From Actinomycetes bacterium (GTDB lineage Bacteria; Actinomycetota; Acidimicrobiia; Acidimicrobiales; Bog-793): DNA of 64,000 nucleotides. Made by a program: the position numbers and the translations under genes. The stretch is from positions 8,573 through 72,572 of the forward strand of contig JAJZBI010000021.1 in assembly GCA_021798985.1 (NCBI GenBank). Reading direction: 5' to 3'. The notes beneath the pieces were generated by a model. That model saw nothing but the letters and a program-made list of their open reading frames with translations. It did not search any database and was not told the DNA's origin. This document shows, one piece after another, positions 1 through 64,000 of this stretch (the first letter of the stretch is position 1; each line of letters opens with the position of its first letter).

Positions 1-2
1 CT

Positions 3-257
3 GTGTCGGCAGACTGGCCAGAGGTCGTGGGCTCGCGGACCGACATCCCGCTGTTCGTGCAGTACGCGGCGCGCGACGAGCTCTTCTCCCGCGAGGGCAT
101 GGACCAGGCCGACCGCATCTTGGGGTATGCCTTTGCGGCGGATCGGCGCGGCGGGGACTACACGGGGCGGTTCTACCCAGTACCGCACTGTTTCGACCCG
201 GCGATGCAGGCCGACGCCTTCTCCTTCCTCGCCGAGGCGCTCGGCAGGCGCGAATGA
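3..257 (+). CDS. C-terminal part of an alpha/beta-hydrolase (dienelactone hydrolase-like); 5' end outside the window
   Basis: Frame open from the window edge; LFVQYAARDELF...YPVPHCF gives Asp/His spacing typical of the fold; stop overlaps next ATG (ATGA). Confidence 0.6.
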   Translation: MSADWPEVVGSRTDIPLFVQYAARDELFSREGMDQADRILGYAFAADRRGGDYTGRFYPVPHCFDPAMQADAFSFLAEALGRRE

Positions 258-1927
258 GCCCGATTCGCCGCACGGCTGGCGCGGTCCTGATCGACGAGCT
301 CGTCACGCTCGGCGTAACGCGCTACTACAGCGTGCCGGGCGAAAGCTTCCTCGCCGTTCTCGAGGCGCTGCGCGCCGAGGACCGGGCGCGACTGATCTCG
401 ACGCGCCACGAATCGGGCGCCTCGTTCATGGCCGAGGCCGACGCCAAGCTGACAGGGGTGCCGGCGGTGGCCATGGCGACGCGCGCCCCGGGGGCCGCGA
501 ACCTCGCAATCGGCGTGCACACTGCCTGGCACGACTCGACCCCGCTCGTCGCACTGATCGGTCAGGTCGAGGCCCGGTGGTACGGGAGCGGGCTGTGCTT
601 CCAAGAGATCGACCTCGAGGCCTTCTATCGCCCCTTCACCAAATGGCAGGCGACGCTCGAGCATCCCGACGACGCCGCCCGGCTCGCCCGCCAGGCAATG
701 GCCGTCGCGACGGGTGGACGACCCGGCCCGGTGGTGATCGCGCTGCCGAACGACGTGCTCTCACAGCAAAGCGACGTGCCGCGCGAGGTGCCCGCGCCGC
801 CAAGCGGGACGCGACGGGCGAGTGCGGCGGAGCTCGCCGCGCTCAGCGAGCGGCTCGGCTCAGCGAGCGCCCCCGTGCTCATCGTCGGCGGCCGCTGTCG
901 GGGTTCGTGGGACGAGCTGGTCCGCCTGGCCGAGGGCTACGGCGCCGGCGTGTACGCGGCCTTCCGCCGTCAGGACCAGTTCCCGAACGACCATCCCGCC
1001 TACCTCGGCCATCTCACCTTGCGCCCCGCCCCGGCGGTGCTCGACGCGCTCGAGCACGCCGATGTCGTCGTGGCGCTCGGCTGTCGGATGAGCGAGGTCA
1101 CCACGCAGAGCTTCCGTCTGCCGGCCGCAGGCGCCTTCTTCGTCCACGTCGATCCCGACGCCGGCGGCGACTACGGCCCGGGCCGCGTGCCGGACGTCGC
1201 GCTCGACGTCGACGTGGCGGAGCTGATCGCCGCCCTGGCGGACCAGGCGCCGGGCGCGTCTCCCCTCGAGCGCATTGGCCGTGCCCATGGGGCGTACCTG
1301 CGCGACCGGGCCCCGCTCGCGCCGAGCGGCGCGCGGGCGGCGCTGCAGCCCGATGAGGTCGTCGCCGCGATGGCCCGCCGGCTGCCGAGCGATTGCGTGG
1401 TGACCAACGACGCGGGGAACTTCTCGATCCCGCTGCACCGCCAGTGGCGCTTCGTGCGCCCGAACAGCCAGCTGGCCCCGACGAGCGGGGCGATGGGCTA
1501 CGCGGTGCCGGCCGCGGTGGCTGCAGGGATCGTCGACCCGTCGCACCTCGCCGTCGCGACGGTGGGCGACGGGGGATACTTGATGACCGGCCAGGAGATC
1601 GAGACCGCGGTGCGCGAGCACGCCAAGGTGGTCGTCGTGGTCTTCAGGAACGGCCTGTACGGCACGATCGCGATGCACCAGGCGCGCAGCTACGGCGAGC
1701 TGAGCGGTGTCGAGATCGGCGCCGTCGACATCGCCCGGCACGCCGAGAGCCTGGGGGCCCTCGGGCTGTCGGTCACCGACCGCTCCGAGCTTGACGACGC
1801 CCTCGATATGGCGGTGCGCTCAGATCGCCCGGCAGTCCTCGACGTGGTCGTCGACCCCGAGGCGATCACGCCCTCGGCTCGACTCGGCGATCTCCTCGCC
1901 AGCGCTCGCTCGAACCCACCCACCTGA
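254..1927 (+). CDS. Thiamine-diphosphate-dependent enzyme, acetolactate synthase-like family
   Basis: VPGESFL, TRHESGA (catalytic Glu), ThDP motif VGDGGYLM...NG. Confidence 0.9.
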   Translation: MSPIRRTAGAVLIDELVTLGVTRYYSVPGESFLAVLEALRAEDRARLISTRHESGASFMAEADAKLTGVPAVAMATRAPGAANLAIGVHTAWHDSTPLVALIGQVEARWYGSGLCFQEIDLEAFYRPFTKWQATLEHPDDAARLARQAMAVATGGRPGPVVIALPNDVLSQQSDVPREVPAPPSGTRRASAAELAALSERLGSASAPVLIVGGRCRGSWDELVRLAEGYGAGVYAAFRRQDQFPNDHPAYLGHLTLRPAPAVLDALEHADVVVALGCRMSEVTTQSFRLPAAGAFFVHVDPDAGGDYGPGRVPDVALDVDVAELIAALADQAPGASPLERIGRAHGAYLRDRAPLAPSGARAALQPDEVVAAMARRLPSDCVVTNDAGNFSIPLHRQWRFVRPNSQLAPTSGAMGYAVPAAVAAGIVDPSHLAVATVGDGGYLMTGQEIETAVREHAKVVVVVFRNGLYGTIAMHQARSYGELSGVEIGAVDIARHAESLGALGLSVTDRSELDDALDMAVRSDRPAVLDVVVDPEAITPSARLGDLLASARSNPPT

Positions 1928-2280
1928 TCCCCAGCTGCCGCAGGCGCCACACCGCGGGCCCGATACCGTCCACATCGCTTGGCAGTTGCGGCGCGAGGGG
2001 CGTGCGACGGCGGCGCAGAAGCTGCTGGCGCCCTTCTCGGTGTGCGGATCGCGTGGCGCGTGCCATAAGCTGATCCGATAGCCCATCGCCTCCGGTGGTG
2101 GTCTCTCCAAGGCGCAGCGCCGATCGAACCACACCGGGTTGGTCGCGCGCTGTCGGCCGGTGCCCCCAACGCATCTCGGCACGAAGCGAACGGCGAGGCG
2201 TCATTGCACCGTTTCAGTGCCGGTGCTCGAGGGGGCGAGGGGCTGGCAACCAGCGGGCTGGCGTGACGAAAGGAGCCAAG

Positions 2281-3276
2281 ATGGAGTACCGAGCCTTTGG
2301 CCGGACTGGCGTGCAGGTGAGCACGCTGTGCCTCGGCGCGATGATGTTCGGCGGCCCGACCGACGAGAAGGACTCCGGCGCGATCATCGACGCCGCGCTG
2401 GACGCGGGCATCAACTTCCTCGACACGGCGAACGTCTACAGCCGCGGCCGGAGCGAGGAGGTCGTCGGAGCGGCCCTTCGGGCAAACGGCAAGCGGGACC
2501 GCATCGTGCTCGCGAGCAAGGTGCACGGCCGCATGGACGACGACGACCCGAACGCCTATGGCAACAGCCGCCGGCACCTGATCGAGCAGTGCGAGGCGTC
2601 GCTGCGCCGGCTCGGCACCGACTGGATCGACCTGTACCAGATCCACCGCCCCGAGCCCGCGACGCCGATCGACGAGACGCTGCGGGCGCTCGACGACCTC
2701 GTCCGTCAGGGAAAGATCCGCTACATCGGCTTCTCGACCTTTGCGGCCTGGCAGGTGGTCGAGTCGATCTATGTCGCGAAGGAGCTCGGGCTGAACCGCG
2801 TCGTCTGCGAGCAGCCGCCCTACAACCTCTTGGACCGCCGGATCGAGCGCGAGCTCGTGCCGGTGGCCGAGACCTACGGGCTCGCGCTCATCCCCTGGTC
2901 ACCCCTCGCGAGTGGCTTTTTGACCGGCAAGTACCGCCGCGGCGAGGACTACCCGTCCGACTCGCGCCTCGCCCGGCAAAACGGCGGCAACCGCACCTAC
3001 GGCGAGGCCGCGTTCGCGGTACTGGACGTCGTCGAGCAGATCGCGAAGGAGAAGGGCTGCACGCCCTCCCAGCTCGCGGTGGCTTGGTGTGCGGCCCAGC
3101 GTGCCGTCACGAGCCCGATCATCGGGCCGCGCACGATGGCTCAGCTCGAGGACAACCTCGGCGCCCTCGACGTAATGCTCAGCGACGCCGACTTCGATCG
3201 CCTCGACACCGTCGCCCTTCCTGGGCGCGCGAGCGCGACCTACTACGAGGCGGACTTCGGGCCGAGCGCCCGATAG
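2281..3276 (+). CDS. Aldo/keto reductase
   Basis: MEYRAFGRTG, LCLGAMMFG, DTANVY, SLRRLGTDWIDLYQIH, IIGPRT; AAGGAG RBS upstream of ATG 2281. Confidence 0.95.
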   Translation: MEYRAFGRTGVQVSTLCLGAMMFGGPTDEKDSGAIIDAALDAGINFLDTANVYSRGRSEEVVGAALRANGKRDRIVLASKVHGRMDDDDPNAYGNSRRHLIEQCEASLRRLGTDWIDLYQIHRPEPATPIDETLRALDDLVRQGKIRYIGFSTFAAWQVVESIYVAKELGLNRVVCEQPPYNLLDRRIERELVPVAETYGLALIPWSPLASGFLTGKYRRGEDYPSDSRLARQNGGNRTYGEAAFAVLDVVEQIAKEKGCTPSQLAVAWCAAQRAVTSPIIGPRTMAQLEDNLGALDVMLSDADFDRLDTVALPGRASATYYEADFGPSAR

Positions 3277-3282
3277 CACGGC

Positions 3283-3316
3283 GCAGCGGCCGGCGGGGAG
3301 CCCCGGCGGCCGCTGC
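3283..3316. terminator. GC-rich hairpin between convergent genes
   Basis: gcagcggccg (3283-3292) pairs perfectly with cggccgctgc (3307-3316). Confidence 0.55.
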
Positions 3317-3377
3317 CCACGCCGTCATGACGGGTGCGCCACGGCCCCGGCGCACGCCGATGGAACAGATCCTCAGC

Positions 3378-4547
3378 TCAGTCGTGTAGCGCCCGCATGG
3401 CGCGGTACAGCGCGGCCTTCTCTTCGATCCCGATGCCCGGTGCGCTCGAGGGGGCGAGGAAGCCGTGGTCGATCACGGCGTCATCGGCAAAGCCGCCGGC
3501 GGGGGAGAACTCGTTCGGGTAGGACTCGTTGCCACCGAGGTGCAGCGCCGCGGCGAGATGGACGGCGAACTGGTGTCCCCCGTGAGGGATGCAGCGCCGT
3601 GGCGAGATGTTGTGCTCGCGCAGCATCGCCAGGGTGCGCAGGTACTCGACGAGCCCGTAGCTGAGCGCGGGGTCGAACTGGAAGATGTCGCGCTCGGCCC
3701 GGACGTTGCCGTAGCGAACGAGGTTGCGGGCGTCTTGGTGGGAGAAGAGGTTCTCGCCGGTCGCGAGCGCGCCGTTGTAGGCGGCAGCGATCTCGGCGTG
3801 GGTGGCGTAGTCGAGCGGGTCGGAGGGCTCCTCATACCAGGCGAGCTGGTAGGGATCGAGCGCGTTCGCATACTCGAGCGCCGTGGCGAGGTCGAACCGC
3901 CCGTTCGCGTCGACCGCCAGCGCGTCGCCGTTGCCGCCGAGCACGTCCAAGACGGCCTCGATGCGCGCCAGGTCCTCGGCGAGCGGTGCGCCGCCGATCT
4001 TCATCTTCACGCGCACGTAGCCGGCGTCGAGAAAGCCGCGCATCTCGTCCTGCAGCTCAAAAAGCCCCTTGTTCGGCTGGTAGTAGCCGCCGGCCGCGTA
4101 GACGCTGACGCGCTCGTCCGGCGCGCCATCGCCGTAGCGATCGGCGACGAAGCGGGCGAGCGGCACGTCGGCGATCTTCGCGGCGAGGTCGAACAGCGCC
4201 ATGTCGAGGACGCCGACGGCGACGGAGCGCTCGCCGTGGCCGCCGGGCTTCTCGTTCGCCATCATCACGTCCCAGGCCCTTGCGGGATCGAGGTTCTCGC
4301 CGGTCGCATCCAGCAGATCTGCTGGCGCTGCGGCGAGAAGACGCGGGATCATCCGACGGCGCAAGATGTCGTGCTGGCTGTAGCGGCCGTTGGAGTTGAA
4401 GCCATAGCCGACGAGCGGGCTGTGGTCGCGTACCACGTCGGAGACGACCGCCACGATCGAGCAGTCCATCTGGTTGAAGTCGATCCAGGCGTTTCGGATC
4501 GAGGACGAGATCGGCAAGATCCCGTCGTGGATGGCGACGATCCGCAT
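3378..4547 (-). CDS. tarD: Enolase-superfamily enzyme, D-tartrate dehydratase (TarD)-like
   Basis: PISSSIRNAWIDF, GYGFNSNGRY, NEKPGGHGERSVAVG, KMKIGG, ATGENLFSHQDARNL, PHGGH match my recollection of the TarD subgroup. Confidence 0.8.
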   Translation of the reverse strand: MRIVAIHDGILPISSSIRNAWIDFNQMDCSIVAVVSDVVRDHSPLVGYGFNSNGRYSQHDILRRRMIPRLLAAAPADLLDATGENLDPARAWDVMMANEKPGGHGERSVAVGVLDMALFDLAAKIADVPLARFVADRYGDGAPDERVSVYAAGGYYQPNKGLFELQDEMRGFLDAGYVRVKMKIGGAPLAEDLARIEAVLDVLGGNGDALAVDANGRFDLATALEYANALDPYQLAWYEEPSDPLDYATHAEIAAAYNGALATGENLFSHQDARNLVRYGNVRAERDIFQFDPALSYGLVEYLRTLAMLREHNISPRRCIPHGGHQFAVHLAAALHLGGNESYPNEFSPAGGFADDAVIDHGFLAPSSAPGIGIEEKAALYRAMRALHD

Positions 4548-4899
4548 GTGCGCTCCTTTTCCCGGGCCGCGGTCCTCGCCCGAGGAGGGCGGAGTTGCGC
4601 GGCACGGCCGGCCCACTGCCGTCGCCGCGTCCGGGCCGCGCGATGGGGCCCGCTCTTCGTGCCGCACCGTAGCAGCGCGCTGCGGCGGCGTCGATTGAGG
4701 TCGGAACATTGCGCCGCAAAGGCGCTAGATGAAAGGATCGCTCGCGTCACGAAAGATGCCAGGAGGTTGCGATGACATCGGCGGCATTGCGTGGCAGGTC
4801 TTCGCTTGGTTCCGATCGAAGCGACCTGTCGCGTCACCAAAGGACCCAAGACGTCATCGCGCGGCGATCTGGCGCACCGGCAACGACCGGGGCGATGCG

Positions 4900-5949
4900 A
4901 TGACGCCGGAGCGGCGCGTCTACATCACGAGCGCGCTGGCCGCGCCGGGCGGCCCGAGCGATGGCGTCTACGGCTTTGTCCAAGACCCCGCGACCGGTGC
5001 GCTCTCGCCCATCGGCCCGCACGCGGCGGTCGAAGGGGCGAGCTTTGTCAGCCGCGACCGCACCGGCACCCATCTGTACACGTGCCGAGCCCGACCCGAC
5101 GCCGGCGCGGCGGCCTTTGCGGTGAACAACGACGGCAGTCTCGAGGCGCTCGGCGAGGTGCGCAGCGGCGCCGCGGGGGCATGCCATGTCTGCGTGGATG
5201 ACGCTTCGCGCTTCTTGTTCACCGCGCACTACGCGAGCGGGCATCTGAGCGTGCACCGACTGACGGCCAGCGGGGCGATCGCCGAGCGCTGTGATTTGGT
5301 GCTGCCGGAGGGCGCTGGACCGAACGCCGAGCGCCAGGAGCACGCGCACGCGCACTTCTGCTGGCCGATCCCCGGCACGGACCTGGTGATGCTGGTCGAC
5401 CTCGGCACGGACACATTGTGGTCCTATCGCGTCGACGCCGATACCGGTCGCCTCGAGCTCGTCGCGGCGAACCAGGCACCGTCCGGCTCGGGGCCCCGCC
5501 ACCTGCGCCCTTTTGGGATCGGGGCGCTCCTCGTCACCGGCGAGCTCGACTCGACGCTGATGGCGTTCCAATTCGATCGGACGGCGGGAACCGCGCGCCT
5601 GGTCGAGGCGCTGCCGGCCTCGGTGCGCGCCGGCGCGGGCGACAACGCGCCATCGGAGCTCGCGCTCAGCCGGGACGGGCGCTTTTGCTATGTCGCCAAC
5701 CGCGGGCCGGACACCGTGGCGGTCTTCTCGCTCGAGGGGGGATCGCCCGCCCGCGTCGGCGAGGTCCCTTGCGGCGGGGAGATCCCGCGGCACCTGGCGG
5801 TCATCGGGGACTTCCTCTACGTGGCCAACCAAGAGTCCGGCAGCGTCGCGGTCTTCGCGCTCGGCGATGACGGCATTCCGCAGCCCACCGGCTTGGACGT
5901 GCCGCTCGAGCGGCCCTTTTGCGTGCGGGCCCTGCCAGTCGCGCCGTGA
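4900..5949 (+). CDS. Beta-propeller lactonase (6-phosphogluconolactonase/YbhE family)
   Basis: AHYASG, HAHAH, DLGTD, GSGPRH, YVANRG, PRH repeats. Confidence 0.9.
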   Translation: MTPERRVYITSALAAPGGPSDGVYGFVQDPATGALSPIGPHAAVEGASFVSRDRTGTHLYTCRARPDAGAAAFAVNNDGSLEALGEVRSGAAGACHVCVDDASRFLFTAHYASGHLSVHRLTASGAIAERCDLVLPEGAGPNAERQEHAHAHFCWPIPGTDLVMLVDLGTDTLWSYRVDADTGRLELVAANQAPSGSGPRHLRPFGIGALLVTGELDSTLMAFQFDRTAGTARLVEALPASVRAGAGDNAPSELALSRDGRFCYVANRGPDTVAVFSLEGGSPARVGEVPCGGEIPRHLAVIGDFLYVANQESGSVAVFALGDDGIPQPTGLDVPLERPFCVRALPVAP

Positions 5950-6151
5950 TTCACGGTGCCGGGTCTCCCCGTTGCACGACCTTGATGCGCGCCCGTTGGC
6001 CCGCGCTGCGGGGCGCGGCGTCGCCCGCCTTGGATCTGCTGCCGGTTGTTGCGATGGGAGCGCTGCTAGCGCATCCGCGAAGCGGAAGTTAGGATCCGCA
6101 GAGGGGAAGCCCGCGCACGCCCGGTGGCGTGCGTGCGAGAGGGGAGCGGCA

Positions 6152-7561
6152 ATGGCCAGCACCAGCGTCGGGTACTCGATCACCTTGCGCGTCGAGGCGC
6201 CCGCCACGACCAATGCGGCGGGCGAGCTTGTCGGGGTAATTGGCCAGGCAGGAGCGCTCGTCACCGCGCTCGATCTGGTCGAGAGTCGGGACCAGACCGT
6301 GGTGCTCGACATCTCCTGCAACGCGATCGACAGCGCGCACGTCGAGCGCATCCGCGAGGCGGTCGCTGCGCTGCCCGGCGTCACGGTCGGCCCGGTCTCG
6401 GACACCACGTTCTTGATCCACCTCGGCGGCAAGCTCGAGGTCAACGCGAAGGTGCCGCTTCGCCACCGCGATGATCTCTCGCGCGCCTACACGCCCGGAG
6501 TCGCCCGCATCTGCCTGGCAATCGCTGAACAGCCCGAGGTTGCGCGCAATCTCACCATCAAGAAGAACACCGTCGCTGTGGTCACCGACGGCTCGGCGGT
6601 GCTCGGGCTCGGCAACCTCGGCGCGGCGGCGGCCTTGCCGGTGATGGAGGGCAAGGCGGCGCTGTTCAAGCACTTCGGGAACGTCGATGCCTGGCCGGTC
6701 TGCTTAGACACCCAGGATCCGGACAAGATCGTCGAGATCGTGAAGGCGATCGCGCCCGCCTATGGCGGGATCAACCTCGAGGACATCGCCGCGCCGCGCT
6801 GTTTTGCCATCGAGCAGCGCCTGCGCGAGGAGCTCGACATCCCGGTCTTCCACGACGACCAGCACGGCACGGCGATCGTCGTGCTGGCGGCGTTGATGAA
6901 CGCGCTCGCCATCGTCAACAAGAAGCTCACCGACGTCCGCATCGTGCTCTCGGGGGTGGGCGCAGCCGGGAGCGCGATCATCCGGCTCTTGCAGCTCGAG
7001 GGGGCCCGCAACCTGATCGCGTGCGACCGTCACGGCGCGCTGACCCGGGCGCGTACTGCGTCGGATCCCGTGCGGGGCTGGATCGGCGAGCAGACCAATC
7101 CCGACAACGTGTCGGGAACCCTCGCCGAGGTGCTCGCCGGTGCCGACGTCTTCATCGGCGTCTCCGCACCGAACCTGCTCATCGGCGACGACATCGCCAA
7201 GATGGCCGACGACGCGATCGTCTTCGCGCTGTCGAATCCCGATCCTGAGGTCGACCCGATCGAGGCCGGCAAGCACGCCGCAGTGGTGGCGACGGGACGC
7301 TCGGACTTTCCCAATCAGATCAACAACGTGCTCGCGTTCCCCGGCGTGTTCCGCGGCCTGCTGGACTGCGGCGCCCGCGACATCCCTGACGAGATGCTCG
7401 TGGCCGCCGCCCGGGCGATCGCCAGCGTGGTCGCTCCCGAGGCGCTGAATGCTGGCTACGTCATCCCGAGTGTGTTCGACCCGGCCGTCGCGCCAGCGGT
7501 TGCCGCCGCGGTGCGAGAAGTGGCGAACGAGCGAGCTGCCGGGGCGCCAGCTCACCGCTGA
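6152..7561 (+). CDS. NAD-dependent malic enzyme with N-terminal ACT domain
   Basis: DLSRAYTPGVA, VTDGSAVLGLGN, INLEDI, FHDDQHGTA, ATGRSDFPNQINNVL. Confidence 0.93.
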   Translation: MASTSVGYSITLRVEAPATTNAAGELVGVIGQAGALVTALDLVESRDQTVVLDISCNAIDSAHVERIREAVAALPGVTVGPVSDTTFLIHLGGKLEVNAKVPLRHRDDLSRAYTPGVARICLAIAEQPEVARNLTIKKNTVAVVTDGSAVLGLGNLGAAAALPVMEGKAALFKHFGNVDAWPVCLDTQDPDKIVEIVKAIAPAYGGINLEDIAAPRCFAIEQRLREELDIPVFHDDQHGTAIVVLAALMNALAIVNKKLTDVRIVLSGVGAAGSAIIRLLQLEGARNLIACDRHGALTRARTASDPVRGWIGEQTNPDNVSGTLAEVLAGADVFIGVSAPNLLIGDDIAKMADDAIVFALSNPDPEVDPIEAGKHAAVVATGRSDFPNQINNVLAFPGVFRGLLDCGARDIPDEMLVAAARAIASVVAPEALNAGYVIPSVFDPAVAPAVAAAVREVANERAAGAPAHR

Positions 7562-7801
7562 GGTGCACGTTCTGTGCGAGCTCGCGCAGGCCGTGCCCAG
7601 CGCTGCTGGCCGCGACCCGCGCGCTTTGGACCACTTGCCTCGGTTGTGGGTTGCACCGGGCACGGGTCGAGCGCCGCGGACCTCATGAGGCGATGCGCCG
7701 AGTTGTCGTGAGCCGGCGACTTTCGCTCCCCCAGGCGCTCTGGCACGCTGGACGGGCGGCGGGGGGGAGGCCCTTCGTCAAGGCAATGAGGAGGCAGGCA
7801 G

Positions 7802-8710
7802 ATGGCAGGTGGCGGAACGATCCGACCGAGCGCGCTCGCGACCGTGGTCGCGGTCACGGCGACGCCGTTCGATGGCTCGGGGGGCATCGACGCCAAGGCC
7901 ATGGAGCGGGTGGTCGACCGCCTCGTCGAGGGCGGGATCTCGGTGCTCGTGCCGGCGGGCAACACCGGCGAGTTCAATGCGCTGAGCCAGTCCGAATGGG
8001 ACGAGAGCGTGTCGATCACGGTGGCGCGTGCCGGGGGAGCGATCGTCATGCCGGGGGTCGGGCGCGACCTCGCGACGGCGATCCACCAGACGCGCCGTGC
8101 ACGCGAGCTCGGCTGCCCGATCGTGATGGTGCACCAGCCGCTCGACCCGTTCATCTCTGGCGAGGGATGGATCAACTACCACGAGGCGATCCATCAGGCC
8201 GTGCCCGACATCGCGTTGTGCGCCTACGTGCGCGACGCCCGGCGCAGCGTCGGCGAGGTCGCCCGTCTTGCTGCGCTCGAGGGCGTCGTCGGCATCAAGT
8301 ACGCCGTCGGCGACCCGCCGGCTTTTGCCGAGCTGGTGCAGCGCAGCGACGCGGACCAGGTGGCGCTCGTGTGCGGGCTGGCCGAGCGCTGGGCGGTCTC
8401 CTTCGCCGCATCCGGGGCGGTGGGATTCACCTCCGGGCTCGCTGGTGTGGTGCCCAAGCTCTCCCTCGAGCTGCTCGGTGCGTTGCAGGCCAACGACTAT
8501 GCCCGGGCACGTGAGCTCGTCGCGCTCGTCGAGCCCTTCGAGCGTCTGCGCGCACGGGACGGCTCGGCCTACAACGTCTCCGCGGTCAAAGCGGCGCTCT
8601 CGGCGCTCGACATCTGCGCGCCGACCGTCCGCCCGCCGGCCAGCGCGCTCCCCGAGGAGTTCCACCCGATCGTGGCGCGCTTCATCGAAGCGACCGGCGC
8701 GACGGCCTGA
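7802..8710 (+). CDS. Dihydrodipicolinate synthase-family (class I aldolase/dehydratase) protein
   Basis: TPF, GNTGEF, Schiff-base Lys in GIKYA; GAGGAGG RBS. Confidence 0.88.
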   Translation: MAGGGTIRPSALATVVAVTATPFDGSGGIDAKAMERVVDRLVEGGISVLVPAGNTGEFNALSQSEWDESVSITVARAGGAIVMPGVGRDLATAIHQTRRARELGCPIVMVHQPLDPFISGEGWINYHEAIHQAVPDIALCAYVRDARRSVGEVARLAALEGVVGIKYAVGDPPAFAELVQRSDADQVALVCGLAERWAVSFAASGAVGFTSGLAGVVPKLSLELLGALQANDYARARELVALVEPFERLRARDGSAYNVSAVKAALSALDICAPTVRPPASALPEEFHPIVARFIEATGATA

Positions 8711-8725
8711 CGCGACAACTTCGAC

Positions 8726-8790
8726 GTGCCCAGCCGGGCCGGCCCGATGCGGGCGGGTCCGGCTGGGCACTGCAGCAGATCGCTGCAGTG
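8726..8790. terminator. Double hairpin, probable bidirectional terminator between convergent genes
   Basis: gtgcccagccgg/ccggctgggcac (12 bp, 8726-8770) and cactgcagc/gctgcagtg (9 bp, 8768-8790). Confidence 0.65.
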
Positions 8791-8797
8791 ACTTGTC

Positions 8798-10525
8798 TCA
8801 GTGGATGGCCGGCTCGGGCGTGGGCGGGCCGGCCTGGAGGAAGCTGAGGTCGCAGCCTTCGTTCGCCTGGCCGATCGAGTCGCTGTAGAGCTTTCCCCAC
8901 CCCCGCTCGTAGTGCGCGGGCGGCGGCGTCCAGGCCGCCCGTCGGCGGGCGAGCTCCTCGTCGCTCACCTCGAGCTGCAGCCGGCGAGCGGGCACGTCCA
9001 AGGTGATGCGATCCCCGCTTCTCACGAGCGCGAGCGGCCCGCCGGCGGCCGACTCGGGGGCGACGTGGAGCACGCAGGTGCCGTAGCTCGTCCCGCTCAT
9101 CCGGGCGTCTGAGATCCGCACCATGTCTCGGATCCCCTCGCGAAGGAGCTTGGCTGGGAGGGGGAGCTGGCCCCACTCGGGCATGCCCGGGCCCCCGATC
9201 GGTCCGGCCTGGCGCAGCACGAGCACCGAGTCCGGTCCGACCTCGAGGTCCTCGCTGTCGATGCGCGCCGCCATGTCGTCGTAGTCCTCGAAGACGACCG
9301 CCGGGCCAGTGTGCACCAAGAGCTCGGGAGCAGCCGCGGTCTGCTTGATCACCGCGCCCTTTGGGGCGAGGTTGCCGTGTAGCACGGCGAGACCCCCCTC
9401 TGGCCACAGCGGGTTGTCGAGGGTGCGGATCACCTCGTCGTTGTAGACCTCGGCGCCGGCGATCTGCTCACCGATGGTCGTGCCGTTGACGGTGCGCGCG
9501 TCGAGGTGCAGCAGGTGGGAGATGCGCGCCATGAGCCCGCGCAGGCCCCCGGCGTAGAAGAAGTCCTCCATCAGGTACTCACCGGAGGGCGCGAGGTTGG
9601 CGAGGGTCGGCACGCGCCGTGACAGCTCGTCGAAGCGCTCCAGGCCGAGCTCGATGCCGGCGCGCCGCGCCATGGCGATCAGGTGGATGACCGAGTTGGT
9701 CGAGCCGCCGAGGGCCGCGACGACCGTGACGGCGTTGTCGAAGGCCTCCTCGGTCAGCAAGGCCTCCGGGGTGAGGCCGAGGCGGACGACCTCGACCGCC
9801 TGGCGGCCGGCCAAGGCTGCCATCTGGGCGTGGCGAGAGTCTGCGGCGGGCAGCGAGGAGGCGCCGGGAAGCGTGAGGCCGAGTGCCTCGGTCGCCGCCG
9901 TCATCGTCGAGGCCGTGCCCATTGTCATGCAATGGCCCGCGGAGCGGGCGATGCCCTGCTCGATCTCTTCGACCTCGGCGCGTCCGATCAGCCCGGCACG
10001 ACGATCGGCCCACATCCGCCAGGCCGACGTGCCGCTCGCCAAGGTCTTGCCGTGCGCGTTGCCCCGCAGCATGGGCCCGGCGGGCAGGAACACCGAGGGG
10101 ATCCCGGCGCTCGTCGCCCCCATCACGAGGGCGGGCGTGGTTTTGTCGCAGCCGCCCATGAGCACGGCGCCGTCGACGGGATAGGAGCGCAGCAGCTCCT
10201 CGACCTCCATCGACAACAGGTTGCGATAGAGCATGCTCGAGGGCTTTTGGATCGGCTCGGACAGCGAGAGCGCCGGCATCTGCAGGGGAAACCCCCCGGC
10301 TTGCCAGACGCCGCGCTTCACCTCTTCCACGCGCTGGCGGAAATGCTGATGGCACGGATTGATGTCCGAGCCGGTATCGACGATCGCGATCACGGGTTTC
10401 CCGAGGAAATCCTCGGGGGTGTAGCCCATCTGGCGAAGACGCGACCGGTGCCCGAAGCTCCGCAGGTCATCTGGCGCCCACCAGCGCGCGCTTCGCAGGT
10501 TCCCGCTTTCGTTCTCGCCCGTCAT
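8798..10525 (-). CDS. IlvD/Edd-family sugar-acid dehydratase (L-arabinonate dehydratase-like)
   Basis: LRSARWW, SDINPC, GCDKTTP, HCMTMGTASTM, GGPGMPE, SDARMSGTSYG. Confidence 0.9.
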   Translation of the reverse strand: MTGENESGNLRSARWWAPDDLRSFGHRSRLRQMGYTPEDFLGKPVIAIVDTGSDINPCHQHFRQRVEEVKRGVWQAGGFPLQMPALSLSEPIQKPSSMLYRNLLSMEVEELLRSYPVDGAVLMGGCDKTTPALVMGATSAGIPSVFLPAGPMLRGNAHGKTLASGTSAWRMWADRRAGLIGRAEVEEIEQGIARSAGHCMTMGTASTMTAATEALGLTLPGASSLPAADSRHAQMAALAGRQAVEVVRLGLTPEALLTEEAFDNAVTVVAALGGSTNSVIHLIAMARRAGIELGLERFDELSRRVPTLANLAPSGEYLMEDFFYAGGLRGLMARISHLLHLDARTVNGTTIGEQIAGAEVYNDEVIRTLDNPLWPEGGLAVLHGNLAPKGAVIKQTAAAPELLVHTGPAVVFEDYDDMAARIDSEDLEVGPDSVLVLRQAGPIGGPGMPEWGQLPLPAKLLREGIRDMVRISDARMSGTSYGTCVLHVAPESAAGGPLALVRSGDRITLDVPARRLQLEVSDEELARRRAAWTPPPAHYERGWGKLYSDSIGQANEGCDLSFLQAGPPTPEPAIH

Positions 10526-10708
10526 GGGCTCAGCCTCGCGCGCGTGCCTTGCGGCGTCCACCGAGGTGCCAGGGCGCCCTGGAGCGGCGGTGCCGAGCGC
10601 GCGCCGGTGCCGGGGGCAGGCGTCGACGACCAATGGAGGCGAGCCGAGCCGATGGGAAGCAGAAGGTGCACGCGAAGCGCAGGCGGCTCGCACGATGGCT
10701 CGCAGACA

Positions 10709-10780
10709 TTGACGCCGTGGCGGCCGCGCGCGTAGCATACCAGCGTTCGCATACATGAATGACGTTCAGGGGGCTGATCG
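10709..10780 (+). promoter_or_regulatory. Sigma-A-type promoter followed by two tandem 18-bp operator sites
   Basis: TTGACG(10709)-N18-TAGCAT(10733); cgttcgcatacatgaatg (10744-10761) and cgttcagggggctgatcg (10763-10780). Confidence 0.7.
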
Positions 10781-10946
10781 GATCTTCCAGCGGTGCGAGC
10801 GCTCGGGCGGCGGCGTCGATCAGTGACGGCCCGCTTCGAACAATGTCGACGAGCGGGCGGGACTCCGCAGCGCGCGTCGAGGCAAATGTTCGCGCGGCGG
10901 TGATCCGCGGCCGTGGTCGCCGGTTTCGGCACGAGGAGGGGGAGCG

Positions 10947-12107
10947 GTGCAGGCAAAGATCGAGAGCGTCTCGGTGCGCGTCTTCAAGACGCTGAGCTGG
11001 ACGGTCAACGACTCAGACGGGCACACCCACCCGGGACCTGAGCGGGCGAGCGAGTCCGCCATCGTCACGGTGCGCGACAGCGACGGCGCCGAGGGCCACT
11101 ACAGCTGCAGCGCCGAGGCGCTGCGGCCCTACGTGCTCGACAGCTACGTCCGCAAGGTCTTGATCGGCGAGGACGCGTTCTTGCGCGAGCGCCACTGGAA
11201 CCGCCTGTATCGCATGCAGCGCGGCAGCGGCGGCCAGCTCACCGACCGGGCGATCGGCTACATCGACCAGGCCCTGTGGGACCTCGCGGGCCGCAAGCTC
11301 AACGTGCCGGTGTGGAAGATGCTTGGTGGCGCTCGCACCAAGGTCCCGGCCTATGGCAGCACGATGTGCGGTGACGACATCGAGGGCGGCCTCAAGACCC
11401 CCGCGGACTACGGGCGCTTTGCCGAGCAGCTGATCGCCATGGGGTACTCGGCGATCAAGCTCCACACCTGGATGCCGCCGGTGCCAGGCGCGCCGGATCC
11501 CGACATGGATGCCGCGGCGTGCGCGGCGGTGCGCGAGGCCGTCGGCCCCGACGTCCCCTTGATGCTCGACGCCAACCACTGGTACACGCGCTTCCAGGCG
11601 CTCAAGCTCGGCCGGGCGCTGCAGGACCTCAACTACTACTGGTACGAAGAGCCGATGGAGGAGGCCTCCATCAGCTCCTACCGCTGGCTCGCCGAACAGC
11701 TCGAGATCCCGGTGATCGGGCCGGAGTCGGCGCCCGGGCGGGTGCACACCCGTGCCGAGTGGATCAGCTCGGGGGCCTGCGACATCATGCGCGTGGGGGC
11801 GAACGACACCGGCGGCATTACGCCGGCGATCAAGATCATCCACCTCGCCGATGCCTACAACATGGAGGCGGAGGTGCACGGGGGCGGCTCAGGGAACCTC
11901 GCGCTGCTCGGTGCGATGGAGAACGGGCGCTGGTACGAGCGCGGCCTCTTGCACCCACACTTCGACTACGACCGCGTTCCGCCGCACCGCAATTCGATCA
12001 TCGACCCGCTCGACGCCGAGGGCAACGTCCCACTGCCTGAGCGCCCGGGCCTTGGTGACGACTTCAACTTCGACTACATCGACGCCAACATCGTGGCGCG
12101 TTGGTGA
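10947..12107 (+). CDS. Enolase-superfamily (mandelate racemase/muconate lactonizing) enzyme of unknown substrate
   Basis: DQALWDLAG, AYGSTMCGD, IKLHTWMPP (KxH instead of KxK), DANH, EEPM, GPES, EVHG. Confidence 0.88.
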   Translation: MQAKIESVSVRVFKTLSWTVNDSDGHTHPGPERASESAIVTVRDSDGAEGHYSCSAEALRPYVLDSYVRKVLIGEDAFLRERHWNRLYRMQRGSGGQLTDRAIGYIDQALWDLAGRKLNVPVWKMLGGARTKVPAYGSTMCGDDIEGGLKTPADYGRFAEQLIAMGYSAIKLHTWMPPVPGAPDPDMDAAACAAVREAVGPDVPLMLDANHWYTRFQALKLGRALQDLNYYWYEEPMEEASISSYRWLAEQLEIPVIGPESAPGRVHTRAEWISSGACDIMRVGANDTGGITPAIKIIHLADAYNMEAEVHGGGSGNLALLGAMENGRWYERGLLHPHFDYDRVPPHRNSIIDPLDAEGNVPLPERPGLGDDFNFDYIDANIVARW

Positions 12108-13093
12108 TGGCGGCAACGAACCCGGCACGCGCGGTGCGCGAACTCGCGGGCGGCCTGTCGAGCTCGCGGCTCGTGCTCGGCACGATGACCTTCGGCTCTC
12201 AGGTCGACCAGGCCGGTGCCGACGAGATGGTGGCGATGGCGCTCGAGGCAGGGGTCACCCACTTCGACACCGCCAACGTCTACAACCACGGGGCGTCCGA
12301 AGAGATCTTGGGTCGCGCGCTGAAGGGCCGGCGCGACGAGGTGGTCATCGCCACCAAGGTGCGCAACAAGATGGACGACGCGCCCGACGGCGGTGGCCTC
12401 GGTGCACCGGCGATCCGCCGGGCGATCGACGAGAGCCTGGCACGCCTTGGTACTGATCATGTCGAGCTCTACTACCTGCACCAGCCCGACCGCTCGGTGC
12501 CCATCGAAGAGACGCTCGAGGCGATGGCGGGTCTCGTCACCGCCGGCAAGATCGGCCACGTCGGCTTCTCGAACTACGCGGCATGGCAGGTGGCCGGCAT
12601 GATCGAGCGCTGTCGGCGTGAGGGCTGGGCCGAGCCACGTATCGGCCAGCAGCTCTACAACCCGATCAGCCGCGGGCTTGAAGAGGAATACGCCGAGTTC
12701 GCTGCCACCTGGGGCGTCTCGACGCTCATCTACAATCCCCTGGCGGGCGGCATGCTGACCGGCAAGCACCGTGGCAAGAGCGAGCCGCCGCCGGGACGCT
12801 TCGCGGCGAACGCCAACTATCGGGAGCGTTACTGGACGGGCGTGCAGATGGCGGCCACCGAGCGGCTCGGGGAGATCGCCGCGACGGCCGGGCTCAGCCT
12901 CATCGAGCTGACCCTGCGTTGGCTGCTCGCCCAGCCGGTGGTGGACGGCGTGATCCTCGGCGCCTCGAGTCCCGAGCAACTCCGTGCCAATTTGGCGGCG
13001 GCCGACGGCCCGGCGCTCGACGCCGCGACGGCGAGCGCCGTTGATGATGTCTGGGCTGATGTGCGGGGCACCTTCCCTCGCTACAACCGCTAG
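12107..13093 (+). CDS. Aldo/keto reductase
   Basis: LVLGTMTFG, FDTANVYNHG, ELYYLHQPD; TGATG overlap with upstream gene. Confidence 0.93.
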   Translation: MAATNPARAVRELAGGLSSSRLVLGTMTFGSQVDQAGADEMVAMALEAGVTHFDTANVYNHGASEEILGRALKGRRDEVVIATKVRNKMDDAPDGGGLGAPAIRRAIDESLARLGTDHVELYYLHQPDRSVPIEETLEAMAGLVTAGKIGHVGFSNYAAWQVAGMIERCRREGWAEPRIGQQLYNPISRGLEEEYAEFAATWGVSTLIYNPLAGGMLTGKHRGKSEPPPGRFAANANYRERYWTGVQMAATERLGEIAATAGLSLIELTLRWLLAQPVVDGVILGASSPEQLRANLAAADGPALDAATASAVDDVWADVRGTFPRYNR

Positions 13094-13156
13094 CTGACCG
13101 CTCGCGCTCGCTGGTTCCGAATCGGTGGTGACCGGTGCGGTCGGCGCGCGCCCTTA

Positions 13157-13936
13157 TTGGAGATGACCGTGGATTTTGGCTTTTCTGACAAGGTCGTCAT
13201 GGTGACCGGAGCGAGCAGCGGACTCGGTCGCGCCATCGCCGACGCCTTCGCCTCAGAGGGGGTGGGCGCGCTCGCGCTGCACTACCACTCGAGCCGAGAT
13301 GGCGTGGATGCCGCCGTCGCGCATGCGGAGCGCCTCGGGGTCACCGCCGCGGCCTTTGGTGCCGATCTGTCGGTCCCCGGTGCGGCAGAGCGCCTCGTCG
13401 GCGCCGTCGAAGCGGCCTTCGGCCGCCTCGACGTGCTCGTGAACAATGCCGGGGCGATGGTGCAGCGCAGCCTCGTGAGCGAGGCGACGAACGAGCTGTT
13501 CGACAAGATCACCGCGCTCAACTACCGCTCGGTCTTCGAGATGTGCCGGGCGGCGATCCCCCGGCTCAAGGCGGCCGGTGGGGGCGCGATCGTCAACATC
13601 TCCTCCTCGGCCGCGCGCAATGGCGGCGCCGGCGGCTCGGTGCTCTATGCGGGCGCCAAGGGGGCGCTCAGCACCTTCAGCCGGGGGCTTGCCGCTGAGC
13701 TCGCCCGCGAGCACATCCGGGTCAACGTGGTCGGGCCGGGGCTGTTCGACACGCCGTTCCACGCCGAAATGACCTCGCGCGAGCAGCTGGCGCGGATCGA
13801 GACGACGATCCCGATGGGCCGGGCGGGCCGACCCGAGGAATGTGCTGGGCCCGTGCTCTTCCTCTCGAGCGACCGCCTGGCCAGCTACATCACGGGTCAG
13901 TCCCTCGAGGTGAATGGCGGGCGGCTGATGCCCTAA
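13157..13936 (+). CDS. Short-chain dehydrogenase/reductase
   Basis: TGASSGLG, NNAG, YAGAK catalytic motif. Confidence 0.93.
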   Translation: MEMTVDFGFSDKVVMVTGASSGLGRAIADAFASEGVGALALHYHSSRDGVDAAVAHAERLGVTAAAFGADLSVPGAAERLVGAVEAAFGRLDVLVNNAGAMVQRSLVSEATNELFDKITALNYRSVFEMCRAAIPRLKAAGGGAIVNISSSAARNGGAGGSVLYAGAKGALSTFSRGLAAELAREHIRVNVVGPGLFDTPFHAEMTSREQLARIETTIPMGRAGRPEECAGPVLFLSSDRLASYITGQSLEVNGGRLMP

Positions 13937-14013
13937 CGGGCAGGGCCGGTCAGGCGCGCCCGTCGTCCGTTGCGGGTCTGTAGCAATCGGGGTGGATCGG
14001 ACGCCGCCAAGTC

Positions 14014-14081
14014 TTGACAGTCGAGTGGGCAGTTTCTTACGATGCGTTCACCTACATAGGTGGCGTTCAGATAGATGAACG
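14014..14081 (+). promoter_or_regulatory. Sigma-A-type promoter followed by two tandem 18-bp operator sites
   Basis: TTGACA(14014)-N18-TACGAT(14038); cgttcacctacataggtg (14045-14062) and palindromic CGTTCA-gataga-TGAACG (14064-14081). Confidence 0.75.
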
Positions 14082-14151
14082 TTGATCATTGGGGGGCTGG
14101 GGTGTTGATGGATCGTCGGGGATCGACGACCTTGTCGTGGGGGGCGCGCCA

Positions 14152-15120
14152 ATGGGCGTGACGCAGACCATGCTCGAGGCCGAGCAGCGCGTGCCGCTCG
14201 GCGCCGGGGTTGGTGAGCCTGCAAAGCGGCGTCGCAAGCACAAGGGCTGGGTGCCCTACGCGATGCTGTCGCCGCTCGTCATCTTGATCGCGGCGTTCGT
14301 GGCCTATCCGGTCGGGAGCGTCGTCTACTACAGCTTCCAGAACTACAACATCGTCGAGCCGTTCCTGAACGGCTTTGCGGGCTGGTCGAACTACAGCACG
14401 ATGCTGCACCACGACCCGCTGTTCTGGTCGAGCTTGCTCTTCACGGGCAAGTGGGTCGTCACCGAGGTCGTGCTGCAGTTGATCTTCGGGATGATCCTCG
14501 CGCTGATCATGAACGAGGCGTTCCGCTGGCGGGGCTTCACCCGCGCCGCGGTCTTTGCCCCCTGGGCGGTCTCGGGCGTGCTCACGACGACGATCTGGCT
14601 GTTGTTGTACGACCCACAAGCTGGCATCGTGAACTACCTCTCCAACATCGGCCTGGCGCCGAGGGGCTTCGCGATCTTGGCCGATACCCACACGGTCTTT
14701 TGGGGTGCGGTCCTCGCCGAGCTGTGGCGCGGCGTCCCCTTCTTCGCCATCATCATCCTCGCCGACCTCCAGAGCATCCCGAGGGAGCTCATCGAGGCGG
14801 CGAACTGTGACGGAGCCAACGCCTGGACGCGTTTTCGCTGGGTCGTCCTGCCCCACCTTCGCGATGCGGTCATCTTGTCGACGCTGTTGCGCTGCGTTTG
14901 GGAGTTCAACAACGTCGACCTGCTCTTCACGCTCACCAATGGTGGACCGGGCACCGAGACGACCACGCTGCCGCTCTATGTGGCCCGCCAGGCCATCGAC
15001 AACCACAACTTCGGTTATGGCGCTGCGCTGACCATGGCGGGCTTCGCAATCTTGTTCGTCTTCTCGATGATCTATCTAAAACTCTCCAAGTTCGGGGCAT
15101 CCACGGGGTATCGGTCATGA
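14152..15120 (+). CDS. Carbohydrate ABC transporter permease
   Basis: Multiple TM segments; EAA loop IPRELIEAANCDGA. Confidence 0.93.
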   Translation: MGVTQTMLEAEQRVPLGAGVGEPAKRRRKHKGWVPYAMLSPLVILIAAFVAYPVGSVVYYSFQNYNIVEPFLNGFAGWSNYSTMLHHDPLFWSSLLFTGKWVVTEVVLQLIFGMILALIMNEAFRWRGFTRAAVFAPWAVSGVLTTTIWLLLYDPQAGIVNYLSNIGLAPRGFAILADTHTVFWGAVLAELWRGVPFFAIIILADLQSIPRELIEAANCDGANAWTRFRWVVLPHLRDAVILSTLLRCVWEFNNVDLLFTLTNGGPGTETTTLPLYVARQAIDNHNFGYGAALTMAGFAILFVFSMIYLKLSKFGASTGYRS

Positions 15121-15992
15121 GCGCGATCACAGCACCAACGGTGCGCGGCATCGGTGGCGGGGGATGGGGGCAGATGCGGGCGAAGCTCAACTCCGCGCGC
15201 CTGCACCTGTTCGTCCCACTGACGCTCTATCTGCTGTTCACCTTGGTGCCCTTTTATTGGATGGTCGTCTTCGCCTTCCGGCCGACCACCTCGCACAATC
15301 CCTATCCCTGGCCGATTACCCTCGCCAACTTCAAGGTGGTCTGGAACGTCCTTGGATTCGGGACGTTCTTCGAGAACAGCGTGATCGTCGGGGTCGGCGT
15401 GCTGATCGGCCTGAACGTGATCTGCGCCATGGCGGGCTATGCGCTCGCGCGCTTCAAGTTCGCCGGGCGCGGCGCGTTGATCTTGATCTTGCTCTGCACC
15501 CAGTTCGTGCCGGGCGTGATGTTGTTGATCCCGCTCTTTGTGATCTTCCGGCACCTCGGGCTGATCGACAACCTCTTCGCGTTGATCATCGCCGACATCG
15601 TCTTCCAGCTGCCCTTGACCTCGCTGTTGATGAGCGGCTTTATCCGCAACGTTCCCGTCGAGCTCGAAGAGGCCGCCATGGTCGATGGCTGCTCTCGGGT
15701 GCGCGCGTTCTTGTCCGTCACGCTGCCGCTACTGCGCCCGGCCTTCGTGGCCATCGGGTCGTTCGCCTTCATCGGCAGCTGGAACAACTTCTTGTTCGCC
15801 CTGATGTTCATGTCGAGCCAGAACCACTTCACCTTGCCGGTCGGCCTGGATTACACGATCGGTGAGTTCAGCGTGAACTTCGGCGCACTGGCCGCCGGCG
15901 GCCTGATCGCCGCCGTGCCGGTCGTCATCATCTTCGCCTTCGTCCAGAAGTACCTGGTGCAGGGCTTGACCTTCGGCGCTGTGAAGGGCTGA
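15117..15992 (+). CDS. Carbohydrate ABC transporter permease
   Basis: GYALARF, VPVELEEAAMVDG, VQGLTFGAVKG. Confidence 0.93.
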   Translation: MSAITAPTVRGIGGGGWGQMRAKLNSARLHLFVPLTLYLLFTLVPFYWMVVFAFRPTTSHNPYPWPITLANFKVVWNVLGFGTFFENSVIVGVGVLIGLNVICAMAGYALARFKFAGRGALILILLCTQFVPGVMLLIPLFVIFRHLGLIDNLFALIIADIVFQLPLTSLLMSGFIRNVPVELEEAAMVDGCSRVRAFLSVTLPLLRPAFVAIGSFAFIGSWNNFLFALMFMSSQNHFTLPVGLDYTIGEFSVNFGALAAGGLIAAVPVVIIFAFVQKYLVQGLTFGAVKG

Positions 15993-16153
15993 TGGGGTCA
16001 TGGAGCGTCACGCGCTCACCTCGGTCGCGTTGGCCGCGGGAGCACGGACGATGGGGGGACGTGGGGCCGCCTGGCGCCACGACCGCAGGTCGCGATGAGA
16101 CGTCGCGAAGCAGTACCAGCAAGCCACAGGGAAGCCAACGAAATGGGGGTGGC

Positions 16154-17494
16154 ATGAAGAAATATCTCGGACGCCTGGCGGTGGGTCTCGCCGCAGGCTC
16201 GATGGCGGCGACCGGAATCGGCGTCGGCGCCGCATCGGCGTCGAACGCGCACCGCGCGGTCGCCCACAAGGCCAAGTCGGTAACGATCACCTTCTGGGAC
16301 GACAACGGTGGGCCGCGGACGCCCATCTACATGCACCTGATCAAGCTCTTCGAGCGTCAGAACCCGAACATCAAGGTGAAGTACGTCGGCATTCCGGACA
16401 CCTCGGTGATCGAGAAGTACGACACCGCGATCCAAGGTGGCTCGCCGCCCGACATCGCCTCGATCCCCGGCGGGGACCTGGCCGGCATCATCGCCCAGAA
16501 CGCGCTGATCCCGCTTAACAAGTACTACCAGTCGAGCAAGATCTACGGTCAGCTGCTGCCGACGCTGCTCAAGCCGACCGAGGCGATCTCGCCCGACGGC
16601 AAGACGCTGTACGCGCTGCCGTTCTCGGGCGTGCCGGCCACGCTGTGGTGCAACCTCAACATCCTTCGGCCGGCCAAGGTCACCTGCCCGACGACCTGGA
16701 ACGCGTTCTTTAGCGACGCGGTGAAGCTGACCGATGCCAACAAGGGCATCTATGGCTTCACGATGCGTGGCTCTTCGGGCGCCACGGTGCAGCTGATCGA
16801 TGAGATGATCTCCTACGCCGGTCTGAAGCGCTTCTTCCAGCCGGACGGCAAGACGAGCCTCCAGAGCCCACGCGTGCTGCAGTTCCTGCAGAAGTTCGTG
16901 GGCCTCTACAAGAAGGCGACACCGTCTGCTGACGTCGACAACGCGTACCTGCAGATGGTGGCCGAGTTCGACAGCAACAAGATCGGCATGATGCTGCACA
17001 ACCTCGGCTCGTACGCGAGCAACGTGGCAGCTGTCGGCGGCAAGCAGAACCTGGTCGGCGAGCCCGACCCGGCGGGCCCGTTCAACAAGGGCCGCGTCAC
17101 GATGGCGGCGCCGGGGCTTGACACCTACGGGATCTTCAAGGACTCCAAGCACCAGGCACAGGCCTGGAAATTTGAGCAGTTCTTGTTGAGCGCGGCGTCG
17201 AATGGCTACTGGAACAAGCTCGTCGGTCAGCTGCCCGCCAACAGCGGTGTGCTGAAGCAGGCGTGGGTGCACCAGCAGCAGCCAGTCGGCGCGCTCTTGT
17301 CGGCGCTGTCGTCCAAGCACACCTACGCGGTGTCGCTTCCCAACTACCTCCCCCAATACGGCGCGATCCAGACCAACTCGGACCCGCTGTGGCAGGAGGT
17401 CATGACAGGCCAGATGACCCCGGCGCAGTGGCTCGACCAGCTCGCCTCGGCGCTCGACCAGGCGCAGTCAGAGTGGACGCACGGCCACAAGTAG
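16154..17494 (+). CDS. Carbohydrate ABC transporter substrate-binding protein
   Basis: Sec-type signal, ITFWD, PPDI, YALPF; adjacent to permeases. Confidence 0.92.
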   Translation: MKKYLGRLAVGLAAGSMAATGIGVGAASASNAHRAVAHKAKSVTITFWDDNGGPRTPIYMHLIKLFERQNPNIKVKYVGIPDTSVIEKYDTAIQGGSPPDIASIPGGDLAGIIAQNALIPLNKYYQSSKIYGQLLPTLLKPTEAISPDGKTLYALPFSGVPATLWCNLNILRPAKVTCPTTWNAFFSDAVKLTDANKGIYGFTMRGSSGATVQLIDEMISYAGLKRFFQPDGKTSLQSPRVLQFLQKFVGLYKKATPSADVDNAYLQMVAEFDSNKIGMMLHNLGSYASNVAAVGGKQNLVGEPDPAGPFNKGRVTMAAPGLDTYGIFKDSKHQAQAWKFEQFLLSAASNGYWNKLVGQLPANSGVLKQAWVHQQQPVGALLSALSSKHTYAVSLPNYLPQYGAIQTNSDPLWQEVMTGQMTPAQWLDQLASALDQAQSEWTHGHK

Positions 17495-17541
17495 GTCCAA
17501 ACAGCAAGTGCAGTCATCGGTGAAGTAGTACGTGGCCGACC

Positions 17542-17575
17542 CCGGCCCCCCGGGCAACGACGCCCGGGGGGCCGG
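17542..17575. terminator. 14-bp perfect hairpin after the SBP gene (terminator or mRNA stabiliser)
   Basis: ccggccccccgggc-aacgac-gcccggggggccgg. Confidence 0.65.
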
Positions 17576-17652
17576 CCGGCCCAAGGGCGTGAGCACTCCA
17601 GCGGTGCCATCCGCGAGGTGGTCCTTGCTCGCGCCAGCGGTTTTCGGGGAGC

Positions 17653-18582
17653 GTGGTGACGCTGCACGAAGCGGCGCAGGCCAGCGAACCCGAGAGAGAG
17701 TTGAGGACAACAGTGGTGCCAGGGGGCGGGAGACGAAACGGCGAGGGCGGGGCGGAGCAGGCGGTCGCGGTGCGCGGAGAGCTTGGCGCTTCGCACCAGC
17801 CGGTGAAGTCTGCGGCGCGGACCTTGGAGCTCGTCGAGTACTTCGCCCGCACCGGCGGGATGCACAGCCTGCGGGATTTGCATGAGGTCTTTGGCCACCC
17901 CAAGAGCAGCCTGCACGCGCTGTTGCGCACCCTGGCCGATGCCGGATGGGTGGAGGTTGACCGGACCGGCACGCTGTATGGGCTTGGGTTGCGGGCCCTG
18001 CTCGTTGGTATGTCCTACATCGACGGCGATGACGCCGTGGTCGGCGCGGCCGGAACCTTGAACTGGCTGGCGGCCGAGAGCACCGAGACGGTGCACATGG
18101 CGCGCCTCGATGGTCGCGACGTGGTCTACCTCGCGACGCGCGACGCCTCGCACGAGCTGCGGGTGATCTCGCGGATCGGCCATCGCTTGCCTGCGCACGC
18201 CACCGGGCTCGGCAAGGCGCTGCTCGCCGAGCACAGCGATGCGGAGCTGATGGACCTTCTGCCAGAGCGCCTCGAGGCGCTCACGCCGTCCACGATCACC
18301 GATCGGGACGCGCTGTTGGAGGATCTCGCCGAGACCCGGCGGCGCGGGTATGCGGTCGACCGCCAAGAGAACACGATCGGGTTGCGCTGCATCGGCGTCG
18401 CGCTGCACACGACAGCGGGCGTTCCTCGTGACGCGGTAAGCCTCTCGGTGCCGATCGGACGGATCGAGCCGGGACGCGAGCAAGCGCTCACGGCGCTGTT
18501 GCTGCGCGCGAAGGAGAGCATCGAGCGGGAGGGCTGGCGGACGGGAACCGCGGCGCGAGCCGCGGGCGAGGATGGGAGCTGA
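17653..18582 (+). CDS. IclR-family transcriptional regulator
   Basis: VKSAARTLELVE HTH, HATGLGKALLA, RRRGYAVDRQE; start uncertain. Confidence 0.93.
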   Translation: MVTLHEAAQASEPERELRTTVVPGGGRRNGEGGAEQAVAVRGELGASHQPVKSAARTLELVEYFARTGGMHSLRDLHEVFGHPKSSLHALLRTLADAGWVEVDRTGTLYGLGLRALLVGMSYIDGDDAVVGAAGTLNWLAAESTETVHMARLDGRDVVYLATRDASHELRVISRIGHRLPAHATGLGKALLAEHSDAELMDLLPERLEALTPSTITDRDALLEDLAETRRRGYAVDRQENTIGLRCIGVALHTTAGVPRDAVSLSVPIGRIEPGREQALTALLLRAKESIEREGWRTGTAARAAGEDGS

Positions 18583-19375
18583 GTTGGCGGTCGTCGTCAT
18601 TACCGGGGCAGCGGGGCGCATCGGGACCTACCTGCGGAGCGGCCTACGGCCCTTTGGCTGGGAGCTGCGCTTGTTGGACCGGCGCCCGATCCCCGACGAG
18701 CCCACCGCGGTGGTGGCTGACATCCGAGATCCCCAAGCGCTTGCGTCGGTGATGCAGGACGCCTTCGGCGTCGTGCATCTCGCCGGCGCAATCAGCCCGC
18801 GCGACAGCTTCGGCGACGTGCTTGCCGCGAACATCGAAGGGACCCACGCCGTGCTCGAAGCGGCACGCGTCGCCGGGGTCGAGCGGTTCGTCTTCGCGAG
18901 CAGCAACCACGCGAACGGCTTTGCCCCGCGCTCGGCGCCGGGGATCGCCGGGGCGCACGACCGGCCCGACTCGTTCTATGGGGTCTCCAAGGTCTTCGGC
19001 GAGTCGCTGTGCCGCCTGTATCACGACCGCTTCGGGATCAAGATGGCCTGTTTGCGCATCGGCTCGTGCTTCGATGTGCCACGGGTGCCGCGCATGCTGG
19101 GCAGCTGGCTCAGCCCGAGGGACGCCGCCGGGCTCGTCGACGCATGCCTGCGCAGCCCGGAGCTTGATTACAAGGTCTTCTACGCCATCTCGGGCAACAC
19201 GCGGCGGTGGTGGGATCTCGCCCCGATGCTCGAGCTCGGCTATGTCCCAAAAGACGACGCCGAGGCCTGGGCCGAGGAGGTGCTCGCCGAGTTCGGCGGC
19301 ATCGATCCGAGCGACCCCGACGAGCCGACGGGTGGGGACGCTGCCCGCCAGGGCGCGGCGGAGCCGGCCCGATGA
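18572..19375 (+). CDS. udh: Uronate dehydrogenase-like NAD-dependent epimerase/dehydratase
   Basis: ITGAAGRIG, FASSNH, DSFYGVSKVFGE, LRIGS; next to a glucarate dehydratase-like gene. Confidence 0.8.
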   Translation: MGAELAVVVITGAAGRIGTYLRSGLRPFGWELRLLDRRPIPDEPTAVVADIRDPQALASVMQDAFGVVHLAGAISPRDSFGDVLAANIEGTHAVLEAARVAGVERFVFASSNHANGFAPRSAPGIAGAHDRPDSFYGVSKVFGESLCRLYHDRFGIKMACLRIGSCFDVPRVPRMLGSWLSPRDAAGLVDACLRSPELDYKVFYAISGNTRRWWDLAPMLELGYVPKDDAEAWAEEVLAEFGGIDPSDPDEPTGGDAARQGAAEPAR

Positions 19376-20649
19376 CGAGGAACCGGCGCGACGAGCAGAT
19401 CGCCGCGGTGCGCATCACCCCGGTGGCCATGAAGGATCCGCCGCTGTTGAACTCGAATGGGATGCACGAGCCCTTCGCCTTGCGGGCGATCATCGAGTGC
19501 GAGACCGGCGACGGCTTGGTCGGCCTCGGGGAGACCTACGGCGAGCTCAAGCACCTCGAACGCTTGCGTGCCGCGGCGCCACAGCTGGTTGGCCTCGATC
19601 CCTTCTCGATCCACGAGCTGCACCGGCGCGTGGCGGTCGCGCTCGGCGAGGAGCCCGAGGGCGCCGAGCTGACGACGAGCCACTGGTCGCGAGACGTCGA
19701 GGAGACCTTCGCCGCGTTCGAGGTCGCCTGCTTCGACCTCCAGGGCCAGCGAAGCGGGCGACCGGTGTCGGATCTGCTCGGCGGCGCGGTCCGCGAGGCG
19801 GTCCCCTACAGCGCCTACCTCTTCTATCGTTACGGCGAGCACCCGATCGACCCAGGCTATGGCCCCGATGACTGGGGCGAGGCACTCGATCCGGCCGGCA
19901 TCGTCGCCCAGGCCTCGCGCATGGTCGAGCGCTACGGCTTCACCGCCCTCAAGCTAAAGGGCGGGGTGTTCCCCCCAGATGAGGAGATCGAGGCCGCGAT
20001 CGCGCTCGCCGAGGCGTTTCCGAACCACAAGGTCCGCATCGACCCGAACGCGGCCTGGGGGGTGGAGACCTCGATTCGCGTCGCCAAGGCGCTCGAGGGT
20101 CACCTTGAGTACTTGGAGGACCCCACCCCGACGATCGCCGGCATGGCCGAAGTGGCCAAGGTGGCCGCGATGCCGCTCGCGACGAACATGTGCGTCGTCG
20201 AGCTGGCACACGTGCCGCCGGCGGTCGCCGCAGACGCCGTGCAGATCATCTTGTCCGACCACCACTTCTGGGGCGGCCTCAGCGGATCGCGTCGCCTGGC
20301 GGGGTTGTGCGAGACCTTCTCGATCGGGCTGTCGATGCACTCGAACTCGCACTTTGGGATCAGCCTGGCGGCGATGACCCATCTCGCCGCGGCGACACCG
20401 AACCTCAACTACGCGTGCGACACCCACACGCCGTGGCTGGCGGGCGAGGACGTGATCAAGGAGCGACTGCGCTTTGTCGATGGCGCGATCGCCGTGCCGA
20501 GCGGCCCTGGCCTCGGGGTCAGCCTCGATCGCGACGCGCTCGGGGCGCTCGCCGAGCAGTACGTGTCGTGCTCGGTGCGCCGCCGCGATGACACCGGGTA
20601 CCGGCAGCGCTTCGACCCGAGTTATGTGCACAAGCGGCCCAGATGGTGA
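19372..20649 (+). CDS. gudD: Glucarate dehydratase-family enolase
   Basis: KDPPLLN, KLKGG, DPN, EDP, TNM, SMHSNSH, YACDTH. Confidence 0.82.
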   Translation: MTRNRRDEQIAAVRITPVAMKDPPLLNSNGMHEPFALRAIIECETGDGLVGLGETYGELKHLERLRAAAPQLVGLDPFSIHELHRRVAVALGEEPEGAELTTSHWSRDVEETFAAFEVACFDLQGQRSGRPVSDLLGGAVREAVPYSAYLFYRYGEHPIDPGYGPDDWGEALDPAGIVAQASRMVERYGFTALKLKGGVFPPDEEIEAAIALAEAFPNHKVRIDPNAAWGVETSIRVAKALEGHLEYLEDPTPTIAGMAEVAKVAAMPLATNMCVVELAHVPPAVAADAVQIILSDHHFWGGLSGSRRLAGLCETFSIGLSMHSNSHFGISLAAMTHLAAATPNLNYACDTHTPWLAGEDVIKERLRFVDGAIAVPSGPGLGVSLDRDALGALAEQYVSCSVRRRDDTGYRQRFDPSYVHKRPRW

Positions 20650-20741
20650 CCGGTGCCGTGTGGCGAGCCGTGCCCGGTTCGCTCACCACCCGCCTGCGCC
20701 AGGTCCGGGGGAACACGTTGGAAACAGAGGGGGAGTGAGCA

Positions 20742-21521
20742 GTGGAACAGTTCTTGCGTGAGCCGTGGCGGGACGGCAAGGCGGCGCTCGGCATCTGGTG
20801 CAGCGTCAGCGACACCTTGATCGCCGAGGCGCTCGCCTCGGTCAAACCCGACTACGTCTGTGTGGACATGCAGCATGGCCAGACTCATGCCGGCAACCTC
20901 GTCTCGATGATGCAGGCGGTCAAGGCCGGTGGCAGCGTGCCGATCGCCCGGGTGGCCGAGAGCAACCCGGCGCTCATCATGAAGGCGCTCGATGCCGGCG
21001 CACGCGGCGTCATCGTCCCGCTGGTGGAGAGCCGTGAGCAGGCCCAGCGCGCCGTCGAGGCCTGCCGCTTCCCTCCGCGGGGCACGCGCTCGTTCGGTCC
21101 GTACCGCGCCTCGATTACCGCCGAGAGCTCGGACCCCTACGAGCTCGAGCAGGTCGCCTGCATCGTGATGATCGAGACCGAGCGCGGGATCGCCAACTTG
21201 GAGGAGATCATCACCACCGAGGGAGTGACCGCCGCCTACGTCGGCCCGTCGGACCTCTCCCTCGCGCTCGGGCTGCCGCCCGGCTCGATCGACGCGCCCG
21301 AGTTCGTCTCGGTCCTCCAGGACATCCGCGAGGCCTGCGAGGCCCACGGCGTGGTCCCCGGCCTGCACTGCTATGAGGGGCGCACGGCGCTGCGCGCCGT
21401 CGAGCAGGGGTTCAAGATGGTCACCGTCGCGGTCGAGCTGCGCTTGCTGCGCGCAGCGCTTGCCCTCGAGCTCGACCTCGTGCGCTCGGCCCAGGCGCCC
21501 GCCGCGATCAGCGAGCGCTAG
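20742..21521 (+). CDS. HpcH/HpaI class II pyruvate aldolase (GarL-like)
   Basis: VDMQHG, ALDAGARGVIVP, MIET, YVGPSDLS. Confidence 0.88.
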   Translation: MEQFLREPWRDGKAALGIWCSVSDTLIAEALASVKPDYVCVDMQHGQTHAGNLVSMMQAVKAGGSVPIARVAESNPALIMKALDAGARGVIVPLVESREQAQRAVEACRFPPRGTRSFGPYRASITAESSDPYELEQVACIVMIETERGIANLEEIITTEGVTAAYVGPSDLSLALGLPPGSIDAPEFVSVLQDIREACEAHGVVPGLHCYEGRTALRAVEQGFKMVTVAVELRLLRAALALELDLVRSAQAPAAISER

Positions 21522-21525
21522 CGCC

Positions 21526-22389
21526 ATGGCCCTCCAATTCGCCGCCAACCTCTCCATCATCTTCACCGAGCTGCCGCTGCTTGAGCGCCCCGCCGCCGCC
21601 GCGGCCGCCGGGTTCTCGGCCGTCGAGTCGTGGTGGCCCTTTGCCGCTTCGGTGCCGACCGACCAGGAGCTCGCGGACTTCGAGGAGGCGATCGGCGAGG
21701 CCGGCGTCTCGTTGATCGCGCTCAACCTGGACGGCGGTGACCTTGCCGCTGGCGAGCGGGGCATCGCCTCACACCCCGGGGTGGACCAGCGCTTTGCCGA
21801 CAACCTCTCGTGCGCGCTCGGGATCGCAAAGCGCCAGGGCGTCCGCGTCATGAACGCGCTGTATGGCAACGCGGTCGAGGGCATGACGCGCGCGGTCCAG
21901 GACGATCTCGCCATCGAGCGCCTGGTGGTCGCCGCCAAGGCCGCCGAGGAGGTCGGGGCGCGCATCGTCGTCGAGACCCAGAATCACCTCGACAGCCCGC
22001 GGTACCCGCTGCGCACGCCTGCGGAGGTCATCGCGCTGTGTGAGAAGGTGCGCGCTGAGGGCGCCGGCGCCATCGGGTGGCTCTGTGACCTCTACCACGT
22101 GGCGATGGAGCAGATGGACCCGACGGCCGAGCTCGAGGCGCACTTCGCCGACATCGATCACGTCCAGATCGCCGACGCGCCCGGCCGCCACGAGCCGGGC
22201 AGCGGGTCGATCGACTTTCGCCGGGCGCTCGGGCGCCTGGTCGAGCTCGGCTATGACGGCTACGTCGCCTGCGAGTACCGCCCGAGCGGTCGAAGCGAGG
22301 AGAGCTTCGCCTGGCGGGCCGCGTTCGAGTCGCCCGACAGCACCGCAGCACCAAGCAACGGTCAAAGCGAGCAAGGAGCACGAGGGTGA
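21526..22389 (+). CDS. hyi: Hydroxypyruvate isomerase-family TIM barrel
   Basis: FAANLSIIFTELPLLER, CDLYH, HVQIADAPGRHEPGSG. Confidence 0.85.
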   Translation: MALQFAANLSIIFTELPLLERPAAAAAAGFSAVESWWPFAASVPTDQELADFEEAIGEAGVSLIALNLDGGDLAAGERGIASHPGVDQRFADNLSCALGIAKRQGVRVMNALYGNAVEGMTRAVQDDLAIERLVVAAKAAEEVGARIVVETQNHLDSPRYPLRTPAEVIALCEKVRAEGAGAIGWLCDLYHVAMEQMDPTAELEAHFADIDHVQIADAPGRHEPGSGSIDFRRALGRLVELGYDGYVACEYRPSGRSEESFAWRAAFESPDSTAAPSNGQSEQGARG

Positions 22390-23276
22390 AGGTCGCATTC
22401 ATCGGTCTCGGGGTGATGGGCGCCCCGATGGCGCGCAACCTGGTCAAGGCTGGCCACGAGGTGACCGGCTTCGACGTCGTGGACAAGGGCGTCCAAGCGC
22501 TCGTCGAGGCGGGCGGCAAGAAGGCCGAGTCGATCAAAGCGGCGCTCGAGGGGGCCGAGGTGGCGATCACGATGCTGCCCGACTCCCCCCAGGTTGAAGC
22601 GGTCGCGTTCGGTGAGGAGGGGCTGCTCGCGTCGGCGAAGGCGGGCCTGCTCTACATCGACAACAGCTCGATCGCCCCGCCGGTCGCCCGCCGCGTCTCT
22701 GCCGCCGCGCGCGAGCGCGGCCTGCGCCCCCTCGACGCGCCCGTGAGCGGCGGCGAGGCCGGCGCGATCGAGGGCAGCCTGTCGATCATGGTCGGCGGGA
22801 AGGCCGAGGACTTCGAGGAGGCTCGCCCGCTGCTCGAGGCGATGGGCTCGACGGTTGCCCACGTGGGAGGCGACGGCGCCGGCCAGACGGTCAAGGTGGC
22901 CAACCAGCTCGTCGTTGCCGGGGTGATCGAGGCGGTCGCCGAGGCCACCGTCTTGCTGCAGGCCTCCGACGTGGACGTCCCTGCGGCCTTGGACGTGTTG
23001 GCGGGTGGGTTGGCCGGCAACCGGATCTTGGACCGTAAGCGGGCCTCGATGCTGGCGGGGGACTTCAAGCCCGGCTTCCGGGTCGACCTGCACCACAAGG
23101 ACCTCGGCAACTTGCTGGCGACGGCGCGCGAGGCGGGCGTCTCGTTGCCACTCGGTGGCCTCGTCGCCGAACTGATGGCGGCGCTGCGCGCCCGTGGCGG
23201 CGGCTCGCTTGACCACTCGGCGCTGTTGTTGTTAGTCCAGGCGATGTCGGGTCGCGACGGCTCGGCCACCAAGTGA
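22386..23276 (+). CDS. garR: 2-hydroxy-3-oxopropionate (tartronate semialdehyde) reductase
   Basis: FIGLGVMG, TMLPDSPQV, DAPVSGG, VKVANQ, FKPGFRVDLHHKD. Confidence 0.88.
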   Translation: MKVAFIGLGVMGAPMARNLVKAGHEVTGFDVVDKGVQALVEAGGKKAESIKAALEGAEVAITMLPDSPQVEAVAFGEEGLLASAKAGLLYIDNSSIAPPVARRVSAAARERGLRPLDAPVSGGEAGAIEGSLSIMVGGKAEDFEEARPLLEAMGSTVAHVGGDGAGQTVKVANQLVVAGVIEAVAEATVLLQASDVDVPAALDVLAGGLAGNRILDRKRASMLAGDFKPGFRVDLHHKDLGNLLATAREAGVSLPLGGLVAELMAALRARGGGSLDHSALLLLVQAMSGRDGSATK

Positions 23277-23974
23277 GCGGGGCGCTCGCCCGCCTGGCGG
23301 GCTACGACAGCCCGACGCTGTCCAATGCCATCGAGGCGTTCGGCGTGCGGGGATTTGAGGTGGGCTTTTGCGGCCACGGCCTGAAGCACCTCGTCGGCGG
23401 GCCGGGCCCGCTCGTCGGCCGGGCGGTAACCGCCACGATGGGCTCGCGCGAAAAGCGCCCCGATGCCGAACAGCGAGCCGCGCTCTATGAGGCGGTCGCG
23501 GCGGTCGACGATCCGGTCGTGCTCGTCATCGTCGATGAGGACGAGCGACCCGGCCATGGCGCCTTCCTCGGCGAGGTCCAGGCGACGCTCTTTCGCCAGC
23601 TCGGCGCGGTCGGCATCGCCACGAACGGAGCGGTGCGCGACCTCGAGCAGCTCCGCGGCCTCGGCTTTGGCGCCTACGCCGGAGGCGTCGCCGTGAGCCA
23701 CGCCTACGCGCACCTGCATGCCGTCAACGTGCCGGTCGTGCTCGATCAGATGGAGATCGCCCCGGGCGATGTCCTGCACGCGGACGAGCACGGCGTGCTG
23801 GCGGTGCCGAGCGAGCTCGTGGAGCGCCTCCCGGCGGTCGCCGACGCGATCATCGCCGCCGAGGGCGACGTGTTGGCGTGGGTGGGCAGCCCGCAGTTCG
23901 CCACCGCCGAGATCCTCGAGCGGCTCGCCGCGGTGAAGACCGCAGCGGCGGGAGCGGTTCGAACGACCGAGTGA
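23273..23974 (+). CDS. RraA/HMG-aldolase family protein
   Basis: DSPTLSNA, VGRAVT, GEVQ, NGAVRD, PGDVLHADEHGV. Confidence 0.85.
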   Translation: MSGALARLAGYDSPTLSNAIEAFGVRGFEVGFCGHGLKHLVGGPGPLVGRAVTATMGSREKRPDAEQRAALYEAVAAVDDPVVLVIVDEDERPGHGAFLGEVQATLFRQLGAVGIATNGAVRDLEQLRGLGFGAYAGGVAVSHAYAHLHAVNVPVVLDQMEIAPGDVLHADEHGVLAVPSELVERLPAVADAIIAAEGDVLAWVGSPQFATAEILERLAAVKTAAAGAVRTTE

Positions 23975-24197
23975 GCGCCGAGCTCGCGCGGCGACCATGG
24001 CGCCGCCAGGGGGACTGGCGCGAGCGAGCGCGCCCGGGCGGCGCCGAGCCCAAGCGAGTGGCACGCGGCGCCGCTTGGGGACGGCGCGTCGGTGACCCCG
24101 GTCGGTTGAGCCGAGCTCCTCGCCGTGGCTGGGAGGACTCCCTGGCGCCGTTCCCCGTCTCGGCGGGTGCGCCCGTTGGGCCGATAATGGAGCAGCG

Positions 24198-27026
24198 ATG
24201 CCCGGCGACCTTCCCTGTGCCTACTGCGGGTCGCGCCATGGGCGCGCGGCGGAGGTGCGCGCCTGCTGGCAGCGCTCGCTCGCCGGCGCCGCCCCGGTCG
24301 CTCCCCGGGCCGAGCTGACCGCTTCCCGGGCCGAGCGGACCGCCGAGCCGGCTGTTGCGCGCGGCGAGCTGCCGCAGCGAGCCATCGGGGCGGTCCTCGG
24401 CCGAAGCGTCCTCGTCGCTCCCGGCCAGCCGCCTCCGCCGGCGTGGGCGGGCTGTGTGCGTTGGGGGGGAGGGCTCGACGAGCTGGAGGAGGCCTGGCGC
24501 ACCCGCACGCCACTCGTGATCGAGACCGACGAGGATCCGCCGGGCGACGAGGTGGAGCGGCGCCCGGTCTGGTCGCTTTCGCCCAGCTTCGCCTTCCCCG
24601 GTGAACGGCGGGCCCACGCCGGCTTCGCGAACGCCGTCGATGCCCGCGGCGGCGCGATGCGCTGGCCGCTCGCCGAGCTGGCCGTGCACCTCGGTGCCAA
24701 GGCCACCGGCCCCGCCGACGTCGTCCTGCCCGACGGTCGCCCGGCCTATCTCGACGGCGGGCCGCTTGCATGGCAACGCGAGCTCGACGGCGCCTGTGTC
24801 ATCGCGCGCGCCTGCGTGCTCGCCGGATCGCTCGCCGGCTTCGGGGACAACGTCGGCCCTGCCGACCTCGCGCCCGACCAGCTGGCCGCCGTCACCCACC
24901 CCGGCGGTGCGGCGCGCATCGTCGCGCCGGCGGGCTCGGGAAAGACCCGGGTGCTGACCGAGCGAGCTCGCCACCTGCTCCGCCGATGGAACCTCCCCGC
25001 GTCGGCCCTCACCCTCGTCGCCTTCAACAAGCGGGCGGCACAAGAGATGCGAGCGCGTACCGCGGACCTCCCCGAGCTTCGCGTCCAGACGCTCAACGCG
25101 CTCGGCCTCTCCCTGGTCGCGGCCAGCGAGGCGAGGGCGACGATCGAAGAGCGCGAGGTCCGCTCCATCCTCGACACCCTCGTCGACCTTCCACGGCGCG
25201 CCAACTCCGATCCCGCGGCGGCATGGATCGAGGCGCTCTCCGAGGTCCGCCTCGGGCTCCAGCCGCCGTCGGCCGTGGAGGCCGCCTATCGTGGCGACGT
25301 CGACGGGCTCGCTGAGGTCTTCGACCGCTATCGCGCCGTGCTTGCGCAGCGCCAGGTCGTCGACTTCGACGAGCAGATCTACCGGGCGATCGAGATCCTC
25401 CTCGCGGATCCCGCTACGCGCCGCCGGGCGCAGGCGGCTTGCCAGTTTCTGCTCGTCGACGAGTTCCAGGACCTCACCCCGGCCCACCTCCTCTTGATCC
25501 GTCTGCTGGCCGGCGGTGACGGGGCGGTCTTTGGCGTCGGTGACGACGACCAGACCATCTACGGCTACGCGCACGCCTCGCCGGAGTGGCTGATCGACTA
25601 CCGCCGCTTCTTCCCGACCGCTGGACAGCACGACCTCGAGGTCAACTACCGCTGTCCGCCTTCGGTCATCGACGCCGCCCGGTGCCTGCTCACCCACAAC
25701 ACCTACCGCGTCGACAAGCGCATCGCTGCCGCACCCGGCCGGGTCGCGCAGCCCGGCGAATTCGAGGTGATCGCTGGCGAGGACCCCGTGTCGGCAACCC
25801 TCGAGCGCGTCGCCGCGCGACTTCACGGCGGGGCCGCGCCAAGTCAGGTGGCGGTGCTCAGCCGGGTGAACGCCTCGCTCGCCGCCGTCCAGGTCGGCCT
25901 CGTGCACCGGGGCTTTCCCGTCCAGCCGGCCGTCGACGTCACCTACCTCGCCCGCAACGGGGTGCAGACCGCCCTTTCCTGGCTCCGTATCGGACTCGCC
26001 GCCGAGGGCCGCCTGTCGGGCGCCGACCTCGCCGACGCCGCTCGTCGCCCGTCCCGGGCGCTCTCGCGCCGGGTCGTCGAGTGGATCGGCGAGCAGCGCT
26101 CGATCGCCGGACTCGAACGGCTCGCCCGTCGCGTCGCCCCGCGCGACGGCGACAAGATCTCTGGCTTCGCCGCCGATCTTGGTGCGCTGCGGGCACGCGC
26201 CGTCTCGGCGACAACGGGCGAAGTGCTTTGCTTCGTCCGCGACGAGGTCGGCCTCGATCGGGCGATGGAGCTGCTCGAGGGTTCGCGTCGGCGGCTTGAC
26301 CGCTCGGCCCAGACCGACGACCTCGACGCGCTTGTCGCCCTGGCCGGCCTGCACCCCGAGCCCGAGGGCTTTGAGGACTGGCTCCGACGCTCACTTTCGG
26401 ATCGGGGCGATCCCGACGGCGTCGTGCTCTCGACCATCCACCGGGTAAAGGGGCGGGAGTGGCCACACGTCATCGTGCACGAGGCGACCGCCGGGTTGCT
26501 GCCGCACCGCCTCGCCGAGGACGTCGAAGAGGAGCGCCGGGTGTTTCACGTCGCGATCACCCGTGCCTCGTGCTCGCTGGTGGTCGTGGCCGGCGACCCA
26601 CCGTCGCCCTTTATCGCCGACCTCGCCCGGGCGTTCGATCCGGCGAGCGCTCGTCGCGCGGCGCCCCCGCCAGCGTCGCCGCAGCGAGCTCGGCCCGATC
26701 GCCGACCGCTGGGGCGTCGCGTCACCGAGCCGGCCGCAGGTGCCGCGCCGTCCGGCGCCACGGGCAGCGACGAGGCGACCGCCGACCAAGCCCGCCAGGC
26801 ACTTCGCGCCTGGCGATCCGAGCGGGCAAGCGCCGAGCACAAGCCGGCCTACGTCTACCTCCACGACCGCACGATCGAGGCGCTGGCGAGCGCCATGCCA
26901 TCGACGATGGAGCAGTTGTCTTCCATCGAGGGGATCGGGCCGGCCAAGCGCGAGGCCTACGGAGACGAGCTGCTGGCGCTGCTCGCTCGGATCACCGCCG
27001 AGACCGGCGGCACGCATGCGCCCTGA
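24198..27026 (+). CDS. UvrD2-like SF1 helicase with C-terminal HRDC domain and ~220-aa N-terminal extension
   Basis: APAGSGKT, AFNKRAA, DEFQD, VGDDDQTIY, NYR, STIHRVKGREW, EERRVFHVAITRA; HRDC LRAWRSERA...GIGPAK. Confidence 0.9.
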   Translation: MPGDLPCAYCGSRHGRAAEVRACWQRSLAGAAPVAPRAELTASRAERTAEPAVARGELPQRAIGAVLGRSVLVAPGQPPPPAWAGCVRWGGGLDELEEAWRTRTPLVIETDEDPPGDEVERRPVWSLSPSFAFPGERRAHAGFANAVDARGGAMRWPLAELAVHLGAKATGPADVVLPDGRPAYLDGGPLAWQRELDGACVIARACVLAGSLAGFGDNVGPADLAPDQLAAVTHPGGAARIVAPAGSGKTRVLTERARHLLRRWNLPASALTLVAFNKRAAQEMRARTADLPELRVQTLNALGLSLVAASEARATIEEREVRSILDTLVDLPRRANSDPAAAWIEALSEVRLGLQPPSAVEAAYRGDVDGLAEVFDRYRAVLAQRQVVDFDEQIYRAIEILLADPATRRRAQAACQFLLVDEFQDLTPAHLLLIRLLAGGDGAVFGVGDDDQTIYGYAHASPEWLIDYRRFFPTAGQHDLEVNYRCPPSVIDAARCLLTHNTYRVDKRIAAAPGRVAQPGEFEVIAGEDPVSATLERVAARLHGGAAPSQVAVLSRVNASLAAVQVGLVHRGFPVQPAVDVTYLARNGVQTALSWLRIGLAAEGRLSGADLADAARRPSRALSRRVVEWIGEQRSIAGLERLARRVAPRDGDKISGFAADLGALRARAVSATTGEVLCFVRDEVGLDRAMELLEGSRRRLDRSAQTDDLDALVALAGLHPEPEGFEDWLRRSLSDRGDPDGVVLSTIHRVKGREWPHVIVHEATAGLLPHRLAEDVEEERRVFHVAITRASCSLVVVAGDPPSPFIADLARAFDPASARRAAPPPASPQRARPDRRPLGRRVTEPAAGAAPSGATGSDEATADQARQALRAWRSERASAEHKPAYVYLHDRTIEALASAMPSTMEQLSSIEGIGPAKREAYGDELLALLARITAETGGTHAP

Positions 27027-27160
27027 CCGCACGCTCGTGGGCGGGGGGGTGGACTACGGCGGTCGGCGCCGCTCGCCGGCGGGTCCGGGTCGCGGAGCGG
27101 CGTGGGTGCAGGCGTTTTGACGAAGCGCAGCCGAGAACACGCTTCCTTCGACGAGCGGCA

Positions 27161-27188
27161 GGGTGCGCAGTGACGGGTGCGCAGTGAC
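27161..27188 (+). repeat. Perfect 14-bp tandem duplication
   Basis: gggtgcgcagtgac x2 in the intergenic region upstream of the antitoxin. Confidence 0.9.
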
Positions 27189-27269
27189 GGGGCTTGCCCA
27201 CCGGCGGCGCAGCCGGCCGGCACCAGCCGCCCCACGCTGGGGCAGCGCGTTTGTGCTACCAAGTTATAC

Positions 27270-27545
27270 ATGAGCTCGGTGGGCATCCGAGAGCTCCGCC
27301 AACAGGCGAGCACGGTGTTGCGCCGCGTGCTGCATGGCGAGCGGATCGAGGTCACCGAGCACGGCCGGCCGATCGCCTGCATCGTGCCGCTCTCCAAGGA
27401 CCCGCTCACCCAGCTGATCGCCGAGGGCCGGGCGAGCGAAGCCGACGGCGAGCTGCTCGGGCTCGCGGATTCGCTGGCCACCGCGAGGCGAGGAGGCACC
27501 TCGCCGTCGGCCGCCCTTGCCGAGCTGCGCGCCGACGAGCGCTAA
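27270..27545 (+). CDS. vapB: Phd/YefM-family antitoxin (VapB)
   Basis: VGIRELRQQAS...VTEHGRPIA; no SD upstream, so probably leaderless. Confidence 0.9.
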   Translation: MSSVGIRELRQQASTVLRRVLHGERIEVTEHGRPIACIVPLSKDPLTQLIAEGRASEADGELLGLADSLATARRGGTSPSAALAELRADER

Positions 27546-27548
27546 GCC

Positions 27549-27941
27549 GTGGCGGTGTACCTCGATTCCTCGGCGTTCGTGAAGCTGGTGGTCGCCGAAG
27601 CGGAGTCGACGGCGTTGCGATCCGAGCTGGCCAAGCACCCAACGCGGGCGTCGAGTCAGCTCTTGCGCACCGAAGTCGTGCGCGCCCCTCGCCGCGCCCA
27701 GCACCACGTCGAGGTGGGGCGAGCGCGAAGAGCCTTCCGCTCCCTCCATTTGATCGAGTTGGTTCCCACCCTGCTCGACCGCGCGGCCGAGCTCGACCCG
27801 GACGGGCTGCGGTTGCTCGATGCGATCCACGTCGCATCGGCGCTCTTCCTCGTCGTTGGCCTCAAGTGCGCGATCACCTACGACGCGCGTCAGCGACGGG
27901 CGTTCGAGCTCGCCGGGATCGAGGTCCGCGAACCGAGCTGA
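27549..27941 (+). CDS. vapC: PIN-domain toxin (VapC)
   Basis: YLDSSAFVKL, TEV, LDAIHVASA, TYD acidic quartet. Confidence 0.9.
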   Translation: MAVYLDSSAFVKLVVAEAESTALRSELAKHPTRASSQLLRTEVVRAPRRAQHHVEVGRARRAFRSLHLIELVPTLLDRAAELDPDGLRLLDAIHVASALFLVVGLKCAITYDARQRRAFELAGIEVREPS

Positions 27942-27960
27942 GCCCGCCAGCGGGCTCAGC
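27937..27960. terminator. 10-bp hairpin carrying both convergent stop codons
   Basis: gctgagcccg-ccag-cgggctcagc; vapC TGA at 27939-27941 and minus-strand TGA at 27956-27958. Confidence 0.6.
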
Positions 27961-28693
27961 GCTCGTCATCGTTGAGGTGCCGGGTGACGGCGAAGTGCAC
28001 CTGGCCGTCGCGATCCACGCTGATCACCCGCACCAGCGCGCGCGCCTCGTGGTCGCCCGCCAAGAGCACGGCCCCCGGCGCCACCGCCGCGGGGTCGCGG
28101 GCATACAAGAGCGTCGACCAGCCGAGCCCGTCGTCGTCCTCGGCGTTCAGGTCGGCGAAGAGATCGACCTCGCGTTGCGCGGGGGTCGCGTCGAGGAGCG
28201 GCGGCGTGCCGCGGTAGTGGGGGTTGTCGATGACGTCCTGGCGACAGGCAAGCAGGTGGCGCACGCCCTCGTGGAAGTCCTCGCAGATCAAGGTGTAGTG
28301 GCGCACATCGTGGCCGGTCGGCTCGAGGTGCAGCCCGCGGTGGACGACGTCGCCGACTCGAAAGACGCTCAGCTGCTCAAAGCAGCTCAGCGGCACCTGC
28401 TTGGCGAGCTGGTCGAGCGCCAGGCTTTCGAGGCCGAAGACCGAGATGCCATAGACGCCGTAGATGCGGTGGTGGCGGAGCGCGTGCATGAACAGCTCCG
28501 CCGCGTCGAGCGTCCCGCCGCGCACGATCTTGAGCGCCGGGTCGCTCGGTGCCGGACCCGTGCGCAGGTAGCGCAGCTTCAGGCGGCGAGTGCCCGAACC
28601 GTGGCGCGCCGGCCCGGCGAGCTCGGTCTTGGCGATCTCGTTGCGCAGTAGGTTGGGCTCGGTGACGAGCGAATCGCGAAGCGGCGTCGGCAC
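27956..28693 (-). CDS. Hypothetical two-domain protein (putative toxin-like domain fused to a small acidic beta-domain); start uncertain (GTG 28693 or ATG 28762)
   Basis: Protein-like composition from KIVRGG to VHFAVTR; the longer ORF-track start would overlap ppk1. Confidence 0.7.
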   Translation of the reverse strand: MPTPLRDSLVTEPNLLRNEIAKTELAGPARHGSGTRRLKLRYLRTGPAPSDPALKIVRGGTLDAAELFMHALRHHRIYGVYGISVFGLESLALDQLAKQVPLSCFEQLSVFRVGDVVHRGLHLEPTGHDVRHYTLICEDFHEGVRHLLACRQDVIDNPHYRGTPPLLDATPAQREVDLFADLNAEDDDGLGWSTLLYARDPAAVAPGAVLLAGDHEARALVRVISVDRDGQVHFAVTRHLNDDER

Positions 28694-28760
28694 GGTGGGC
28701 CCCGACGGCTCGGTGGCGGGCGCGACGGCAGGGGCCGCCTCGTTGGCGTCGGCGCCGTCC

Positions 28761-30959
28761 ATGACCATCAGTGATAGCGCCTCGGAGGCGCCGGGGGAAT
28801 ACGGTCCCGAACGATTCATCAACCGCGAGGTCGCCTGGGTGGACTTCGCCGAGCGGATCTTGGACCTCGCCGACGACGAGCGCCAGCCGCTCTTGGAGCG
28901 GGTGAAGTTTCTCGCGATCTGCTCCACCGGCTCAGACGAGTTCTTTCAGGTGCGCGTCGCGGGGCTGAAGGACCAGCTCGCGGCCGGTGTCCGCGCCCGG
29001 TCGGCCGACGGGCTGAGCGTCACCGAGCAGCTGGCACGGCTCCGTCAGCGGGTCCGCGCGATGGAAGCCCGGCAGGCCGAAATCTTCGCAACCCTGCTCG
29101 GCGGACTGAGCGAGGCGCGCGTTCGCCTGCTCGACTATGCGCGTCTCGACGACGAGGCGCGCCAGCAGCTGCGAGAGATCTTCGAACGGGACATCTACCC
29201 CGTCCTCACCCCATTGGCGGTCGATCCCGGACATCCGTTCCCCTACATCTCGAATCTGTCGCTCAACCTCGGCGTGCTGGTGGAGGACCCCGAGTCCCAT
29301 CAGCGGCGCTTTGCCCGGGTCAAGGTCCCGCCACTCTTGCCTCGCTTTGTTCCCTTGCCCGATGGGGAGCGATTCATTCCCCTCGAGCAGGTGATCGCCG
29401 GGAATCTCGATCAGCTGTTCCCCGAGATGTCGATCGGCGCCCACCACGCCTTCCGGGTCACGCGCAACGCCGACCTCGACCTCGACGACGAGGACGCCGA
29501 TGACCTGCTCGAACAGGTCGAGCTCGAGCTGCGGCGCCGTCGCTTCGGCCGGGCGGTGCGTCTGCAGATCGAGCCCGGGGCCGACCACGAGATGCTCGAG
29601 TTGTTGCTGCGCGAGCTCGAGCTCGGCGCCGATGACGTCTATGGCGACGCCGCACCGCTCGACCTCGGGGCGCTGTGGAGCCTGACCAAGCTCGACCGGC
29701 CCGAGCTCTCGGCGCCCGACTGGGCACCGGTCGTGCCCCAGGGCCTATCCACCGACAGCGACGAGCCGGTCGACCTCTTCGCCGTCCTGCGCGAGCGGGA
29801 CGTGCTGGTCCAGCACCCCTATGACTCCTTTGCGAGCTCGGTCGAGGCCTTCATCTCCCAGGCGGCTGCGGATCCTGACGTGCTGGCGATCAAGCAGACG
29901 CTGTATCGGACCTCGGGGGACGCGCCCTTCGTGGCCTCCCTGGCGCGTGCCGCCGAGGCGGGCAAGCAGGTCGCCGCGCTCGTCGAGCTGCAGGCGCGCT
30001 TTGACGAGCAGCGCAACATCGTTTGGGCCCGCCAGCTCGAGCAGGCCGGCGTGCACGTCGTCTACGGCGTCGTCGGGCTGAAGACCCATTCCAAGACGGC
30101 GCTCGTGGTGCGCCGGGAAGAGGACGGCATCCGCCGCTACTGCCACATCGGCACGGGCAACTACAACTCCGACACCGCCAAGGTCTATGAGGACCTCGGC
30201 CTGCTCACCTCCTCCCCCGAGCTCGGCGCGGACCTCACCGACCTGTTCAACCACCTGACGGGCTTCTCCCGCCCGAGCCGGGCGCGGCGCTTGATCCTCG
30301 CCCCCGAGCGCTTCCGTGCCTGGTTCTTGGAGGAGGTCGAGCGCGAGATCGCCGCCGGCGAGGCCGGCCGGATCGTGCTCAAGTGCAACGGCCTGACGGA
30401 CCCCGAGATCATCGACGGCCTCTATCGCGCCAGTTCGGCGGGGGTGCGTATCGAGGGGATCGTGCGCTCGCTCTGCTCGCTGCGCCCGGGCATCCCCGGG
30501 CTGTCCGAGACGATCACCATCCGCTCGATCGTCGGCCGGTTCCTCGAGCACTCCCGCATCTACCGCTTCGGCGAGCCGTCGGTGGAGCTGCGGGCGCTGC
30601 AGAGCGCCACCTACCTCGATGAGAACGGCGAGCCGGTCCTACCCGAGCGGCCCCCGGCGCCCAGCGGCGCCAACGCCGCGCGCTATGTGATCGGCTCGGG
30701 CGATCTGATGGAGCGCAACTTGGACCGTCGTATCGAGGCGCTCGTTCCGATCGCCGACCTCGAGCTGTGTGCCCACCTCGAGGATCTCTTGGAGCTGGCG
30801 CTCGGCGACGACGAGCACGCCTGGGAGCTCGACGCGGACGGCAACTGGCACCGCCTCGGCGGCGAGGCACACCACTCGCTCCAGCGCCGCCTGCGAGAGC
30901 TCGCCCTCGAGCGGGCGCGCCGCCGCCGCGGCGAGCCGGCCCGGGGTGAGCACCGCTGA
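28761..30959 (+). CDS. ppk1: Polyphosphate kinase 1
   Basis: FINREVAW, DEFFQVRVAGL, HPFPYISNLSLN, HPYDSF, KQTLYRTS, KTHSK, GTGNYN, RFLEHSR. Confidence 0.97.
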   Translation: MTISDSASEAPGEYGPERFINREVAWVDFAERILDLADDERQPLLERVKFLAICSTGSDEFFQVRVAGLKDQLAAGVRARSADGLSVTEQLARLRQRVRAMEARQAEIFATLLGGLSEARVRLLDYARLDDEARQQLREIFERDIYPVLTPLAVDPGHPFPYISNLSLNLGVLVEDPESHQRRFARVKVPPLLPRFVPLPDGERFIPLEQVIAGNLDQLFPEMSIGAHHAFRVTRNADLDLDDEDADDLLEQVELELRRRRFGRAVRLQIEPGADHEMLELLLRELELGADDVYGDAAPLDLGALWSLTKLDRPELSAPDWAPVVPQGLSTDSDEPVDLFAVLRERDVLVQHPYDSFASSVEAFISQAAADPDVLAIKQTLYRTSGDAPFVASLARAAEAGKQVAALVELQARFDEQRNIVWARQLEQAGVHVVYGVVGLKTHSKTALVVRREEDGIRRYCHIGTGNYNSDTAKVYEDLGLLTSSPELGADLTDLFNHLTGFSRPSRARRLILAPERFRAWFLEEVEREIAAGEAGRIVLKCNGLTDPEIIDGLYRASSAGVRIEGIVRSLCSLRPGIPGLSETITIRSIVGRFLEHSRIYRFGEPSVELRALQSATYLDENGEPVLPERPPAPSGANAARYVIGSGDLMERNLDRRIEALVPIADLELCAHLEDLLELALGDDEHAWELDADGNWHRLGGEAHHSLQRRLRELALERARRRRGEPARGEHR

Positions 30960-30961
30960 GC

Positions 30962-32551
30962 ATGCGGATCGCCGCGCTCGATCTCGGCAGCAACAGCTTC
31001 CACCTGATCGTGGTGGAGGCGAACGCGGACGGCACCTTCTTGCCCCTGGCGCGCGAGAAGGAGATGCTCCGCCTCGGCGGGCTGGTCGCGGCGACGGGTC
31101 GGATCGGCGAGGAAGCCCAAGAGGCCGCCGTCCAGACCGTGCGCAGGATGAAGCACGTCGCCGAGGCCCAGGGCGCCGATGAGTTCGTGGCGCTCGGCAC
31201 CGCGGCGCTGCGCGAGGCCGCCGACGGGGGCCGCCTTGTCGACCGGCTAGCCGACGAGGCCGGGGTTGACGTGAAGATCATCGACGGCGTGCGCGAGGCC
31301 CAGCTCGTCTTCCAGGCAATCCGGGCGAGCGTGCTCATCGAACCGGCCCCGGCCCTCGCCGCGGACCTCGGCGGCGGCAGCCTCGAGTTGATGGTGGGGG
31401 ACCGCAGCGGCCTCAGCTTCGCGACCAGCCTGCACCTCGGGGTGGGGCGGCTGACGGCCGAGCTCGTCGAGTCCGACCCGCCGAGCAAGAAGGACCGTTC
31501 CCGGCTGACCGCCCGGGTGGCGAGCCAGCTCGAGCCGGTGATGGAGGAGATCCGTGAGCTCCGCCCGAAGCTGTTGATCGGCTCGTCGGGCACCTTCGTG
31601 GCCCTCGCCAAGATGGCCGTGGCGCTGCGCGACGGCCAGGCTCCCGACGTGGTCAACCAGCTCTCGGTGCCTGCCGAGGACTTCGCGAGCCTGGCGAGGA
31701 AGATCTTTGAGACCACGGCGGCCGAGCGGTCAAAGATGCCCGGCTGCGACGCCCGACGCGCCGAGCTCGTGCCGGCCGGCTCGGTGGTGCTCGGCCAGCT
31801 GATGGCGATGAGCGGCCTGCAGGCGATGACCATCTCGGAGTGGGCGCTTCGCGAGGGGATCGTCCTCGACACGATCGGCCATCATGACCGCGCCGAGCTG
31901 ATGGACGACCCGCGCGCGCTCCGGCGCACCTCGGTGCTCTCGCTGTGCCGCCGCTCGAGCTGGCGTCAGGGCCATGCCCAGCAGGTCGCCCGCCAGGCCA
32001 CCGCGCTCTTTGACGCCACGGCCGACCTGCACGCGCTCGGGCCAGAGGACCGCGAGCTCCTCGAGCTGGGAGCGTTGCTGCACGACATCGGCGAGCACAT
32101 CTCGCGCTCGGACCACGACCGGCATACCGCCTACCTGATCGAGAACGGTGGCCTGCGCGGCTTTTCGCCCGACGAGGTCCGGATCTTGTCGGTGCTCGGC
32201 CGCTACCACTTGCGCGGCACCCCCAAGGCGAGCGGCTCGGAGGCCTTCGCGGCGCTGTCGAGCGACGACCGACGCCGGGCCATCGCCCTCGTGGCGCTGC
32301 TGCGCATCGCCGACGCGCTCGACTCCGCCCACGCCAGCCTGGTCGGCGGCCTGCGCCGCCTCCCCGCCGAAGCGGGGACCGTCCGCCTGCTGGCCTTCGT
32401 GCGCGGGGATGCCGAGCTTGAGCGGTGGATGGTGCGGCGCAAGGGCGAGCTGTTCGAGAAGACCTTTGACGCCACGCTGGCGCTCGAGGTCGAGGTGATC
32501 GGGCGCGGGGACTTCGACCTCGCCGAGGCCGAGGGCGCCGGGCTCGGCTAG
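30962..32551 (+). CDS. ppx: Exopolyphosphatase Ppx/GppA with C-terminal HD domain
   Basis: DLGSNSFHL, DLGGGSLE, ALREG, LLHDIG. Confidence 0.95.
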   Translation: MRIAALDLGSNSFHLIVVEANADGTFLPLAREKEMLRLGGLVAATGRIGEEAQEAAVQTVRRMKHVAEAQGADEFVALGTAALREAADGGRLVDRLADEAGVDVKIIDGVREAQLVFQAIRASVLIEPAPALAADLGGGSLELMVGDRSGLSFATSLHLGVGRLTAELVESDPPSKKDRSRLTARVASQLEPVMEEIRELRPKLLIGSSGTFVALAKMAVALRDGQAPDVVNQLSVPAEDFASLARKIFETTAAERSKMPGCDARRAELVPAGSVVLGQLMAMSGLQAMTISEWALREGIVLDTIGHHDRAELMDDPRALRRTSVLSLCRRSSWRQGHAQQVARQATALFDATADLHALGPEDRELLELGALLHDIGEHISRSDHDRHTAYLIENGGLRGFSPDEVRILSVLGRYHLRGTPKASGSEAFAALSSDDRRRAIALVALLRIADALDSAHASLVGGLRRLPAEAGTVRLLAFVRGDAELERWMVRRKGELFEKTFDATLALEVEVIGRGDFDLAEAEGAGLG

Positions 32552-32653
32552 GCCGCCGAAGCGAGGTGGCCCGGCGCCTCGGGGCTGGTGCGTCGGTGGC
32601 CGGGATCGCCCGGCGTCGGTTGCGTGCCCGCAGCCTCAGGGTAGGGAGGGACC

Positions 32654-33115
32654 ATGGCGCCACCGGAGGCTCCCAGCGCGAGCCAGCGCCAGGTCGAATC
32701 GCTCGGTCGCCACGTTCGCCGCGACCTCGCCGACGCGTTGCGCGGCGAGCGCCGGGCCTATGGGTTCACAATGGTCGTCTGGGGAACCGGGGCGATCCTG
32801 CTCGGCTCGCGGGGCAGCCCTGGCATCGCCGGGGTCGCCGCCTATTTGGGCGGCATCGTCGTGGCGATGGCGATCGTCTTGTTGGTCGACGCGGGCGGCC
32901 CGCGCGCCGCGCTGCCGACGAGCCGTGGCTCGCACCCCGTCATCAGCGCCATCCATCTCATCGCCCCGGCAGGTGGCACGGCCGCGGGGGTGGCCTGCGG
33001 CCTGGCGGTCCCCGGCGTCGTCGGCTGCTACTTCGTCGCCGGCCTGGTCGCGTGCTTGGTGTTCCAGGTCGGTCTGGCGATCGAGCTCGTGCTCGGCGAC
33101 CGCATGTCGGACTGA
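32654..33115 (+). CDS. Hypothetical membrane protein (about 4 TM)
   Basis: GGGAGG RBS; hydrophobic segments. Confidence 0.7.
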   Translation: MAPPEAPSASQRQVESLGRHVRRDLADALRGERRAYGFTMVVWGTGAILLGSRGSPGIAGVAAYLGGIVVAMAIVLLVDAGGPRAALPTSRGSHPVISAIHLIAPAGGTAAGVACGLAVPGVVGCYFVAGLVACLVFQVGLAIELVLGDRMSD

Positions 33116-33188
33116 GGAGCCGCGCTCAGCACTGTGCGGGGAGGGGCGCGCCACCCGGCGCGAGCGCCCGGCGGCTCGGCCCGCTCGC

Positions 33189-34550
33189 TCAGTGGTCCCG
33201 GTGCGGGTCCTCGTCCTCGCTGCGGCGCCTCGCCGCCTCTTGGAGCAGCTCACGAAGGCGCGAGCGGGCCGCATGGCGCTCGCCGGCCCGCTCGCGGGAG
33301 CGTCGCGCCGGCGGCTCGGGCGCCGGCACGCCGGGCAGCGGCAGCTCAAGGTGCATGGCGGGGTCGCCGACGGCGTCGGGCGCGGCGGGATCCGACGGCG
33401 GCAGGTCAATCGGCGGGCCGCCGAGGCCCTCGGCGTCGCCGCGGGCGGGCTCGGAGTCCGCCGAGACCGTCGTCGCCAGCGCCTCGGGCGTGACGAGCTC
33501 GTGCAGGGCCTTGCGCCGCGCGCTGAGCGGCGCCCCGCGCGGGACCCGCAGCGAGAGGTAGGCGAGGGCGCCGATCGGGATCGGCAGCCAGAAGTTGACG
33601 AGCCGCCAGCCGATCACCGCCAAGGTGGCGACGCTGCCGGTCACGCCCGAGCTCGCGAGCAGGGAGGGCAGCACGACCTCGACCAGTCCGAGGCCGCTCG
33701 GGGTGAAGGGCAGCACGGCCAATACGTTGACGATGCCGTAGGCGGCAAAGAGCACGATCGGGTTGACGTAGTGGCCGAGCGCGGCGACAAAGCACCACAG
33801 CGAGGCCGCGTCCAAGATCCAGTTCAAGCTCGCCCACAACAGCGCCCGGCGCATCACCTGGCGGTCCCGGGTGAAGCTGCGCATCGAGGCGGCGAGCTGG
33901 CGGATCAATCGCTCGAGGGGATCGGCGCCGAGCTTGGGGATGTGCGAGCCGACCGACCGGACGGCGCGCACCGCGAAGTCCTCGCCGCGGGTGAAGGCGT
34001 AGACCAAGAGCGCGATCAGGATGAGCAGGATCAGCCCGACGAGCGCGACGACGACGTAGACGCGATGGAAGCCGGCGAGTGGGATCGAGATGACGAGCGA
34101 GCACCACAACAAGACGTTGAGGACGACCGCCGAGCCGATGCCCTTGGAGGCCATTGCGAAGCCCACCTCGGCCGGGTCCACCCCGGCCTGGGTCAAGATC
34201 CGGTAGCCGAGCGCCGCGCTCGCCGCGCTGCCACCGGGGACGACGTGGGAGACCGCCGTGCCGGCGAGGTCGATGCGGGCGATCGTGAAGAGGCTGACCG
34301 AGTCCTTGGGCAACAGCGCCAGGGCGAGCAGGTTGTAGGTGAACAGCGAGGCGGCCTCGAAGGCCAGGCCCCCGAGCATCCAGGCGATGCCGATACGCTC
34401 GATCTGGTCGAGGTGGGCCCGCTCGAGCTCGGGGATGACCAGGTACTCGACGATGATGAGCAGGACGAAGATGGTGACCCCGTGGCGCAGCGGCGCCGGG
34501 ATCCGGTCCCTCAGCCGCCGCTTGCTCGGCGCTCGGGTGGCCTCGGGCAT
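33189..34550 (-). CDS. UPF0104 / lysylphosphatidylglycerol-synthase TM (flippase-like) protein
   Basis: SHVVPGG, LPFTPSGLGLVE, VIGWRLVNFWLP; many TM segments. Confidence 0.85.
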   Translation of the reverse strand: MPEATRAPSKRRLRDRIPAPLRHGVTIFVLLIIVEYLVIPELERAHLDQIERIGIAWMLGGLAFEAASLFTYNLLALALLPKDSVSLFTIARIDLAGTAVSHVVPGGSAASAALGYRILTQAGVDPAEVGFAMASKGIGSAVVLNVLLWCSLVISIPLAGFHRVYVVVALVGLILLILIALLVYAFTRGEDFAVRAVRSVGSHIPKLGADPLERLIRQLAASMRSFTRDRQVMRRALLWASLNWILDAASLWCFVAALGHYVNPIVLFAAYGIVNVLAVLPFTPSGLGLVEVVLPSLLASSGVTGSVATLAVIGWRLVNFWLPIPIGALAYLSLRVPRGAPLSARRKALHELVTPEALATTVSADSEPARGDAEGLGGPPIDLPPSDPAAPDAVGDPAMHLELPLPGVPAPEPPARRSRERAGERHAARSRLRELLQEAARRRSEDEDPHRDH

Positions 34551-34617
34551 CGCATCATTCTGCTCGCGCCCCGGCGACCGGCCGGACATCTCCGCGCGGA
34601 CTAGCGTGACCGGCACG

Positions 34618-35373
34618 ATGCGGGTCCTGGTGGTGTTGCCGACCTTCAATGAATCCTTGACGATCGAGCGGGTGCTCGAGTCGGTGCGCGCCTCGCTGCC
34701 GGGTGCCGATGTGCTGGTGGTCGACGACTCGAGCCCGGACGGCACCGCAAAGATCGCCGAGGTCGTCGGCGAGCGCCTCGGCAATGTCTACGTGCTCTCG
34801 CGCCCGGAAAAGGACGGCCTGGGCAACGCCTACAAGGCGGGCTTTCACTGGGGCCTCGAGCGGGGGTACGAGGCGATGTGCGAGATGGACTCGGACTTCT
34901 CCCACGACCCGGGCGACCTGCCGCGCCTCGTCGCACCGCTGATGGGTAACCAGGCGGACCTGGTCATCGGGTCGCGCTATGTCCCGGGGGGCGAGATCCC
35001 CGACTGGTCCTTTTCACGCCGCGCCATCTCGCGCATCGGCAACATCTACGCGAACGTGATGCTCGGCCTCGGCGTCCAGGATTCGACCGCCGGCTTTCGG
35101 GTCTACGCGGCGAGCCTGCTCGAACACATCGGTCTCGATCAGATCCGCGCCGACTCCTACGGCTTCCAGGTCGAGATGACCTACCGCGCCCGGCAGGCCG
35201 GCGGGCGGGTCGTCGAGGTGCCGATCCGCTTCGTCGACCGCCAAGAGGGCACGTCGAAGATGTCGAGCGCAACGGTGACCGAGGCGCTGCGCCTGGTCAC
35301 GGTGCTCGGTCTGCGTCGCCTCTTCAGCCCCGGAGAGTCCCGAGAGCTCGCCAAGGCGACCGCCCGGTCGTAA
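34618..35373 (+). CDS. ppm1: Polyprenol-monophosphomannose synthase (GT2)
   Basis: LPTFNE, VDDSSPDGT, KDGLGNAY, EMDSDFSHDP, GSRYVPGG, DSTAGFR. Confidence 0.9.
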   Translation: MRVLVVLPTFNESLTIERVLESVRASLPGADVLVVDDSSPDGTAKIAEVVGERLGNVYVLSRPEKDGLGNAYKAGFHWGLERGYEAMCEMDSDFSHDPGDLPRLVAPLMGNQADLVIGSRYVPGGEIPDWSFSRRAISRIGNIYANVMLGLGVQDSTAGFRVYAASLLEHIGLDQIRADSYGFQVEMTYRARQAGGRVVEVPIRFVDRQEGTSKMSSATVTEALRLVTVLGLRRLFSPGESRELAKATARS

Positions 35374-35457
35374 TCCTCGCCGCCGCAACACGTGGCGGCC
35401 TTGCGCGCTGAATCGCCGCACCACGACCGCTCGGGCGCGCCTCGAGTTGGTCACGGC

Positions 35458-36756
35458 TCAAGCCGGCGCCTCCGCCCTGGCCCGGCCCTCCGCCCTGGTG
35501 GTGGCCGCGCGCCTCGGCAGGCTCGCGGAGTCGAGGCGCGGGAGCACCCGCTCCTCAACGTCGCTCAAGGCGAGGCGCACCGCCCCGATGGCGACGGCGT
35601 CCTCGCCGAGCATGGAGCGCTCGATCTGCGGCGCTACGAGGCAGAGGCGGCGGACGCTGGCACGCAGCGCCTCAAACATGGCGTCTCCCGCGCCGGCGAG
35701 GCGCCCGCCGATGACGACCATGTCGGGATCGAGCACCAACAGCAGCGGGGCGAGCCCGCGCGCAAAGCGGGCGATGACGGCGTCGACGACTCGACGCGCC
35801 GCCCGGTCGCCCGCCTCGCTCGCGCGGAACACCTCGAGCGCGTCGAGCTCGGGGCCAGCCGCGGCGATCCGTGAGGTGCGCCCCCGTGGCCGGCTGGCCT
35901 CGGCGCGGGCCATGGCGACGATGGCGCGCGATCCGACGGCTCGCTCGAAGGGGCCGAGGCCGTCGTCGTCGGCCACGGCGTCCCCGCCGGCCGTCTCGAG
36001 CACGTTGAGGTAGCCCACCTCGCCGGCAGCACCAGCACTGCCGCGATGCAGCCGCCCGTCGATGACGATCCCCGCTCCGACGCGTTCGCCCCAGAGCACG
36101 AACACGACATCCCGGGTCGTCGCCGCCGCGCCGCGCCAACATTCGGCGAGCACCGCGAGGTTCACGTCGTTCTCGACGAGCACGGGGGCGCGGAACGAGC
36201 TGCGGAGTTCCTTTGCCAAATTGATCGACGCCCAGCCGGGCAGGCTCGGCGCCTGGACGATGGTGCGCTCGTCGAGGTTGACGATCCCCGGGCTGCCGAC
36301 GGCGACCGACATCACATGGTTTCGGGGGATGCCGCTGCGGGTAAGGGCGTCGTGCACCGTGGCGCGGATCACGCCGAGCAGTTGCGTTCGGTCGTGCGCG
36401 CCAGTGGTGCTTTGGCGTGCGCTGGCGACGGGCACGCCGTCGAGGTCTGCGACCACCACCTCGGTGGTATGCGCGCCGACGTCGATCCCGACGACGAACC
36501 CCGCTTCGGCGCGAAAGCGCACGACGCGAGCAGGTCGCCCGACGCGTTGGCGACCGGGCGGGCCGTCGTCGCAGAACGACACCCACCCGGCCTCACACAG
36601 CTCGTCGAGTGCGGCAACGACCGTCGGTCGCGACAGGCCGGTGAGCTCGGCGATCTCGCCGAGACGCAGGAGATCCGCGCGCCGGACCGCAGCGAGGACG
36701 TGCGCCTGGTTCATTTGGCGCAACGCCGCGGGGCTGCCTGGTCCGGCACCTCGCAT
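35458..36756 (-). CDS. ROK-family transcriptional regulator (HTH + ROK)
   Basis: LRQMNQAHVL, TGLSRPTV, ENDVNLA, GAAGEVG. Confidence 0.92.
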   Translation of the reverse strand: MRGAGPGSPAALRQMNQAHVLAAVRRADLLRLGEIAELTGLSRPTVVAALDELCEAGWVSFCDDGPPGRQRVGRPARVVRFRAEAGFVVGIDVGAHTTEVVVADLDGVPVASARQSTTGAHDRTQLLGVIRATVHDALTRSGIPRNHVMSVAVGSPGIVNLDERTIVQAPSLPGWASINLAKELRSSFRAPVLVENDVNLAVLAECWRGAAATTRDVVFVLWGERVGAGIVIDGRLHRGSAGAAGEVGYLNVLETAGGDAVADDDGLGPFERAVGSRAIVAMARAEASRPRGRTSRIAAAGPELDALEVFRASEAGDRAARRVVDAVIARFARGLAPLLLVLDPDMVVIGGRLAGAGDAMFEALRASVRRLCLVAPQIERSMLGEDAVAIGAVRLALSDVEERVLPRLDSASLPRRAATTRAEGRARAEAPA

Positions 36757-36764
36757 CGAATCTC

Positions 36765-36811
36765 TTGACGCCACAGCCACAAGCTAACTATATTGAAAAC
36801 TCATTCCATAT
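36765..36811 (+). promoter_or_regulatory. Sigma-A-type promoter with overlapping AT-rich imperfect palindrome (candidate ROK operator)
   Basis: TTGACG(36765)-N18-TATATT(36789); atattgaaaactcattccatat (36790-36811). Confidence 0.55.
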
Positions 36812-36934
36812 GGCGATACTTGTCGCGCTCTACGACATCGGGGGATGGGGCGGACAGCTTGAGCTGAGCTCGGCGGAGCTGAGCGGGGTGCTGAGACCGA
36901 GGGCCGCTGGCGGTCGTCGGCAAAGGGGGGCGTC

Positions 36935-37948
36935 TTGGCGCGCGAGGAACGACTGAGGATCGGTGTCGTCGGGGGCGGCGTCATGGCCCGGACCCACCTG
37001 GCGTCGCTGCTGTCGATCCCGACGGCCGAGGTCGTTGGCCTGGCAGCACCCGAGGTGAGCCCGGAGGTGGCCGGCCTCTGCCAAAGCGCAGGCATCCCCG
37101 TCGGTGCGGACGTGCGCGGGCTGATTGGCAGCGATGGGCTCGATGCCCTTGTCATCGCCGCACCGACCGATGCGCACGTCGCGTTGGTGCAACTCGTCGC
37201 GGCGAGCGGACGACACGTGTTCTGCGAGAAGCCGCTCGCGCTGAAGATCCGGGACGCGCGCTCGGCCGTCGATGCCTGTGCGGCCGCCGGTGTGCGGCTC
37301 GCGGTGGGCCATGTCGTGCGCTACTTCCCGGCCTATGCCAAGCTGCGCGATCTGGTGGCCGCGGGGGAGATCGGGCCGCCGGCGATGGCGAAGTGCCGGC
37401 GCATGTCCGGCCCGCCGGGCGAGGCCCGGGAGTGGTACGCGGACAGCTCGCGTTCGGGCGGCGTGCTCACCGACATGGGCGTGCACGACTTCGACTGGTT
37501 GTTGTGGACCCTTGGGCCGGTCACCCGGGTCAGCGCGTCGGTCGTCGACCGCGGCGCCGGACAGGTGGCGATGGTGCTGTTCGCTCACGAGAGCGGTGCA
37601 ATCTCTGCCGTCGAGCTGTCCTGGATGGACCCAACGGGCTTTTGGACCGCGGTGGAGGTGTCCGGCCCAGGCGGCCTGCTCAGTCACGACAGCCGTACCT
37701 CCGCGACCTTCCGCTTGGAGCGCGCCCCGAACGTGGCGCCAGCGCCCCCATCGGTCGAGGTCCCGCTCGGCGCGGCGCTGAGCGATCCCTACCGCGACGA
37801 GATGGTCGACGCGCTCGCGTTCTTCGCCGGGGGTGCGGTGCCGCGAAGCAGCCCGCAAGACGCCGTGGCAGCCGTGGCGCTCGCCGAGGCGGCGCGCCGT
37901 GCAGCCGAGATGCAGGCAACCATCGAGCTGAAGGACGTTGGCTCGTGA
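36935..37948 (+). CDS. Gfo/Idh/MocA-family oxidoreductase
   Basis: VGGGVMA, PTDAH, CEKPLA, DMGVHDFD. Confidence 0.92.
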   Translation: MAREERLRIGVVGGGVMARTHLASLLSIPTAEVVGLAAPEVSPEVAGLCQSAGIPVGADVRGLIGSDGLDALVIAAPTDAHVALVQLVAASGRHVFCEKPLALKIRDARSAVDACAAAGVRLAVGHVVRYFPAYAKLRDLVAAGEIGPPAMAKCRRMSGPPGEAREWYADSSRSGGVLTDMGVHDFDWLLWTLGPVTRVSASVVDRGAGQVAMVLFAHESGAISAVELSWMDPTGFWTAVEVSGPGGLLSHDSRTSATFRLERAPNVAPAPPSVEVPLGAALSDPYRDEMVDALAFFAGGAVPRSSPQDAVAAVALAEAARRAAEMQATIELKDVGS

Positions 37949-38925
37949 CGGCGCGCCTGCCAGTTGCGATGGTCGGTGCCGGCCACATCCATTCCCCCGG
38001 CTACCTCCGCTGGCTCGCGCAGAGCCCCGACGTTGACCTCGTCGGCGTGTACGACCAAGATCCACGGCGCGCCGCCGAGCTTGCCGAGGCGAGCGGCACG
38101 AAGGTGCTCGGCTCGCTCGAGGAAGCCACGTCCCTTGCTCGGGCGGCGGTGATTGGCCCCGAGCCCACGCGCCAGCTCGCGCTCGCCGAGGCGGTGGCGC
38201 AAAGTGGCGGCGCGCTCTTGATCGAAAAGCCGCTCGGGGTGAACGCGGCGGAGTCCAAGGCGCTCGTCGCGCTCGCCGAGAAGGTCCCGATCAGCGTGAC
38301 CTTGCCCGTCCGCTACCACCCTGGCGCCGTGCAGCTCGCTCGCGCGGTGCACGAGCAGCAACTCGGCGAGGTCGTGGCGATCTGGGCCACGAACCGGAAC
38401 CGCTTTCCAGGAGGCTGGTTCGGTGACCCGGCGCTCGCGGGCGGCGGGTGCCTGCTCGACCATGTGGTCCATGTCGCCGACCTGATCGGTTGGATCTGGC
38501 AGACGACGTGGTCCTCGGTGCGCGCCGAGGCCGGCACGCTGCACCATGTCGACCTTGCCGTCGAGGACAGTGCGATCGTCCTCGCGCAGACCACCAACGA
38601 CATGATGGTCAGCGTCGATCCCTCGATGTCGCGACCTGACGACATGGCCGGCGCCCTCGACTTGACGATGCGGGTATGGGGGGAGCGCGGCGTCGCGACG
38701 ATCGACATCTTCGCGGCGCGCGTCGACGCCTTCGACACCTCAGGGCGCCACCGTCAGCACCTCGTCGGTGCCGACATGGACGGGGCGATGCTCAGCGACT
38801 GGGTGCGCTCGGTGCGCGGCGCGGGACCTCCGCCGGTGCCGTGCGCCGATGCCTTCCGGGCGAGCGCGCTGGCCTTCGCCGCCCAGCAGGCAGTCGCCAC
38901 GCACCAGACGGTGCGGCTGAGCTGA
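37945..38925 (+). CDS. Gfo/Idh/MocA-family oxidoreductase
   Basis: GAGHIHS, IEKPLG, GGCLLDHVVHVAD. Confidence 0.9.
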   Translation: MTARLPVAMVGAGHIHSPGYLRWLAQSPDVDLVGVYDQDPRRAAELAEASGTKVLGSLEEATSLARAAVIGPEPTRQLALAEAVAQSGGALLIEKPLGVNAAESKALVALAEKVPISVTLPVRYHPGAVQLARAVHEQQLGEVVAIWATNRNRFPGGWFGDPALAGGGCLLDHVVHVADLIGWIWQTTWSSVRAEAGTLHHVDLAVEDSAIVLAQTTNDMMVSVDPSMSRPDDMAGALDLTMRVWGERGVATIDIFAARVDAFDTSGRHRQHLVGADMDGAMLSDWVRSVRGAGPPPVPCADAFRASALAFAAQQAVATHQTVRLS

Positions 38926-38964
38926 ATCTCTGCAACACCCACACGACAGAGGGGAGAACTGCAG

Positions 38965-40296
38965 GTGATGAAGCACCACAAGAGCCAAAGGGCGCGCCGG
39001 TCCCTTTCCCGGCGGGGGCTGCTCGCCGCGGGGCTGGTGGCGGGACCGCTCGCCATGATGGGGATCTCCACACCGGCGCATGCCGCGTCGTCGGTGACCA
39101 ACATCACGGCATGGGAGGGTGACACCGGCACCGCCGCGACGGCCCTCAAGGCGCAGGTCGCCGGGTACAACAAGACCTACGCGCATAGCTGCCACGTGAC
39201 GACGGACTTCATCGCCGCCACGGGGCACACCTTCACCCCCAAGCTGCTCACCGCGTTGTCGTCGGGGTCGGGGCCCAACTTGGTCCTCAGCTACTCCGAG
39301 CCCCAGGACATGGCCGAGGTGGCGGCCACCGGTCACGTCGTCACCTTGAACAAGTACATGGCCAAGGAGGGGCGCCCGGGATCGGTCTTCTATCCGGCCA
39401 TGTTGAAGGCGTCGACGTTTGGCAACAAGGTGTACTCGTTCCCCACCGACGGCGGGGACTACGGCGTGATCTACAACAAGAAGATCTTCGCCAAAGCGGG
39501 GATCACCGCGACGCCGACGACCTGGGCACAGCTCGCCGCCGACGCGGCCAAGATCACCAAGGCCGAAAAGGGGGTCTACGGCTTCTATGTGCCCTTTGGC
39601 GTCAACGAGTGGACGGTGTGGACCTTTGAGTCCATGTTGTGGTCAGAGGGTGGTCACTTCTTGAACGCCAAGAACAACAAGGCGCTCTTCGCCAGTCCCG
39701 CGGGCGTCGCCGGGCTCAATGTCTGGGTGAACCTGTTGAAGGACCACTTGGCCTATCCGACCTCGCTCGCCAACAGCAGCCAGAATGCCGGCTACCCCGG
39801 CTTCCAGGACGGCAAGGTCGCCATGTACATCGACGGCTCCTATGACCTCGGGCTCGACGACAAGGCGCTCGGCACGAAGAACGTCGGCGTCTTCCAGTTC
39901 CCCAAGGTCAAGACGTACGCGATGAACACCGGCACGAACCAGTCCTTCATGACGACGGGCACCCCCGCACAGCAGACTTGTGAGTGGGACTACTTGAAGT
40001 ACATGACCTCGCCCACGGTCCAGGCGAAGTGGGATGTCGCGACGGGCTTCCTGCCGACCGTGCGTGCCGTGGCCAACACGCCGACCTACCGGGCTTTTGT
40101 GGCCAAGGACCCGCGGCTCAACGTGTTCGTCCACGAGCTCAAGTACGCGCACACGCGTCCATCGATCCAGAACTACGCGCAGATCTCGGCCGAGCTCGGC
40201 AAGCAGATCGAATCGGCGCTCATGCAACAAGAGTCAGCCAAGGCGGCGCTCAGCGCAGCCCAGGCCCAGGCGAACCAGATCCTCGCCCAGGGGTAG
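38965..40296 (+). CDS. Carbohydrate ABC transporter substrate-binding protein with Tat-type signal
   Basis: SRRGLL...AHA signal; GPNL, YSFP, IYNKKIF. Confidence 0.92.
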   Translation: MMKHHKSQRARRSLSRRGLLAAGLVAGPLAMMGISTPAHAASSVTNITAWEGDTGTAATALKAQVAGYNKTYAHSCHVTTDFIAATGHTFTPKLLTALSSGSGPNLVLSYSEPQDMAEVAATGHVVTLNKYMAKEGRPGSVFYPAMLKASTFGNKVYSFPTDGGDYGVIYNKKIFAKAGITATPTTWAQLAADAAKITKAEKGVYGFYVPFGVNEWTVWTFESMLWSEGGHFLNAKNNKALFASPAGVAGLNVWVNLLKDHLAYPTSLANSSQNAGYPGFQDGKVAMYIDGSYDLGLDDKALGTKNVGVFQFPKVKTYAMNTGTNQSFMTTGTPAQQTCEWDYLKYMTSPTVQAKWDVATGFLPTVRAVANTPTYRAFVAKDPRLNVFVHELKYAHTRPSIQNYAQISAELGKQIESALMQQESAKAALSAAQAQANQILAQG

Positions 40297-40468
40297 CGGC
40301 GCCGTGCCGGTGTCGATGACCCACTCGAGGGATTGATCGCGGTGATCGGGGCGCGTGTCGGCGGGAAACCGACACCGGCGCGCGCCCCGGCGCCGCGGCC
40401 GCCGGCACTGCGTCGCGCGGCGCTGCATCGCGCGGCGCTGGGTCCGGCCAGCATGGCCGGGGTGCGTC

Positions 40469-41455
40469 ATGGCTGAGGCGACCGAGGTGCTTGTGGCACG
40501 CCGTGGCCGCAGCCAGCGCGCCATACGACGGCGTCAGCGGGCGATGGAAGACAAGCGCAGCGGCGGTGGCGTGAGCCGGCGGGAGGAGATCATCGCCGGC
40601 TATGCGTTTGTGGCGCCCACGGCGGTCCTGCTGAGCTTGTTCTACTTCGTGCCGCTGATCGAGACCTTCTACTACAGCTTCACCAAGTGGGATCCGGCCT
40701 CAGTCACCCCGGCGCACTACGTGGGGCTGGCGAACTACCGCCAGCTCGGCGGCAGCGTGGGCTTCCTGCCCGCCGTGCTGCACACGCTCGTGTACCTGGC
40801 GTTCACCGTCCCGATCTCGGTCGCCGTGGGCCTTGGGCTCGCGATGCTGCTGAATCGGCCCTTCCGCGGCTCGGGCATCTACCGCACGCTGGTCTTCACG
40901 CCCTACATCGCGCCGATCGTCGGCAGCGCCCTCGTCTTCTCCTACATCCTCTCGCCGCTCGGCGGGATCGCCAACGACCTGCTCAGCGCGTTCGGCATCC
41001 ATCCGATCAACTTCCTCGCCGAGAACCCCTGGGCGATGATCTGGCTGATCATTTTCTCGATCTGGCAGGTCGCCGGGTTCAACATGGTGATCTACCTTGC
41101 CGCCCTGGCCTCGGTGCCCGAGGTCTACTACGAGGCGGCCGAGATGGACGGCGCCCGCTTCTTCGCGCGCTTTCGCCACATCACCTGGCCGCTCATCTGG
41201 CCGTCCACGCTCTTTTTGCTGGTGATCGGCGTAGTGAACTCGATCCAGGTCTTCACCCAGGTCTACGCACTCACCGGTGGTGGCCCGATCGACAGCACGT
41301 GGACGGTGATCTACTGGATCTACCAGGAGGACTTCGTGTACTTCAACGGGGGCCTCGCCACCGCGGGCTCGGTCGTGTTGTTCCTCGTCGGAATGATCCT
41401 CACCTTGTTGCAGCTTCGCTTCCTCGGCCGGCGGCGCGTGGAGATGATGAGCTGA
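40469..41455 (+). CDS. Carbohydrate ABC transporter permease
   Basis: YAFVAP, YYEAAEMDGA, NSIQVF. Confidence 0.93.
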   Translation: MAEATEVLVARRGRSQRAIRRRQRAMEDKRSGGGVSRREEIIAGYAFVAPTAVLLSLFYFVPLIETFYYSFTKWDPASVTPAHYVGLANYRQLGGSVGFLPAVLHTLVYLAFTVPISVAVGLGLAMLLNRPFRGSGIYRTLVFTPYIAPIVGSALVFSYILSPLGGIANDLLSAFGIHPINFLAENPWAMIWLIIFSIWQVAGFNMVIYLAALASVPEVYYEAAEMDGARFFARFRHITWPLIWPSTLFLLVIGVVNSIQVFTQVYALTGGGPIDSTWTVIYWIYQEDFVYFNGGLATAGSVVLFLVGMILTLLQLRFLGRRRVEMMS

Positions 41456-42354
41456 TGGCCACCGCGCTCGAGCTGCGAAGCGGCCGGCTTCGGCGCCCTC
41501 CCGCCGCGCCGGTGCGCCCGCGCCGAGGCCGGCGCGAGCGCAGGGTCGTGGTCGTCGCCCGCCACGTGGTGTTGATCATCGCGACGGCGCTGTTCTTCGG
41601 TCCGTTTGTGTGGATGATCCTCACGAGCTTGAAGAGCTCGTCCTCCGCGCTTGTCTACCCTCCGACGCTGCTCCCGCACCACTGGCACTTCGGCAACTAC
41701 CTCGACGTCTTTCGGGCGGCGCCGTTCGGGACGTTCTATCTGAACAGCATCATCCAGGCGGTCGCGAGCACCATCGGTCAGGTGGTCACGAGCGCGCTCG
41801 CCGGCTACGCCTTCGCGCGGCTGCGCTTCCCGGGCCGCCAGCTGATCTTCTTCATCTTGCTCGGGGCGCTGCTCGTGCCCTTCCAGGTGGTCTTCGTGCC
41901 ACTCGTGCACCTGCTGGCGGCGCTGCACTGGCTGAACAGCTACGAGGGCCTCATCATCCCCAACATCCCCTCGATCTTCGGCGCGTTCTTGTTCCGCCAG
42001 TTCTTCATGAGCTTCCCGGCCGAGCTCGAGGATGCGGCCGCGGTGGACGGGGCGGGGATCTTGCGGCGCTTCATCAGCGTCGTCGCGCCGCTGTCGCGCG
42101 GCACGGCAGGCGCCTTTGCGATCCTGGCCTTCATCTACAACTGGAACAACTTCTTCTACCAGTTCATCATCGTCAACACGAACCGCTATATGACGGTCCA
42201 GCTCGGCCTCGTGCTCTTCCAGTCCCAGCAGACGGCGAGCGAGTTCAACCTGTTGATGGCCGCCTCCACGATCGCGGTCATCCCCGTCCTCATCGTCTTC
42301 CTCGTCTTCCAGCGACAGATCGTCCGCGGCATCATGCTCGGCGGGCTGAAGTAG
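41455..42354 (+). CDS. Carbohydrate ABC transporter permease
   Basis: GYAFARLRFPG, ELEDAAAVDG, IMLGGLK. Confidence 0.93.
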   Translation: MATALELRSGRLRRPPAAPVRPRRGRRERRVVVVARHVVLIIATALFFGPFVWMILTSLKSSSSALVYPPTLLPHHWHFGNYLDVFRAAPFGTFYLNSIIQAVASTIGQVVTSALAGYAFARLRFPGRQLIFFILLGALLVPFQVVFVPLVHLLAALHWLNSYEGLIIPNIPSIFGAFLFRQFFMSFPAELEDAAAVDGAGILRRFISVVAPLSRGTAGAFAILAFIYNWNNFFYQFIIVNTNRYMTVQLGLVLFQSQQTASEFNLLMAASTIAVIPVLIVFLVFQRQIVRGIMLGGLK

Positions 42355-42358
42355 CGCG

Positions 42359-43858
42359 GTGCGGTCGCGCGACGGCGCAGAGCCGGCGGACGGCGCGATC
42401 TCCCCGTTTCGGATCGCGATGGGTGGGATCGCCATCGAGGCGAGCGCCTTCTCGCCGCACCGCAGCACGCTGGCGGACTTCACCCAGCGGGGCGGTCCCG
42501 AGCTCATCGCCCGCTACCCCTTCATCGCCGACGCACCAACGTGGTCGCGCGGGGTCGAGTGGGTGCCGCTGCATCATGCCCGCGCGCTCCCCGGCGGTCC
42601 GGTGCTCGCCGAGGCGTACGCGGCGCTCAAGTCCGAGATCCTCGAGCGCGCGGTGGCGGCCGGGCCACTCGATGGCGTGTTGTTGGACATCCACGGGGCG
42701 ATGACCGTGATCGGGTGCGAGGACGCCGAGGCCGATCTCGCCGAGGCGCTGCGCGCCGCGCTCGGCGAGGGCGTCATGATCTCGGCATCGATGGACCTCC
42801 ACGGCAACGTCTCGCGCCGCCTCGCCGAAGTGGTCGACTTGCTCACCTGCTACCGGACGGCCCCGCACGTGGATGAGGAGGAGACGCGCGAGCGCGCGGC
42901 GCGCAACCTTGTCGCGCAGCTGCGCCAGGGGGAACGGGCGCGCAAGGCCTGGGTGAGCGTCCCGCTCCTCCTCCCCGGAGAGCGCACGAGCACCCGCGTC
43001 GAGCCCGCGAAGGGCCTCTACGCGATGGTTCGCGAGGTCGCCGGCCATGACGGCATCCTCGATGCCTCGTTCTTTGTCGGCTACGCCTGGGGTGACGAGG
43101 CGCGCTGTCGTGCCGCCGTCGTCGTGATGGGCAAGGACGTCGAGACGGTCGGCGCCAAGGCGGCACGACTGGCCCAGGCGGCCTGGGCAGCGCGCCACGA
43201 CTTTGGGTTCGCGGCCTGGGCGGGAAGCCTGGACGCGTGCCTGGAGCGGGCGATGGTGTCCGCCTCGCGCCCGTTTTTCATCAGCGACTCGGGGGACAAC
43301 CCCACCGCGGGCGGTGCCGGCGACGTCACCTTCAGCCTCGCGCGCCTGCTCGCGACGCCCGAGCTGGTGCGCGGGACGCGGCGGGTCGTCTACGCGAGCA
43401 TGCTTGACCCCGAGGCGGTCGCCGCCGCCGCGGCGGCCGGGGTGGGCGCGGCGGTGCGCGTCGGCCTCGGGGCCAAGCTCCTGCCCACGCCCGCGCCGCC
43501 CGTGGCGCTCGAGGGGACGGTCACCTGCCTGCGGCCCAACGATCCGGTCGGGGGCGACTTGGCGGTGATCGGCGTCGGGGGCATCGAGGTGATCGTGACC
43601 TCCCGGCGAAAGCCGTACCACAAGGTCGCGGACTTCAGCGAGCTCGGGATCGACCCCCGCGAGCGGGACATCGTCGTCGTCAAGATCGGCTACCTCGAGC
43701 CGGAGCTCCACGCGATCGCTGCGGACTGGTGCCTGGCACTCACCCCCGGTGGGGTCGACCAGGATCTCGCCCGCCTCGGCCACCGCCACCTCGCCCGCCC
43801 GCTCTTCCCGCTCGAAGGGGCGGACTTCGACCCCGACCTGACGCCGGTGTGCTGGTGA
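42359..43858 (+). CDS. M81-family (MlrC-like) metallo-amidohydrolase
   Basis: IEASAFS, DIHGAM, DLHGN, YRTAPHVD, DSGDNPTAG, VVKIGY. Confidence 0.9.
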   Translation: MRSRDGAEPADGAISPFRIAMGGIAIEASAFSPHRSTLADFTQRGGPELIARYPFIADAPTWSRGVEWVPLHHARALPGGPVLAEAYAALKSEILERAVAAGPLDGVLLDIHGAMTVIGCEDAEADLAEALRAALGEGVMISASMDLHGNVSRRLAEVVDLLTCYRTAPHVDEEETRERAARNLVAQLRQGERARKAWVSVPLLLPGERTSTRVEPAKGLYAMVREVAGHDGILDASFFVGYAWGDEARCRAAVVVMGKDVETVGAKAARLAQAAWAARHDFGFAAWAGSLDACLERAMVSASRPFFISDSGDNPTAGGAGDVTFSLARLLATPELVRGTRRVVYASMLDPEAVAAAAAAGVGAAVRVGLGAKLLPTPAPPVALEGTVTCLRPNDPVGGDLAVIGVGGIEVIVTSRRKPYHKVADFSELGIDPRERDIVVVKIGYLEPELHAIAADWCLALTPGGVDQDLARLGHRHLARPLFPLEGADFDPDLTPVCW

Positions 43859-44661
43859 GCCCGGCGGACGCGTCCCCGCTCGTCTTTGAGGTCTGTGCGG
43901 GCTCGCTGGCGGCCCTCGAGGCCGCCCTGGCGGCGGGGGCAGCACGCGTCGAGCTGTGCGCCGGGCTTTCGCTCGGCGGCCTGACGCCGAGCCTCGGCGC
44001 CATCCGGTCCGCCGTCGCCCGCTGCGCCCGACGGGCCAGGCTGCACGTCCTCATCCGCCCGCGGCCGGGCGACTACGTCTACTCGCCCGGCGAGGTCGAG
44101 GTGATGGAGGCCGACGTGGTGCTCGCCAAGGCTGCCGGGGCCGACGGCGTGGTGATCGGCGCGCTCGATCAACGCGCCAGGGTCGATGTCGCCACGTGCC
44201 GGCGCCTCGTCGCGCTCGCCCGTCCGTTGAGCGTGACCTTCCACCGCGCCTTCGATGCGACGTCCGATCCACTGGCGAGCCTTGCCGAGGTCGCGGCGCT
44301 CGGGGTCGACCGCCTCCTCAGCTCCGGTGGTGCCGCCGATGCGCTGGCCGGCGCCGACGTGCTGGCCGAGCTCGTGCGGCGTGCCGGCGACGAGCTCGTG
44401 GTGATGGCGGGGGGCGGCATCACCGAGGCGAACGTGGCCGACGTCGTCCGGCGCGCCAAGGTGCGCGAGCTCCACTTCTCTGGCCGTCCGGCGTCCTCGG
44501 GCGGGGCGCCGAGCATGCCCGATCGCCTGGCGGCGCGCCTCGAGGCCATCATGGCGAGCGCCCGACGCGGCGACGACGCCGAGCGCGGGGGGCGAGTTGG
44601 TGCGCCGCTGGTCGGGCCGGCCGGCGGCCAGGACGCAAAGGGGCCGACATGGGCCAGCTGA
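43855..44661 (+). CDS. cutC: CutC-family TIM barrel protein
   Basis: EVC, RVELC, GGLTPS, LIRPRPGDY, TFHRAFD, LSSGG, ELHFS. Confidence 0.9.
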   Translation: MSPADASPLVFEVCAGSLAALEAALAAGAARVELCAGLSLGGLTPSLGAIRSAVARCARRARLHVLIRPRPGDYVYSPGEVEVMEADVVLAKAAGADGVVIGALDQRARVDVATCRRLVALARPLSVTFHRAFDATSDPLASLAEVAALGVDRLLSSGGAADALAGADVLAELVRRAGDELVVMAGGGITEANVADVVRRAKVRELHFSGRPASSGGAPSMPDRLAARLEAIMASARRGDDAERGGRVGAPLVGPAGGQDAKGPTWAS

Positions 44662-45878
44662 GCACGCCCGGACGGGCGACCTCGTCCCTGTATTGCTTTG
44701 GTACGGACCTGTTGGACGAGGGCATCGACGTCGTGCTCGAGCGCGCCAGCACGGCCGGGCTCGATGGGATCACGATGGCGGCGAAGTACCACGCCGTCAG
44801 CGACCTGTATCCCCATAACCCGCGGCGCCGACAGGCGAGCGTGGCGCCGGGCTGCTACTTCGTCCCCGAGCCACGGCGCTATGGCGAGATCGTGCCCGCG
44901 CCCCACGAGCTGTTGGACGGGCGCGACCTCCTCGCCGAGCTGTGCGCGCTCGCTCCCCGTCACGGTCTTGGCGTCTCGGCGTGGGCGGTGGTGCTGCACG
45001 ACGACGACGCGGCGCCGGGCACCCCCGGGCTTGGCCGCAACTGCTTTGGCGAGGAGGTGGCGGGCACCCTGTGCCCCTCGAGTGACGCGGGGCGCGACCT
45101 CGTGGTCGGCCTCGTCACCGACCTGTGCCGCTACGGCCTCGTGGCGATCCGGCTGGAGTCCGTGCACTTCCACGGCTTCGGGCATGGTCATCACCACGAG
45201 CGCCTCCTCGAGGACTACGGCGAGCTCGCCCGCTTCGTCCTCGGCCTGTGCTTTTGTGCGGCCTGCTGTGGGCGCGCCGATGCCGCCGGGCTCGACGGTG
45301 ACGAGCTCGCGACGCGCGCCCGTGCCTACGTCGAAGCGGTGCCGTCGGGATCCGTCGCGCCGCAACCCTTCTCCAACGACGCCCTGGCCGCAGCGTGCGG
45401 GGAGGCCGCCATCGCGTTCTTGGCGCTGCGCAGCGCGGTCGTCGCCGGCCTCGTCGCCGAGGTGGTGCCGATCGCGTCGGGCAGACAGATCACCCTCAGC
45501 GTCATCGACCCGTCGATCGCCACGGCGTCTTACGCGACCGGCGAGCTCGGACCCCCGAGTCCGCTCGGGGGGCTCACGCTCGGCATCGATGCGGTCGGCC
45601 TCGCCGCGAGTGGCGCTCGGGTCGAGGTCACGGGATATCTGCGCGACCCGAACGCGCTCGACCAAGCGCTCTCGGCCGGTGCGCTCGGGGCGCGAGATGG
45701 CCAGGCCGATCCACGCCTGGCGCTGATCTTGCGGCCCGGCGCGCCCGACGGGGCCGACGCGGGGAGCCTTGCCGCCAAGGTGGCAGTCGCCCGCCACCAC
45801 GCCGTCGAGGTCAACTTCTACAACTACGGCCTGTACCGTCTCGATGCACTCGAGCGCATCGCGTGGGCCCTAGCGTGA
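44649..45878 (+). CDS. Uncharacterised glycoside-hydrolase-like TIM barrel with His/Cys clusters
   Basis: AAKYH, PHNP, TLCPSS, IRLES, HGHHHE, CFCAAC; in the operon between cutC and nagB. Confidence 0.65.
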   Translation: MGQLSTPGRATSSLYCFGTDLLDEGIDVVLERASTAGLDGITMAAKYHAVSDLYPHNPRRRQASVAPGCYFVPEPRRYGEIVPAPHELLDGRDLLAELCALAPRHGLGVSAWAVVLHDDDAAPGTPGLGRNCFGEEVAGTLCPSSDAGRDLVVGLVTDLCRYGLVAIRLESVHFHGFGHGHHHERLLEDYGELARFVLGLCFCAACCGRADAAGLDGDELATRARAYVEAVPSGSVAPQPFSNDALAAACGEAAIAFLALRSAVVAGLVAEVVPIASGRQITLSVIDPSIATASYATGELGPPSPLGGLTLGIDAVGLAASGARVEVTGYLRDPNALDQALSAGALGARDGQADPRLALILRPGAPDGADAGSLAAKVAVARHHAVEVNFYNYGLYRLDALERIAWALA

Positions 45879-45959
45879 CGGCGCAGCGGACCGGCCGGCA
45901 TGGCAGCGTGGCCGAAGCGATCGATGGGACATGATGCGGCGACGCAAGGAAGGAAGGCG

Positions 45960-46727
45960 ATGAGCGCGGCAGCGACCAGGCGGAGCTATGGGAGCTTGGA
46001 GGTGGTCATCCACCCCGACCTCGACGACCTCGCCGATGCGGCGTGCGCCGAGGCCGTGGCAGCCATCGCGGCTGACTTCGCCCGCCGGGGCGAGGCGGCG
46101 ATCGTGCTCGCGACGGGCAACTCCCAGCTCGGCTTCTTGGAGCGACTCTGTGCCGCCGATCTGGACTGGTCGCGCATCTCGATCTTGCACCTCGATGAGT
46201 ACGTCGGCATCGACGCGGACCATCCCGCCAGCTTTCGCCGCTATCTGCGCGAGCACGTCGTCGACAAGGTGGCCCCGAAGGCCTTCTACGGCCTTGGCGG
46301 GGACGCCGCGGACCTCTCCGCCGAGTGCGCCCGCTACCGCGCCCTGCTTAAGGCGTGCGATCCGCAGCTGTGTGTGATGGGGGTGGGGGAGAACGGCCAC
46401 CTCGCCTTCAACGACCCGCCGGCCGACTTTTCGACCACTGCGGTCGTGCACGAGGTTGAGCTCGATCGCGCCTGTCGCCTGCAGCAGGTGGGCGAGGGGC
46501 ATTTCCCCGACTTCGACTCAGTGCCGACACGGGCGCTCTCGCTCACCGTGCCCGCCATGTTGTCGATGCCGCACCTCGTCGCCATCGCGCCCGAGCAGCG
46601 CAAGGCCCAGGTGATCGCCACGGCCCTCGACGGGCCGATCTCGCCGGACTGCCCGGCCTCGGCGCTGCGCCAGGCCGCCGGCGCCGTGCTGCATCTCGAC
46701 GAGGCATCCGCCAGCCGGCTCGCCTGA
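45960..46727 (+). CDS. nagB: Glucosamine-6-phosphate deaminase/isomerase (NagB-like)
   Basis: LATGNSQ, LDEYVG, GVGENGHLAFNDP. Confidence 0.82.
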   Translation: MSAAATRRSYGSLEVVIHPDLDDLADAACAEAVAAIAADFARRGEAAIVLATGNSQLGFLERLCAADLDWSRISILHLDEYVGIDADHPASFRRYLREHVVDKVAPKAFYGLGGDAADLSAECARYRALLKACDPQLCVMGVGENGHLAFNDPPADFSTTAVVHEVELDRACRLQQVGEGHFPDFDSVPTRALSLTVPAMLSMPHLVAIAPEQRKAQVIATALDGPISPDCPASALRQAAGAVLHLDEASASRLA

Positions 46728-46867
46728 GCACGCGTTTGGGAATCTCGCGGCGCGAGCAAACCCTCAACAGGCCTGCCGTGGCCAGCGTCGCGACCCGGTG
46801 CCCGCGCCCCGGGGCGCTCCGCCCGGCGCCGGTGGCGGCGCCGGCGCCCCAAGGAGGGAGCCGACTC

Positions 46868-48121
46868 GTGAAGCCGGAAGAGATCGCCAAGCTCGTCCAC
46901 GTCGGGCGTCCCGACGCCCCCTATGGCGCCCGGCGGCTCGCCCGCTGCTACGACATCGCCGATCTCGCCCGCGTGGCGCGCCGTCGCCTGCCCTCGGGCG
47001 CCGCCGGCTACCTCGACGGTGGCGGGGAGGGGGAGTGGTCGCTTCGGCGCAACCGGCTCGCCTTCGGTGAGCTCGAGCTGATCCCCCGGGCGCTGCGCGA
47101 CGTGAGCGAGGTCGACACGACGACGACGGTGCTCGGCTGCAACCTGCCCGCCCCGATCATCTGCTCGCCCGTTGGCGGACCGCGGATGTTCCACCATGAG
47201 GGGGAGCTGGCGGTCGCCCGGGCCGTTGCGCACGCGAAGATCGCCTACGGCGTCTCGACGCTTGCGACCCAGCCGCTCGAGGCGGTCGCCGAGGCGGCCG
47301 GGGACGCGCCGGTCTGGTTCCAGCTCTATTTGTGGGGCGATCGCTCGGACGCGAGAGCGCTCGTGCGGCGCGCCAAGCGTGCGGGCTATCGCGCCTTGCT
47401 GTTGAGCATCGACTGCGCGGTGCGCAGCGAGCGCGACCGGGAGCTGCACCGCGGGATCGCGTTGCCCACCCCCCAGCTCGACCTGAAGACGCTGCTCGAC
47501 GGCGCCATCCATCCCGATTGGTCCTGGCACTTCCTCACCAGCCCGGCGCTCGGATTCCCGAACCTGTCGATGAGCGGGCCGAGTTCGCGCGACAAGCTCG
47601 AGCAGATGTTCGACGGCACGCTCACCTGGGAGGACCTCGAGTGGATCCGAGAGGAGTGGGACGGCCCGATCGCGTTGAAGGGGGTGCTGCGTGTCGATGA
47701 GGCCCGTGAGGCGGTCGCGCGCGGCCTCGACGCCGTGATCGTCTCCAACCACGGCGGGCGCCAGCTGGACCGCGTGCCGGCCACCTTGGAGGTCCTCCCC
47801 GAGATCGTCGAGGCCGTCGGGGATGACATCGAGGTGCTCTTTGACTCCGGGGTGCGCCGGGGCAGCGACATCGTCACCGCGCTGTGCCTCGGCGCGAAGG
47901 CGGTGCTCGTGGGCCGCGCCCACCTCTACGGCCTCGCCGCGGCGGGCGAGGCGGGGGTGCGCCACGCCATCGACATCTTGGAGCGCGAGCTCAAGATGGC
48001 GATGGCGCTGTGCGGGGCGCGCGCCTTGGGCGACCTCGACCGCTCGCTGCTGCGCCCCGCGGCTCCGCCCGATCTCGACCCCACCCACGCCAGGGCCGTG
48101 CAGGCGGCGATCTCCAGTTAG
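46868..48121 (+). CDS. lldD: FMN-dependent alpha-hydroxy-acid dehydrogenase (L-lactate dehydrogenase-like)
   Basis: WFQLY, LKG, SNHGGRQLD, DSGVRRG, GRAHLYGL. Confidence 0.85.
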   Translation: MKPEEIAKLVHVGRPDAPYGARRLARCYDIADLARVARRRLPSGAAGYLDGGGEGEWSLRRNRLAFGELELIPRALRDVSEVDTTTTVLGCNLPAPIICSPVGGPRMFHHEGELAVARAVAHAKIAYGVSTLATQPLEAVAEAAGDAPVWFQLYLWGDRSDARALVRRAKRAGYRALLLSIDCAVRSERDRELHRGIALPTPQLDLKTLLDGAIHPDWSWHFLTSPALGFPNLSMSGPSSRDKLEQMFDGTLTWEDLEWIREEWDGPIALKGVLRVDEAREAVARGLDAVIVSNHGGRQLDRVPATLEVLPEIVEAVGDDIEVLFDSGVRRGSDIVTALCLGAKAVLVGRAHLYGLAAAGEAGVRHAIDILERELKMAMALCGARALGDLDRSLLRPAAPPDLDPTHARAVQAAISS

Positions 48122-48906
48122 GGCGAGCGATCGGTGCCGGCGATGTCGTCGGCGAGCCCCGGCCGGCCCGCGAGCAAGCCACCGTCAACCGCCAAGACGG
48201 CGCCGGTGATCCATCTCGCCTCGTCGGAGCACAAAAAGGCGGCCGCTGCGGCGATGTCCTCGGGGGTCCCGACGCGCCCGAGCGGATAGATCCCCGAGAG
48301 CTGCTCGAACAGGTCGGGCTGGCGCGCAAGGCGAGCGTCCCAGGCGGGCGTGGCGACGGTGCCGGGCGCGATCAGGTTGCAGCGGATGCCGGTGGGGCCA
48401 TAGCGCACGGCGATCGCTTGGGTGAGGCTGACGAGCCCGCCCTTGGCGGCCGAATAGGCCTCATTGCCGAGGAACTGGAAGGCGTTCACCGAGCCGATGT
48501 TGCAGATCACGCCCGATCGCCGCGGGGCCATCGTGGCGAGTGCCGCCTTGGCGCAGCGGAACGGGCCGCCCAAGGTCACCTCGAGGTCGCGGGCCCATTG
48601 CTCCTCGCTGAGCTCGGCGAGCGTGGCGTCGGTGCACGAGGCGGCGTTGTTGACGAGCACATCCAGCGGACCGAGGCGCCGCTCGAGGGCCGCGAGGCCC
48701 GCCGCCACGCTGTTGGGGTCGGCGACATCGAGGCGGATCCCGACGCAGCGGCTCGGGAGGCCCGCGGCCAGCGCCTCGGCGGCCTCGAGGTCGAGGTCGC
48801 CGATCGCGACCGCGGCGCCCTCACTCGACAGCCGGGCCGCGATCGCGGCACCGATCCCCGAGGCCCCGCCCGTCACGAGCACCACCTTTCGCGAAAAGCG
48901 GCTCAT
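48118..48906 (-). CDS. Short-chain dehydrogenase/reductase
   Basis: TGGASGIG, NNA, YSAAK. Confidence 0.93.
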   Translation of the reverse strand: MSRFSRKVVLVTGGASGIGAAIAARLSSEGAAVAIGDLDLEAAEALAAGLPSRCVGIRLDVADPNSVAAGLAALERRLGPLDVLVNNAASCTDATLAELSEEQWARDLEVTLGGPFRCAKAALATMAPRRSGVICNIGSVNAFQFLGNEAYSAAKGGLVSLTQAIAVRYGPTGIRCNLIAPGTVATPAWDARLARQPDLFEQLSGIYPLGRVGTPEDIAAAAAFLCSDEARWITGAVLAVDGGLLAGRPGLADDIAGTDRSP

Positions 48907-50246
48907 CGACCGCCTCGCTCATAGCGCGGCGGGGTGCCGATCGCCAGGCGCGCGAAGTCCTCGGCCGCCTGCAGCGCCTCCGCCCAGGGGCGGCGCAGCT
49001 CGCTTGGGGGTCGGGCAACCAGGCGGCGCTGGGCGGCGGTTGCCTCGATCCACGGCGGCAGCGGCTCGGGGGGGAGCGGCTCCAAGACGACACCGCTCGC
49101 GATCGTCGCCACGTTGACAAGCAGCTGATCGACCCGGCGCGGCACGAGGTAGGTGTCGAAGAGGTCGACTTCGACCCGCTCGAGGCGAAAGATCGCGACA
49201 TCCGCGCGGCGACCCAGCGCGAGCGCCCCCCACTGATCGGCCCGCTTCGCAACGCGCGCCGGGGTTAGCGTCATCGCGGCGATGACTTGCTCGAGCGGCA
49301 TCCCGAGCGCGAGCAGCTTGCTCGCGCACGTCGGCAGGTCGAAGGCGGGACCGAGCACCGAGCGCAGGTGGAGGTCGGAGGAGATGACGTCGGGCCACTC
49401 GCCCCGTGCCGCCATCTGTTCGGCGACGGCGTAGCTGAACGCCCCGCTGCCGTGGCCGAGGTCCAACAGCACGCCCCGTTCGCGCGCCGATGCTGCCGCA
49501 GGACGGAGCGCCCCGTGCTCGTCCAGCAGCGCCATCGACTGGCCGGTGCAGGCATGGGTGACGAGGTCGCCCGGTGAGAGCAACCCGAGCACCTCGTCGA
49601 TCTCGGGCGGCCCGCCGCCGATGTGGACCATCACCGGAACGCCAGCGGCTTGCGCAACCGAGCGGGCCTGGCGCAGCGGCTCGAGCCCAGCGGGTCCGAC
49701 GGCGTGGTGGTCGAGGCGGCTCTTCACCCCGACGAGCACGCCGGGGTGCGCGGCCAGCACCTCGGCGCACAGCGCCGCGTCGCAGTCGGACGCGGATCTC
49801 GCCTCGCCGGTCTCGGTGACGAGCCCCCGGCTCGAGATGTTGAGGAAGGCGGCGAGGCCAAGCGGGCTGGTGGCGATCTGGTCGAGGAGGGCACCGGCGT
49901 TGTAGGCACCGGCCGAGCCGGCATCGACGAAGCAGGTGACCCCGCTCCGCCACGCGACTGGCTCGGGGCGCAGGCTCCAAAAGCCCCCGCCGGCATAGAC
50001 GTGGGTATGCAGGTCGACGAGCCCGGGGGTCACGAGACAGCCCCGCGCGTCGATCACCGCCGCCCCGTTGGGCTCGATCCGAGGAGCGATGGCGGCGATG
50101 CGGCCGTCGGCGATGGCGACGTCGTATGGCCCACGCCGTCCGCTCGCCGGATCGATCACCTCCCCGCCGCTGACCACGAGGTCGAAGCCCGGGGGCCCCT
50201 CGCTGTTCGGGGCGGGCGAGACCAGGGACTTTGGGGGAGCGCTCAA
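48903..50246 (-). CDS. Amidohydrolase/deacetylase-family metallohydrolase (EF_0837/PRK09237-like)
   Basis: PGLVDLHTH, GVTCFVDAGSAG, GVK, MVHIG, GDLVTH, DLGHG, ISSD. Confidence 0.85.
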   Translation of the reverse strand: MSAPPKSLVSPAPNSEGPPGFDLVVSGGEVIDPASGRRGPYDVAIADGRIAAIAPRIEPNGAAVIDARGCLVTPGLVDLHTHVYAGGGFWSLRPEPVAWRSGVTCFVDAGSAGAYNAGALLDQIATSPLGLAAFLNISSRGLVTETGEARSASDCDAALCAEVLAAHPGVLVGVKSRLDHHAVGPAGLEPLRQARSVAQAAGVPVMVHIGGGPPEIDEVLGLLSPGDLVTHACTGQSMALLDEHGALRPAAASARERGVLLDLGHGSGAFSYAVAEQMAARGEWPDVISSDLHLRSVLGPAFDLPTCASKLLALGMPLEQVIAAMTLTPARVAKRADQWGALALGRRADVAIFRLERVEVDLFDTYLVPRRVDQLLVNVATIASGVVLEPLPPEPLPPWIEATAAQRRLVARPPSELRRPWAEALQAAEDFARLAIGTPPRYERGGR

Positions 50247-51499
50247 TGGAAGAAGGTCTCGATCTCGTCGATCACGACGTCGTCCTCGTCGACGAGCAGC
50301 ACCTTCCGCCAGCGGTCGAAGGCCGTGCAGGGATGCGACAGCCCGAACGCCAGCCGGTCGCCCACCATGAGTGGCGGCGCGCCGGGGTCCAAGACGAGGT
50401 AGCCGTGCTGGTCATCGAGCGCGCGCAGGTGCGCGGCGCTGTAGGGCTCGCGCTCGGTGCCCTCGGCGGCGACGCGGGCGAGCGGGATCGGAAGGCCGAG
50501 GTCGAAGGAGGTGTCGCGCTTTCCGAGCCCGACGATCGCGAGGTCCGGCTCAGGGCGCGAGAGCACCTCGGCCCACAGCTCGAGGGCCGGCCAGAGCTCG
50601 TCGGGACCACCGGTGCCGGCGAGCGGCGAGTTGGTGGCGTACACCCCGTGGTCATGGGTGAGGTAGCAGCCCGAGCGCACGACGAGGCGGACCTCGTGGC
50701 CGGCATAGTCGGCGCCGGGACCGAGCTTGTCGGCGACGCGGTCGAAGTACTTGCTTCCACCTGCCGAGACGAGAATCGGCCCGTTTTGCGCGAACAGGCC
50801 TGCCTCAGCCAGGCGCACGGCGAGCGAACGGAGCGCGTCGAGGAAGGCGTCGACGGCGTCGAGCGAGCCGGGCGAGCGATCAGAGGCCAGGGCGCCCTCG
50901 AAGCCCTCCACTCCGACGAGCTCGAGATGCTCGCTCGCGTTCACCGCGTCAGCGGCAGCGACGGCGGCCTCCGCCGTTCGCGCTCCGGCGCGGCGCCCGT
51001 TGGCGCCGAGCTCGACGAGAACGCCGAGTCGGCCGGTGAAGCCGGCCTCCGCAAGGCCGGCGTCGAGGCGTGCCGTGCCCGCTGGAGAATCCACCAGGCA
51101 GTTCAGGGTGCGGCCCGGGGCGCGGAGCGCGGCGATCGTTGCCGCGTCCGGACGAGCGACGACCTCGTTGGCGATGAGGACGAAGGTCGCTCCGGCGTCG
51201 AAGGCAACCTGAGCCTGGGCGACGTTCGCCACGGTGATGCCGATCGCGCCGGCGGCGAGCTGGCGGCGGAACAACACGGGCGCCATCGTTGTCTTGCCGT
51301 GCGGAGCGAGGAGGAAGCCGCGCTCGGCGGCATAGGCTCGCATTACCGCGAGGTTGTGTTCGAGCGCGCGCTGACGCAGCGCCATGGCGGGCAGCGCGCA
51401 CTCGCCTGAGCTCACCGTCGATCCGATAGCGCCGATGCGCGCCGCGGACGACGCTATTGCGCGGCGCTCACGGACGGCGCGATCTCCGCTCAAGTCCAT
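50243..51499 (-). CDS. PLP fold-type III enzyme, D-serine dehydratase (DSD1)/D-threonine aldolase-like
   Basis: ALEHN, APHGKTTMAP (PLP Lys), GVEGFEG, SAGGS, RSGCY, GKRD, DQH, SHPCT. Confidence 0.88.
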   Translation of the reverse strand: MDLSGDRAVRERRAIASSAARIGAIGSTVSSGECALPAMALRQRALEHNLAVMRAYAAERGFLLAPHGKTTMAPVLFRRQLAAGAIGITVANVAQAQVAFDAGATFVLIANEVVARPDAATIAALRAPGRTLNCLVDSPAGTARLDAGLAEAGFTGRLGVLVELGANGRRAGARTAEAAVAAADAVNASEHLELVGVEGFEGALASDRSPGSLDAVDAFLDALRSLAVRLAEAGLFAQNGPILVSAGGSKYFDRVADKLGPGADYAGHEVRLVVRSGCYLTHDHGVYATNSPLAGTGGPDELWPALELWAEVLSRPEPDLAIVGLGKRDTSFDLGLPIPLARVAAEGTEREPYSAAHLRALDDQHGYLVLDPGAPPLMVGDRLAFGLSHPCTAFDRWRKVLLVDEDDVVIDEIETFFH

Positions 51500-51802
51500 G
51501 GTGTCCTGGCTCGCTCGACCCGTGGTGAGATCCCGACCTCGGGGAGTCCACCCAGCGCGCAGCCCAACATCACCGCTCGGAATCGCGAGGCGAGCAGGGA
51601 CATGGCACGGCGTGCTCACGCTGCACGTGATCAGGTGCGTGCGGTCCTGGCCACTGCGGCGCCAGGGCGCGCACGCGCGCAGGCTCGTTACCGGCACACG
51701 TCTGCACGACTGACGCGCGGATCGATGCTCGTCCTTGGTGGTGGCCGCGAGGGGGGCGGTGGCTCGCCGCAGGCGAGGGGACGAAGGCGGAGGCGTCGAC
51801 GA

Positions 51803-53137
51803 TCAAGGCCGCACCGCCACGGCGAGCAGCGCCTGGAGCTTCAGCTGGGTCTCGGCGAGCTCAGCTAACGGATCGGAGCCCGCGACGATGCCGACGCCCG
51901 CCATCAGGCGCGCCCGGTTGCCGTCGATCTCGGCGGAGCGGATGCCGATCCAGAACTCTCCATCCCCATTCGATTGGAGGTAGCCGACCGGTCCGGCATA
52001 TCGCTGACGCTCGAGCCCTTCGTGCTTCGCGAGGTACTCGAGCGCCCGGGCCTTGGGTGAACCACCGACGGCCGGAGTGGGATGCAGGGCGCAGGCGAGC
52101 TCCAGCGCGCTCGGGGGAGAGGCGCTCGAGGTCGAGCCGGTGATCGGGGTCGCGAGATGCGCGACGTTGCGCAGCTCGAGCAGCTCAGGAACTTCTGGCA
52201 CGCTGACATCGAAGTCATGACGCGCCAATTCCGCGGTGATCGCCTCGACCACGAGGCCGTGCTCGCGTCGCTCCTTGGGTGAGGAGAAGAGAGCGTCGGC
52301 ACGCTGGCGATCCGCCTCCGGGTCGCCGCTTCGCGCCACGGTGCCCGCGAGCGGCTCGGAGAAGACATGTCCTCCGGTTCGCCGGCAGAGGAGTTCTGGG
52401 CTCGCGCCGAGGAAGCCGTCGAGCGCGAAGGCGAGACAGCTCGGATGCAGCGCTCGGAGCCGGGCGATTAGATCGGCCTGCTGGAAGGGTCGATTGGCGG
52501 TGACAGTGACCTCGCGGGCGAGGACCACCTTGTCGAGCTCACCGTCGGTCACCGCCGCCACGGCGTCGGCCACGAGCGCTCGGAACTCGGCGTGGCTCTT
52601 TGCGGAGGCCAGCGCGAAGCGGTCGGGAAGGTCGGCGTCAGGCTCGGCGACCGATCCTTCAAGAAGGGCGGTGTCGAGGCGTTCGTGAGCGTGACCCGCC
52701 GCGGTGGCGACCAGTGCCGTTGCTGCGTCGTCCTCGACGATCGCGAGAACCTCGGGAATCACCAGCGTGCCTGCCGCCTCGGGGTCAAAGGGCAAGGCAG
52801 TCAGGGCATATGCACGCCCGGCGCCGCCGAGCGTGGACAGCAGCGCTGCGGCAGTTGCCGCCGCATGGGCGGTTCTTGTCCCGAACGGCAGGATGAGGCG
52901 CGCCGCGGTGCCGAGCCCGAGGAGCGCCAGGTGCTCGCGTTCGAGCACACGTCCGGAACGGCGCGCGGCGGTCCGCAGGAGCTCGACCTCGCCTGGCCCA
53001 AGTGGGAACTCCGTGAGCTCGAGCGTGGTCGAATCGAGGGGTCGGCCGGCAGCGTCGCAGAGCAGTGCCGGCGTGTCGGTGGAGTTCCAGATGGACGGCG
53101 CGGATTCGGACTGCATGGGCTCCAGCGATCTCGACAA
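51803..53137 (-). CDS. menF: Isochorismate synthase
   Basis: KVVLAR, GASPELL, LAGT, KERREH, LHPTPAVGG, YAGPVG, GVGIV, ETQLK. Confidence 0.88.
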   Translation of the reverse strand: MSRSLEPMQSESAPSIWNSTDTPALLCDAAGRPLDSTTLELTEFPLGPGEVELLRTAARRSGRVLEREHLALLGLGTAARLILPFGTRTAHAAATAAALLSTLGGAGRAYALTALPFDPEAAGTLVIPEVLAIVEDDAATALVATAAGHAHERLDTALLEGSVAEPDADLPDRFALASAKSHAEFRALVADAVAAVTDGELDKVVLAREVTVTANRPFQQADLIARLRALHPSCLAFALDGFLGASPELLCRRTGGHVFSEPLAGTVARSGDPEADRQRADALFSSPKERREHGLVVEAITAELARHDFDVSVPEVPELLELRNVAHLATPITGSTSSASPPSALELACALHPTPAVGGSPKARALEYLAKHEGLERQRYAGPVGYLQSNGDGEFWIGIRSAEIDGNRARLMAGVGIVAGSDPLAELAETQLKLQALLAVAVRP

Positions 53138-53152
53138 GGGTGCGTCCCGGAG

Positions 53153-53932
53153 CTAGTTGGGTGCCGGAGCGCCGATCCCCATCATGGGCCGACGGCAGGT
53201 CGCCGTGACAATTTGGACGATGCCCCCCGACAATTGCCGGCGCTCGACCTGCTCAAAGCCCGCCTCGTGGAGCATCGAGCGCAGCTCCTTGATGGAGGGG
53301 AGGTAGGCGACCGAACGGGGGAGGTAGCGATACGCCGCGGCGTCAGAAAGCGCCGCGCCGATCCTTGGCACGACGTGCTCGAACCAGATCTTGTGCCCGA
53401 GCTGCAACAGCGGCGAGGAGGGCGTGTCGACCTCGAGGAGCGAGATCCTCCCGCCGCGCCGCAGCACTCGGGCGGCCTCGGTGAGCACGGCGCCAAGGTC
53501 GGTGAAGTTGCGCACCGCAAAGCCCGAGACCAGGCCGTCGATCGACCCCTCGGCGAAGGGCAGGTGCAGGCCGTCGGCCTGCACGAGCACGCCGCGGCCG
53601 CGATGGGCCGAGGAGAGCATTCCGAACGAGAGGTCGGCGCCGAGCGCCCGGTACTCCGAGCCTTGCAGCATGGCAACGAGATCTGCCGTGCCACAGCCGA
53701 GGTCGAGGACCGTCGAGCCCGGCGCGAGTTCCAGCATCCCGATCGCCTGGCGGCGCCAGCCCTGGTCCATGCCAAGGGTCATCACCCGGTTGCACAGGTC
53801 ATAGCGCGGGGCGATGGCGTCGAACATCGCGCGGACCATCTGGGTCTTGGTGATGCCGGTCGGCAGCGCCTCGTCGGCAAGGTCCCTGGTCGTGGAGGCG
53901 CGAGTCGGTACGGGTGCGGCCGGGTCCTCCAT
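53153..53932 (-). CDS. menG: Demethylmenaquinone methyltransferase
   Basis: MFDAIAPRYD, LDLGCGT, FAVRN, AYRYLPRS. Confidence 0.9.
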   Translation of the reverse strand: MEDPAAPVPTRASTTRDLADEALPTGITKTQMVRAMFDAIAPRYDLCNRVMTLGMDQGWRRQAIGMLELAPGSTVLDLGCGTADLVAMLQGSEYRALGADLSFGMLSSAHRGRGVLVQADGLHLPFAEGSIDGLVSGFAVRNFTDLGAVLTEAARVLRRGGRISLLEVDTPSSPLLQLGHKIWFEHVVPRIGAALSDAAAYRYLPRSVAYLPSIKELRSMLHEAGFEQVERRQLSGGIVQIVTATCRRPMMGIGAPAPN

Positions 53933-53936
53933 CGCG

Positions 53937-54362
53937 TCAGCGGCGGAAGTAGGAGCGGACGTAGCTGCGGCTCATCGGGTGCACGAGCAAGACGACGAGC
54001 GCGATCTCGAAGATCAGGCTGAAGATCCCGCCGGCAAAGATGCTGCCGGCGAAGACGATGAGCAGGACGAAGGGCAAGAAGGCGGCGATCAGCGCGAGGA
54101 CATAGCCCCACTTGCGCTCGTTCGCGAGGCCATAGCCCGCGGCGATCTCGCCGATCACGAACAACAAGCCGAGCGAGATGACGGCCACGCCGCCGGCGAA
54201 GATGTAGGCGAGCAGGCCGAGGGCGGCGTTCCAGTACAGCAGCCAGGTCGCGATCTGCAGCGTCTGGGGCAACGAGCGGGGGAGGAAGCTCCGTGCCGAG
54301 AACGAGCGGCGGGGAGGTCCGCCTCCCCAGGGGCTTCGACCGTACCCACCGCCATAGCGCAT
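53937..54362 (-). CDS. Hypothetical membrane protein (about 4 TM) with Gly-rich N-terminus
   Basis: Four hydrophobic segments; ends 5 bp before the menG start. Confidence 0.75.
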   Translation of the reverse strand: MRYGGGYGRSPWGGGPPRRSFSARSFLPRSLPQTLQIATWLLYWNAALGLLAYIFAGGVAVISLGLLFVIGEIAAGYGLANERKWGYVLALIAAFLPFVLLIVFAGSIFAGGIFSLIFEIALVVLLVHPMSRSYVRSYFRR

Positions 54363-54466
54363 GGCTCCATTGTGCCAGGCTGGCTGGCCGGCCGGGACGC
54401 GGTCGTGCTGGTCACCTCGCTGCGGCAGGCAGCAGGCCACCGGGCGCATTGGCTAGCTTCGGCGCC

Positions 54467-55432
54467 GTGGATCCCCACGCGCTCGCCGGACGACTGCGTG
54501 CCGCGGTGGCGAGCGCCGTGGTCGGCAACGACGCGGCCCTCGAGCTGTTGCTGGTGGCGCTGTGCTGTGGCGGCCACGCCCTGTTAGAGGACGTGCCCGG
54601 CGTGGGCAAGACCCTGCTCGCCCGCTCGCTGGCCGGCGCGCTCGGCTGCTCGTTCCGCCGGGTGCAGCTGACCCCCGACGTGCTGCCGTCCGACGTTACC
54701 GGGTCGAACGTCTACAACCAAAAGACCGGCGAGTTCGAGTTCCGCCCCGGTCCGATCTTCACCGAGATCCTGCTCGCCGATGAGATCAACCGGGCGACCC
54801 CGCGCACCCAGAGCGCGCTCTTGGAGGCGATGGAGGAGCACCAGGTCACCGTGGACGGCGACACCCGGGCACTGTCGTCGCCCTTTTTCGTGCTCGCCAC
54901 CCAGAACCCGGTCGAGCTCGAGGGCACCTTCCCGTTGCCTGAGGCCCAGCTCGACCGTTTCTGTGTCCGCGTGCGCCTCGGCTATCCGACCCGCGAGCAG
55001 GAGGCGGCGGTCCTCGAGCGCTACGAGGCGACCGACCGGGTCGTGCCCGAGGCGGTGACCGAGCCCGCCGAGCTCGCCGCCTGGCAGGCGGCGCGCGCCG
55101 GCGTGCACGTGGCCCCGGCGGTGCGCGGCTACGTGCTCGACCTCGTGGCCGCCACCCGGGCCGATCCGCGCCTCGAGCTCGGTGCGAGCCCACGGGCCGC
55201 GCTGATGCTGCACCGCGCCGCGCAGGCCCGGGCGCTGTTGGCGGGCCGCAGCTTCGTGCTTCCCGACGACGTCAAGGCCCTGGCGATCCCCGTGCTCGCC
55301 CACCGGCTGATCGTCTCGCCGGCGACGCGGCTGTCCGGCGAGGACGCCGAGTCGGTCCTCGCCGGCCTGCTCGGCGAGGTCGCGGTCCCCGTCGAGGCGC
55401 TCGAGGAGGCGACGTCGCCCCCCGTGTCGTGA
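54467..55432 (+). CDS. MoxR-family AAA+ ATPase
   Basis: EDVPGVGKT, LADEINRATPRTQSALLE, ATQNP, LPEAQLDRF. Confidence 0.95.
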   Translation: MDPHALAGRLRAAVASAVVGNDAALELLLVALCCGGHALLEDVPGVGKTLLARSLAGALGCSFRRVQLTPDVLPSDVTGSNVYNQKTGEFEFRPGPIFTEILLADEINRATPRTQSALLEAMEEHQVTVDGDTRALSSPFFVLATQNPVELEGTFPLPEAQLDRFCVRVRLGYPTREQEAAVLERYEATDRVVPEAVTEPAELAAWQAARAGVHVAPAVRGYVLDLVAATRADPRLELGASPRAALMLHRAAQARALLAGRSFVLPDDVKALAIPVLAHRLIVSPATRLSGEDAESVLAGLLGEVAVPVEALEEATSPPVS

Positions 55433-56661
55433 GCCGGCTGCGGGCGCTCGGGCGACGCTTCGTGCTCGCCGAGTGCTTCGCGGGCCTCGCGGGGTTGGCT
55501 TGGGCGCTCAGCTCGGACACGCTCGCGCTCTGCGGCTTCATCGGCGCCCTCGTGACCTTGGCGCTCCAGGCCTGGCAGCACTTCGCGTTGTCCGGCCTGT
55601 CCTACACGCGCACGCTGTCGGCGAGCCGCGTCCACTTTGGCGAGCCGGTCGAGCTCGAGATCGAGATCGTGAACGACAAGGCGCTGCCGCTCGCCTTCGT
55701 CGAGATCGACGACACCTTGCCCCGCCACGTGGCGATCGACGGGGCGGCGATCACCCAGCACTTCGGCTCGCCGCCGCGCCTCGTCCAGGTGCTCGGCCTG
55801 CTTCCCTACCAGCGGGTCCGGCGACGCCTCATCCTCACCTGCGCGCGCCGGGGCGAGCACCGTCTCGGCCCGGCGACCTTGACGAGCGGCGACCCGCTCG
55901 GGGTGCGCCTCCGCCACACCACCGTGCCGGCGAGCGAGCGCCTGCTCGTCTACCCCAAGTGCTTCGCCCTGGCGCCGTCGGGCATCGCTTCGCGGGTGCT
56001 TGTCGGGGATCACAAGAGCGCCAACCTCCTCGCGCCGGACCCGATCCGGGTGGCGGGTGTGCGGCCCTGGCAGCCCGGCGACCCGTTGCGCCAGGTCAAC
56101 TGGCGGGCGACGGCGCGCACCGGGGCGCTCGTCGTGCGCCGCTTCGAGCCGAGCGCTCAGGTGAAGGTGGCCATCTTCTTGGACGTCTTCTTGTCGGGCG
56201 TGAGCGCGTTCGCGCCCGAGTCCGACGAGCTCGAGCTGCTCATCGCACTCTGCGCGTCCCTCGTCGGCGAGCTCGACGCGACCGGCATCCCGGTCGGCTG
56301 CTACAGCACCGGCAGCGCCGGCGGCCGTCCACTCGCTCTCGCGCCCCGGCGCTTTGGCGCTGCCGAGGTCCTCGAGGGCCTCGCCCGGCTCGTTCCGCTC
56401 TACTCCCTCAGCTTCGAGGCGCTGCTCGCCCAGGCGAGCGCCCGCCTCTCGCCGGCCACGAGCCTCGTGGTGCTCACGACTGAGCTCAGCGCCCCGGCGC
56501 TCGGCGAGATCGCCGCGCTGCGCCGGCGCTTTTCGGTGAGCGCCGTGCAGCTGGTGCTGCCCGATCACCCGCGGCTTTTTGCAGGCGGCTTCGACGCATT
56601 GTTGTCGACCCCCTATCTCGAGGACTGGCGTGAACGTGAGGCGCTCGAACTGGCGCGCTAG
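55429..56661 (+). CDS. DUF58 domain protein
   Basis: RRGEH, LVYP, RPWQPGDPLRQVNWRATAR. Confidence 0.9.
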   Translation: MSRLRALGRRFVLAECFAGLAGLAWALSSDTLALCGFIGALVTLALQAWQHFALSGLSYTRTLSASRVHFGEPVELEIEIVNDKALPLAFVEIDDTLPRHVAIDGAAITQHFGSPPRLVQVLGLLPYQRVRRRLILTCARRGEHRLGPATLTSGDPLGVRLRHTTVPASERLLVYPKCFALAPSGIASRVLVGDHKSANLLAPDPIRVAGVRPWQPGDPLRQVNWRATARTGALVVRRFEPSAQVKVAIFLDVFLSGVSAFAPESDELELLIALCASLVGELDATGIPVGCYSTGSAGGRPLALAPRRFGAAEVLEGLARLVPLYSLSFEALLAQASARLSPATSLVVLTTELSAPALGEIAALRRRFSVSAVQLVLPDHPRLFAGGFDALLSTPYLEDWREREALELAR

Positions 56662-58078
56662 CGGGCCCTTGTCGGGCGCGCTCGTCCTCACCGAGTCCGT
56701 TTGGGCCTCGGTGCTCGCCACCGCGCTCGTGCACGGCCGCGGCGGGGGCCACGAGGACGTGCCGTTCCTCGCGCTCTTCTTCCCGGCGCTCGTGTCGCTC
56801 GCCTTGGCGAGCGCCATCGCCACCCGCGTCGCTTCGCTCGGCGCGCGCGCCGCGGCGATGGTGGTCCCCGGCGTGGGCGCGATGGTCCTCGGGGCGCTGG
56901 CGTACGACACGGTTGTCCTCGGGGGCCGGGCGGCCGACGTCGTGACCCCGTGGTCGGCGAGTGGCGCCGCCGGTCACGCCGCGGTGGTCGCGCTCGTCTT
57001 GTGCGGGCTGGCGGCGCTGCGCGGCGCGGTCGTGGGCCTCGCCGAGCCCCGGGTGCGCCAGGCGATGGTCTCGCTGGGGATCGGCACCGCGGTCGTCCTC
57101 GTGACGCTCCTCGTCGCCGCCACCCACCGCAGCGGCGAGGACGCTGCACTGGCGCGCAGCACGGCCAGCATGCTCGTCTTCGCCGTGCCGGCCGGCGTGG
57201 CGGCGATGGGGCTCGTCCGGGAGCGCCAGCTCGAGCGGGCCGGGACCGGCCGGGCGATGCAGGCGACCGGCATCGCGAGCCTGTTGGGGGTGGCCGCGCC
57301 GATCGCCCTCGCCGTCGCCGTGGCGCTCGTCATCGTCGCCCTCGGCAGCCTCGTGGCGCCACCGGTCGGACACGGGCTCGAGGCCGTCGGGCGCGGTGTC
57401 GGCGCGTTGATCTCAGACTTCTTCGGCCTGTTCCGTCACGTGCATCTGAAGCTTCCCCTCCGCCCGGCCTCGCGACCCGCGGCGGCGCCGCCGCGGCCGC
57501 TTTCGCCCCTGCACTTCCACGAGCGGCCGGCTGGGCCGATTCCTTGGTGGCTGCTCGGGCTCGGCGCGCTGGCGGCCGCCATCGTGCTCAGCGTTGCCGG
57601 CGTGGTCGTGGTGCGGGTCCTTCGCCGACGACCCCGTCGCCTGGCCCGCACCGCGGCGATCGGCGAGGAGGTCCGCGACTCGGTGTTCTCGCTCGCCCAC
57701 GTCCTCGCCCAGCTGCGCTCGGTCTTGGCGCGCCACCCCGAAGCTGGTGCCCACGGCTCGCTCGGCACCGCCGAGGACGCCGTGGCCTCGGTCCGCCGCC
57801 ACTACCGCCGCTTCCTCGCCAGCCTCAGCGCCGGGGGACTGGCCCGTCGCGAGGCCGAGACGGCCGAGGAGCTGGCGGCTCGCCTCATCGAGCCGGCGGG
57901 CTCGGCCGCGCCCAGCCTCGGCACCCTGACCGAGCTGTATGAACAGGTCCGCTACGGCGCCGCGCCGGAAGCAGGCCCGGTCGTCGCCCGCGCGGGCGAG
58001 CTCGTCGACGAGGTCGCCGCGGCGGTGCTCGCTCATCACGCACGTGGCGGCGCCGAGGAGGCGCCCGCGCCAAAGTGA
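56630..58078 (+). CDS. Multi-pass membrane protein with C-terminal DUF4129
   Basis: Many TM segments; VRRHYRRF...ETAEE...LTELYEQVRYG; start uncertain. Confidence 0.82.
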   Translation: MNVRRSNWRASGPLSGALVLTESVWASVLATALVHGRGGGHEDVPFLALFFPALVSLALASAIATRVASLGARAAAMVVPGVGAMVLGALAYDTVVLGGRAADVVTPWSASGAAGHAAVVALVLCGLAALRGAVVGLAEPRVRQAMVSLGIGTAVVLVTLLVAATHRSGEDAALARSTASMLVFAVPAGVAAMGLVRERQLERAGTGRAMQATGIASLLGVAAPIALAVAVALVIVALGSLVAPPVGHGLEAVGRGVGALISDFFGLFRHVHLKLPLRPASRPAAAPPRPLSPLHFHERPAGPIPWWLLGLGALAAAIVLSVAGVVVVRVLRRRPRRLARTAAIGEEVRDSVFSLAHVLAQLRSVLARHPEAGAHGSLGTAEDAVASVRRHYRRFLASLSAGGLARREAETAEELAARLIEPAGSAAPSLGTLTELYEQVRYGAAPEAGPVVARAGELVDEVAAAVLAHHARGGAEEAPAPK

Positions 58079-58133
58079 GCCGAGCGCGAGGTCCGAGACG
58101 CCACGGGCTCGGTCTGGCGCTACGGTCGCACAC

Positions 58134-58418
58134 GTGGCGAGCGTCGTGCATCGGGCCGATCAGCACCGCTTTGTGATTGAAGAGGACGGCGCCGAAGGCG
58201 AGCTCGTCTATGAGCGGCGCGACGGCGAGGTCGTCTTCGTCCACACGGGCGTGCCACCACAGATCCAGAACCGAGGGCTCGCCGCGAAGCTCGTCGCGGC
58301 GGGGACGACGTGGGCGGCATCCGAGCAACTCGTCGTCGTGCCGCAGTGCTCCTACGTGCAGGTGTGGCTGAAGCGCCATCCCGAACAAGCCGCCGCGCTC
58401 GACATCGCCTGGCCGTAA
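58134..58418 (+). CDS. Small GNAT-family acetyltransferase (YjdJ-like)
   Basis: HTGVPPQIQNRGLA, PQCSYV. Confidence 0.85.
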   Translation: MASVVHRADQHRFVIEEDGAEGELVYERRDGEVVFVHTGVPPQIQNRGLAAKLVAAGTTWAASEQLVVVPQCSYVQVWLKRHPEQAAALDIAWP

Positions 58419-58594
58419 GAACGCGGCGGCCCGCCAACGCGCGCCCCATCCTCGCGGGCGCCGCCGCCCGCTGGCTGGCCCGCCAAGTGACGGCGGTGCC
58501 AGCCGGACCCCTCGGTGGTGCGTGCCGCTGCGCTCCCTCCCGGCAGGCGTGGTCGACGGGGTGGATCCACCCTCGCTCCCAGCGCCTCACTACG

Positions 58595-61543
58595 GTGAGC
58601 ACCGTGGAGGACACCGGCGCCGCAGTCGTCGCTTCCCCGCCCCGGCGTCCCCGCCCGATCGACGGGGCGGTTCCCCGAGTCCTGAGCTTCCTGCCGGGAG
58701 ATCCCCCGCGCCAGGGCACCTTCGTCGCCTACCCGCGCCCGGCCGGGATGCGAACAGGCAACGGGTCCGGCGAGGCGATGGAACTGGAGGTCGTGGTGGC
58801 GACGGGGCGGAGCGCGTCGGTTCGCCGCCGCATCGTCCCCGCCCAGCCGATCGGCATTGCCGAGGCGCTCGCCGCTCTCGACGGCGGTCTCGAGGGTGCC
58901 GCCATCTGGTCGGCCGTGCTCTCGGCGGGCCTCGGCCTGATCGCCCGCGGCCGGCTGTATCCGACGGTCACCACCACGGGGGCCGACGCCTGGCGGGCTG
59001 GTCCGCTCGATGCGGCGGATCGCCGGCTCCTCGCCGAGCTCGCCGCGGCGCTGCCGCCGGCGGCACACGCCCTGGTGGTCCCCGGATCGTCGCCGCTTCG
59101 GATCCGCTCGGCCGCCGGCTTGATCCAGGCCTGTTGGGACGCCCTCGCCGACACGCTCCCGCGCACGGCCGCGGCCCCCTTGATCGTCGCGAACGGCGCT
59201 GCGTCGGCCGCGCCCTTCGCCGCTCTTGCCCCGGTCGCCTGCGCTGAGCTGGCGCCGTGGCTCGTCGATGCTGCCGGCGGCCTGGTCGATGAGACGGGCG
59301 CGGACGTGGCGCTGCGCATCGAGCTCGATCCGCTCGCGGGGCCTGCGCCGTCTGTTCGACAAGCGCTCGATGACCAAGGAGATGGCGCCGCCCACCAGAA
59401 GACGAGCGGGCGCGAGGGCGAGGACAATGCCGGACTGGTCGGCCGTGCCGTGCTCCAGCTCACGAGCCGCGCGGAGGCAAGCCTGGTGGTCGATGCCGCC
59501 GAGCTGTACCGCGCACCGGCGGCGGTTGTGGCCCGCTTCGGCGATGATGCCGAGACCGACCTGTTGCGCGCGCTGCGGCGCGGGGCGCGGGCCTGGCCAC
59601 CGCTCGAGGCGCTGCTGCACGAGCGGGCGCCGACCGGCCTCGACCTCGACGAGGACCGCCTCGCCGAGCTATTGAGCGAGGGCACCGCACGGTTCCAAGG
59701 GACGGGGATCTCGCTGCTCTGGCCGTCCGACATCTTGGCGGAGGGCATCGAGCTGCGCGCGGCGGTGGTCGCCGCTCCCGGGGTGGTGACCGAGGCGGGC
59801 TTCGGCCTCGACCAGCTCGTCGAGTTCACCTGGCAGGCCACCTTGGGCGGTGAGCTCCTCTCGGCCGAAGAGATCGACCAGCTGGCCGAGGCCAAGCGGG
59901 GCCTCGTTCGGCTGCGGGGGCGCTTTATCGCCGTCGACGCGGCGCTCCTCGAGCGCCTACGAGCAAAGCGACGGCGCCTCAGCGCCGCCGAGGCGCTCGG
60001 TAGCCTGCTCGCCGGGACGCTTGACCTCGATGGCGAATCGGTGCCCGTCGTGGCCGACGGTCCATTGGCCGGGCTGGCGGAGCGGCTCGGCGCGCTTCGC
60101 GCCGCGCCGGGTGACCTTGGCGTCCCGAAGGGCCTGGCGAGCGGGGTCGCGCTGCGCCCCTACCAGGCCCGCGGGGTGGCGTGGCTGGACGCGATGTGCG
60201 AGGCCGGGCTCGGGGGATGCCTTGCGGACGACATGGGGCTCGGAAAGACGCTGCAGGTGATCGCCCTCCATCTGCATCGCGCGGCGCGGGGCCGTGGGCC
60301 CACGCTCGTGATCTGTCCAACCTCGCTGCTCGGCAACTGGGAGCGCGAAATACGGCGCTTCGCGCCCGACACGGCGGTGCGCCGCCATCACGGCACCGCC
60401 CGAGATCTTCAAGATCTCGCGGTCGGCGAGATCGTCGTCACGAGCTACGGCATCGCCCGGCGCGACGCCGAGGCGCTTGGAGCCGCGGGCTTCGGCCTCG
60501 TGGTCGCCGATGAAGCTCAGCACGCGAAGAACCCCGCCACGGCAACGGCCCGGGCGCTTCGCGCCATTGGCGCTCCGGTGCGGCTCGCCCTCAGCGGGAC
60601 GCCCGTCGAGAACCGCCTGAGCGAGCTCTGGTCCATCCTCGATTGGACCATGCCGGGGCTGCTCGGGCCCTTCGAGCGCTTCGTGCGCAACGTCGCCACG
60701 CCGATCGAGCGCGAGCGCGACCCGCTCGTGACCGAGCGGCTGGCAAAGACCGTGATGCCTTTCGTGCTGCGCCGTAAGAAGACGGACCCCGAGGTGGCGC
60801 CGGACCTCCCAGCACGCATCGTCAGCGACGTGCCGGTTCCCCTGACGAGCGAGCAGGTCACCTTGTATGAGGCCGAGGTGCGCGAGGCGCTTGAGGCGAT
60901 CGCCACGAAGGACGGCATCGCCCGCCAGGGCCTCGTGCTGCGCATGCTGACGGTCTTGAAGCAGATCTGCAACCATCCGGCGCAGTACCTGCACCAGCGC
61001 GGGCCACTGGCCGGCCGCTCGGGCAAGCTCGCCGCGCTGGAGGAGCTCATCGACGTGATCGTGGCTGAGGGCGAGTCCGTCCTCGTCTTCAGCCAGTACG
61101 TCGAGTGCCTCGCGCTCATCGAGGCGCGGCTCTCCGAGCTCGGCGTGGCGAGCCTGCTCTTCCACGGTGGTGTCGCAGCCAAGCGCCGCGGCGAGATCGT
61201 CGCCGACTTCCAGGCGGGGAAGGCGCCGGTGCTCTTGTTGTCCTTGAAGGCCGGCGGGGTCGGCTTGAACCTGACGCGGGCGACCCATGTCGTGCACTTC
61301 GACCGGTGGTGGAACCCCGCCGTCGAGGATCAGGCAACCGACCGGGCGCATCGCATCGGTCAGGCTCGCCGCGTGCAAGTCCACCGGTTGATCGCCGAGG
61401 GCACCTTGGAGGATCGCGTCGGCCAGCTCATCGAGCAAAAGCGCGCGCTCGCCGAGGCGGTCGTCGGTGGCGGCGAGACGTTCCTCGGACAGCTCAGCAA
61501 CGAGGAGCTCGCAGATCTCGTGCAGCTGGGGAGCGGGGCGTGA
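58595..61543 (+). CDS. SNF2-family helicase/translocase
   Basis: LADDMGLGKT, DEAQ, SGTPVENRL, SLKAGGVGLNL, QATDRAHRIGQ; start uncertain. Confidence 0.95.
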   Translation: MSTVEDTGAAVVASPPRRPRPIDGAVPRVLSFLPGDPPRQGTFVAYPRPAGMRTGNGSGEAMELEVVVATGRSASVRRRIVPAQPIGIAEALAALDGGLEGAAIWSAVLSAGLGLIARGRLYPTVTTTGADAWRAGPLDAADRRLLAELAAALPPAAHALVVPGSSPLRIRSAAGLIQACWDALADTLPRTAAAPLIVANGAASAAPFAALAPVACAELAPWLVDAAGGLVDETGADVALRIELDPLAGPAPSVRQALDDQGDGAAHQKTSGREGEDNAGLVGRAVLQLTSRAEASLVVDAAELYRAPAAVVARFGDDAETDLLRALRRGARAWPPLEALLHERAPTGLDLDEDRLAELLSEGTARFQGTGISLLWPSDILAEGIELRAAVVAAPGVVTEAGFGLDQLVEFTWQATLGGELLSAEEIDQLAEAKRGLVRLRGRFIAVDAALLERLRAKRRRLSAAEALGSLLAGTLDLDGESVPVVADGPLAGLAERLGALRAAPGDLGVPKGLASGVALRPYQARGVAWLDAMCEAGLGGCLADDMGLGKTLQVIALHLHRAARGRGPTLVICPTSLLGNWEREIRRFAPDTAVRRHHGTARDLQDLAVGEIVVTSYGIARRDAEALGAAGFGLVVADEAQHAKNPATATARALRAIGAPVRLALSGTPVENRLSELWSILDWTMPGLLGPFERFVRNVATPIERERDPLVTERLAKTVMPFVLRRKKTDPEVAPDLPARIVSDVPVPLTSEQVTLYEAEVREALEAIATKDGIARQGLVLRMLTVLKQICNHPAQYLHQRGPLAGRSGKLAALEELIDVIVAEGESVLVFSQYVECLALIEARLSELGVASLLFHGGVAAKRRGEIVADFQAGKAPVLLLSLKAGGVGLNLTRATHVVHFDRWWNPAVEDQATDRAHRIGQARRVQVHRLIAEGTLEDRVGQLIEQKRALAEAVVGGGETFLGQLSNEELADLVQLGSGA

Positions 61544-62832
61544 GCGCGATGCCGCCCCGTCCCGGTTCGCCAAAGCGCGCCAACGGCCCATCGCTGCGTC
61601 GCCCGGGGAGCCGGCGCGGCTTTGGTGAGTCCTGGTGGGGCGCGGCGTGGATCGAGGCGCTCGAGCAACGGGCGCGCCTTGACCCGAATCGTCTGCCGCG
61701 CGGGCGGACCTATGCACGCAGCGGTGCCGTCGGCACGCTGAGCGTGGCCCCGGGTGAGGTGCTCGCAGAGGTACAGGGGAGCCGGCCCGCTCCCTACAAG
61801 GTCAAGGTCCGCGTCCGGCCCTTCGACGCGGCCGAGTGGGAGCGGGTGCTCGACGCACTGGCGGCTGAGATCGGCCACACCGCCGCATTGCTGGACGGTG
61901 AGCTGCCCTCGGGCATCGCCGACGACGTGGCCTCGGTGGGTCTCGACCTGTTGCCCGGCCCCGGTGAGGTGCAGCCCCGCTGTTCGTGTCCGGACTGGGC
62001 CGATCCCTGCAAGCACGCGGCGGCCGTGTGCTACCTCGTCGCCGATGTCCTCGATACCGACCCGTTCGCGGTCTTCTTGCTGCGCGGCCGGGCCCGGGAG
62101 GAGGTGCTCGCCGCGCTGCGCGCTCGTCGCGTCGGCGCGCCGAGCCCGCAGGTCCGCGAGGACCTCGTTCTCGAGCCAATCGCCGACGCGGGCGTCCTCG
62201 CGCGCGAGGCCTGGAGGCGCGCGCTGTCGCCATTGCCGCCGCTCCCGCCGTTGCCCCGCCGCGCGCTCCGTCCGACGGTGCTCGCGGCAGATCCACCGCC
62301 TGGGTCCGGCGTTGACGCCGCTGGCCTGCTGATGCTGGCGGCCGATGCTGCCGAGCGGGCGCTGTTAATTGCACGCGGTGCGAGCGACGAGGCGCGTTCG
62401 CTGAGCGTCGAACATGACCTTGCCCGACGCGCCGCGCGCCTCGTCGGGAGCGGCGACGGGCCTGGTGATGCGGCAAGCCTCGAGGACCTGGCGCGGCGCG
62501 CGGGGGTGGCGGTGCGCGAGCTCGCGCTGTGGGGACGGGCCTGGCGCGATGGCGGTGCCGAAGGGCTGGCCACCTTGACCGAATCGTGGGATCCCGATCG
62601 CCTCGCGCTGGCTTGGGGACGCGAGATCCTTCCCCACGCCGTCGTGCGGCGCAACCGGTTGACTCAAGGCGAGCAGCAGCTTCGCTACGGCCGCGACGGG
62701 CGTTTCTACCCCTACCGCAAGGACCGCTCTGGTCGTTGGACCCCGGACGGCCCGCCGCTCAGCAGGGAGGCCGATGAGGCGGTCGGCGCGCTCGATGAGT
62801 TCGCGGCCGAAGGTGGCGACAAGCGCCGCTGA
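61540..62832 (+). CDS. SWIM zinc-finger protein
   Basis: RLPRGRTYAR, CSCPDWADPCKHAAA; GTGA overlap with the SNF2 gene. Confidence 0.9.
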   Translation: MSAMPPRPGSPKRANGPSLRRPGSRRGFGESWWGAAWIEALEQRARLDPNRLPRGRTYARSGAVGTLSVAPGEVLAEVQGSRPAPYKVKVRVRPFDAAEWERVLDALAAEIGHTAALLDGELPSGIADDVASVGLDLLPGPGEVQPRCSCPDWADPCKHAAAVCYLVADVLDTDPFAVFLLRGRAREEVLAALRARRVGAPSPQVREDLVLEPIADAGVLAREAWRRALSPLPPLPPLPRRALRPTVLAADPPPGSGVDAAGLLMLAADAAERALLIARGASDEARSLSVEHDLARRAARLVGSGDGPGDAASLEDLARRAGVAVRELALWGRAWRDGGAEGLATLTESWDPDRLALAWGREILPHAVVRRNRLTQGEQQLRYGRDGRFYPYRKDRSGRWTPDGPPLSREADEAVGALDEFAAEGGDKRR

Positions 62833-62869
62833 ACCCAGCGCGAGCGCGAGACGCCGCGACGACGCCGCT

Positions 62870-62901
62870 CCCCAGCACGCCACCAAAGAGGGGTGCTGGG
62901 G
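62870..62901. terminator. Hairpin downstream of the SWIM gene
   Basis: ccccagcac (62870-62878) / gtgctgggg (62893-62901). Confidence 0.45.
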
Positions 62902-63328
62902 CGAACGTTCGAACAAGCGCGGCATGGTCGTGCCGTTCTCGTCTTGGGTCGTCATTCATTGGCCAGGTCGGGCCTGCAGAGACGATGGTCATGCTTCGGC
63001 TTGGCGTCGCGATGGCCAAGGAGGAGGCAAGCGCTCGGGCCGAGCATGGCGCCTTGGCGCGTGCTCGGGGAAGCGGGGCGCAAGACGGCGAACGCCCGAC
63101 AGATCTGCGTAAACCGGAGTCAGCGAATGCCGGGGCGCGATAGCCGCCCAACGCCGGGTACCAGCCGCCGTCTCGGTGAGTGGCGGCTCAGGAGACGAGT
63201 GGCCCTGCCGATAAATACATCCGTGTAACGTTCTGGCAGCGATCTGGAGAGCGCCGAGGGGTGTTCCCGATCGGGCGGCCTCGCTGTCGTTGAGCCTGCT
63301 CTCAAGCTCGCCATCCGATTCCAGGTCG

Positions 63329-63419
63329 TGTTCTCATATGCACACATCGGCCCAGCCGGCCGTGTGTGTTCATATCAACACGTGTCCCTTAATTATGACA
63401 ATGCGTGCATATGGGCACA
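63329..63419 (+). promoter_or_regulatory. Four 18-bp TGT-N12-ACA-like sites upstream of hipB (candidate autoregulatory operators)
   Basis: tgttctcatatgcacaca (63329), tgtgttcatatcaacacg (63365), tgtcccttaattatgaca (63383), tgcgtgcatatgggcaca (63402). Confidence 0.55.
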
Positions 63420-63644
63420 GCAGCTGAGTGGCGGGCGGGTAATCCAGCAGAGCTCGGGAAGACGATCGCCAGGTTGCGGCAGCGAGCGGGCCTGCGGCAG
63501 GAGGACCTCGCCGACAGGGCTGGCATCCGCCGCGAGTACCTCTCGAAGATCGAGTCCGGACACGCGACTGAGCAACTGCGGAGTCTCTTCATGATCCTCC
63601 GGGCGCTCGGGAACGAATTCGCTGTCGTTGAGCGGATCCATTGA
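63411..63644 (+). CDS. hipB: XRE-family HTH antitoxin, HipB-like
   Basis: ELGKTIARLRQRAGLRQEDLADRAGIRREYLSKIESG; TGATG coupling to the next ORF. Confidence 0.85.
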   Translation: MGTAAEWRAGNPAELGKTIARLRQRAGLRQEDLADRAGIRREYLSKIESGHATEQLRSLFMILRALGNEFAVVERIH

Positions 63645-63689
63645 TGGCAAGCGAAGCGCTCGATGTCTGGCTGTATGAGACCCTCATCG
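63644..63689 (+). pseudogene. hipA: 5' fragment of a hipA-like toxin gene interrupted by an IS element
   Basis: ATG overlapping the hipB stop; MASEALDVWLYETLI resembles the HipA N-terminal L-x-V-x-L motif; sequence switches to the IS end at 63690. Confidence 0.7.
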
Positions 63690-63900
63690 TTGACACCTCC
63701 CCGCCCTGAAGGGCGGGGATTCGGGGAACACTCGGCCTGTCATGGGACACATGACAGATCTCCCGCGCTCCTTCCCGCTTCGCGGCTGGCCGCAGGGAGA
63801 GATCCCTGTCTGACATCAGCTCCACGGGCGTTTAGGGTCTCCGACTGCCCATCGGCGACCGATTGCTCGCGCATCGCGAGCAAGCGCAACCCCTCGGCGA
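63690..63900 (-). ncRNA. Predicted TnpB omegaRNA (reRNA) scaffold overlapping the tnpB 3' end; 5' boundary approximate
   Basis: Stems at 63698-63719, 63738-63756 (tgtcatg/catgaca) and 63753-63810; known architecture of this IS family. Confidence 0.6.
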
Positions 63901-64000
63901 GGATGTTGCGGGCGGCGTTCACGTCCCGGTCGTGGGAAGCACCGCAGTTGCTACAGGTCCAGTGACGGACCCCGAGCTCTCGCTGGCCCTTCGGGCCAGC
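63740..64000 (-). CDS. tnpB: C-terminal part of the RNA-guided nuclease TnpB
   Basis: Reads [34 protein letters not shown]: zinc ribbon plus the RuvC-III Asp. Confidence 0.92.

Follow-up and report, generated by a model that had tools for sequence, protein, structure and literature searches.

The region at positions 2281-23974 of the window (the whole 64,000-nt stretch analysed, part of contig C26 in the high-GC, 96.9%-complete MAG of an uncultured actinobacterium) appears to be a conserved accessory island of several acid-sugar units, in which an operon running from iclR and udh to rraA is predicted to convert a hexuronate (D-glucuronate and/or D-galacturonate) to pyruvate and D-glycerate by a non-phosphorylated route; we place the probability of this reading at roughly 55%. 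The oxidative uronate route is described in reviews as ending at 2-oxoglutarate via KdgD (PMC6353982; PMC5703739), and a 2025 review shows both endings solely as a composite map (PMC12076931). The operon would be a modest variation on known pathways: uronate oxidation with a cleaving enzyme in place of the two-enzyme ending. Gene finding by GC3-based calling with Pfam and NCBIfam profiles recovered every gene listed for this region in the original prediction, which had omitted a malic enzyme, the IclR regulator and the absence of an importer ATPase.

Positions 17653-23974 form a single tight operon on the forward strand, in the order iclR-udh-enolase-HpcH aldolase-Hyi-like-GarR-RraA-like. The IclR-family regulator (17653..18582; PF09339, PF01614) is its first gene, with its last 11 nt running into the start of udh, and an ATGA is common to the udh stop and the enolase start. 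Gene-by-gene spacing after the enolase is 92, 4, -4 and -4 nt, with the Hyi-like start 4 nt 3' of the aldolase stop; with these junctions, the genes of the operon are translationally coupled. The uronate dehydrogenase (Udh) family member (18572..19375) matched the Udh structures 6mfh, 3ay3 and 3rft over its full length (6e-58 to 1e-49), and the catalytic motifs are intact in the alignment, with TGAAGxxG, SSNH, YGVSK and RIGSC all kept. Within the actinobacteria, the Udh of Streptomyces viridochromogenes is a characterised example (PMC4476818). In the proposed pathway, this protein, whose family is clear and whose substrate is predicted, would oxidise the uronate to an aldarolactone that opens to the aldarate.

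The next gene (19372..20649, +) encodes a GlucD-subgroup enolase of the 3VDG/3VC5/3VA8/4IT1 family (PDB matches of 1e-141 to 1e-163). It had been called gudD-like, but it is not a GudD orthologue: TIGR03247 gave 252 bits against a cut-off of 829, and the true GlucD structures matched at only 1e-64, compared to about 1e-163 for the distinct 3VDG/3VC5 family, for which no published function was found in the literature. The protein retains the GudD catalytic residues and most of the substrate-binding residues: H32, Y150, K205, K207, D235, N237, E260, N289, D313, H339, N341, H368 and R422 of GudD are invariant in it. Counting against the main reading, the protein lacks six residues corresponding to GudD 263-268, a deletion inside which E266, presumably a metal ligand in GudD, would fall. 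The enolase is predicted to produce 5-keto-4-deoxy-glucarate (KDG), either by dehydrating the hexarate or by opening the lactone and eliminating, because the GudD active-site residues are kept and because its relatives in other Actinomycetota have KdgD, aldehyde dehydrogenase and Udh as neighbours. In Rhodococcus loci a true GudD coexists with a 3VDG-family enolase, and the substrate may therefore be galactarate or a lactone, not glucarate.

The HpcH/HpaI-family class II pyruvate aldolase (20742..21521, +; PF03328) has as its nearest PDB relative the promiscuous hydroxyketoacid aldolase 6r62 (9e-48), which we take to accept hydroxypyruvate; GarL (1dxe) matches at 1e-32. Identity to E. coli GarL is only 29%, although H50, R75, E153 and D179 are invariant, and the protein fell under all HpcH-family equivalog cut-offs in NCBIfam, including those for GarL and HpaI. 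Going only by its position and catalytic residues, the predicted reaction is cleavage of KDG, giving pyruvate and tartronate semialdehyde. The latter would be reduced to D-glycerate by the GarR/GlxR-type tartronate semialdehyde (2-hydroxy-3-oxopropionate) reductase (22386..23276, +), for which the equivalog assignment is firm (TIGR01505, 364.5 bits against a cut-off of 340.75) and which shares 46% identity with E. coli GarR across 288 residues. The hydroxypyruvate-isomerase-like TIM-barrel protein encoded between them (Hyi-like; 21526..22389, +; PF01261) may interconvert hydroxypyruvate and tartronate semialdehyde; it too is under its equivalog threshold (TIGR03234, 263 against 353), so that the substrates of the aldolase and of the Hyi-like protein are assigned from context alone. 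The RraA-like protein (23273..23974, +; PF03737, 86 bits) is a distant member of the HMG/CHA aldolase/oxaloacetate decarboxylase family, far under the equivalog cut-offs and with 3noj as its top PDB match (9e-9).

As originally stated, the window encodes neither glycerate kinase nor aldehyde dehydrogenase: the single glycerate kinase match in the genome (PF02595) lies on contig C42, and none of the nine genome-wide matches to PF00171 is on C26. The description of the route as kinase-free holds as far as glycerate; beyond that point, the kinase encoded on C42 would feed glycerate into glycolysis. No KdgD, GudD or GarD scored over cut-off in the genome, but with the MAG 96.9% complete, KdgD should not be taken as strictly absent.

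Instances of the operon with this gene content were found in only four sequences, namely this genome, a congeneric genome (G732), a genome of another genus of the same family (G628) and a metagenome contig (L125), and the RraA-like gene is the final gene in all four. Synteny with G732 extends from the TarD-like gene at 3378 through RraA (about 77-95% amino acid identity), with G628 from the DHDPS-like gene through RraA (55-81%) and with the metagenome contig from the permeases through RraA (57-77%); this synteny shows that the genes of the block have not come together by chance. Within the family, the upstream units accompany the udh operon. Homologues of the HpcH aldolase at 60-86% identity are numerous in metagenomes.

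A context survey covered the best 80 actinobacterial species loci of the 3VDG-type enolase. KdgD was found near the enolase at 68/80 of these loci, aldehyde dehydrogenase at 52, IclR at 46 and Udh at 31, and neither HpcH aldolase nor RraA at any; a representative KdgD neighbour scored 420 bits with NF002958 (cut-off 278). In a quick tree, the HpcH-linked enolases formed one fully supported clade within a 99%-supported clade that is otherwise KdgD-linked in 30 of 34 rows. In the four sequences with the operon, HpcH, Hyi-like, GarR and RraA-like genes stand in place of KdgD and aldehyde dehydrogenase, and this genome has no KdgD, GudD or GarD over cut-off, so that a hybrid of Udh entry and aldolase/GarR exit, as originally predicted, is supported by gene context, including the tight packing of the genes and their conservation in four sequences. 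On this reading, the lineage has given up the ending usual among its actinobacterial relatives, KdgD with 2-oxoglutarate semialdehyde dehydrogenase, and has an aldolase ending like that of E. coli instead. Parts of the original prediction that are unsupported or need correcting are the gudD-like label, the strict kinase-free wording and the suggestion of both exits, the last of which depended on a DHDPS-family gene located upstream.

The upstream 15 kb consists of separate modules for acid sugars, in several transcription units. At its edge is an aldo/keto reductase, AKR1 (2281..3276, +; PF00248, 284 bits), which was under all NCBIfam cut-offs; no counterpart was detected in the syntenic copy of G628, and the G732 contig starts only at the following gene, so its presence there cannot be judged. 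The first unit comprises a TarD-like enolase, a lactonase and a malic enzyme, none of which was detected at the matching position in G628. The enolase (3378..4547, -) matched 4kem (4e-156) and 2dw6, 2dw7 and 1tzz (Bll6730; about 1e-145) over its full length; with Bll6730 presumably being the TarD of Yew et al. 2006, it is probably a D-tartrate dehydratase forming oxaloacetate. The 7-bladed beta-propeller lactonase (4729..5949, +; PF10282, 252.6 bits), whose PDB relatives are uncharacterised or 6-phosphogluconolactonase-like (1e-29 or weaker), is a candidate hydrolase of a sugar-acid lactone or aldarolactone. The malic enzyme (about 6152..7561, +, the start having been picked among candidate codons; PF00390, PF03949; NF009501, 346 bits) has a weak ACT-like N-terminal region.

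In the second unit, a DHDPS/NAL-family Schiff-base lyase or dehydratase (7802..8710, +; PF00701), with top PDB matches to 3e96 and 3d0c, both unassigned, is convergent with an IlvD/EDD-family L-arabinonate-type dehydratase (8798..10525, -; equivalog NF009559, 936 bits, cut-off 882). A KdgD orthologue was considered for the former gene and excluded, as it scored 122.9 bits with NF002958 (KdgD subfamily; cut-off 278) and shares just 28% identity with KdgD from actinobacteria; a second exit, from a gene that is also outside the udh transcription unit, is therefore unsupported. The third unit contains an enolase of the Agrobacterium 1RVK/4HCD family (10947..12107, +; 1rvk, 4hcd and 4mmw at about 1e-151), for whose function no publication was found, in an operon with AKR2, a second aldo/keto reductase (12101..13093, +; PF00248, 240 bits) conserved in G732 and G628, and followed by a glucose-1-dehydrogenase-like SDR (13157..13936, +; PF13561, PF00106; NF005559, 205 against a cut-off of 215). 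A CUT1-type ABC importer completes the series, with two permeases (14089..15120 and 15117..15992, +; PF00528 and NCBIfam permease matches), a solute-binding protein (about 16154..17494, +; PF01547) with no informative PDB relative, a GC-rich hairpin 3' of its stop, and no ATPase gene locally. Two palindrome-like candidate operators of the CGTTCA-N6-TGAACG type (0-2 mismatches) lie at 10744 and 10763, within 10744..10780 (+), in the divergent promoter region and a third, also with 0-2 mismatches, at 14064-14081, close to a promoter-like site at 14014-14043; the palindromes are conserved in position in G732.

Several features would also suit a pathway for a different compound. It is possible, though we consider it rather unlikely, that the Udh-like protein and the 3VDG-type enolase act on another uronic or aldaric acid or on an oxidised oligosaccharide product, with the aldolase freeing hydroxypyruvate or some other fragment for Hyi and GarR. 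The lack of any published function found for the enolase family, the hydroxyketoacid aldolase as the nearest solved relative of the HpcH protein, a Hyi-like gene with which the E. coli route dispenses, an importer of the sugar/oligosaccharide type with no informative relative, and the further sugar-acid loci in the window are all consistent with this. Conservation of the Udh motifs and of the GudD substrate-binding residues argues against it, as do the constant partners of the enolase elsewhere, KdgD and Udh, which belong to the textbook hexuronate route. Less probable still is an exit through the DHDPS-family protein as a non-orthologous KdgD, with an aldehyde dehydrogenase encoded elsewhere; Udh and the enolase would again make KDG, and HpcH, Hyi, GarR and RraA would serve another substrate, such as 4-hydroxy-2-oxoglutarate or glyoxylate-derived tartronate semialdehyde supplied by the 1RVK- or TarD-type enolases. 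KdgD is indeed the top NCBIfam subfamily for this protein, 4-hydroxy-2-oxo-acid aldolases occur in the RraA family, and in G628 an aldehyde dehydrogenase directly follows the DHDPS-like gene and has a 63% homologue on contig C67 here. That homologue is surrounded by housekeeping genes, however, and the DHDPS-like gene, besides its low KdgD score and identity, is 10 kb upstream in a unit whose convergent L-arabinonate-type dehydratase better fits a pentonate (Weimberg-like) module, whereas each of the four copies of the operon has the aldolase genes in translational coupling with udh and the enolase.

The region could also be a mosaic of unrelated catabolic operons lying side by side, its halves having no functional link and no novelty at the pathway level. 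The presence of five or more transcription units, with both strands in use, the non-detection of the TarD, lactonase and malic enzyme genes at the matching place in G628, and operator-like palindromes ahead of the 1RVK-type operon and the importer only, with none ahead of iclR-udh, point in this direction. We nevertheless regard it as improbable given that synteny with RraA reaches back to the DHDPS-like gene over two genera and to the permeases in the metagenome contig, and given that loci of Rhodococcus and Rhodococcoides (L043, L062) contain both a 1RVK-type relative (53%) and the 3VDG-type enolase. Even in a mosaic, the udh-to-rraA operon would still be a coherent unit.

By overall similarity, the two upstream enolases are close full-length homologues of TarD (Bll6730, Bradyrhizobium) and of the Agrobacterium 1RVK/4HCD proteins, at about 1e-145 and 1e-151. 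The predicted hexuronate route resembles the non-phosphorylative oxidative pathway of Agrobacterium tumefaciens and Pseudomonas, which uses Udh, Gli/Gci or a lactonase with GudD/GarD, KdgD and KGSADH (PMC6353982). Both have a Udh-family entry and an enzyme forming KDG, here an enolase predicted to do so, and neither is phosphorylative. Unlike that pathway, the island has no KdgD or aldehyde dehydrogenase and the genome no KdgD orthologue, the KDG-forming enzyme would be of the 3VDG family and not Gci, GudD or GarD, and the predicted products are pyruvate and glycerate, not 2-oxoglutarate. With the E. coli glucarate/galactarate pathway (GudD/GarD, GarL, GarR and GarK) it shares an HpcH aldolase that keeps the GarL catalytic residues, followed by a reductase 46% identical to GarR; the aldolase here is not a GarL equivalog, however, the kinase is outside the operon, and the Hyi-like and RraA-like genes are additional. 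E. coli K-12, to our knowledge, has no Udh entry. The udh-iclR and aldehyde dehydrogenase-kdgD-enolase clusters of Lentzea, Streptomyces, Mycobacterium and Rhodococcus share the IclR and Udh partners and an orthologous enolase (58-64% identity), and the enolases linked to HpcH nest as a clade. In those clusters KdgD and aldehyde dehydrogenase precede the enolase, whereas here the aldolase, Hyi-like, GarR and RraA-like genes follow it.

Since the window is about 70% G+C, genes were called by third-position GC, and they were named with Pfam and NCBIfam. Every gene listed in the original prediction was recovered between 2281 and 23974: two aldo/keto reductases, three enolase-superfamily genes, a seven-bladed lactonase, a DHDPS-family gene, an IlvD-type dehydratase, an SDR, two ABC permeases with a solute-binding protein, and then the run encoding a Udh-like protein, an enolase, an HpcH aldolase, a Hyi-like protein, GarR and an RraA-like protein. 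To that list are added a malic enzyme (~6152–7561), an IclR regulator (17653–18582) and the finding that no ABC ATPase gene lies beside the island's importer. A UvrD-type helicase downstream of the RraA-like gene places the end of the island at 23974. Within the iclR-udh-enolase-hpcH-hyi-garR-rraA run (17653–23974, plus strand), iclR runs 11 nt into udh, an ATGA (19372–19375) serves as both udh stop and enolase start, 92 nt separate the enolase from the aldolase, 4 nt lie between the aldolase stop and the Hyi-like start, and the Hyi/GarR and GarR/RraA junctions are 4-nt overlaps. Because of this packing, and of a GC-rich hairpin located after the binding-protein gene and upstream of iclR, the segment 17653–23974 is most likely a single transcription unit.

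The Udh-like protein aligns over residues 8–251 of its 267 aa with the crystallised uronate dehydrogenases 6mfh, 3ay3 and 3rft (6e-58 to 1e-49), and the motifs TGAAGRIG, SSNH, YGVSK and RIGSC are identical in it and in all three structures. The first of these we take to be the NAD-binding glycine motif of the SDR family, and YGVSK presumably carries the catalytic Tyr-x3-Lys. The protein has both the full-length homology and the motifs of a uronate dehydrogenase (EC 1.1.1.203), an enzyme that has been characterised from Streptomyces (PMC4476818). A second Udh-like paralogue, 46% identical, is encoded on another contig of the same genome (C49:64301–65020), in the company of two GDPD genes, a Gfo/Idh/MocA oxidoreductase, a xylose-isomerase-like protein, ABC transporter genes, an enolase-superfamily gene and an IclR regulator. 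It was set aside, since this is a different cluster from that of the island gene.

The aldolase scores 107.7 bits against PF03328 (cut-off 25) and retains the GarL residues H50, R75, E153 and D179, which comprise the catalytic His, the Arg and the two metal carboxylates; by these features it is a bona fide member of the HpcH/HpaI family. It falls below all equivalog cut-offs, including those of the HpaI model (142.9 vs 368.8 bits) and of GarL (TIGR03239, 132.5 vs 406.75 bits), and its identity to GarL is 29%. Its nearest solved structure is a hydroxyketoacid aldolase. About 60 metagenomic homologues were found at 60–86% identity. The metagenome-assembled genomes (MAGs) from which close homologues derive are labelled, for example, "Actinomycetota bacterium" or "Acidimicrobiales bacterium", so that the term actinobacterium for the host is correct at the level of phylum. 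GarR exceeds the cut-off for tartronate semialdehyde reductase (TIGR01505, 364.5 vs 340.75 bits) and is 46% identical to its E. coli namesake. The Hyi-like protein remains below its model's cut-off (TIGR03234, 263 vs 353.45 bits), and the RraA-like protein, at 56.8 bits against the 304.5 required by the HMG/CHA aldolase / oxaloacetate decarboxylase model TIGR02798, passes the Pfam RraA-like domain alone and is a distant member of that family. Directly upstream of the island, at 254–1927, lies a thiamine-diphosphate enzyme whose nearest model is NF006052 (523 bits, cut-off 539). Because no glyoxylate carboligase model appeared among its 25 best NCBIfam matches, this enzyme probably does not feed GarR via tartronate semialdehyde.

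The enolase of the run (19372–20649) had been described as GudD-like, and its identification as GudD itself was rejected: it scores 252 bits against a TIGR03247 cut-off of 828.7, shares 36% identity with E. coli GudD, and in Rhodococcus its type coexists with true GudD. It is instead a close, full-length homologue (1e-141 to 1e-163) of 3VDG, 3VC5, 3VA8 and 4IT1, which we take to be structural-genomics entries, and whose deposited names are "probable" or "putative" glucarate dehydratase, "probable dehydratase" or MR/MLE protein. A literature search found no published functional paper for 3VDG, 3VC5, 4IT1, MSMEG_6132 or Atu3453. The KxK motif, metal ligands, Asp-His dyad and substrate-binding residues of the GlucD subgroup were compared with E. 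coli GudD and GudX: K205, K207, D235, N237, E260, N289, D313, H339 and N341 are invariant, as are H32, Y150, H368 and R422. Six residues are deleted in the loop where E266 of GudD sits, a residue presumed to be a metal ligand of that enzyme. True GudD, 68–69% identical to the E. coli enzyme, stands beside a 3VDG-type enolase in four Rhodococcus/Rhodococcoides loci; therefore, the two are probably not redundant, and a reasonable guess is that the 3VDG-type enzyme would act on galactarate or a lactone. Two loci of these genera (L043 and L062) each encode a 1RVK-type enolase, true GudD, a 3VDG-type enolase, KdgD and an aldehyde dehydrogenase, and L043 also has a distant (30%) match to the TarD-like enolase. 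They look like aldarate super-clusters and could aid in assigning function to these enolase families.

The gene neighbourhood of the 3VDG-type enolase was surveyed using one genome per species, which yielded more than 530 relatives; the best 80 loci were taken with 10-kb flanks, and every one of them belongs to Actinomycetota. Among these best 80 of >530, a KdgD-type DHDPS gene is a neighbour in 68 (one representative scores 420 bits, cut-off 278), an aldehyde dehydrogenase in 52, an IclR regulator in 46 and Udh in 31; an HpcH aldolase or an RraA-like gene is found in none (0/80 each). In most relatives, the enolase thus sits in the canonical oxidative route of Udh, an enzyme forming 5-keto-4-deoxy-glucarate (KDG), KdgD and 2-oxoglutarate semialdehyde dehydrogenase. 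This context is the strongest argument for KDG as the product of the 3VDG-type enolase. The order enolase-HpcH-Hyi-GarR-RraA was found in four sequences in all: the window, a congeneric genome (G732, ~80–95% identity), a genome of another genus of the family (G628, 55–74% identity, divided over two contig ends) and a 204-kb metagenome contig (L125, 57–77% identity). Orthologues of the enolase occur in 3 of the family's 41 genomes. In 400 genomes of the class, no HpcH homologue has the enolase, Hyi or GarR as a neighbour within 1.5 kb, and the best is 52% identical; in 400 genomes of the order a search for HpcH homologues yielded only G628 and one unrelated context. In a quick maximum-likelihood tree of the best 80 enolase matches, the HpcH-linked enolases that are complete (those of the window, G732 and L125) form one fully supported clade. 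It is nested inside a larger clade with 99% support whose members are mostly KdgD-linked, a pattern consistent with the pathway ending having been replaced once.

Other candidate hybrids did not hold up. A Streptomyces locus (L033) carries Hyi and GarR near the enolase, with a CAP-domain gene between and no aldolase; two further loci have an aldolase (metagenome contig L124, 67%; L127, 53%, with Hyi-like and GarR-like genes), and as neither has a dehydratase nearby they say little either way. Between the binding-protein gene and iclR, L125 (3620–4954, plus strand) and the G628 locus L169 (~16274–17530) have an ORF of 445 aa that is absent from the window and G732 and has no Pfam or NCBIfam match. 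In the ESM Atlas it falls with hypothetical proteins of actinobacteria; of the clusters that bear a name, the glycosyl-hydrolase-like GHL10 ones come closest (0.89–0.91), which is a weak lead.

It had also been proposed that the island might possess both pathway endings, and the DHDPS-family gene (7802–8710) was considered as a source of the KdgD exit. This gene was rejected as a KdgD orthologue, as it scores 122.9 bits against NF002958 (cut-off 278) and 100.7 bits against TIGR03249 (cut-off 374) and is 28% identical to actinobacterial KdgD. It belongs to a separate transcription unit, convergent with the IlvD-type dehydratase, which exceeds the cut-off for L-arabinonate dehydratase (NF009559, 936.1 vs 882 bits). 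In G628, the DHDPS-like and IlvD-type dehydratase genes flank an aldehyde dehydrogenase gene (L169:5811–7322); the window has none there, and the nearest homologue in its genome (63%, C67:123975–125474) lies among housekeeping genes. For these reasons of score and identity, separate transcription and G628 context, the double exit is unsupported, and the DHDPS-like gene and dehydratase look more like a pentonate, Weimberg-type module whose last gene has been lost from the island. No close homologue of the DHDPS-like protein turned up when the class was searched. Elsewhere in the genome, a DHDPS-family gene lies within 6 kb of genes for an enolase-like protein and an aldehyde dehydrogenase (C24:68595–74469), possibly a further acid-sugar module.

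Of the remaining island genes, the minus-strand enolase (3378–4547) is a close homologue (~1e-145) of Bll6730, presumably a D-tartrate dehydratase; were it to have that activity, its product oxaloacetate would suit the adjoining malic enzyme. Ahead of its catalytic domains, the malic enzyme has an N-terminal stretch (6152–6400) that resembles ACT_4 weakly, with an E-value of 6e-4 that does not reach the Pfam cut-off. The enolase at 10947–12107 is a member of the Agrobacterium 1RVK/4HCD family, for which a literature search found no published functional paper. Enolases of the 1RVK and 3VDG types also share loci in Rhodococcus and Rhodococcoides. Palindromes of the type CGTTCA-N6-TGAACG precede the 1RVK-type operon (at 10744 and 10763) and the importer (at 14064) and are kept in G732; there is none before iclR-udh. 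The importer segment (14000–18000) has a G+C content of 0.62–0.66, against ~0.70 around it, and its solute-binding protein has no informative solved relative.

Domain searches of the genome bore out the statement that the window encodes neither a glycerate kinase nor an aldehyde dehydrogenase. The assembly is a MAG of 3.76 Mb in 71 contigs, 96.9% complete, in which profile searches found no KdgD, GudD or GarD above cut-off. It also encodes UxaC, the entry enzyme of the isomerase pathway, and a glycerate kinase on contig C42, adjoining PEP carboxylase. The description of the route as kinase-free consequently applies as far as glycerate and fails beyond it.

The central proposal, a hybrid with Udh as entry and aldolase/GarR as exit, is supported by gene context, all substrates being inferred. 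We consider it possible, at a probability of roughly 0.3, that the operon specifies a natural, hitherto undescribed route by which hexuronates are oxidised to pyruvate and glycerate, that the 3VDG/3VC5 family represents a new hexarate (possibly galactarate) dehydratase or aldarolactone cycloisomerase, and that the RraA-like protein performs a step that neither parent pathway has. The change of exit, if confirmed, would show that the oxidative uronate pathway can have its ending swapped in nature, directing carbon to pyruvate and glycerate rather than 2-oxoglutarate and CO2, altering carbon and redox yield and bearing on the engineering of pectin and glucuronate use. The gene context, with KdgD near the enolase in 68 of the best 80 loci (of >530) and an aldolase here, also provides a concrete hypothesis for 3VDG/3VC5 function and a weaker one for the 1RVK family, both of which have solved structures. 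In reviews, the oxidative uronate route ends at 2-oxoglutarate through KdgD (PMC6353982; PMC5703739), and a 2025 review (PMC12076931) draws both endings together, in a composite map that combines different organisms. Our literature search turned up no account of an operon in nature that joins Udh to the aldolase/GarR ending. Set against these known systems, the operon is a recombination of known modules, together with two enolase families without published function and an RraA-like gene without an explained role, rather than new chemistry.

Follow-up and report, generated by a model that had tools for sequence, protein, structure and literature searches.

Of the described systems, the one nearest to the locus studied here is the OngB/OngC pathway, which handles N-acetylglucosaminic acid derived from oxidised chitin. 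It comprises, in Pseudoalteromonas prydzensis, OngA (GH20), OngIT, OngB, OngC, OngD and KdgK (Jiang et al. 2022, PMC9537276); the published survey found it in Gamma- and Betaproteobacteria only (PMC9537276), and the structure of OngB is available (PMC12017989). Three other systems share features with the locus: the canonical NagA/NagB system (E. coli nag, Streptomyces DasR regulon), the Streptomyces chitosan-oligosaccharide operon csnR-K, with the ROK repressor CsnR, CsnEFG, the GH4 enzyme CsnH and the ROK kinase CsnK (PMC5635096, bioRxiv 10.1101/2023.09.20.558697), and the microcystinase MlrC, a member of peptidase family M81 (PMC4810221; PDB 7ylq, 3iuu).

We analysed a 64,000-nt stretch of DNA from an actinobacterium (the window), in which a ROK regulator gene is divergent from ten co-oriented genes. 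This operon is abutted by a translationally coupled convergent trio encoding a PLP enzyme, a COG3964 amidohydrolase and an SDR. Positions below run along the whole window, and gene content comes from Pfam and NCBIfam profile matches:

35458-36780, minus strand: ROK-family transcriptional regulator (Pfam ROK and winged HTH)
36765-36811, no strand: divergent promoter region and candidate ROK operator (promoter scan and palindrome)
36935-37948, plus strand: Gfo/Idh/MocA oxidoreductase 1 (Pfam; IolG-like below cut-off)
37945-38925, plus strand: Gfo/Idh/MocA oxidoreductase 2 (Pfam)
38965-40296, plus strand: CUT1-type sugar substrate-binding protein, SBP_bac_1 (Pfam)
40355-41455, start uncertain, plus strand: ABC permease 1 (BPD_transp_1)
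41455-42354, plus strand: ABC permease 2 (BPD_transp_1)
42359-43858, plus strand: M81 (MlrC-like) zinc amidohydrolase (DUF1485 and MlrC_C)
43855-44661, plus strand: CutC-family TIM-barrel protein (Pfam CutC)
44649-45878, plus strand: unannotated glycoside-hydrolase-like (beta/alpha)8 barrel (AlphaFold2 and Foldseek)
45900/45960-46727, plus strand: NagB-family deaminase/isomerase (Glucosamine_iso)
46736/46868-48121, plus strand: FMN-dependent (S)-2-hydroxyacid dehydrogenase/oxidase (FMN_dh)
48118-48906, minus strand: SDR oxidoreductase, final gene of the convergent trio (adh_short_C2)
48903-50246, minus strand: COG3964/PRK09237 amidohydrolase/deacetylase family metallohydrolase (NF006689)
50243-51499, minus strand: fold-type-III PLP enzyme, D-serine-dehydratase-like (D-ser_dehydrat and Ala_racemase_N)

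All the genes listed in an earlier note on this DNA were present where it had placed them, and their content supports a sugar-type, ROK-associated catabolic locus with a NagB-family protein. The note's description of stops and starts as mostly overlapping holds for four of the nine junctions (GTGA at 37945, TGATG at 41455, GTGA at 43855 and 13 nt at 44649); the other five are gaps of 4 to ~140 nt, sizes that vary with the start codon chosen. The unit was also larger than the one ending at 48121 that had been proposed: it appears to reach ~51500 and to include the convergent trio, the SDR stop codon overlapping that of the FMN_dh gene (4 nt). The ten-gene order is kept in two sister MAG contigs (70-95% amino-acid identity), so the arrangement is not due to chance. 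No element was found by an Rfam search of the locus, nor any convincing internal terminator in the operon.

Our preferred explanation, to which we assign a rough probability of 40%, is that the region from 35458 to ~51500 is a three-module mosaic catabolic island for an imported amino-sugar-containing compound, with an amide-linked or oxidised amino sugar as candidate substrate. Module A would consist of the ROK regulator, M81 and CutC; module B of the barrel, the COG3964 deacetylase, the PLP enzyme and the SDR; and module C of the NagB-family deaminase. Each is conserved separately elsewhere. What we observed is the gene content, the conservation of each module, intact residues for catalysis and one operator-like site; on these we build a conditional scheme for the substrate and all the reaction steps.

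The ROK regulator (Pfam ROK, 144.5 bits; MarR_2/HTH_IclR over residues 23-78) is 85-87% identical in the sister contigs, and eight ROK genes occur elsewhere in the genome. The scores with the NagC and Mlc models lie far under their cut-offs. A candidate promoter (TTGACG-18-TATATT, 36765-36794; promoter scan score 10/12) is overlapped by an imperfect palindrome, ATATTGAA-N6-TTCCATAT (36790-36811), which is a candidate operator for the ROK protein. This 22-mer is 100% conserved in locus L003, where the leader downstream of it has diverged, and between 35.3 and 52 kb the only other AT-rich 20-mer, at 39469, falls within the SBP gene. The palindrome is unique genome-wide (<=3 half-site mismatches). 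Since this search found no second copy before the convergent trio, regulation of the trio jointly with modules A and C stays conjecture. As in csnR-K, a ROK repressor gene adjoins a CUT1 ABC importer and genes for putative cytoplasmic amino-sugar-oligomer enzymes, with a palindromic operator-like site at the promoter. However, the window has neither GH4 nor kinase, its operator sequence differs, and csnR-K has no counterpart of M81, CutC, the barrel, the Gfo/Idh/MocA pair or the FMN enzyme.

The M81 protein (DUF1485, 324.7 bits; MlrC_C, 190.8 bits) probably starts at ATG 42419, giving 479 aa, is predicted to be cytoplasmic and is encoded by a single-copy gene. It has in common with MlrC the two-domain architecture and the Asp-x-His...His zinc site, its ligands D146, H148 and H170 aligning with D167/H169/H191, so that the site is intact. 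Nevertheless, identity is only ~30% over the aligned core, the microcystinase model gives 139.8 bits against a cut-off of 999, mlrA, mlrB and mlrD are absent, and the context is of sugar rather than peptide-toxin type. We compared eight loci, the window and seven actinomycete orthologue contexts at 53-63% identity: ROK genes adjoin M81 in six and CutC in four (M81-CutC pairs also in L012, L026 and L027). Elsewhere among actinomycetes, M81 orthologues, some with CutC and some without it, follow a ROK regulator and face an Opp-type importer and a ROK sugar kinase; three of the eight loci (L012, L018 and L027) have this importer, with a family-5 SBP, together with the ROK kinase. These repeated ties to ROK regulators, ROK kinases and importers fit an enzyme that hydrolyses an amide bond in a sugar conjugate. 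The window ROK is just 26-34% identical to those adjoining other M81 genes, so the M81-ROK association is valid at the family level only. CutC (217 bits), translationally coupled to M81, is the sole CutC in a sample of 301 genomes of the class, and no M81 was found nearby in six metagenome loci with CutC relatives (45-55% identity).

The substrate-binding protein (SBP_bac_1, 116.6 bits) has as best PDB match 7bvt, a 'hypothetical sugar ABC transporter binding protein' (121 bits), and matches NgcE and chitin-oligosaccharide binders weakly. The permeases are UgpA/UgpE-like with scores below cut-off, and there is no ABC-transporter ATPase gene in the locus. Gfo/Idh/MocA 1 has generic PDB matches and 161 bits to the IolG-type model TIGR04380 (cut-off 355); Gfo/Idh/MocA 2 is translationally coupled to it, and contig C42 carries a paralogous pair in tandem. 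The FMN enzyme (ORF open from 46736, listed start 46868) scored 437.6 bits with FMN_dh and 296 bits with the LldD model (cut-off 550), with PDB matches to L-lactate oxidase, glycolate/hydroxyacid oxidase and mandelate dehydrogenase; its gene is still 3' of the NagB-like gene in sister contig L028.

For the barrel, a mechanically called ORF (44698-45726) was discarded as an off-frame artefact: codon-position GC favours the frame of 44649-45878 (409 aa), the same as in the earlier note. The TIM-barrel fold proposed there was borne out by an AlphaFold2 model (mean pLDDT 93.6), and Foldseek matches to the PgaB C-terminal domain (GH153), beta-amylase, GH35/42, GH20 and Cwp19 indicate a glycoside-hydrolase-type fold. 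At the sequence level, neither Pfam nor the PDB gave a match to the window protein, which has the motifs HGHHHE and CFCxxC. Its family is rare, with 45 homologues among 5.8 billion proteins, and 13 of 34 members match GHL10 weakly; the invariant residues include E170, H48, H56, C201, Y330, Y391 and Y393. In unrelated metagenomes, barrel homologues (35-47% identity) adjoin orthologues of the trio enzymes, which travel with the barrel and the NagB-like gene. COG3964 orthologues (54-56% identity) adjoin barrel homologues in L001 and L029 and a NagB-like orthologue in L020, a 50% identical SDR adjoins a barrel homologue in L005, and a 59% identical PLP-enzyme orthologue occurs in L029 with RidA, the amidohydrolase and a TIM barrel. 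Barrel contexts also hold RidA, an HpcH-type aldolase or 2-hydroxyacid dehydrogenases, the latter of the FMN_dh (window), 2-Hacid_dh (L030) and Ldh_2 (L001) families. Within the window, the COG3964 amidohydrolase lies 0.8 kb downstream of the operon and exceeds the NF006689 cut-off (381.9 versus 371 bits); its PDB matches (2ogj, 8wzy, 2ics) indicated that it is not an OngB-type D-aminoacylase. The PLP enzyme (probable start ATG 51499, ORF open to 51697) matches PDB 3gwq, 'D-serine deaminase', with 258 bits and D-threonine aldolases more weakly. The SDR (adh_short_C2, 209 bits) gave 209.5 bits with the 'glucose 1-dehydrogenase' subfamily model (cut-off 215).

The resemblance of the window genes to the Ong system lies in an importer accompanied by a metal amidohydrolase, a fold-type-III PLP enzyme similar to D-serine deaminase and an enzyme of glycoside-hydrolase type, and in a phosphorylation step being absent from the locus; in related loci it extends to RidA (L029) and to a D-aminoacylase of the OngB family (440 bits to PpOngB) adjoining the barrel (L030). 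The differences are several. The window deacetylase is COG3964 rather than a D-aminoacylase-family enzyme, a GHL10-like barrel of a new kind takes the place of GH20 as candidate glycosidase, import is by an ABC transporter and not SSS plus TonB, and the regulator is ROK rather than RpiR. Moreover, GH20, RidA, KdgK and an SSS transporter are all missing from the locus, AA10 LPMO genes are absent from the genome, and the host is an actinobacterium.

The alternative that survives best, although we regard it as unlikely, is that there is no single pathway but two or three unrelated neighbouring units with different substrates: the importer, Gfo/Idh/MocA pair, M81 and CutC; the barrel and trio; and the NagB-like and FMN enzymes. 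Every module is found without the others elsewhere, CutC is often alone, the trio has no operator copy, and identity between the sister genomes is 70-75% for M81, CutC and the barrel but 91-95% for the transporter. However, the entire gene order is kept in the sister MAGs, and the overlapping M81-CutC and CutC-barrel junctions indicate translation of these three genes from one message. In addition, the barrel gene lies within the operon and its conserved partners make up the trio on the opposite strand, a link between the two strands.

The NagB-like protein (ORF open from 45900, the RBS favouring ATG 45960) scored 113.7 bits against TIGR00502 (115 bits in the genome search; cut-off 236.9) and belongs to a divergent NagB subfamily, its gene being the sole NagB-like one in the genome. 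Like canonical NagB, it keeps the catalytic residues D72 and H143 and the phosphate-binding residue K208 (E. coli numbering), and the locus likewise has a sugar-responsive-type repressor and an adjoining sugar importer. Unlike it, the protein scores less than half the equivalog cut-off and carries Asp for E148 and His for R172, and the operon lacks NagA, kinase and PTS. The earlier note's statement that NagA and a kinase are missing holds within the operon, not across the genome: the search for nagA that it suggested found a genuine copy on another contig (275 bits, cut-off 226), together with murQ and the genes of a GntR regulator and an ABC importer. Subfamily members lie directly 3' of NagA-like genes in other phyla, so the NagB-like protein probably still takes a 6-phosphate from enzymes encoded elsewhere.

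These data bear on the note's central proposal that M81 is a NagA substitute. In this model, as we frame it, M81 would deacylate a non-phosphorylated N-acyl amino sugar (GlcNAc, ManNAc, GalNAc, an N-glycolyl sugar or similar), and the product would pass to NagB. We consider this doubtful. The operon without nagA and the intact zinc site are consistent with it, and the ROK sugar kinases beside M81 orthologues would phosphorylate the freed sugar. A variant would also be allowed in which an N-glycolyl amino sugar releases glycolate for the FMN enzyme, whose matches include glycolate/hydroxyacid oxidases (~260 bits); three differing 2-hydroxyacid dehydrogenase families beside the barrel family suit an achiral acid such as glycolate. 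N-glycolyl amino sugars occur in the cell walls of some actinomycetes. Against it, the genome encodes NagA and a second deacetylase outside the operon, which makes such a stand-in unnecessary, and it is COG3964 orthologues, not M81, that accompany the NagB-like gene and the barrel in other genomes (the window-type amidohydrolase is convergent to the NagB-like orthologue in L020/L022). Furthermore, the NagB subfamily of other phyla is paired with NagA-like genes, the sole characterised M81 enzyme is a peptidase, and the operon has no kinase to make a 6-phosphate, yet K208 is conserved. Of the undescribed pathway that the note had proposed, what stands is that we found none in the literature searched for several of the locus enzymes; M81 as a necessary NagA replacement does not.

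We judge equally doubtful the catabolism of glyco-amino acids or glycopeptides (GlcNAc-Asn, chitobiosyl-Asn or muropeptide-like), in which M81 and CutC would cleave the sugar-amide or flanking peptide bond, the barrel would remove HexNAc and NagB would finish the sugar. The peptide-type Opp/Dpp importers with M81 in L012, L018 and L027, under sugar-type ROK control, and the GH20 and PgaB matches of the barrel argue for it. However, the window SBP is of CUT1 sugar type, the locus has no aspartase, asparaginase or peptidase partners, the D-amino-acid-type partners conserved beside the barrel are left unexplained, and our literature search found no link of M81 or CutC to glycopeptides. Finally, salvage of mycothiol or a GlcN-inositol conjugate (M81 as amidase, the barrel as GlcN-inositol glycosidase, the Gfo/Idh/MocA enzymes as inositol dehydrogenases and NagB acting on glucosamine) is highly improbable: although each bond type has a candidate enzyme in the locus, Gfo/Idh/MocA 1 is IolG-like, and a MshC-like gene (413 bits, cut-off 485) and a full-score iolD lie elsewhere in the genome, this is a fit of parts, the M81 module occurs elsewhere without Gfo enzymes and barrel, the barrel's D-serine-dehydratase and deacetylase partners are unexplained, and we know of no precedent for mycothiol import.

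The three-module mosaic also has a point against it, the operon having no kinase although the apparent substrate of the NagB-like protein is a phosphate ester. In this mosaic, M81 would cut the amide bond of a sugar-amino-acid or sugar-acyl conjugate to give the free sugar, and the NagB-family deaminase would convert amino-sugar 6-phosphate supplied by NagA, MurQ and kinases whose genes lie outside the locus. We can only guess at what CutC, the FMN enzyme and the Gfo/Idh/MocA pair do: the pair probably oxidises or epimerises a sugar hydroxyl, and the FMN enzyme may oxidise a 2-hydroxy acid freed during the pathway. By analogy, module B might work like the OngA/OngB/OngC route. The barrel would cleave the glycosidic bond to a 2-acetamido-aldonic acid or a similar N-acyl-D-beta-hydroxy-amino acid, and the product would then be deacetylated, dehydrated and deaminated to a 2-keto-3-deoxy acid, which could enter the Entner-Doudoroff branch because eda is present elsewhere in the genome.

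The host genome, an uncultured MAG of 3.76 Mb, is ~97% complete and has a G+C content of 70%; the window corresponds to C26:8573-72572. Because spurious ORFs are plentiful at such composition, genes were called from codon-position G+C, with Pfam and NCBIfam searches as confirmation. All the genes listed in the earlier note were present, namely a ROK regulator facing ten co-oriented genes, and immediately downstream of these we found three translationally coupled genes on the opposite strand.

Genes of the locus (alternative starts separated by a slash)
35458-36780, minus strand: ROK protein, winged helix at the N terminus; divergent from the ten-gene array
36935-37948, plus strand: Gfo/Idh/MocA protein 1 (Gfo1)
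37945-38925, plus strand: Gfo/Idh/MocA protein 2 (Gfo2)
38965-40296, plus strand: solute-binding protein (SBP_bac_1)
40355-41455, plus strand: permease 1
41455-42354, plus strand: permease 2
42359/42419-43858, plus strand: M81 protein (DUF1485 and MlrC_C)
43855-44661, plus strand: CutC
44649-45878, plus strand: unannotated barrel protein, 409 aa
45900/45960-46727, plus strand: NagB-like protein (Glucosamine_iso)
46736/46868-48121, plus strand: FMN-dependent dehydrogenase (FMN_dh)
48118-48906, minus strand: SDR
48903-50246, minus strand: COG3964/PRK09237 amidohydrolase/deacetylase (382 bits, cut-off 371)
50243-51499, minus strand: fold-type-III PLP D-serine-dehydratase-like (DSD-like) enzyme (258 bits to 3gwq; D-ser_dehydrat and Ala_racemase_N)

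A mechanically predicted ORF at 44698-45726 was discarded, as its product is off-frame and rich in Arg, Ser and Pro and the frame plot places the real gene at 44649-45878. Four of the nine junctions in the operon overlap (GTGA at 37945, TGATG at 41455, GTGA at 43855 and 13 nt at 44649) and the remaining ones are gaps of 4 to ~140 nt, so that the previous description of the stops and starts as mostly overlapping was somewhat generous. Neither an Rfam scan nor a terminator search revealed, respectively, any element interrupting the array or any terminator above background within it. The gene order from the ROK gene to the NagB-like gene, and on into the FMN gene, is kept in two sister MAG contigs, with 91–95% identity for the transporter versus 70–75% for M81, CutC and the barrel protein. 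When the segment 42359-45878 is compared with one of these contigs (L028), the three latter genes either evolve faster or have been replaced by recombination; the cutC-barrel junction, with its 13-nt overlap in the window, is a gap of ~380 nt in L028.

The regulator has a DNA-binding domain at its N terminus fused to the ROK domain (Pfam). The divergent intergenic region, of 154 bp, contains a promoter (TTGACG-18-TATATT) matching the consensus at 10 of 12 positions, and an imperfect palindrome, ATATTGAA-N6-TTCCATAT (36790-36811), overlaps its -10 box. The sister contig carries exactly this 22-mer despite a diverged leader downstream, and the palindrome is the only AT-rich stretch detected in 20-mers between 35.3 and 52 kb, bar one inside the coding sequence of the solute-binding protein (39469). 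No second copy with up to three half-site mismatches was found genome-wide. The palindrome is what a candidate local ROK operator would look like. The operon leader itself (36812-36934) carries reiterated GAGCTGAGC-type repeats. Part of this repeat array has been lost from the sister contig L003, unlike the perfectly conserved operator candidate upstream.

At 48118-48121 the FMN and SDR genes have a 4-nt overlap of their stop codons, and no terminator separates the convergent operon and trio; therefore, transcripts from both sides should collide or overlap. From the neighbourhoods of related genes, we consider that the convergent trio is a predicted part of the same system as the operon. The preferred substrates of COG3964 enzymes are acetylated 2-hydroxy or 2-amino acids of the D configuration, and genes of the EF_0837 type occur in D-glucosaminate-type PTS operons of Firmicutes. 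One member, Atu3266, reportedly hydrolyses acetyl-(R)-mandelate.

The earlier note had described an operon with a NagB but with neither NagA nor a kinase. This holds for the operon but not for the genome, which contains eight further ROK genes and, as a search for nagA elsewhere suggested in that note revealed, a nagA on contig C20 (274.8 bits, cut-off 225.65); the need for a NagA substitute is thus gone. That nagA belongs to a locus outside the window (C20:4497-10759) that also encodes a CUT1 solute-binding protein, two permeases and a GntR/HutC-type regulator, with a convergent murQ (324 bits), and that is the canonical amino-sugar/cell-wall-sugar locus of this genome. As nagB is missing there, this locus probably relies on the NagB-like gene of the window, which a genome search showed to be the sole NagB-family gene. 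Against TIGR00502 (NagB, glucosamine-6-phosphate deaminase) the NagB-like protein scored 113.7 bits, or 115 bits when the whole genome was searched, less than half of the cut-off of 236.9; with the subfamily model NF001684 it gave 131 bits (cut-off 326). Its subfamily is populous and mainly metagenomic, with proteins 50–68% identical and named members in Acidimicrobiales, Chloroflexota and Actinoallomurus. Asp72, His143 and Lys208 are invariant in 60 of 60 sampled members (numbered on an E. coli NagB sequence checked only by its length and the expected residues at 72, 143, 148, 172 and 208), Glu148 is always Asp, N140/D141 are replaced by E/N, and the position of Arg172 is occupied by His (48 of the 60) or by an aromatic residue. 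Orthologues in five comparison loci (L020-L024) lie directly 3' of NagA-like genes (203–242 bits against the nagA model), and in two of them, L020 and L022, a COG3964 amidohydrolase 56% identical to that of the window lies convergent to the orthologue. We read the protein as a probable amino-sugar-6-phosphate deaminase with altered specificity or regulation. The Pfam family also includes 6-phosphogluconolactonases; we rejected a lactonase as the main reading because the catalytic Asp/His motif of NagB is kept and the neighbours are NagA-like.

The M81 protein is a clear family member (324.7 bits for DUF1485 and 190.8 bits for MlrC_C) with the Asp-x-His...His ligands: its D146, H148 and H170 align with the zinc ligands D167, H169 and H191 of MlrC, verified by mutagenesis (PMC4810221). 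Against the microcystinase model NF041767 it reached 139.8 bits, well below the cut-off of 999, and Pfam and NCBIfam scans detected no mlrA, mlrB or mlrD in the locus. Homologues number in the thousands, the closest named ones (56–63% identical) coming from Streptosporangium, Actinoallomurus, Amycolatopsis, Kribbella and Nonomuraea. We surveyed the context of M81 in seven independent orthologue loci plus the window. Three of them (L012, L018 and L027) combine a ROK regulator, M81, an Opp-type ABC importer with a family-5 solute-binding protein and a ROK kinase devoid of HTH; the importer genes run divergently in L018 and L027 and in the same direction in L012, and CutC accompanies M81 in L012 and L027. 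The other loci show ROK then M81 (L017), CUT1 permeases followed by ROK and M81 (L025), M81 then CutC (L026), and LacI then M81 (L019). Including the window, six of the eight loci have a ROK gene adjacent to M81 and four have cutC adjacent to it, although the M81-linked ROK proteins are only 26–34% identical to that of the window, so that the association holds at the family level only.

The M81-CutC link is weaker when viewed from the CutC side, as six metagenome loci with CutC 45–55% identical had no M81 nearby, and in those CutC-centred searches cutC was often found among housekeeping genes. Among 301 genomes sampled from the class, only that of the window carries CutC, and in the class-wide comparison of M81 and CutC adjacency the 16 other M81-bearing genomes have different paralogues. 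M81 orthologues were present in only 3 of 400 other genomes of the phylum; a search of genome contigs for related M81 loci yielded only two. The rarity of CutC in the class and of M81 orthologues in the phylum suggests that the ROK/M81/CutC module was acquired horizontally. The literature covered gave M81 (DUF1485) no function other than microcystin breakdown, and CutC none in the metabolism of sugars; searches linking these families with amino sugars likewise yielded nothing functional.

The barrel protein had no sequence match in Pfam or PDB, lacks a signal peptide, and has just 45 homologues among 5.8 billion proteins. The HGHHHE and CFCxxC motifs are almost fully conserved in the family, and residues conserved without exception include H48, H56, E170, C201, Y330, Y391 and Y393. 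Its AlphaFold2 model (pLDDT 93.6, pTM 0.93) has a (beta/alpha)8 fold, for which the best Foldseek matches were the C-terminal domain of PgaB (GH153), beta-amylases, GH35/GH42 galactosidases, GH20 hexosaminidases and Cwp19. The fold is shared with GHL10 (PF02638), a domain that did not match the window barrel and only weakly matched 13 of 34 family members (best E-value 9e-6). The neighbourhoods of its homologues contain relatives of the trio. A 47% identical barrel (L029) is convergent with genes for RidA, a DSD-like enzyme (59% identical to that of the window) and an amidohydrolase (54%); another (L001, 45%) accompanies an amidohydrolase orthologue (56%), Ldh_2 and an HpcH-type aldolase, and a third (L005, 46%) an SDR orthologue (50%) and a CUT1 importer. 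For the function of the family, L030 probably offers the cleanest model: this single-strand operon with a 35% identical barrel (JGI metagenome 3300076002, 609-12826) encodes an ABC importer with a family-5 solute-binding protein, two D-2-hydroxyacid dehydrogenases (2-Hacid_dh), the barrel, an NAD-epimerase-like protein, a DSD-like enzyme and a D-aminoacylase, with a LysR regulator at the end. Its D-aminoacylase scored 603 bits to 1m7j (the A. faecalis enzyme) and 440 bits to PpOngB (9kb1). Since COG3964 orthologues recur with both the barrel and the NagB-like protein, the deacetylase co-varying with these two is the COG3964 enzyme and not M81. Near two distant barrel homologues (L005:8293-10743 and L002:7003-8958) we also observed an OTCase-fold carbamoyltransferase-like gene and an SDR, and in L005 another amidohydrolase and xanthine-dehydrogenase genes; such surroundings do not fit an Ong-like reading.

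The Ong pathway is the closest known system to the window locus. In it, OngA (GH20) cleaves GlcNAc-GlcNAc1A, OngB, of the D-aminoacylase family, deacetylates GlcNAc1A, and RidA (OngD) and KdgK finish the route, which the survey in the same paper found only in Gammaproteobacteria and one Betaproteobacterium (PMC9537276). The window shares its logic, with a glycoside-hydrolase-like enzyme, a metal deacetylase, a PLP deaminase and no kinase, but uses other families for two of the three enzymes, as well as an ABC importer and a ROK regulator. Its amidohydrolase resembles the COG3964 structure 2ogj (214 bits) much more than the D-aminoacylase family (3gip, just 28 bits) and had no match to PpOngB (9kb1), so that it is not of the OngB type. 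The PLP enzyme belongs to the same broad family as OngC, the comparison being at family level. Pfam and NCBIfam scans of the window locus detected no GH20 OngA, SSS transporter, RidA or KdgK; eda lies elsewhere in the genome and RidA only in the related locus L029. A genome search for LPMO_10 (AA10) gave no match, which would make this bacterium at best a scavenger of oxidised chitin products.

The two Gfo proteins have paralogues (40% identity for Gfo1 and 38% for Gfo2) that also form a tandem pair on contig C42, suggesting that the two proteins work as a pair, perhaps in the oxidation and then re-reduction of a sugar hydroxyl. That region (C42:28961-39797, outside the window) has a divergent ROK gene facing an array that starts with a Gfo-family gene and continues with the permease, binding protein and ATPase of a ribose-type ABC importer, followed by a xylose-isomerase-like TIM barrel, the Gfo1-like and Gfo2-like genes, pdxS and pdxT. 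An analogy with csnR-K was rejected, CsnH being a GH4 protein and not Gfo/Idh/MocA. The FMN enzyme, with 295.9 bits against the LldD model NF033901 (cut-off 550), is predicted to be a generic FMN-dependent (S)-2-hydroxyacid oxidase or dehydrogenase; a 57% identical paralogue lies at C26:~6410, ~2 kb upstream of the window start. Three different families of 2-hydroxyacid dehydrogenases occur near the barrel family in different loci, a pattern suggesting that the pathway really does form a 2-hydroxy acid, as an intermediate or a by-product. Speculatively, an achiral acid such as glycolate would reconcile the opposite stereospecificities of these barrel-linked dehydrogenases.

The earlier proposal of an undescribed pathway of the amino-sugar type appears reasonable. 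Our preferred reading, to which we give a probability of roughly 0.4, sees the locus as a mosaic in which three modules (the ROK/M81/CutC set; the Ong-like group of the barrel and its COG3964, PLP and SDR partners; and the NagB-subfamily deaminase) act on an amide-linked or oxidised amino-sugar compound, for which NagA, MurQ, kinases and Eda would be supplied from elsewhere in the genome. It is unlikely that these are unrelated units that are merely juxtaposed. A bolder combination, in which the barrel founds a new GH family, the locus encodes the first Gram-positive, ABC-fed GlcNAc1A pathway and M81-CutC forms a sugar-amide hydrolase unit, seems improbable as a whole. A cytoplasmic barrel would then split HexNAc disaccharides ending in an aldonic acid, for instance the chitobionic acid that comes from LPMO-oxidised chitin, and, together with the COG3964 deacetylase and the D-serine-dehydratase-like deaminase, would constitute a GlcNAc1A route with enzymes non-orthologous to the published ones; M81 and CutC would together hydrolyse sugar-amide conjugates under ROK control, as a two-enzyme unit that is widespread and undescribed. 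The model of the earlier note, with M81 as the de-N-acylase replacing NagA, is quite doubtful: with nagA on C20 and a COG3964 deacetylase tracking with the NagB-like and barrel genes, such replacement is neither needed nor favoured. The catabolism of glyco-amino acids deserves similarly little credence, and a mycothiol-like conjugate as substrate is very improbable.

Three protein families of the locus lack an established function in such a setting (M81 when not degrading microcystin, CutC, and the rare GH-like barrel), and each is found in reproducible neighbourhoods suggestive of amino-sugar chemistry. If the Ong-like reading were true, the use of oxidised chitin products would extend past the Gamma- and Betaproteobacteria of the published survey to actinobacteria, via different enzymes, and a physiological substrate would be in hand for COG3964 amidohydrolases. 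Likewise, if M81-CutC were a sugar-amide hydrolase pair, the 'peptidase' label commonly given to genes in actinomycete sugar loci would need revision. The operon also offers a compact set of testable enzyme-substrate pairs.

Follow-up and report, generated by a model that had tools for sequence, protein, structure and literature searches.

The window, that is, the whole 64,000-nucleotide stretch of DNA that we analysed, comes from an uncultured high-GC actinobacterium (71% G+C). The ORF listing and GC3 analysis place a trio of genes on its minus strand, encoding a PLP enzyme, an amidohydrolase (AH) and an SDR, and Pfam and NCBIfam confirmed all three families. Facing the trio is a plus-strand operon with two GFO/IDH/MocA oxidoreductases, an ABC importer, M81, CutC, a 409-aa protein, a NagB-like protein and LldD. 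The features discussed here are as follows.

44649-45878, plus strand: 409-aa protein (UNK409) with a GH-like TIM barrel and no Pfam match, candidate glycosidase feeding the route
45900-46727, plus strand: NagB/Pgl-family protein (Pfam Glucosamine_iso, 1.2e-19), divergent GlcN6P deaminase or lactonase
46736-48121, plus strand: LldD-like FMN-dependent 2-hydroxy-acid dehydrogenase (Pfam FMN_dh, 4.2e-131), last gene of the operon
48118-48906, minus strand: classical SDR oxidoreductase of 262 aa, candidate N-acetylhexosamine 1-dehydrogenase
48903-50246, minus strand: COG3964/NF006689 binuclear-metal AH of 447 aa with a TTG start, predicted N-acetyl-aminoaldonate deacetylase
50243-51499, minus strand: fold-type III PLP enzyme of 418 aa, predicted OngC-like aminoaldonate (D-glucosaminate-type) deaminase/dehydratase
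51500-51802, minus strand: intergenic gap of 303 bp upstream of the trio, after the stop of a menF-like gene, presumed to hold the trio's own promoter

Reading the junctions directly, we found a 4-bp overlap between the PLP and AH genes (TTGA, in the context ...TTC CAT TGA GCG...) and another between the AH and SDR genes (ATGA, in ...CGA TGA GCC...); identical 4-bp overlaps occur again in relatives (L036, L055 and L052-54). The trio is one translationally coupled operon, and the initial annotation's description of three coupled genes is borne out by these overlaps and by the ORFs; the operon that they face is one for sugar import. The stop codons of the SDR and LldD-like genes also overlap (TTAG at 48118-48121). 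At the other end, the 303-bp gap parts the trio from menF/menG-like genes, and AGGA lies 6-9 nt ahead of the PLP ATG at 51499; no sigma-70-like consensus, which is uninformative for an actinobacterium of this G+C content, was found in the gap. Translation from this ATG gives the 418-aa version, in which homologue alignments begin at about residue 20-28, and the frame is open as far as 51697. Genes for a transporter, a lactonase, RidA or a kinase are absent from the trio itself.

The PLP enzyme matches Pfam D-ser_dehydrat (1.6e-17) and Ala_racemase_N (1.4e-7), both above cut-off, and on the test for the DSD1-like superfamily (PF01168 + PF14031) it has both domains along with PHGK and SHPC. Its top PDB match is 3gwq (9e-76), and a blastp alignment (1.4e-71) gives 35.8% identity with OngC from a canonical ong cluster, that of Pseudoalteromonas sp. 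CF6-2. In the tree, it falls inside the monophyletic OngC family (100/100), apart from D-threonine aldolases, and forms with its kin a separate actinobacterial clade; it is a family-level homologue of OngC. Conserved between the PLP enzyme and OngC are PHGKTTM, RxGCYxTHD and SHPCxxFD(K/R)W, as well as the catalytic Lys and H-x-C motifs. By the rule drawn from DSD and D-THA-DH structures, a C-terminal H-x-C metal motif marks dehydratases and H-x-D marks aldolases; the PLP enzyme has SHPC, versus SHVD in the aldolase 4v15. OngC deaminates GlcN1A (D-glucosaminate) to KDG, as shown in vitro and by knockout, and it also deaminates D-serine and D-threonine (PMC9537276). The documented fold-type III glucosaminate deaminase, which the initial annotation had placed in Pseudomonas, is OngC of Pseudoalteromonas; the deamination to a 2-keto-3-deoxy-aldonate proposed for the PLP step is supported by OngC-family membership and comparative genomics.

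Homologues that are 39-44% identical to the PLP enzyme lie in annotated clusters of Tsukamurella, B. pseudomallei and Ralstonia, which include a D-aminoacylase, RidA, a KDG or KDGal kinase with an aldolase, and a GntP permease. Other family members, including one that is 57% identical (G017) and those of Pantoea, Agrobacterium and Azospirillum, stand beside amino-acid-type ABC importers. AstE/AspA-type deacylases accompany OngC-like genes in Rhizobiales.

The AH passes NCBIfam NF006689 (PRK09237, which is COG3964) with 381.9 bits against a cut-off of 371 and fails TIGR03583 (EF_0837) with 263.6 bits against 432.15. Its clade is sister to the EF_0837/DgaE-linked clade and to the Atu3266 clade, so the earlier label of an EF_0837-type enzyme holds for the wider family and not in the strict sense. 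The best PDB matches are 2ogj (Atu3266; 3.6e-62) and 8wzy (4.4e-62), and the metal site is complete, with the HxH, Lys, His, His and Asp ligands aligning with those of Atu3266. As with Atu3266 and Oant2987, the AH is covered by NF006689; unlike it, Atu3266 belongs to a different clade and has in-vitro esters only as its reported substrates. Assignment of the AH as an OngB-type deacetylase was rejected, given its COG3964 ligands and a match to OngB (34% identity) across 120 N-terminal residues only. Many COG3964 amidohydrolases carry the erroneous annotation of dihydroorotase or adenine deaminase, and we know of no physiological role assigned to the family since 2013. Atu3266 is reported to have weak hydrolytic activity on N-acetyl-D-serine and a preference for (R)-alpha-acyloxy acids, and its best in-vitro substrates are said to be esters rather than amides. 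The alpha-carbon of (R)-alpha-acyloxy acids has the same configuration as that of GlcNAc1A.

A neighbourhood analysis, as the initial annotation had proposed, found that both the AH-PLP adjacency and sugar-type neighbours recur. An OngC-like PLP gene adjoins the AH in 10 of the 12 sampled members of its clade (100/99); hence, the pairing is not due to chance. All three genes keep their order in a distant lineage (L052-54; 59/56/59% identity). RidA is found near relatives L011, L017, L024 and L052, lactonases near L011 (SMP-30), L019 and L017 (a fragment), GH3 near L023 and L024, and a PfkB kinase with KDPG aldolase (KdgK/Eda) near L011; a NagZ/NagA operon is another sugar-type neighbour in the AH's own clade. 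The recurring lactonases indicate that intracellular sugar oxidation occurs in this pathway family. From these neighbours (OngC-like genes, RidA, lactonases, GH3 and KdgK/Eda), comparative genomics suggests that the AH deacetylates an N-acetyl-hexosaminate, as had been claimed.

More widely, the AH family has aminoaldonate lyases as neighbours in three contexts: OngC-like enzymes in Actinobacteria and Chloroflexi, DgaE in Priestia and DgaE again in Klebsiella. The latter two are sister-clade loci; that of Klebsiella has a DgaE-family glucosaminate-6-P-type lyase, a KDGP aldolase and a lactonase, and that of Priestia has DgaE, a KDGP aldolase, a kinase and GntP, the last sharing 48% identity with its Ralstonia counterpart and 40% with that of Tsukamurella, both from ong-like clusters. 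Hence, COG3964 does co-occur with D-glucosaminate genes, as the initial annotation held. These EF_0837/DgaE/DgaF clusters resemble the trio in that a COG3964 AH adjoins an aminoaldonate(-6-phosphate) ammonia-lyase, there with a KDG(P) aldolase as well as a lactonase or a kinase and GntP; their lyase is the SelA-like DgaE, probably with phosphorylated substrates, whereas that of the trio is fold-type III and OngC-like. DgaE and DgaF are known from the D-glucosaminate PTS pathway of Salmonella. At the locus of the Rhizobium orthologue of Atu3266, we found no neighbouring PLP lyase.

The DSD1-type domains of the PLP enzyme, the activity of OngC on D-serine and D-threonine, the weak N-acetyl-D-serine activity reported for Atu3266 and the amino-acid ABC and RidA contexts of PLP homologues would also suit salvage or detoxification of beta-hydroxyl N-acyl-D-amino acids (N-acetyl-D-serine, D-threonine or hydroxy-aspartate). 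The AH would then deacylate, the PLP enzyme would be a D-serine/D-threonine dehydratase, and the SDR would take a side product. We regard this as quite unlikely: the neighbours of the AH clade are of sugar type (lactonases, GH3, NagZ/NagA, KdgK/Eda and a GH-like partner), its sister clades lie beside KDGP aldolases and gluconate permeases, and the SDR has no obvious role. Since aminoaldonates are amino acids themselves, amino-acid-type importers do not exclude them.

The SDR matches Pfam adh_short_C2 (1e-61) and is probably NAD-dependent; its translation contains TGGASGIG and YSAAK and, after beta2, an acidic residue (GDLD). The nearest curated model, ranked second among its NCBIfam matches, is the 'glucose 1-dehydrogenase' subfamily NF005559, which it narrowly fails (209.5 against 215 bits); several homologues of 52-56% identity are automatically named glucose 1-dehydrogenase. 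Because the SDR falls below every curated NCBIfam cut-off, its substrate is unreadable from sequence. Its orthologues, which are reciprocal best hits, are collinear with the PLP and AH genes in L036, L055, L052-54 and a genome of the same genus (G002); in L056-58 they lie beside RidA, a UNK409-like gene and an OngB-type D-aminoacylase. By this conservation, we take the SDR to be a true, co-inherited member of the module. Four relatives (G038, L019, L023 and L037) keep the AH-PLP pair without it, so the SDR is dispensable for the pair. As a HexNAc 1-dehydrogenase, it is a candidate for what would be the weakest step of the route.

The AH and PLP chemistry could also stand unchanged with the SDR acting downstream or elsewhere (on KDG, as a KduD-like enzyme, as a 2-keto-3-deoxy-acid 4-dehydrogenase or on another hydroxyl) and the aldonate being imported or made by GFO/IDH/MocA enzymes. 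The two GFO/IDH/MocA genes that head the adjoining sugar-import operon could equally oxidise the sugar, the SDR's PDB matches include gluconate 5-dehydrogenases and KduD-type enzymes with E-values like those of glucose dehydrogenases, the trio lacks a lactonase, and an OngC-like gene in G020 shares its operon with an AKR and a non-orthologous SDR. However, no partner from a KDG-oxidising branch (e.g. an FAH-type hydrolase) adjoins any trio, lactonases recur near relatives, and KduD-type models are absent from the SDR's 25 best NCBIfam matches, among which the glucose 1-dehydrogenase subfamily stands second. On balance, we consider a downstream SDR unlikely.

The chances are about even, in our judgement, that the trio converts HexNAc through the SDR to an N-acetyl-aminoaldonate, which the AH deacetylates and the PLP enzyme turns into KDG. 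Most likely, the trio would yield a sugar-acid intermediate, acetate and ammonia from an N-acetylated amino sugar. The route would run in the cytoplasm, starting with a 2-amino sugar that is N-acetylated, of the GlcNAc or GalNAc type, and ending in a 2-keto-3-deoxy-aldonate. In the first and least certain step, the NAD-type SDR would oxidise C1 of the N-acetylhexosamine, and the lactone would open spontaneously or through a lactonase encoded elsewhere, giving GlcNAc1A or GalNAc1A. NAD-dependent C1 oxidation of N-acetylhexosamines to aldonic acids is a described activity (N-acetylhexosamine 1-dehydrogenase, EC 1.1.1.240; N-acylmannosamine 1-dehydrogenase, EC 1.1.1.233, an SDR), and it is by activity that the trio SDR may be likened to these enzymes. 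The substrate of the second step would be, chemically, an N-acetyl-D-alpha-amino acid, from which the COG3964 AH, by its family and context, would take off the acetyl group to give D-glucosaminate or D-galactosaminate and acetate. The OngC-like PLP enzyme, by homology to an assayed enzyme, would then carry out alpha,beta-elimination of the C3 hydroxyl, and hydrolysis of the enamine/imine, aided by RidA encoded elsewhere, would release KDG or KDGal and ammonia.

For the last step, our genome search found a PfkB kinase and KDPG aldolase (Eda) pair on contig C46, which would bring KDG into central metabolism; RidA is encoded on contig C27. The DHDPS/HpcH-type aldolases of the first island of the same window could serve as a non-phosphorylative alternative. 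Thus, the aldolases that the initial annotation had called upon to finish the route are present, and they are not required given the pair on C46. GH20 occurs solely in a separate NagA/GntR cluster on contig C20, and the genome has no OngB homologue. It also lacks any PF03067 match and hence an AA10 LPMO, as would be expected if the aldonate arises inside the cell.

By the logic of these steps, the trio would represent a variant form of the ong pathway. In Pseudoalteromonas prydzensis ACAM 620, that pathway handles C1-oxidised chitin (GlcNAc1A) with the deacetylase OngB, the deaminase OngC, OngD (RidA) and KdgK (PMC9537276; PMC12017989). As in that pathway, an N-acetyl-aminoaldonate would be deacetylated and then deaminated to KDG in a PLP-dependent manner; the PLP enzyme is an OngC homologue of the same fold type (36% identity, shared motifs, monophyletic family), and relatives of the trio have RidA and, in one case, a kinase and aldolase. 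In contrast, the AH is a COG3964 enzyme with a binuclear HxH/Lys/His/His/Asp site, whereas OngB resembles D-aminoacylases and has a mononuclear Cys/His/His site; OngB thus appears to be replaced in the trio by an unrelated amidohydrolase subfamily. Several components of the ong cluster, namely RidA, the kinase, an RpiR regulator, an SSS transporter, a TonB receptor and the GH20 OngA, are missing from the window cluster, and the trio has an attached SDR in a genome without LPMO. The lactonases and other oxidoreductases near its relatives point to intracellular sugar oxidation; the probable source of the aldonate is an intracellular dehydrogenase and not an extracellular LPMO. This kind of pathway was already published in 2022, and the novelty here lies in the family of the deacetylase and in the dehydrogenase that accompanies it.

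If the route is correct, COG3964 amidohydrolases would gain a natural substrate, the N-acetyl-aminoaldonates, and the deacetylase step of oxidised-amino-sugar pathways would have been invented at least twice, or three times counting the AstE/AspA-type deacylases of Rhizobiales. The ong-type pathway would extend from LPMO-bearing marine Gammaproteobacteria to uncultured soil/water Actinobacteria and Chloroflexi, which would appear to oxidise the sugar intracellularly in a non-phosphorylative amino-sugar route, and N-acetylhexosamine 1-dehydrogenase activity would have a gene candidate.

The LldD-like gene lies 0 bp from the trio, an arrangement kept in L055, and the best PDB relative of the AH is Atu3266. 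Both facts would fit an AH that is an alpha-acyloxy-acid esterase, as Atu3266 is in vitro, working with the LldD-like enzyme, the PLP gene being a mere neighbour. We find this highly improbable, as the AH and Atu3266 fall in different clades and the AH-PLP pairing is kept in lineages without LldD (L011, L019, L023 and L052). Moreover, the LldD-like gene is internally deleted in G002, in which the AH and SDR are intact; hence, LldD is not essential to the trio.

For the 409-aa protein, the search found only 45 relatives, every one annotated as 'hypothetical'. Its AlphaFold model (pLDDT 81.8, pTM 0.85) most resembles the PgaB C-terminal domain, Cwp19, GH35 and GH20. Homologues adjoin a COG3964 AH in L020-22 and L038 and, in L056-58, sit between RidA and an OngB-type D-aminoacylase. 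The family is a recurrent partner of deacetylases and of the SDR, and the route proposed above, if correct, would link this Pfam-less, 45-member GH-like family to amino-sugar-acid metabolism.

With its Cwp19- and PgaB-like fold, the 409-aa protein could also, together with the M81 peptidase, free sugar for an oxidative route in which both convergent operons act on N-acetylmuramic acid or muropeptide sugars. The SDR would oxidise C1, the COG3964 AH would deacetylate, and the PLP enzyme would eliminate the C3 lactyl ether instead of a hydroxyl, giving KDG, ammonia and lactate for oxidation by the adjacent LldD-like enzyme. The LldD-like gene does abut the trio and shares its operon with M81, and the L052-54 locus has a MurQ-like SIS/NagA fusion and a beta-lactamase-fold gene. 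However, LldD-type enzymes are L-specific and muramyl lactate is D, and LldD has decayed in the sister genome and is absent from most relatives. We hold this for a very long shot; if true, it would amount to etherase-independent cleavage of the MurNAc ether bond.

The NagB-like protein is under all NCBIfam cut-offs, and its nearest PDB entry is B. subtilis NagB (2bkv, 2.4e-31), with Pgl entries at about 1e-12. The G020 operon that holds the OngC-like PLP gene also encodes RidA, an SDR and a homologue with 40% identity to the NagB-like protein.

The initial annotation had read three genes, coupled by 4-bp overlaps, as a route in which a short-chain oxidoreductase (SDR) oxidises an N-acetylhexosamine, an amidohydrolase (AH) releases acetate from the N-acetyl-aminoaldonate, and a fold-type III PLP enzyme deaminates the aminoaldonate to KDG. 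Calling genes from an ORF listing and third-position G+C (the window has 71% G+C), we found that the trio and its overlaps are real, as both junctions could be read directly from the sequence: the AH gene starts with a TTG that overlaps CAT-TGA, and the SDR gene with an ATG that overlaps CGA-TGA.

Trio genes and the Pfam-less gene of the convergent operon
50243-51499, minus strand, PLP enzyme, 418 aa
48903-50246, minus strand, AH, 447 aa
48118-48906, minus strand, SDR, 262 aa
44649-45878, plus strand, 409-aa protein, no Pfam match

Upstream of the trio on the same strand, beyond a 303-bp gap, lie genes for a menF-like isochorismate synthase and a ubiE/menG-like methyltransferase. Downstream, the SDR gene converges with an LldD-like gene, and their stop codons overlap as TTAG at 48118-48121, leaving zero intergenic space. 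No terminator-like hairpin was found at this convergence (48118-48121), and a scan for consensus promoters and terminators gave no match, such consensus being uninformative at 71% G+C. The LldD-like gene is the last of a plus-strand operon that also encodes two GFO/IDH/MocA oxidoreductases, a sugar-type ABC importer, an M81 peptidase, CutC, the 409-aa protein and a NagB-family protein.

We regard the proposed pathway as reasonable and largely supported. Its kind is already known, as the ong pathway for C1-oxidised chitin described in 2022; new here are its COG3964 deacetylase and attached dehydrogenase, as well as the lineages in which it occurs. We give even odds to the whole reading, in which the trio is a variant of the ong pathway, and find it somewhat probable that the AH and PLP steps together run as proposed.

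In the ong pathway of Pseudoalteromonas prydzensis, OngB deacetylates GlcNAc1A and OngC deaminates the resulting D-glucosaminate to KDG; OngC is a PLP enzyme of fold type III and is also active on D-Ser and D-Thr, and OngD is a RidA protein (PMC9537276). We found that the window PLP enzyme carries Ala_racemase_N and D-ser_dehydrat domains and that its closest solved structure is 3gwq (9e-76), with D-threonine aldolases and BhcC far lower. It shares 35.8% identity (blastp 1.4e-71) with OngC of Pseudoalteromonas sp. CF6-2, whose canonical ong cluster was found in the plasmid/chromid collection, and 39-44% identity with the homologues of three ong-like clusters.

Gene content of the ong and ong-like clusters
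CF6-2: TonB receptor, deaminase (415 aa), RpiR, D-aminoacylase, RidA, SSS transporter, sugar kinase, GH20
Tsukamurella: RidA, IclR, kinase / PLP enzyme, D-aminoacylase, KDPG aldolase, GntP
B. pseudomallei plasmid NZ_CP009155.1 (locus L027), 7872-12706: OngC-like PLP enzyme, D-aminoacylase, RidA, KDGal kinase (2-dehydro-3-deoxygalactonokinase), KDPGal aldolase
Ralstonia: Eda, permease, D-aminoacylase, RpiR / PLP enzyme, KDG kinase

In a maximum-likelihood tree, all 20 OngC-like proteins are united in a single family (100/100), which a long branch separates from the aldolases; 3gwq clusters with the Ralstonia protein and canonical OngC, and the window enzyme falls within an eight-member actinobacterial clade (99/98). 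The window enzyme and OngC have in common the motifs PHGKTTM (with the lysine), RxGCYxTHD and SHPCxxFD(K/R)W; at the last site, the aligned aldolase 4v15 has SHVD. The H-x-C version of this motif is the metal site of dehydratases in this superfamily. The promiscuity of OngC toward D-amino acids is a caveat for reading an OngC-like enzyme as an aminoaldonate deaminase, and amino-acid-type importers adjoin some members of the PLP family, including a 57%-identical protein of a related genome (G017). Since aminoaldonates are chemically amino acids, the objection from these importers is weakened.

The B. pseudomallei cluster is surrounded by PL8 lyase, GH88, KduD and IolB genes, which suggests a galacto-configured (GalNAc1A-type) version tied to breakdown of glycosaminoglycan-like polymers. 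At loci of Agrobacterium pAt (L030), Azospirillum (L035) and Rhizobium (L032), the neighbours of OngC-family genes are RidA, a LacI regulator, an ABC importer for polar amino acids or sugars, and a deacylase of the succinylglutamate-desuccinylase/aspartoacylase family; OngC-type enzymes would thus have partners from a third deacylase family, unrelated to the other two.

The AH passes the NCBIfam model NF006689 (381.9 bits, cut-off 371). Its earlier designation as EF_0837-type had to be dropped, as it scores 263.6 against a cut-off of 432 for TIGR03583. The best structures are Atu3266 (2ogj), 8wzy, EF0837 (2ics) and 8je0, and the binuclear-site ligands all align. Known Atu3266 substrates are reportedly esters, and our literature search found no paper giving COG3964 a role in aminoaldonate deacetylation. 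That the AH is OngB itself was rejected, since the match is limited to 120 N-terminal residues; the metal site of OngB is mononuclear Cys/His/His (PMC12017989). The source genome holds no homologue of OngB or DgaE. A Microbacterium 'amidohydrolase' adjoining an OngC-like gene was likewise rejected as COG3964, its similarity being confined to the N-terminus.

Among 24 family members placed in a tree, the AH belongs to a 12-member clade (100/99) of Actinobacteria, Chloroflexi and Thermomicrobia. Neighbourhood analysis bore out the pairing of AH and PLP genes: an OngC-like gene adjoins the AH in 10 of these 12. One sister clade, the Atu3266/Rhizobium group, has no lyase neighbour, and the other is linked to DgaE.

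Gene neighbourhoods of AH relatives
L011 (genome G038): luciferase-like oxidoreductase, RidA, PLP enzyme, AH; divergent SMP-30 lactonase; convergent PfkB kinase and KDPG aldolase
L019: PLP enzyme, AH, lactonase
L017: lactonase fragment, RidA, PLP enzyme, AH
L023: PLP enzyme and AH, convergent with a GH3/NagA-like/ABC operon
L024/25, Herpetosiphonaceae: GH3, PLP enzyme, RidA, AH, further genes, SDR
Klebsiella (AH the same protein as PDB 8wzy): AH, DgaE-family lyase, KDGP aldolase, lactonase
Priestia: AH, DgaE, KDGP aldolase, sugar kinase, GntR, GntP

GntP of Priestia shares 48% identity with the permease of the Ralstonia ong-like cluster and 40% with that of Tsukamurella, which suggests the same substrate class. 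COG3964 enzymes occur next to aminoaldonate lyases of two unrelated kinds, and no other observation argues as strongly that they deacetylate N-acetyl-aminoaldonates or their 6-phosphates. Members of the AH family occur in 7 of 41 relatives; a search of the genome contigs gave one locus only, from Acidobacteria (24% identity), and none of 200 genomes in a phylum-wide sample had an AH at E<=1e-40. Hence, the clade is too rare for statistics from this sample.

The SDR is of the classical type; its YxxxK is intact, and the acidic residue that follows beta2 points to the NAD type. It scores below all curated cut-offs, and a glucose 1-dehydrogenase subfamily comes second among the models (209.5 vs 215 bits). 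Gene order and overlaps of the trio are the same in L036 (AH 78%, SDR 82%), in L055 (AH 90%, SDR 87%) and in a same-genus genome (G002). The order is also kept in a distant lineage (L052-54; PLP enzyme 59%, AH 56%, SDR 59%), where a divergent RidA gene, a ROK gene that converges on the trio and a fusion of MurQ-like SIS and NagA are close by. In L056-58, orthologues of the SDR (reciprocal best hits) are transcribed divergently from an operon that encodes RidA, a homologue of the 409-aa protein and a D-aminoacylase of the OngB type. Hence, the SDR is a genuine module member that accompanies the pathway regardless of the type of deacetylase.

Relatives that lack the SDR have lactonases and other oxidoreductases in its place. 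An LPMO as the substrate source is unsupported, as the source genome has no AA10 LPMO. Together with the co-travel of the SDR, these results lead us to conclude that the aldonate is probably made intracellularly, through oxidation of free sugar. We infer that the SDR is the likeliest sugar oxidant here; the step as proposed stays tentative, at a little under an even chance. Plasmid homologues of the SDR (Streptomyces, Embleya) had no informative gene context. The fusion beside the distant trio (L052, 662-2794) has 710 aa and joins MurQ/GKRP-type SIS domains to a NagA-like amidohydrolase domain.

The 409-aa protein has only 45 detectable relatives and recurs beside both deacetylase families, either next to the COG3964 AH or between RidA and the OngB-type D-aminoacylase. 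Its invariant motifs are ESxHF..HGHHHER, GLCFCxxC, LCPS and FYNYG.

Homologues of the 409-aa protein
L020, 11236-12435
L038, 11394-12632
L056, 6321-7517

Because it fills the place of the PLP gene in L056-58, a PLP-independent deaminase was considered and rejected: the fold, predicted with good confidence (pLDDT 81.8, pTM 0.85), is a glycoside-hydrolase-like TIM barrel, nearest to the PgaB C-terminal domain and Cwp19, which makes a glycosidase role more likely. The protein may play the part of OngA, the GH20 enzyme of the ong pathway, and could represent a new family of glycosidases that supply the aminoaldonate route. In the metagenome contig L038 (5116-9920), transposase genes (Transposase_mut, DDE_3, rve_3) split the OngC-like gene next to the AH; the AH and the 409-aa homologue are whole despite this.

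As the initial annotation stated, the window has no KDG kinase. The source genome (G000; 3.76 Mb in 71 contigs, with the window on C26) has sugar genes on other contigs, and a RidA gene on C27. It probably belongs to an uncultured member of the Acidimicrobiia, a placement drawn solely from an AH homologue labelled 'Acidimicrobiales bacterium'.

Sugar loci elsewhere in the source genome
C46, 21743-23262: KDPG aldolase and PfkB kinase pair
C20, 3096-10597: canonical amino-sugar cluster with GH20, GntR, NagA-like and MurQ-like SIS genes

Hence, the organism has the usual phosphorylative route besides the putative oxidative one.

The first ~23 kb of the window (1-23300) form a dense sugar-acid island with a 7-bladed lactonase (4729-5949), three enolase-superfamily dehydratases (the second accompanied by an AKR and an SDR), an IlvD/Edd protein, DHDPS- and HpcH-type aldolases, a TPP enzyme, an AKR, a malic enzyme, an ABC importer, IclR, a xylose-isomerase-like TIM barrel and a 3-hydroxyisobutyrate-dehydrogenase-like protein.

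In a same-family genome (L047, G020:C8, 7948-14357, minus strand), we found one operon of a sugar SBP, a NagB/Pgl-like protein 40% identical to that of the window, an AKR, RidA, an SDR not orthologous to ours and a PLP enzyme of the OngC-like family; a deacetylase is absent. The operon has the look of an oxidative pathway for an amino sugar that bears no acetyl group, and it ties the NagB-like gene of the window to this metabolism. In the same-genus genome G002 (L015, C58, 1052-1652), the match of the LldD-like gene to the window protein is confined to residues 3-169 and 415-455 of the latter, and the gene appears to carry an internal deletion; around it, the AH C-terminus and the SDR, NagB-like, 409-aa and M81 genes are intact.
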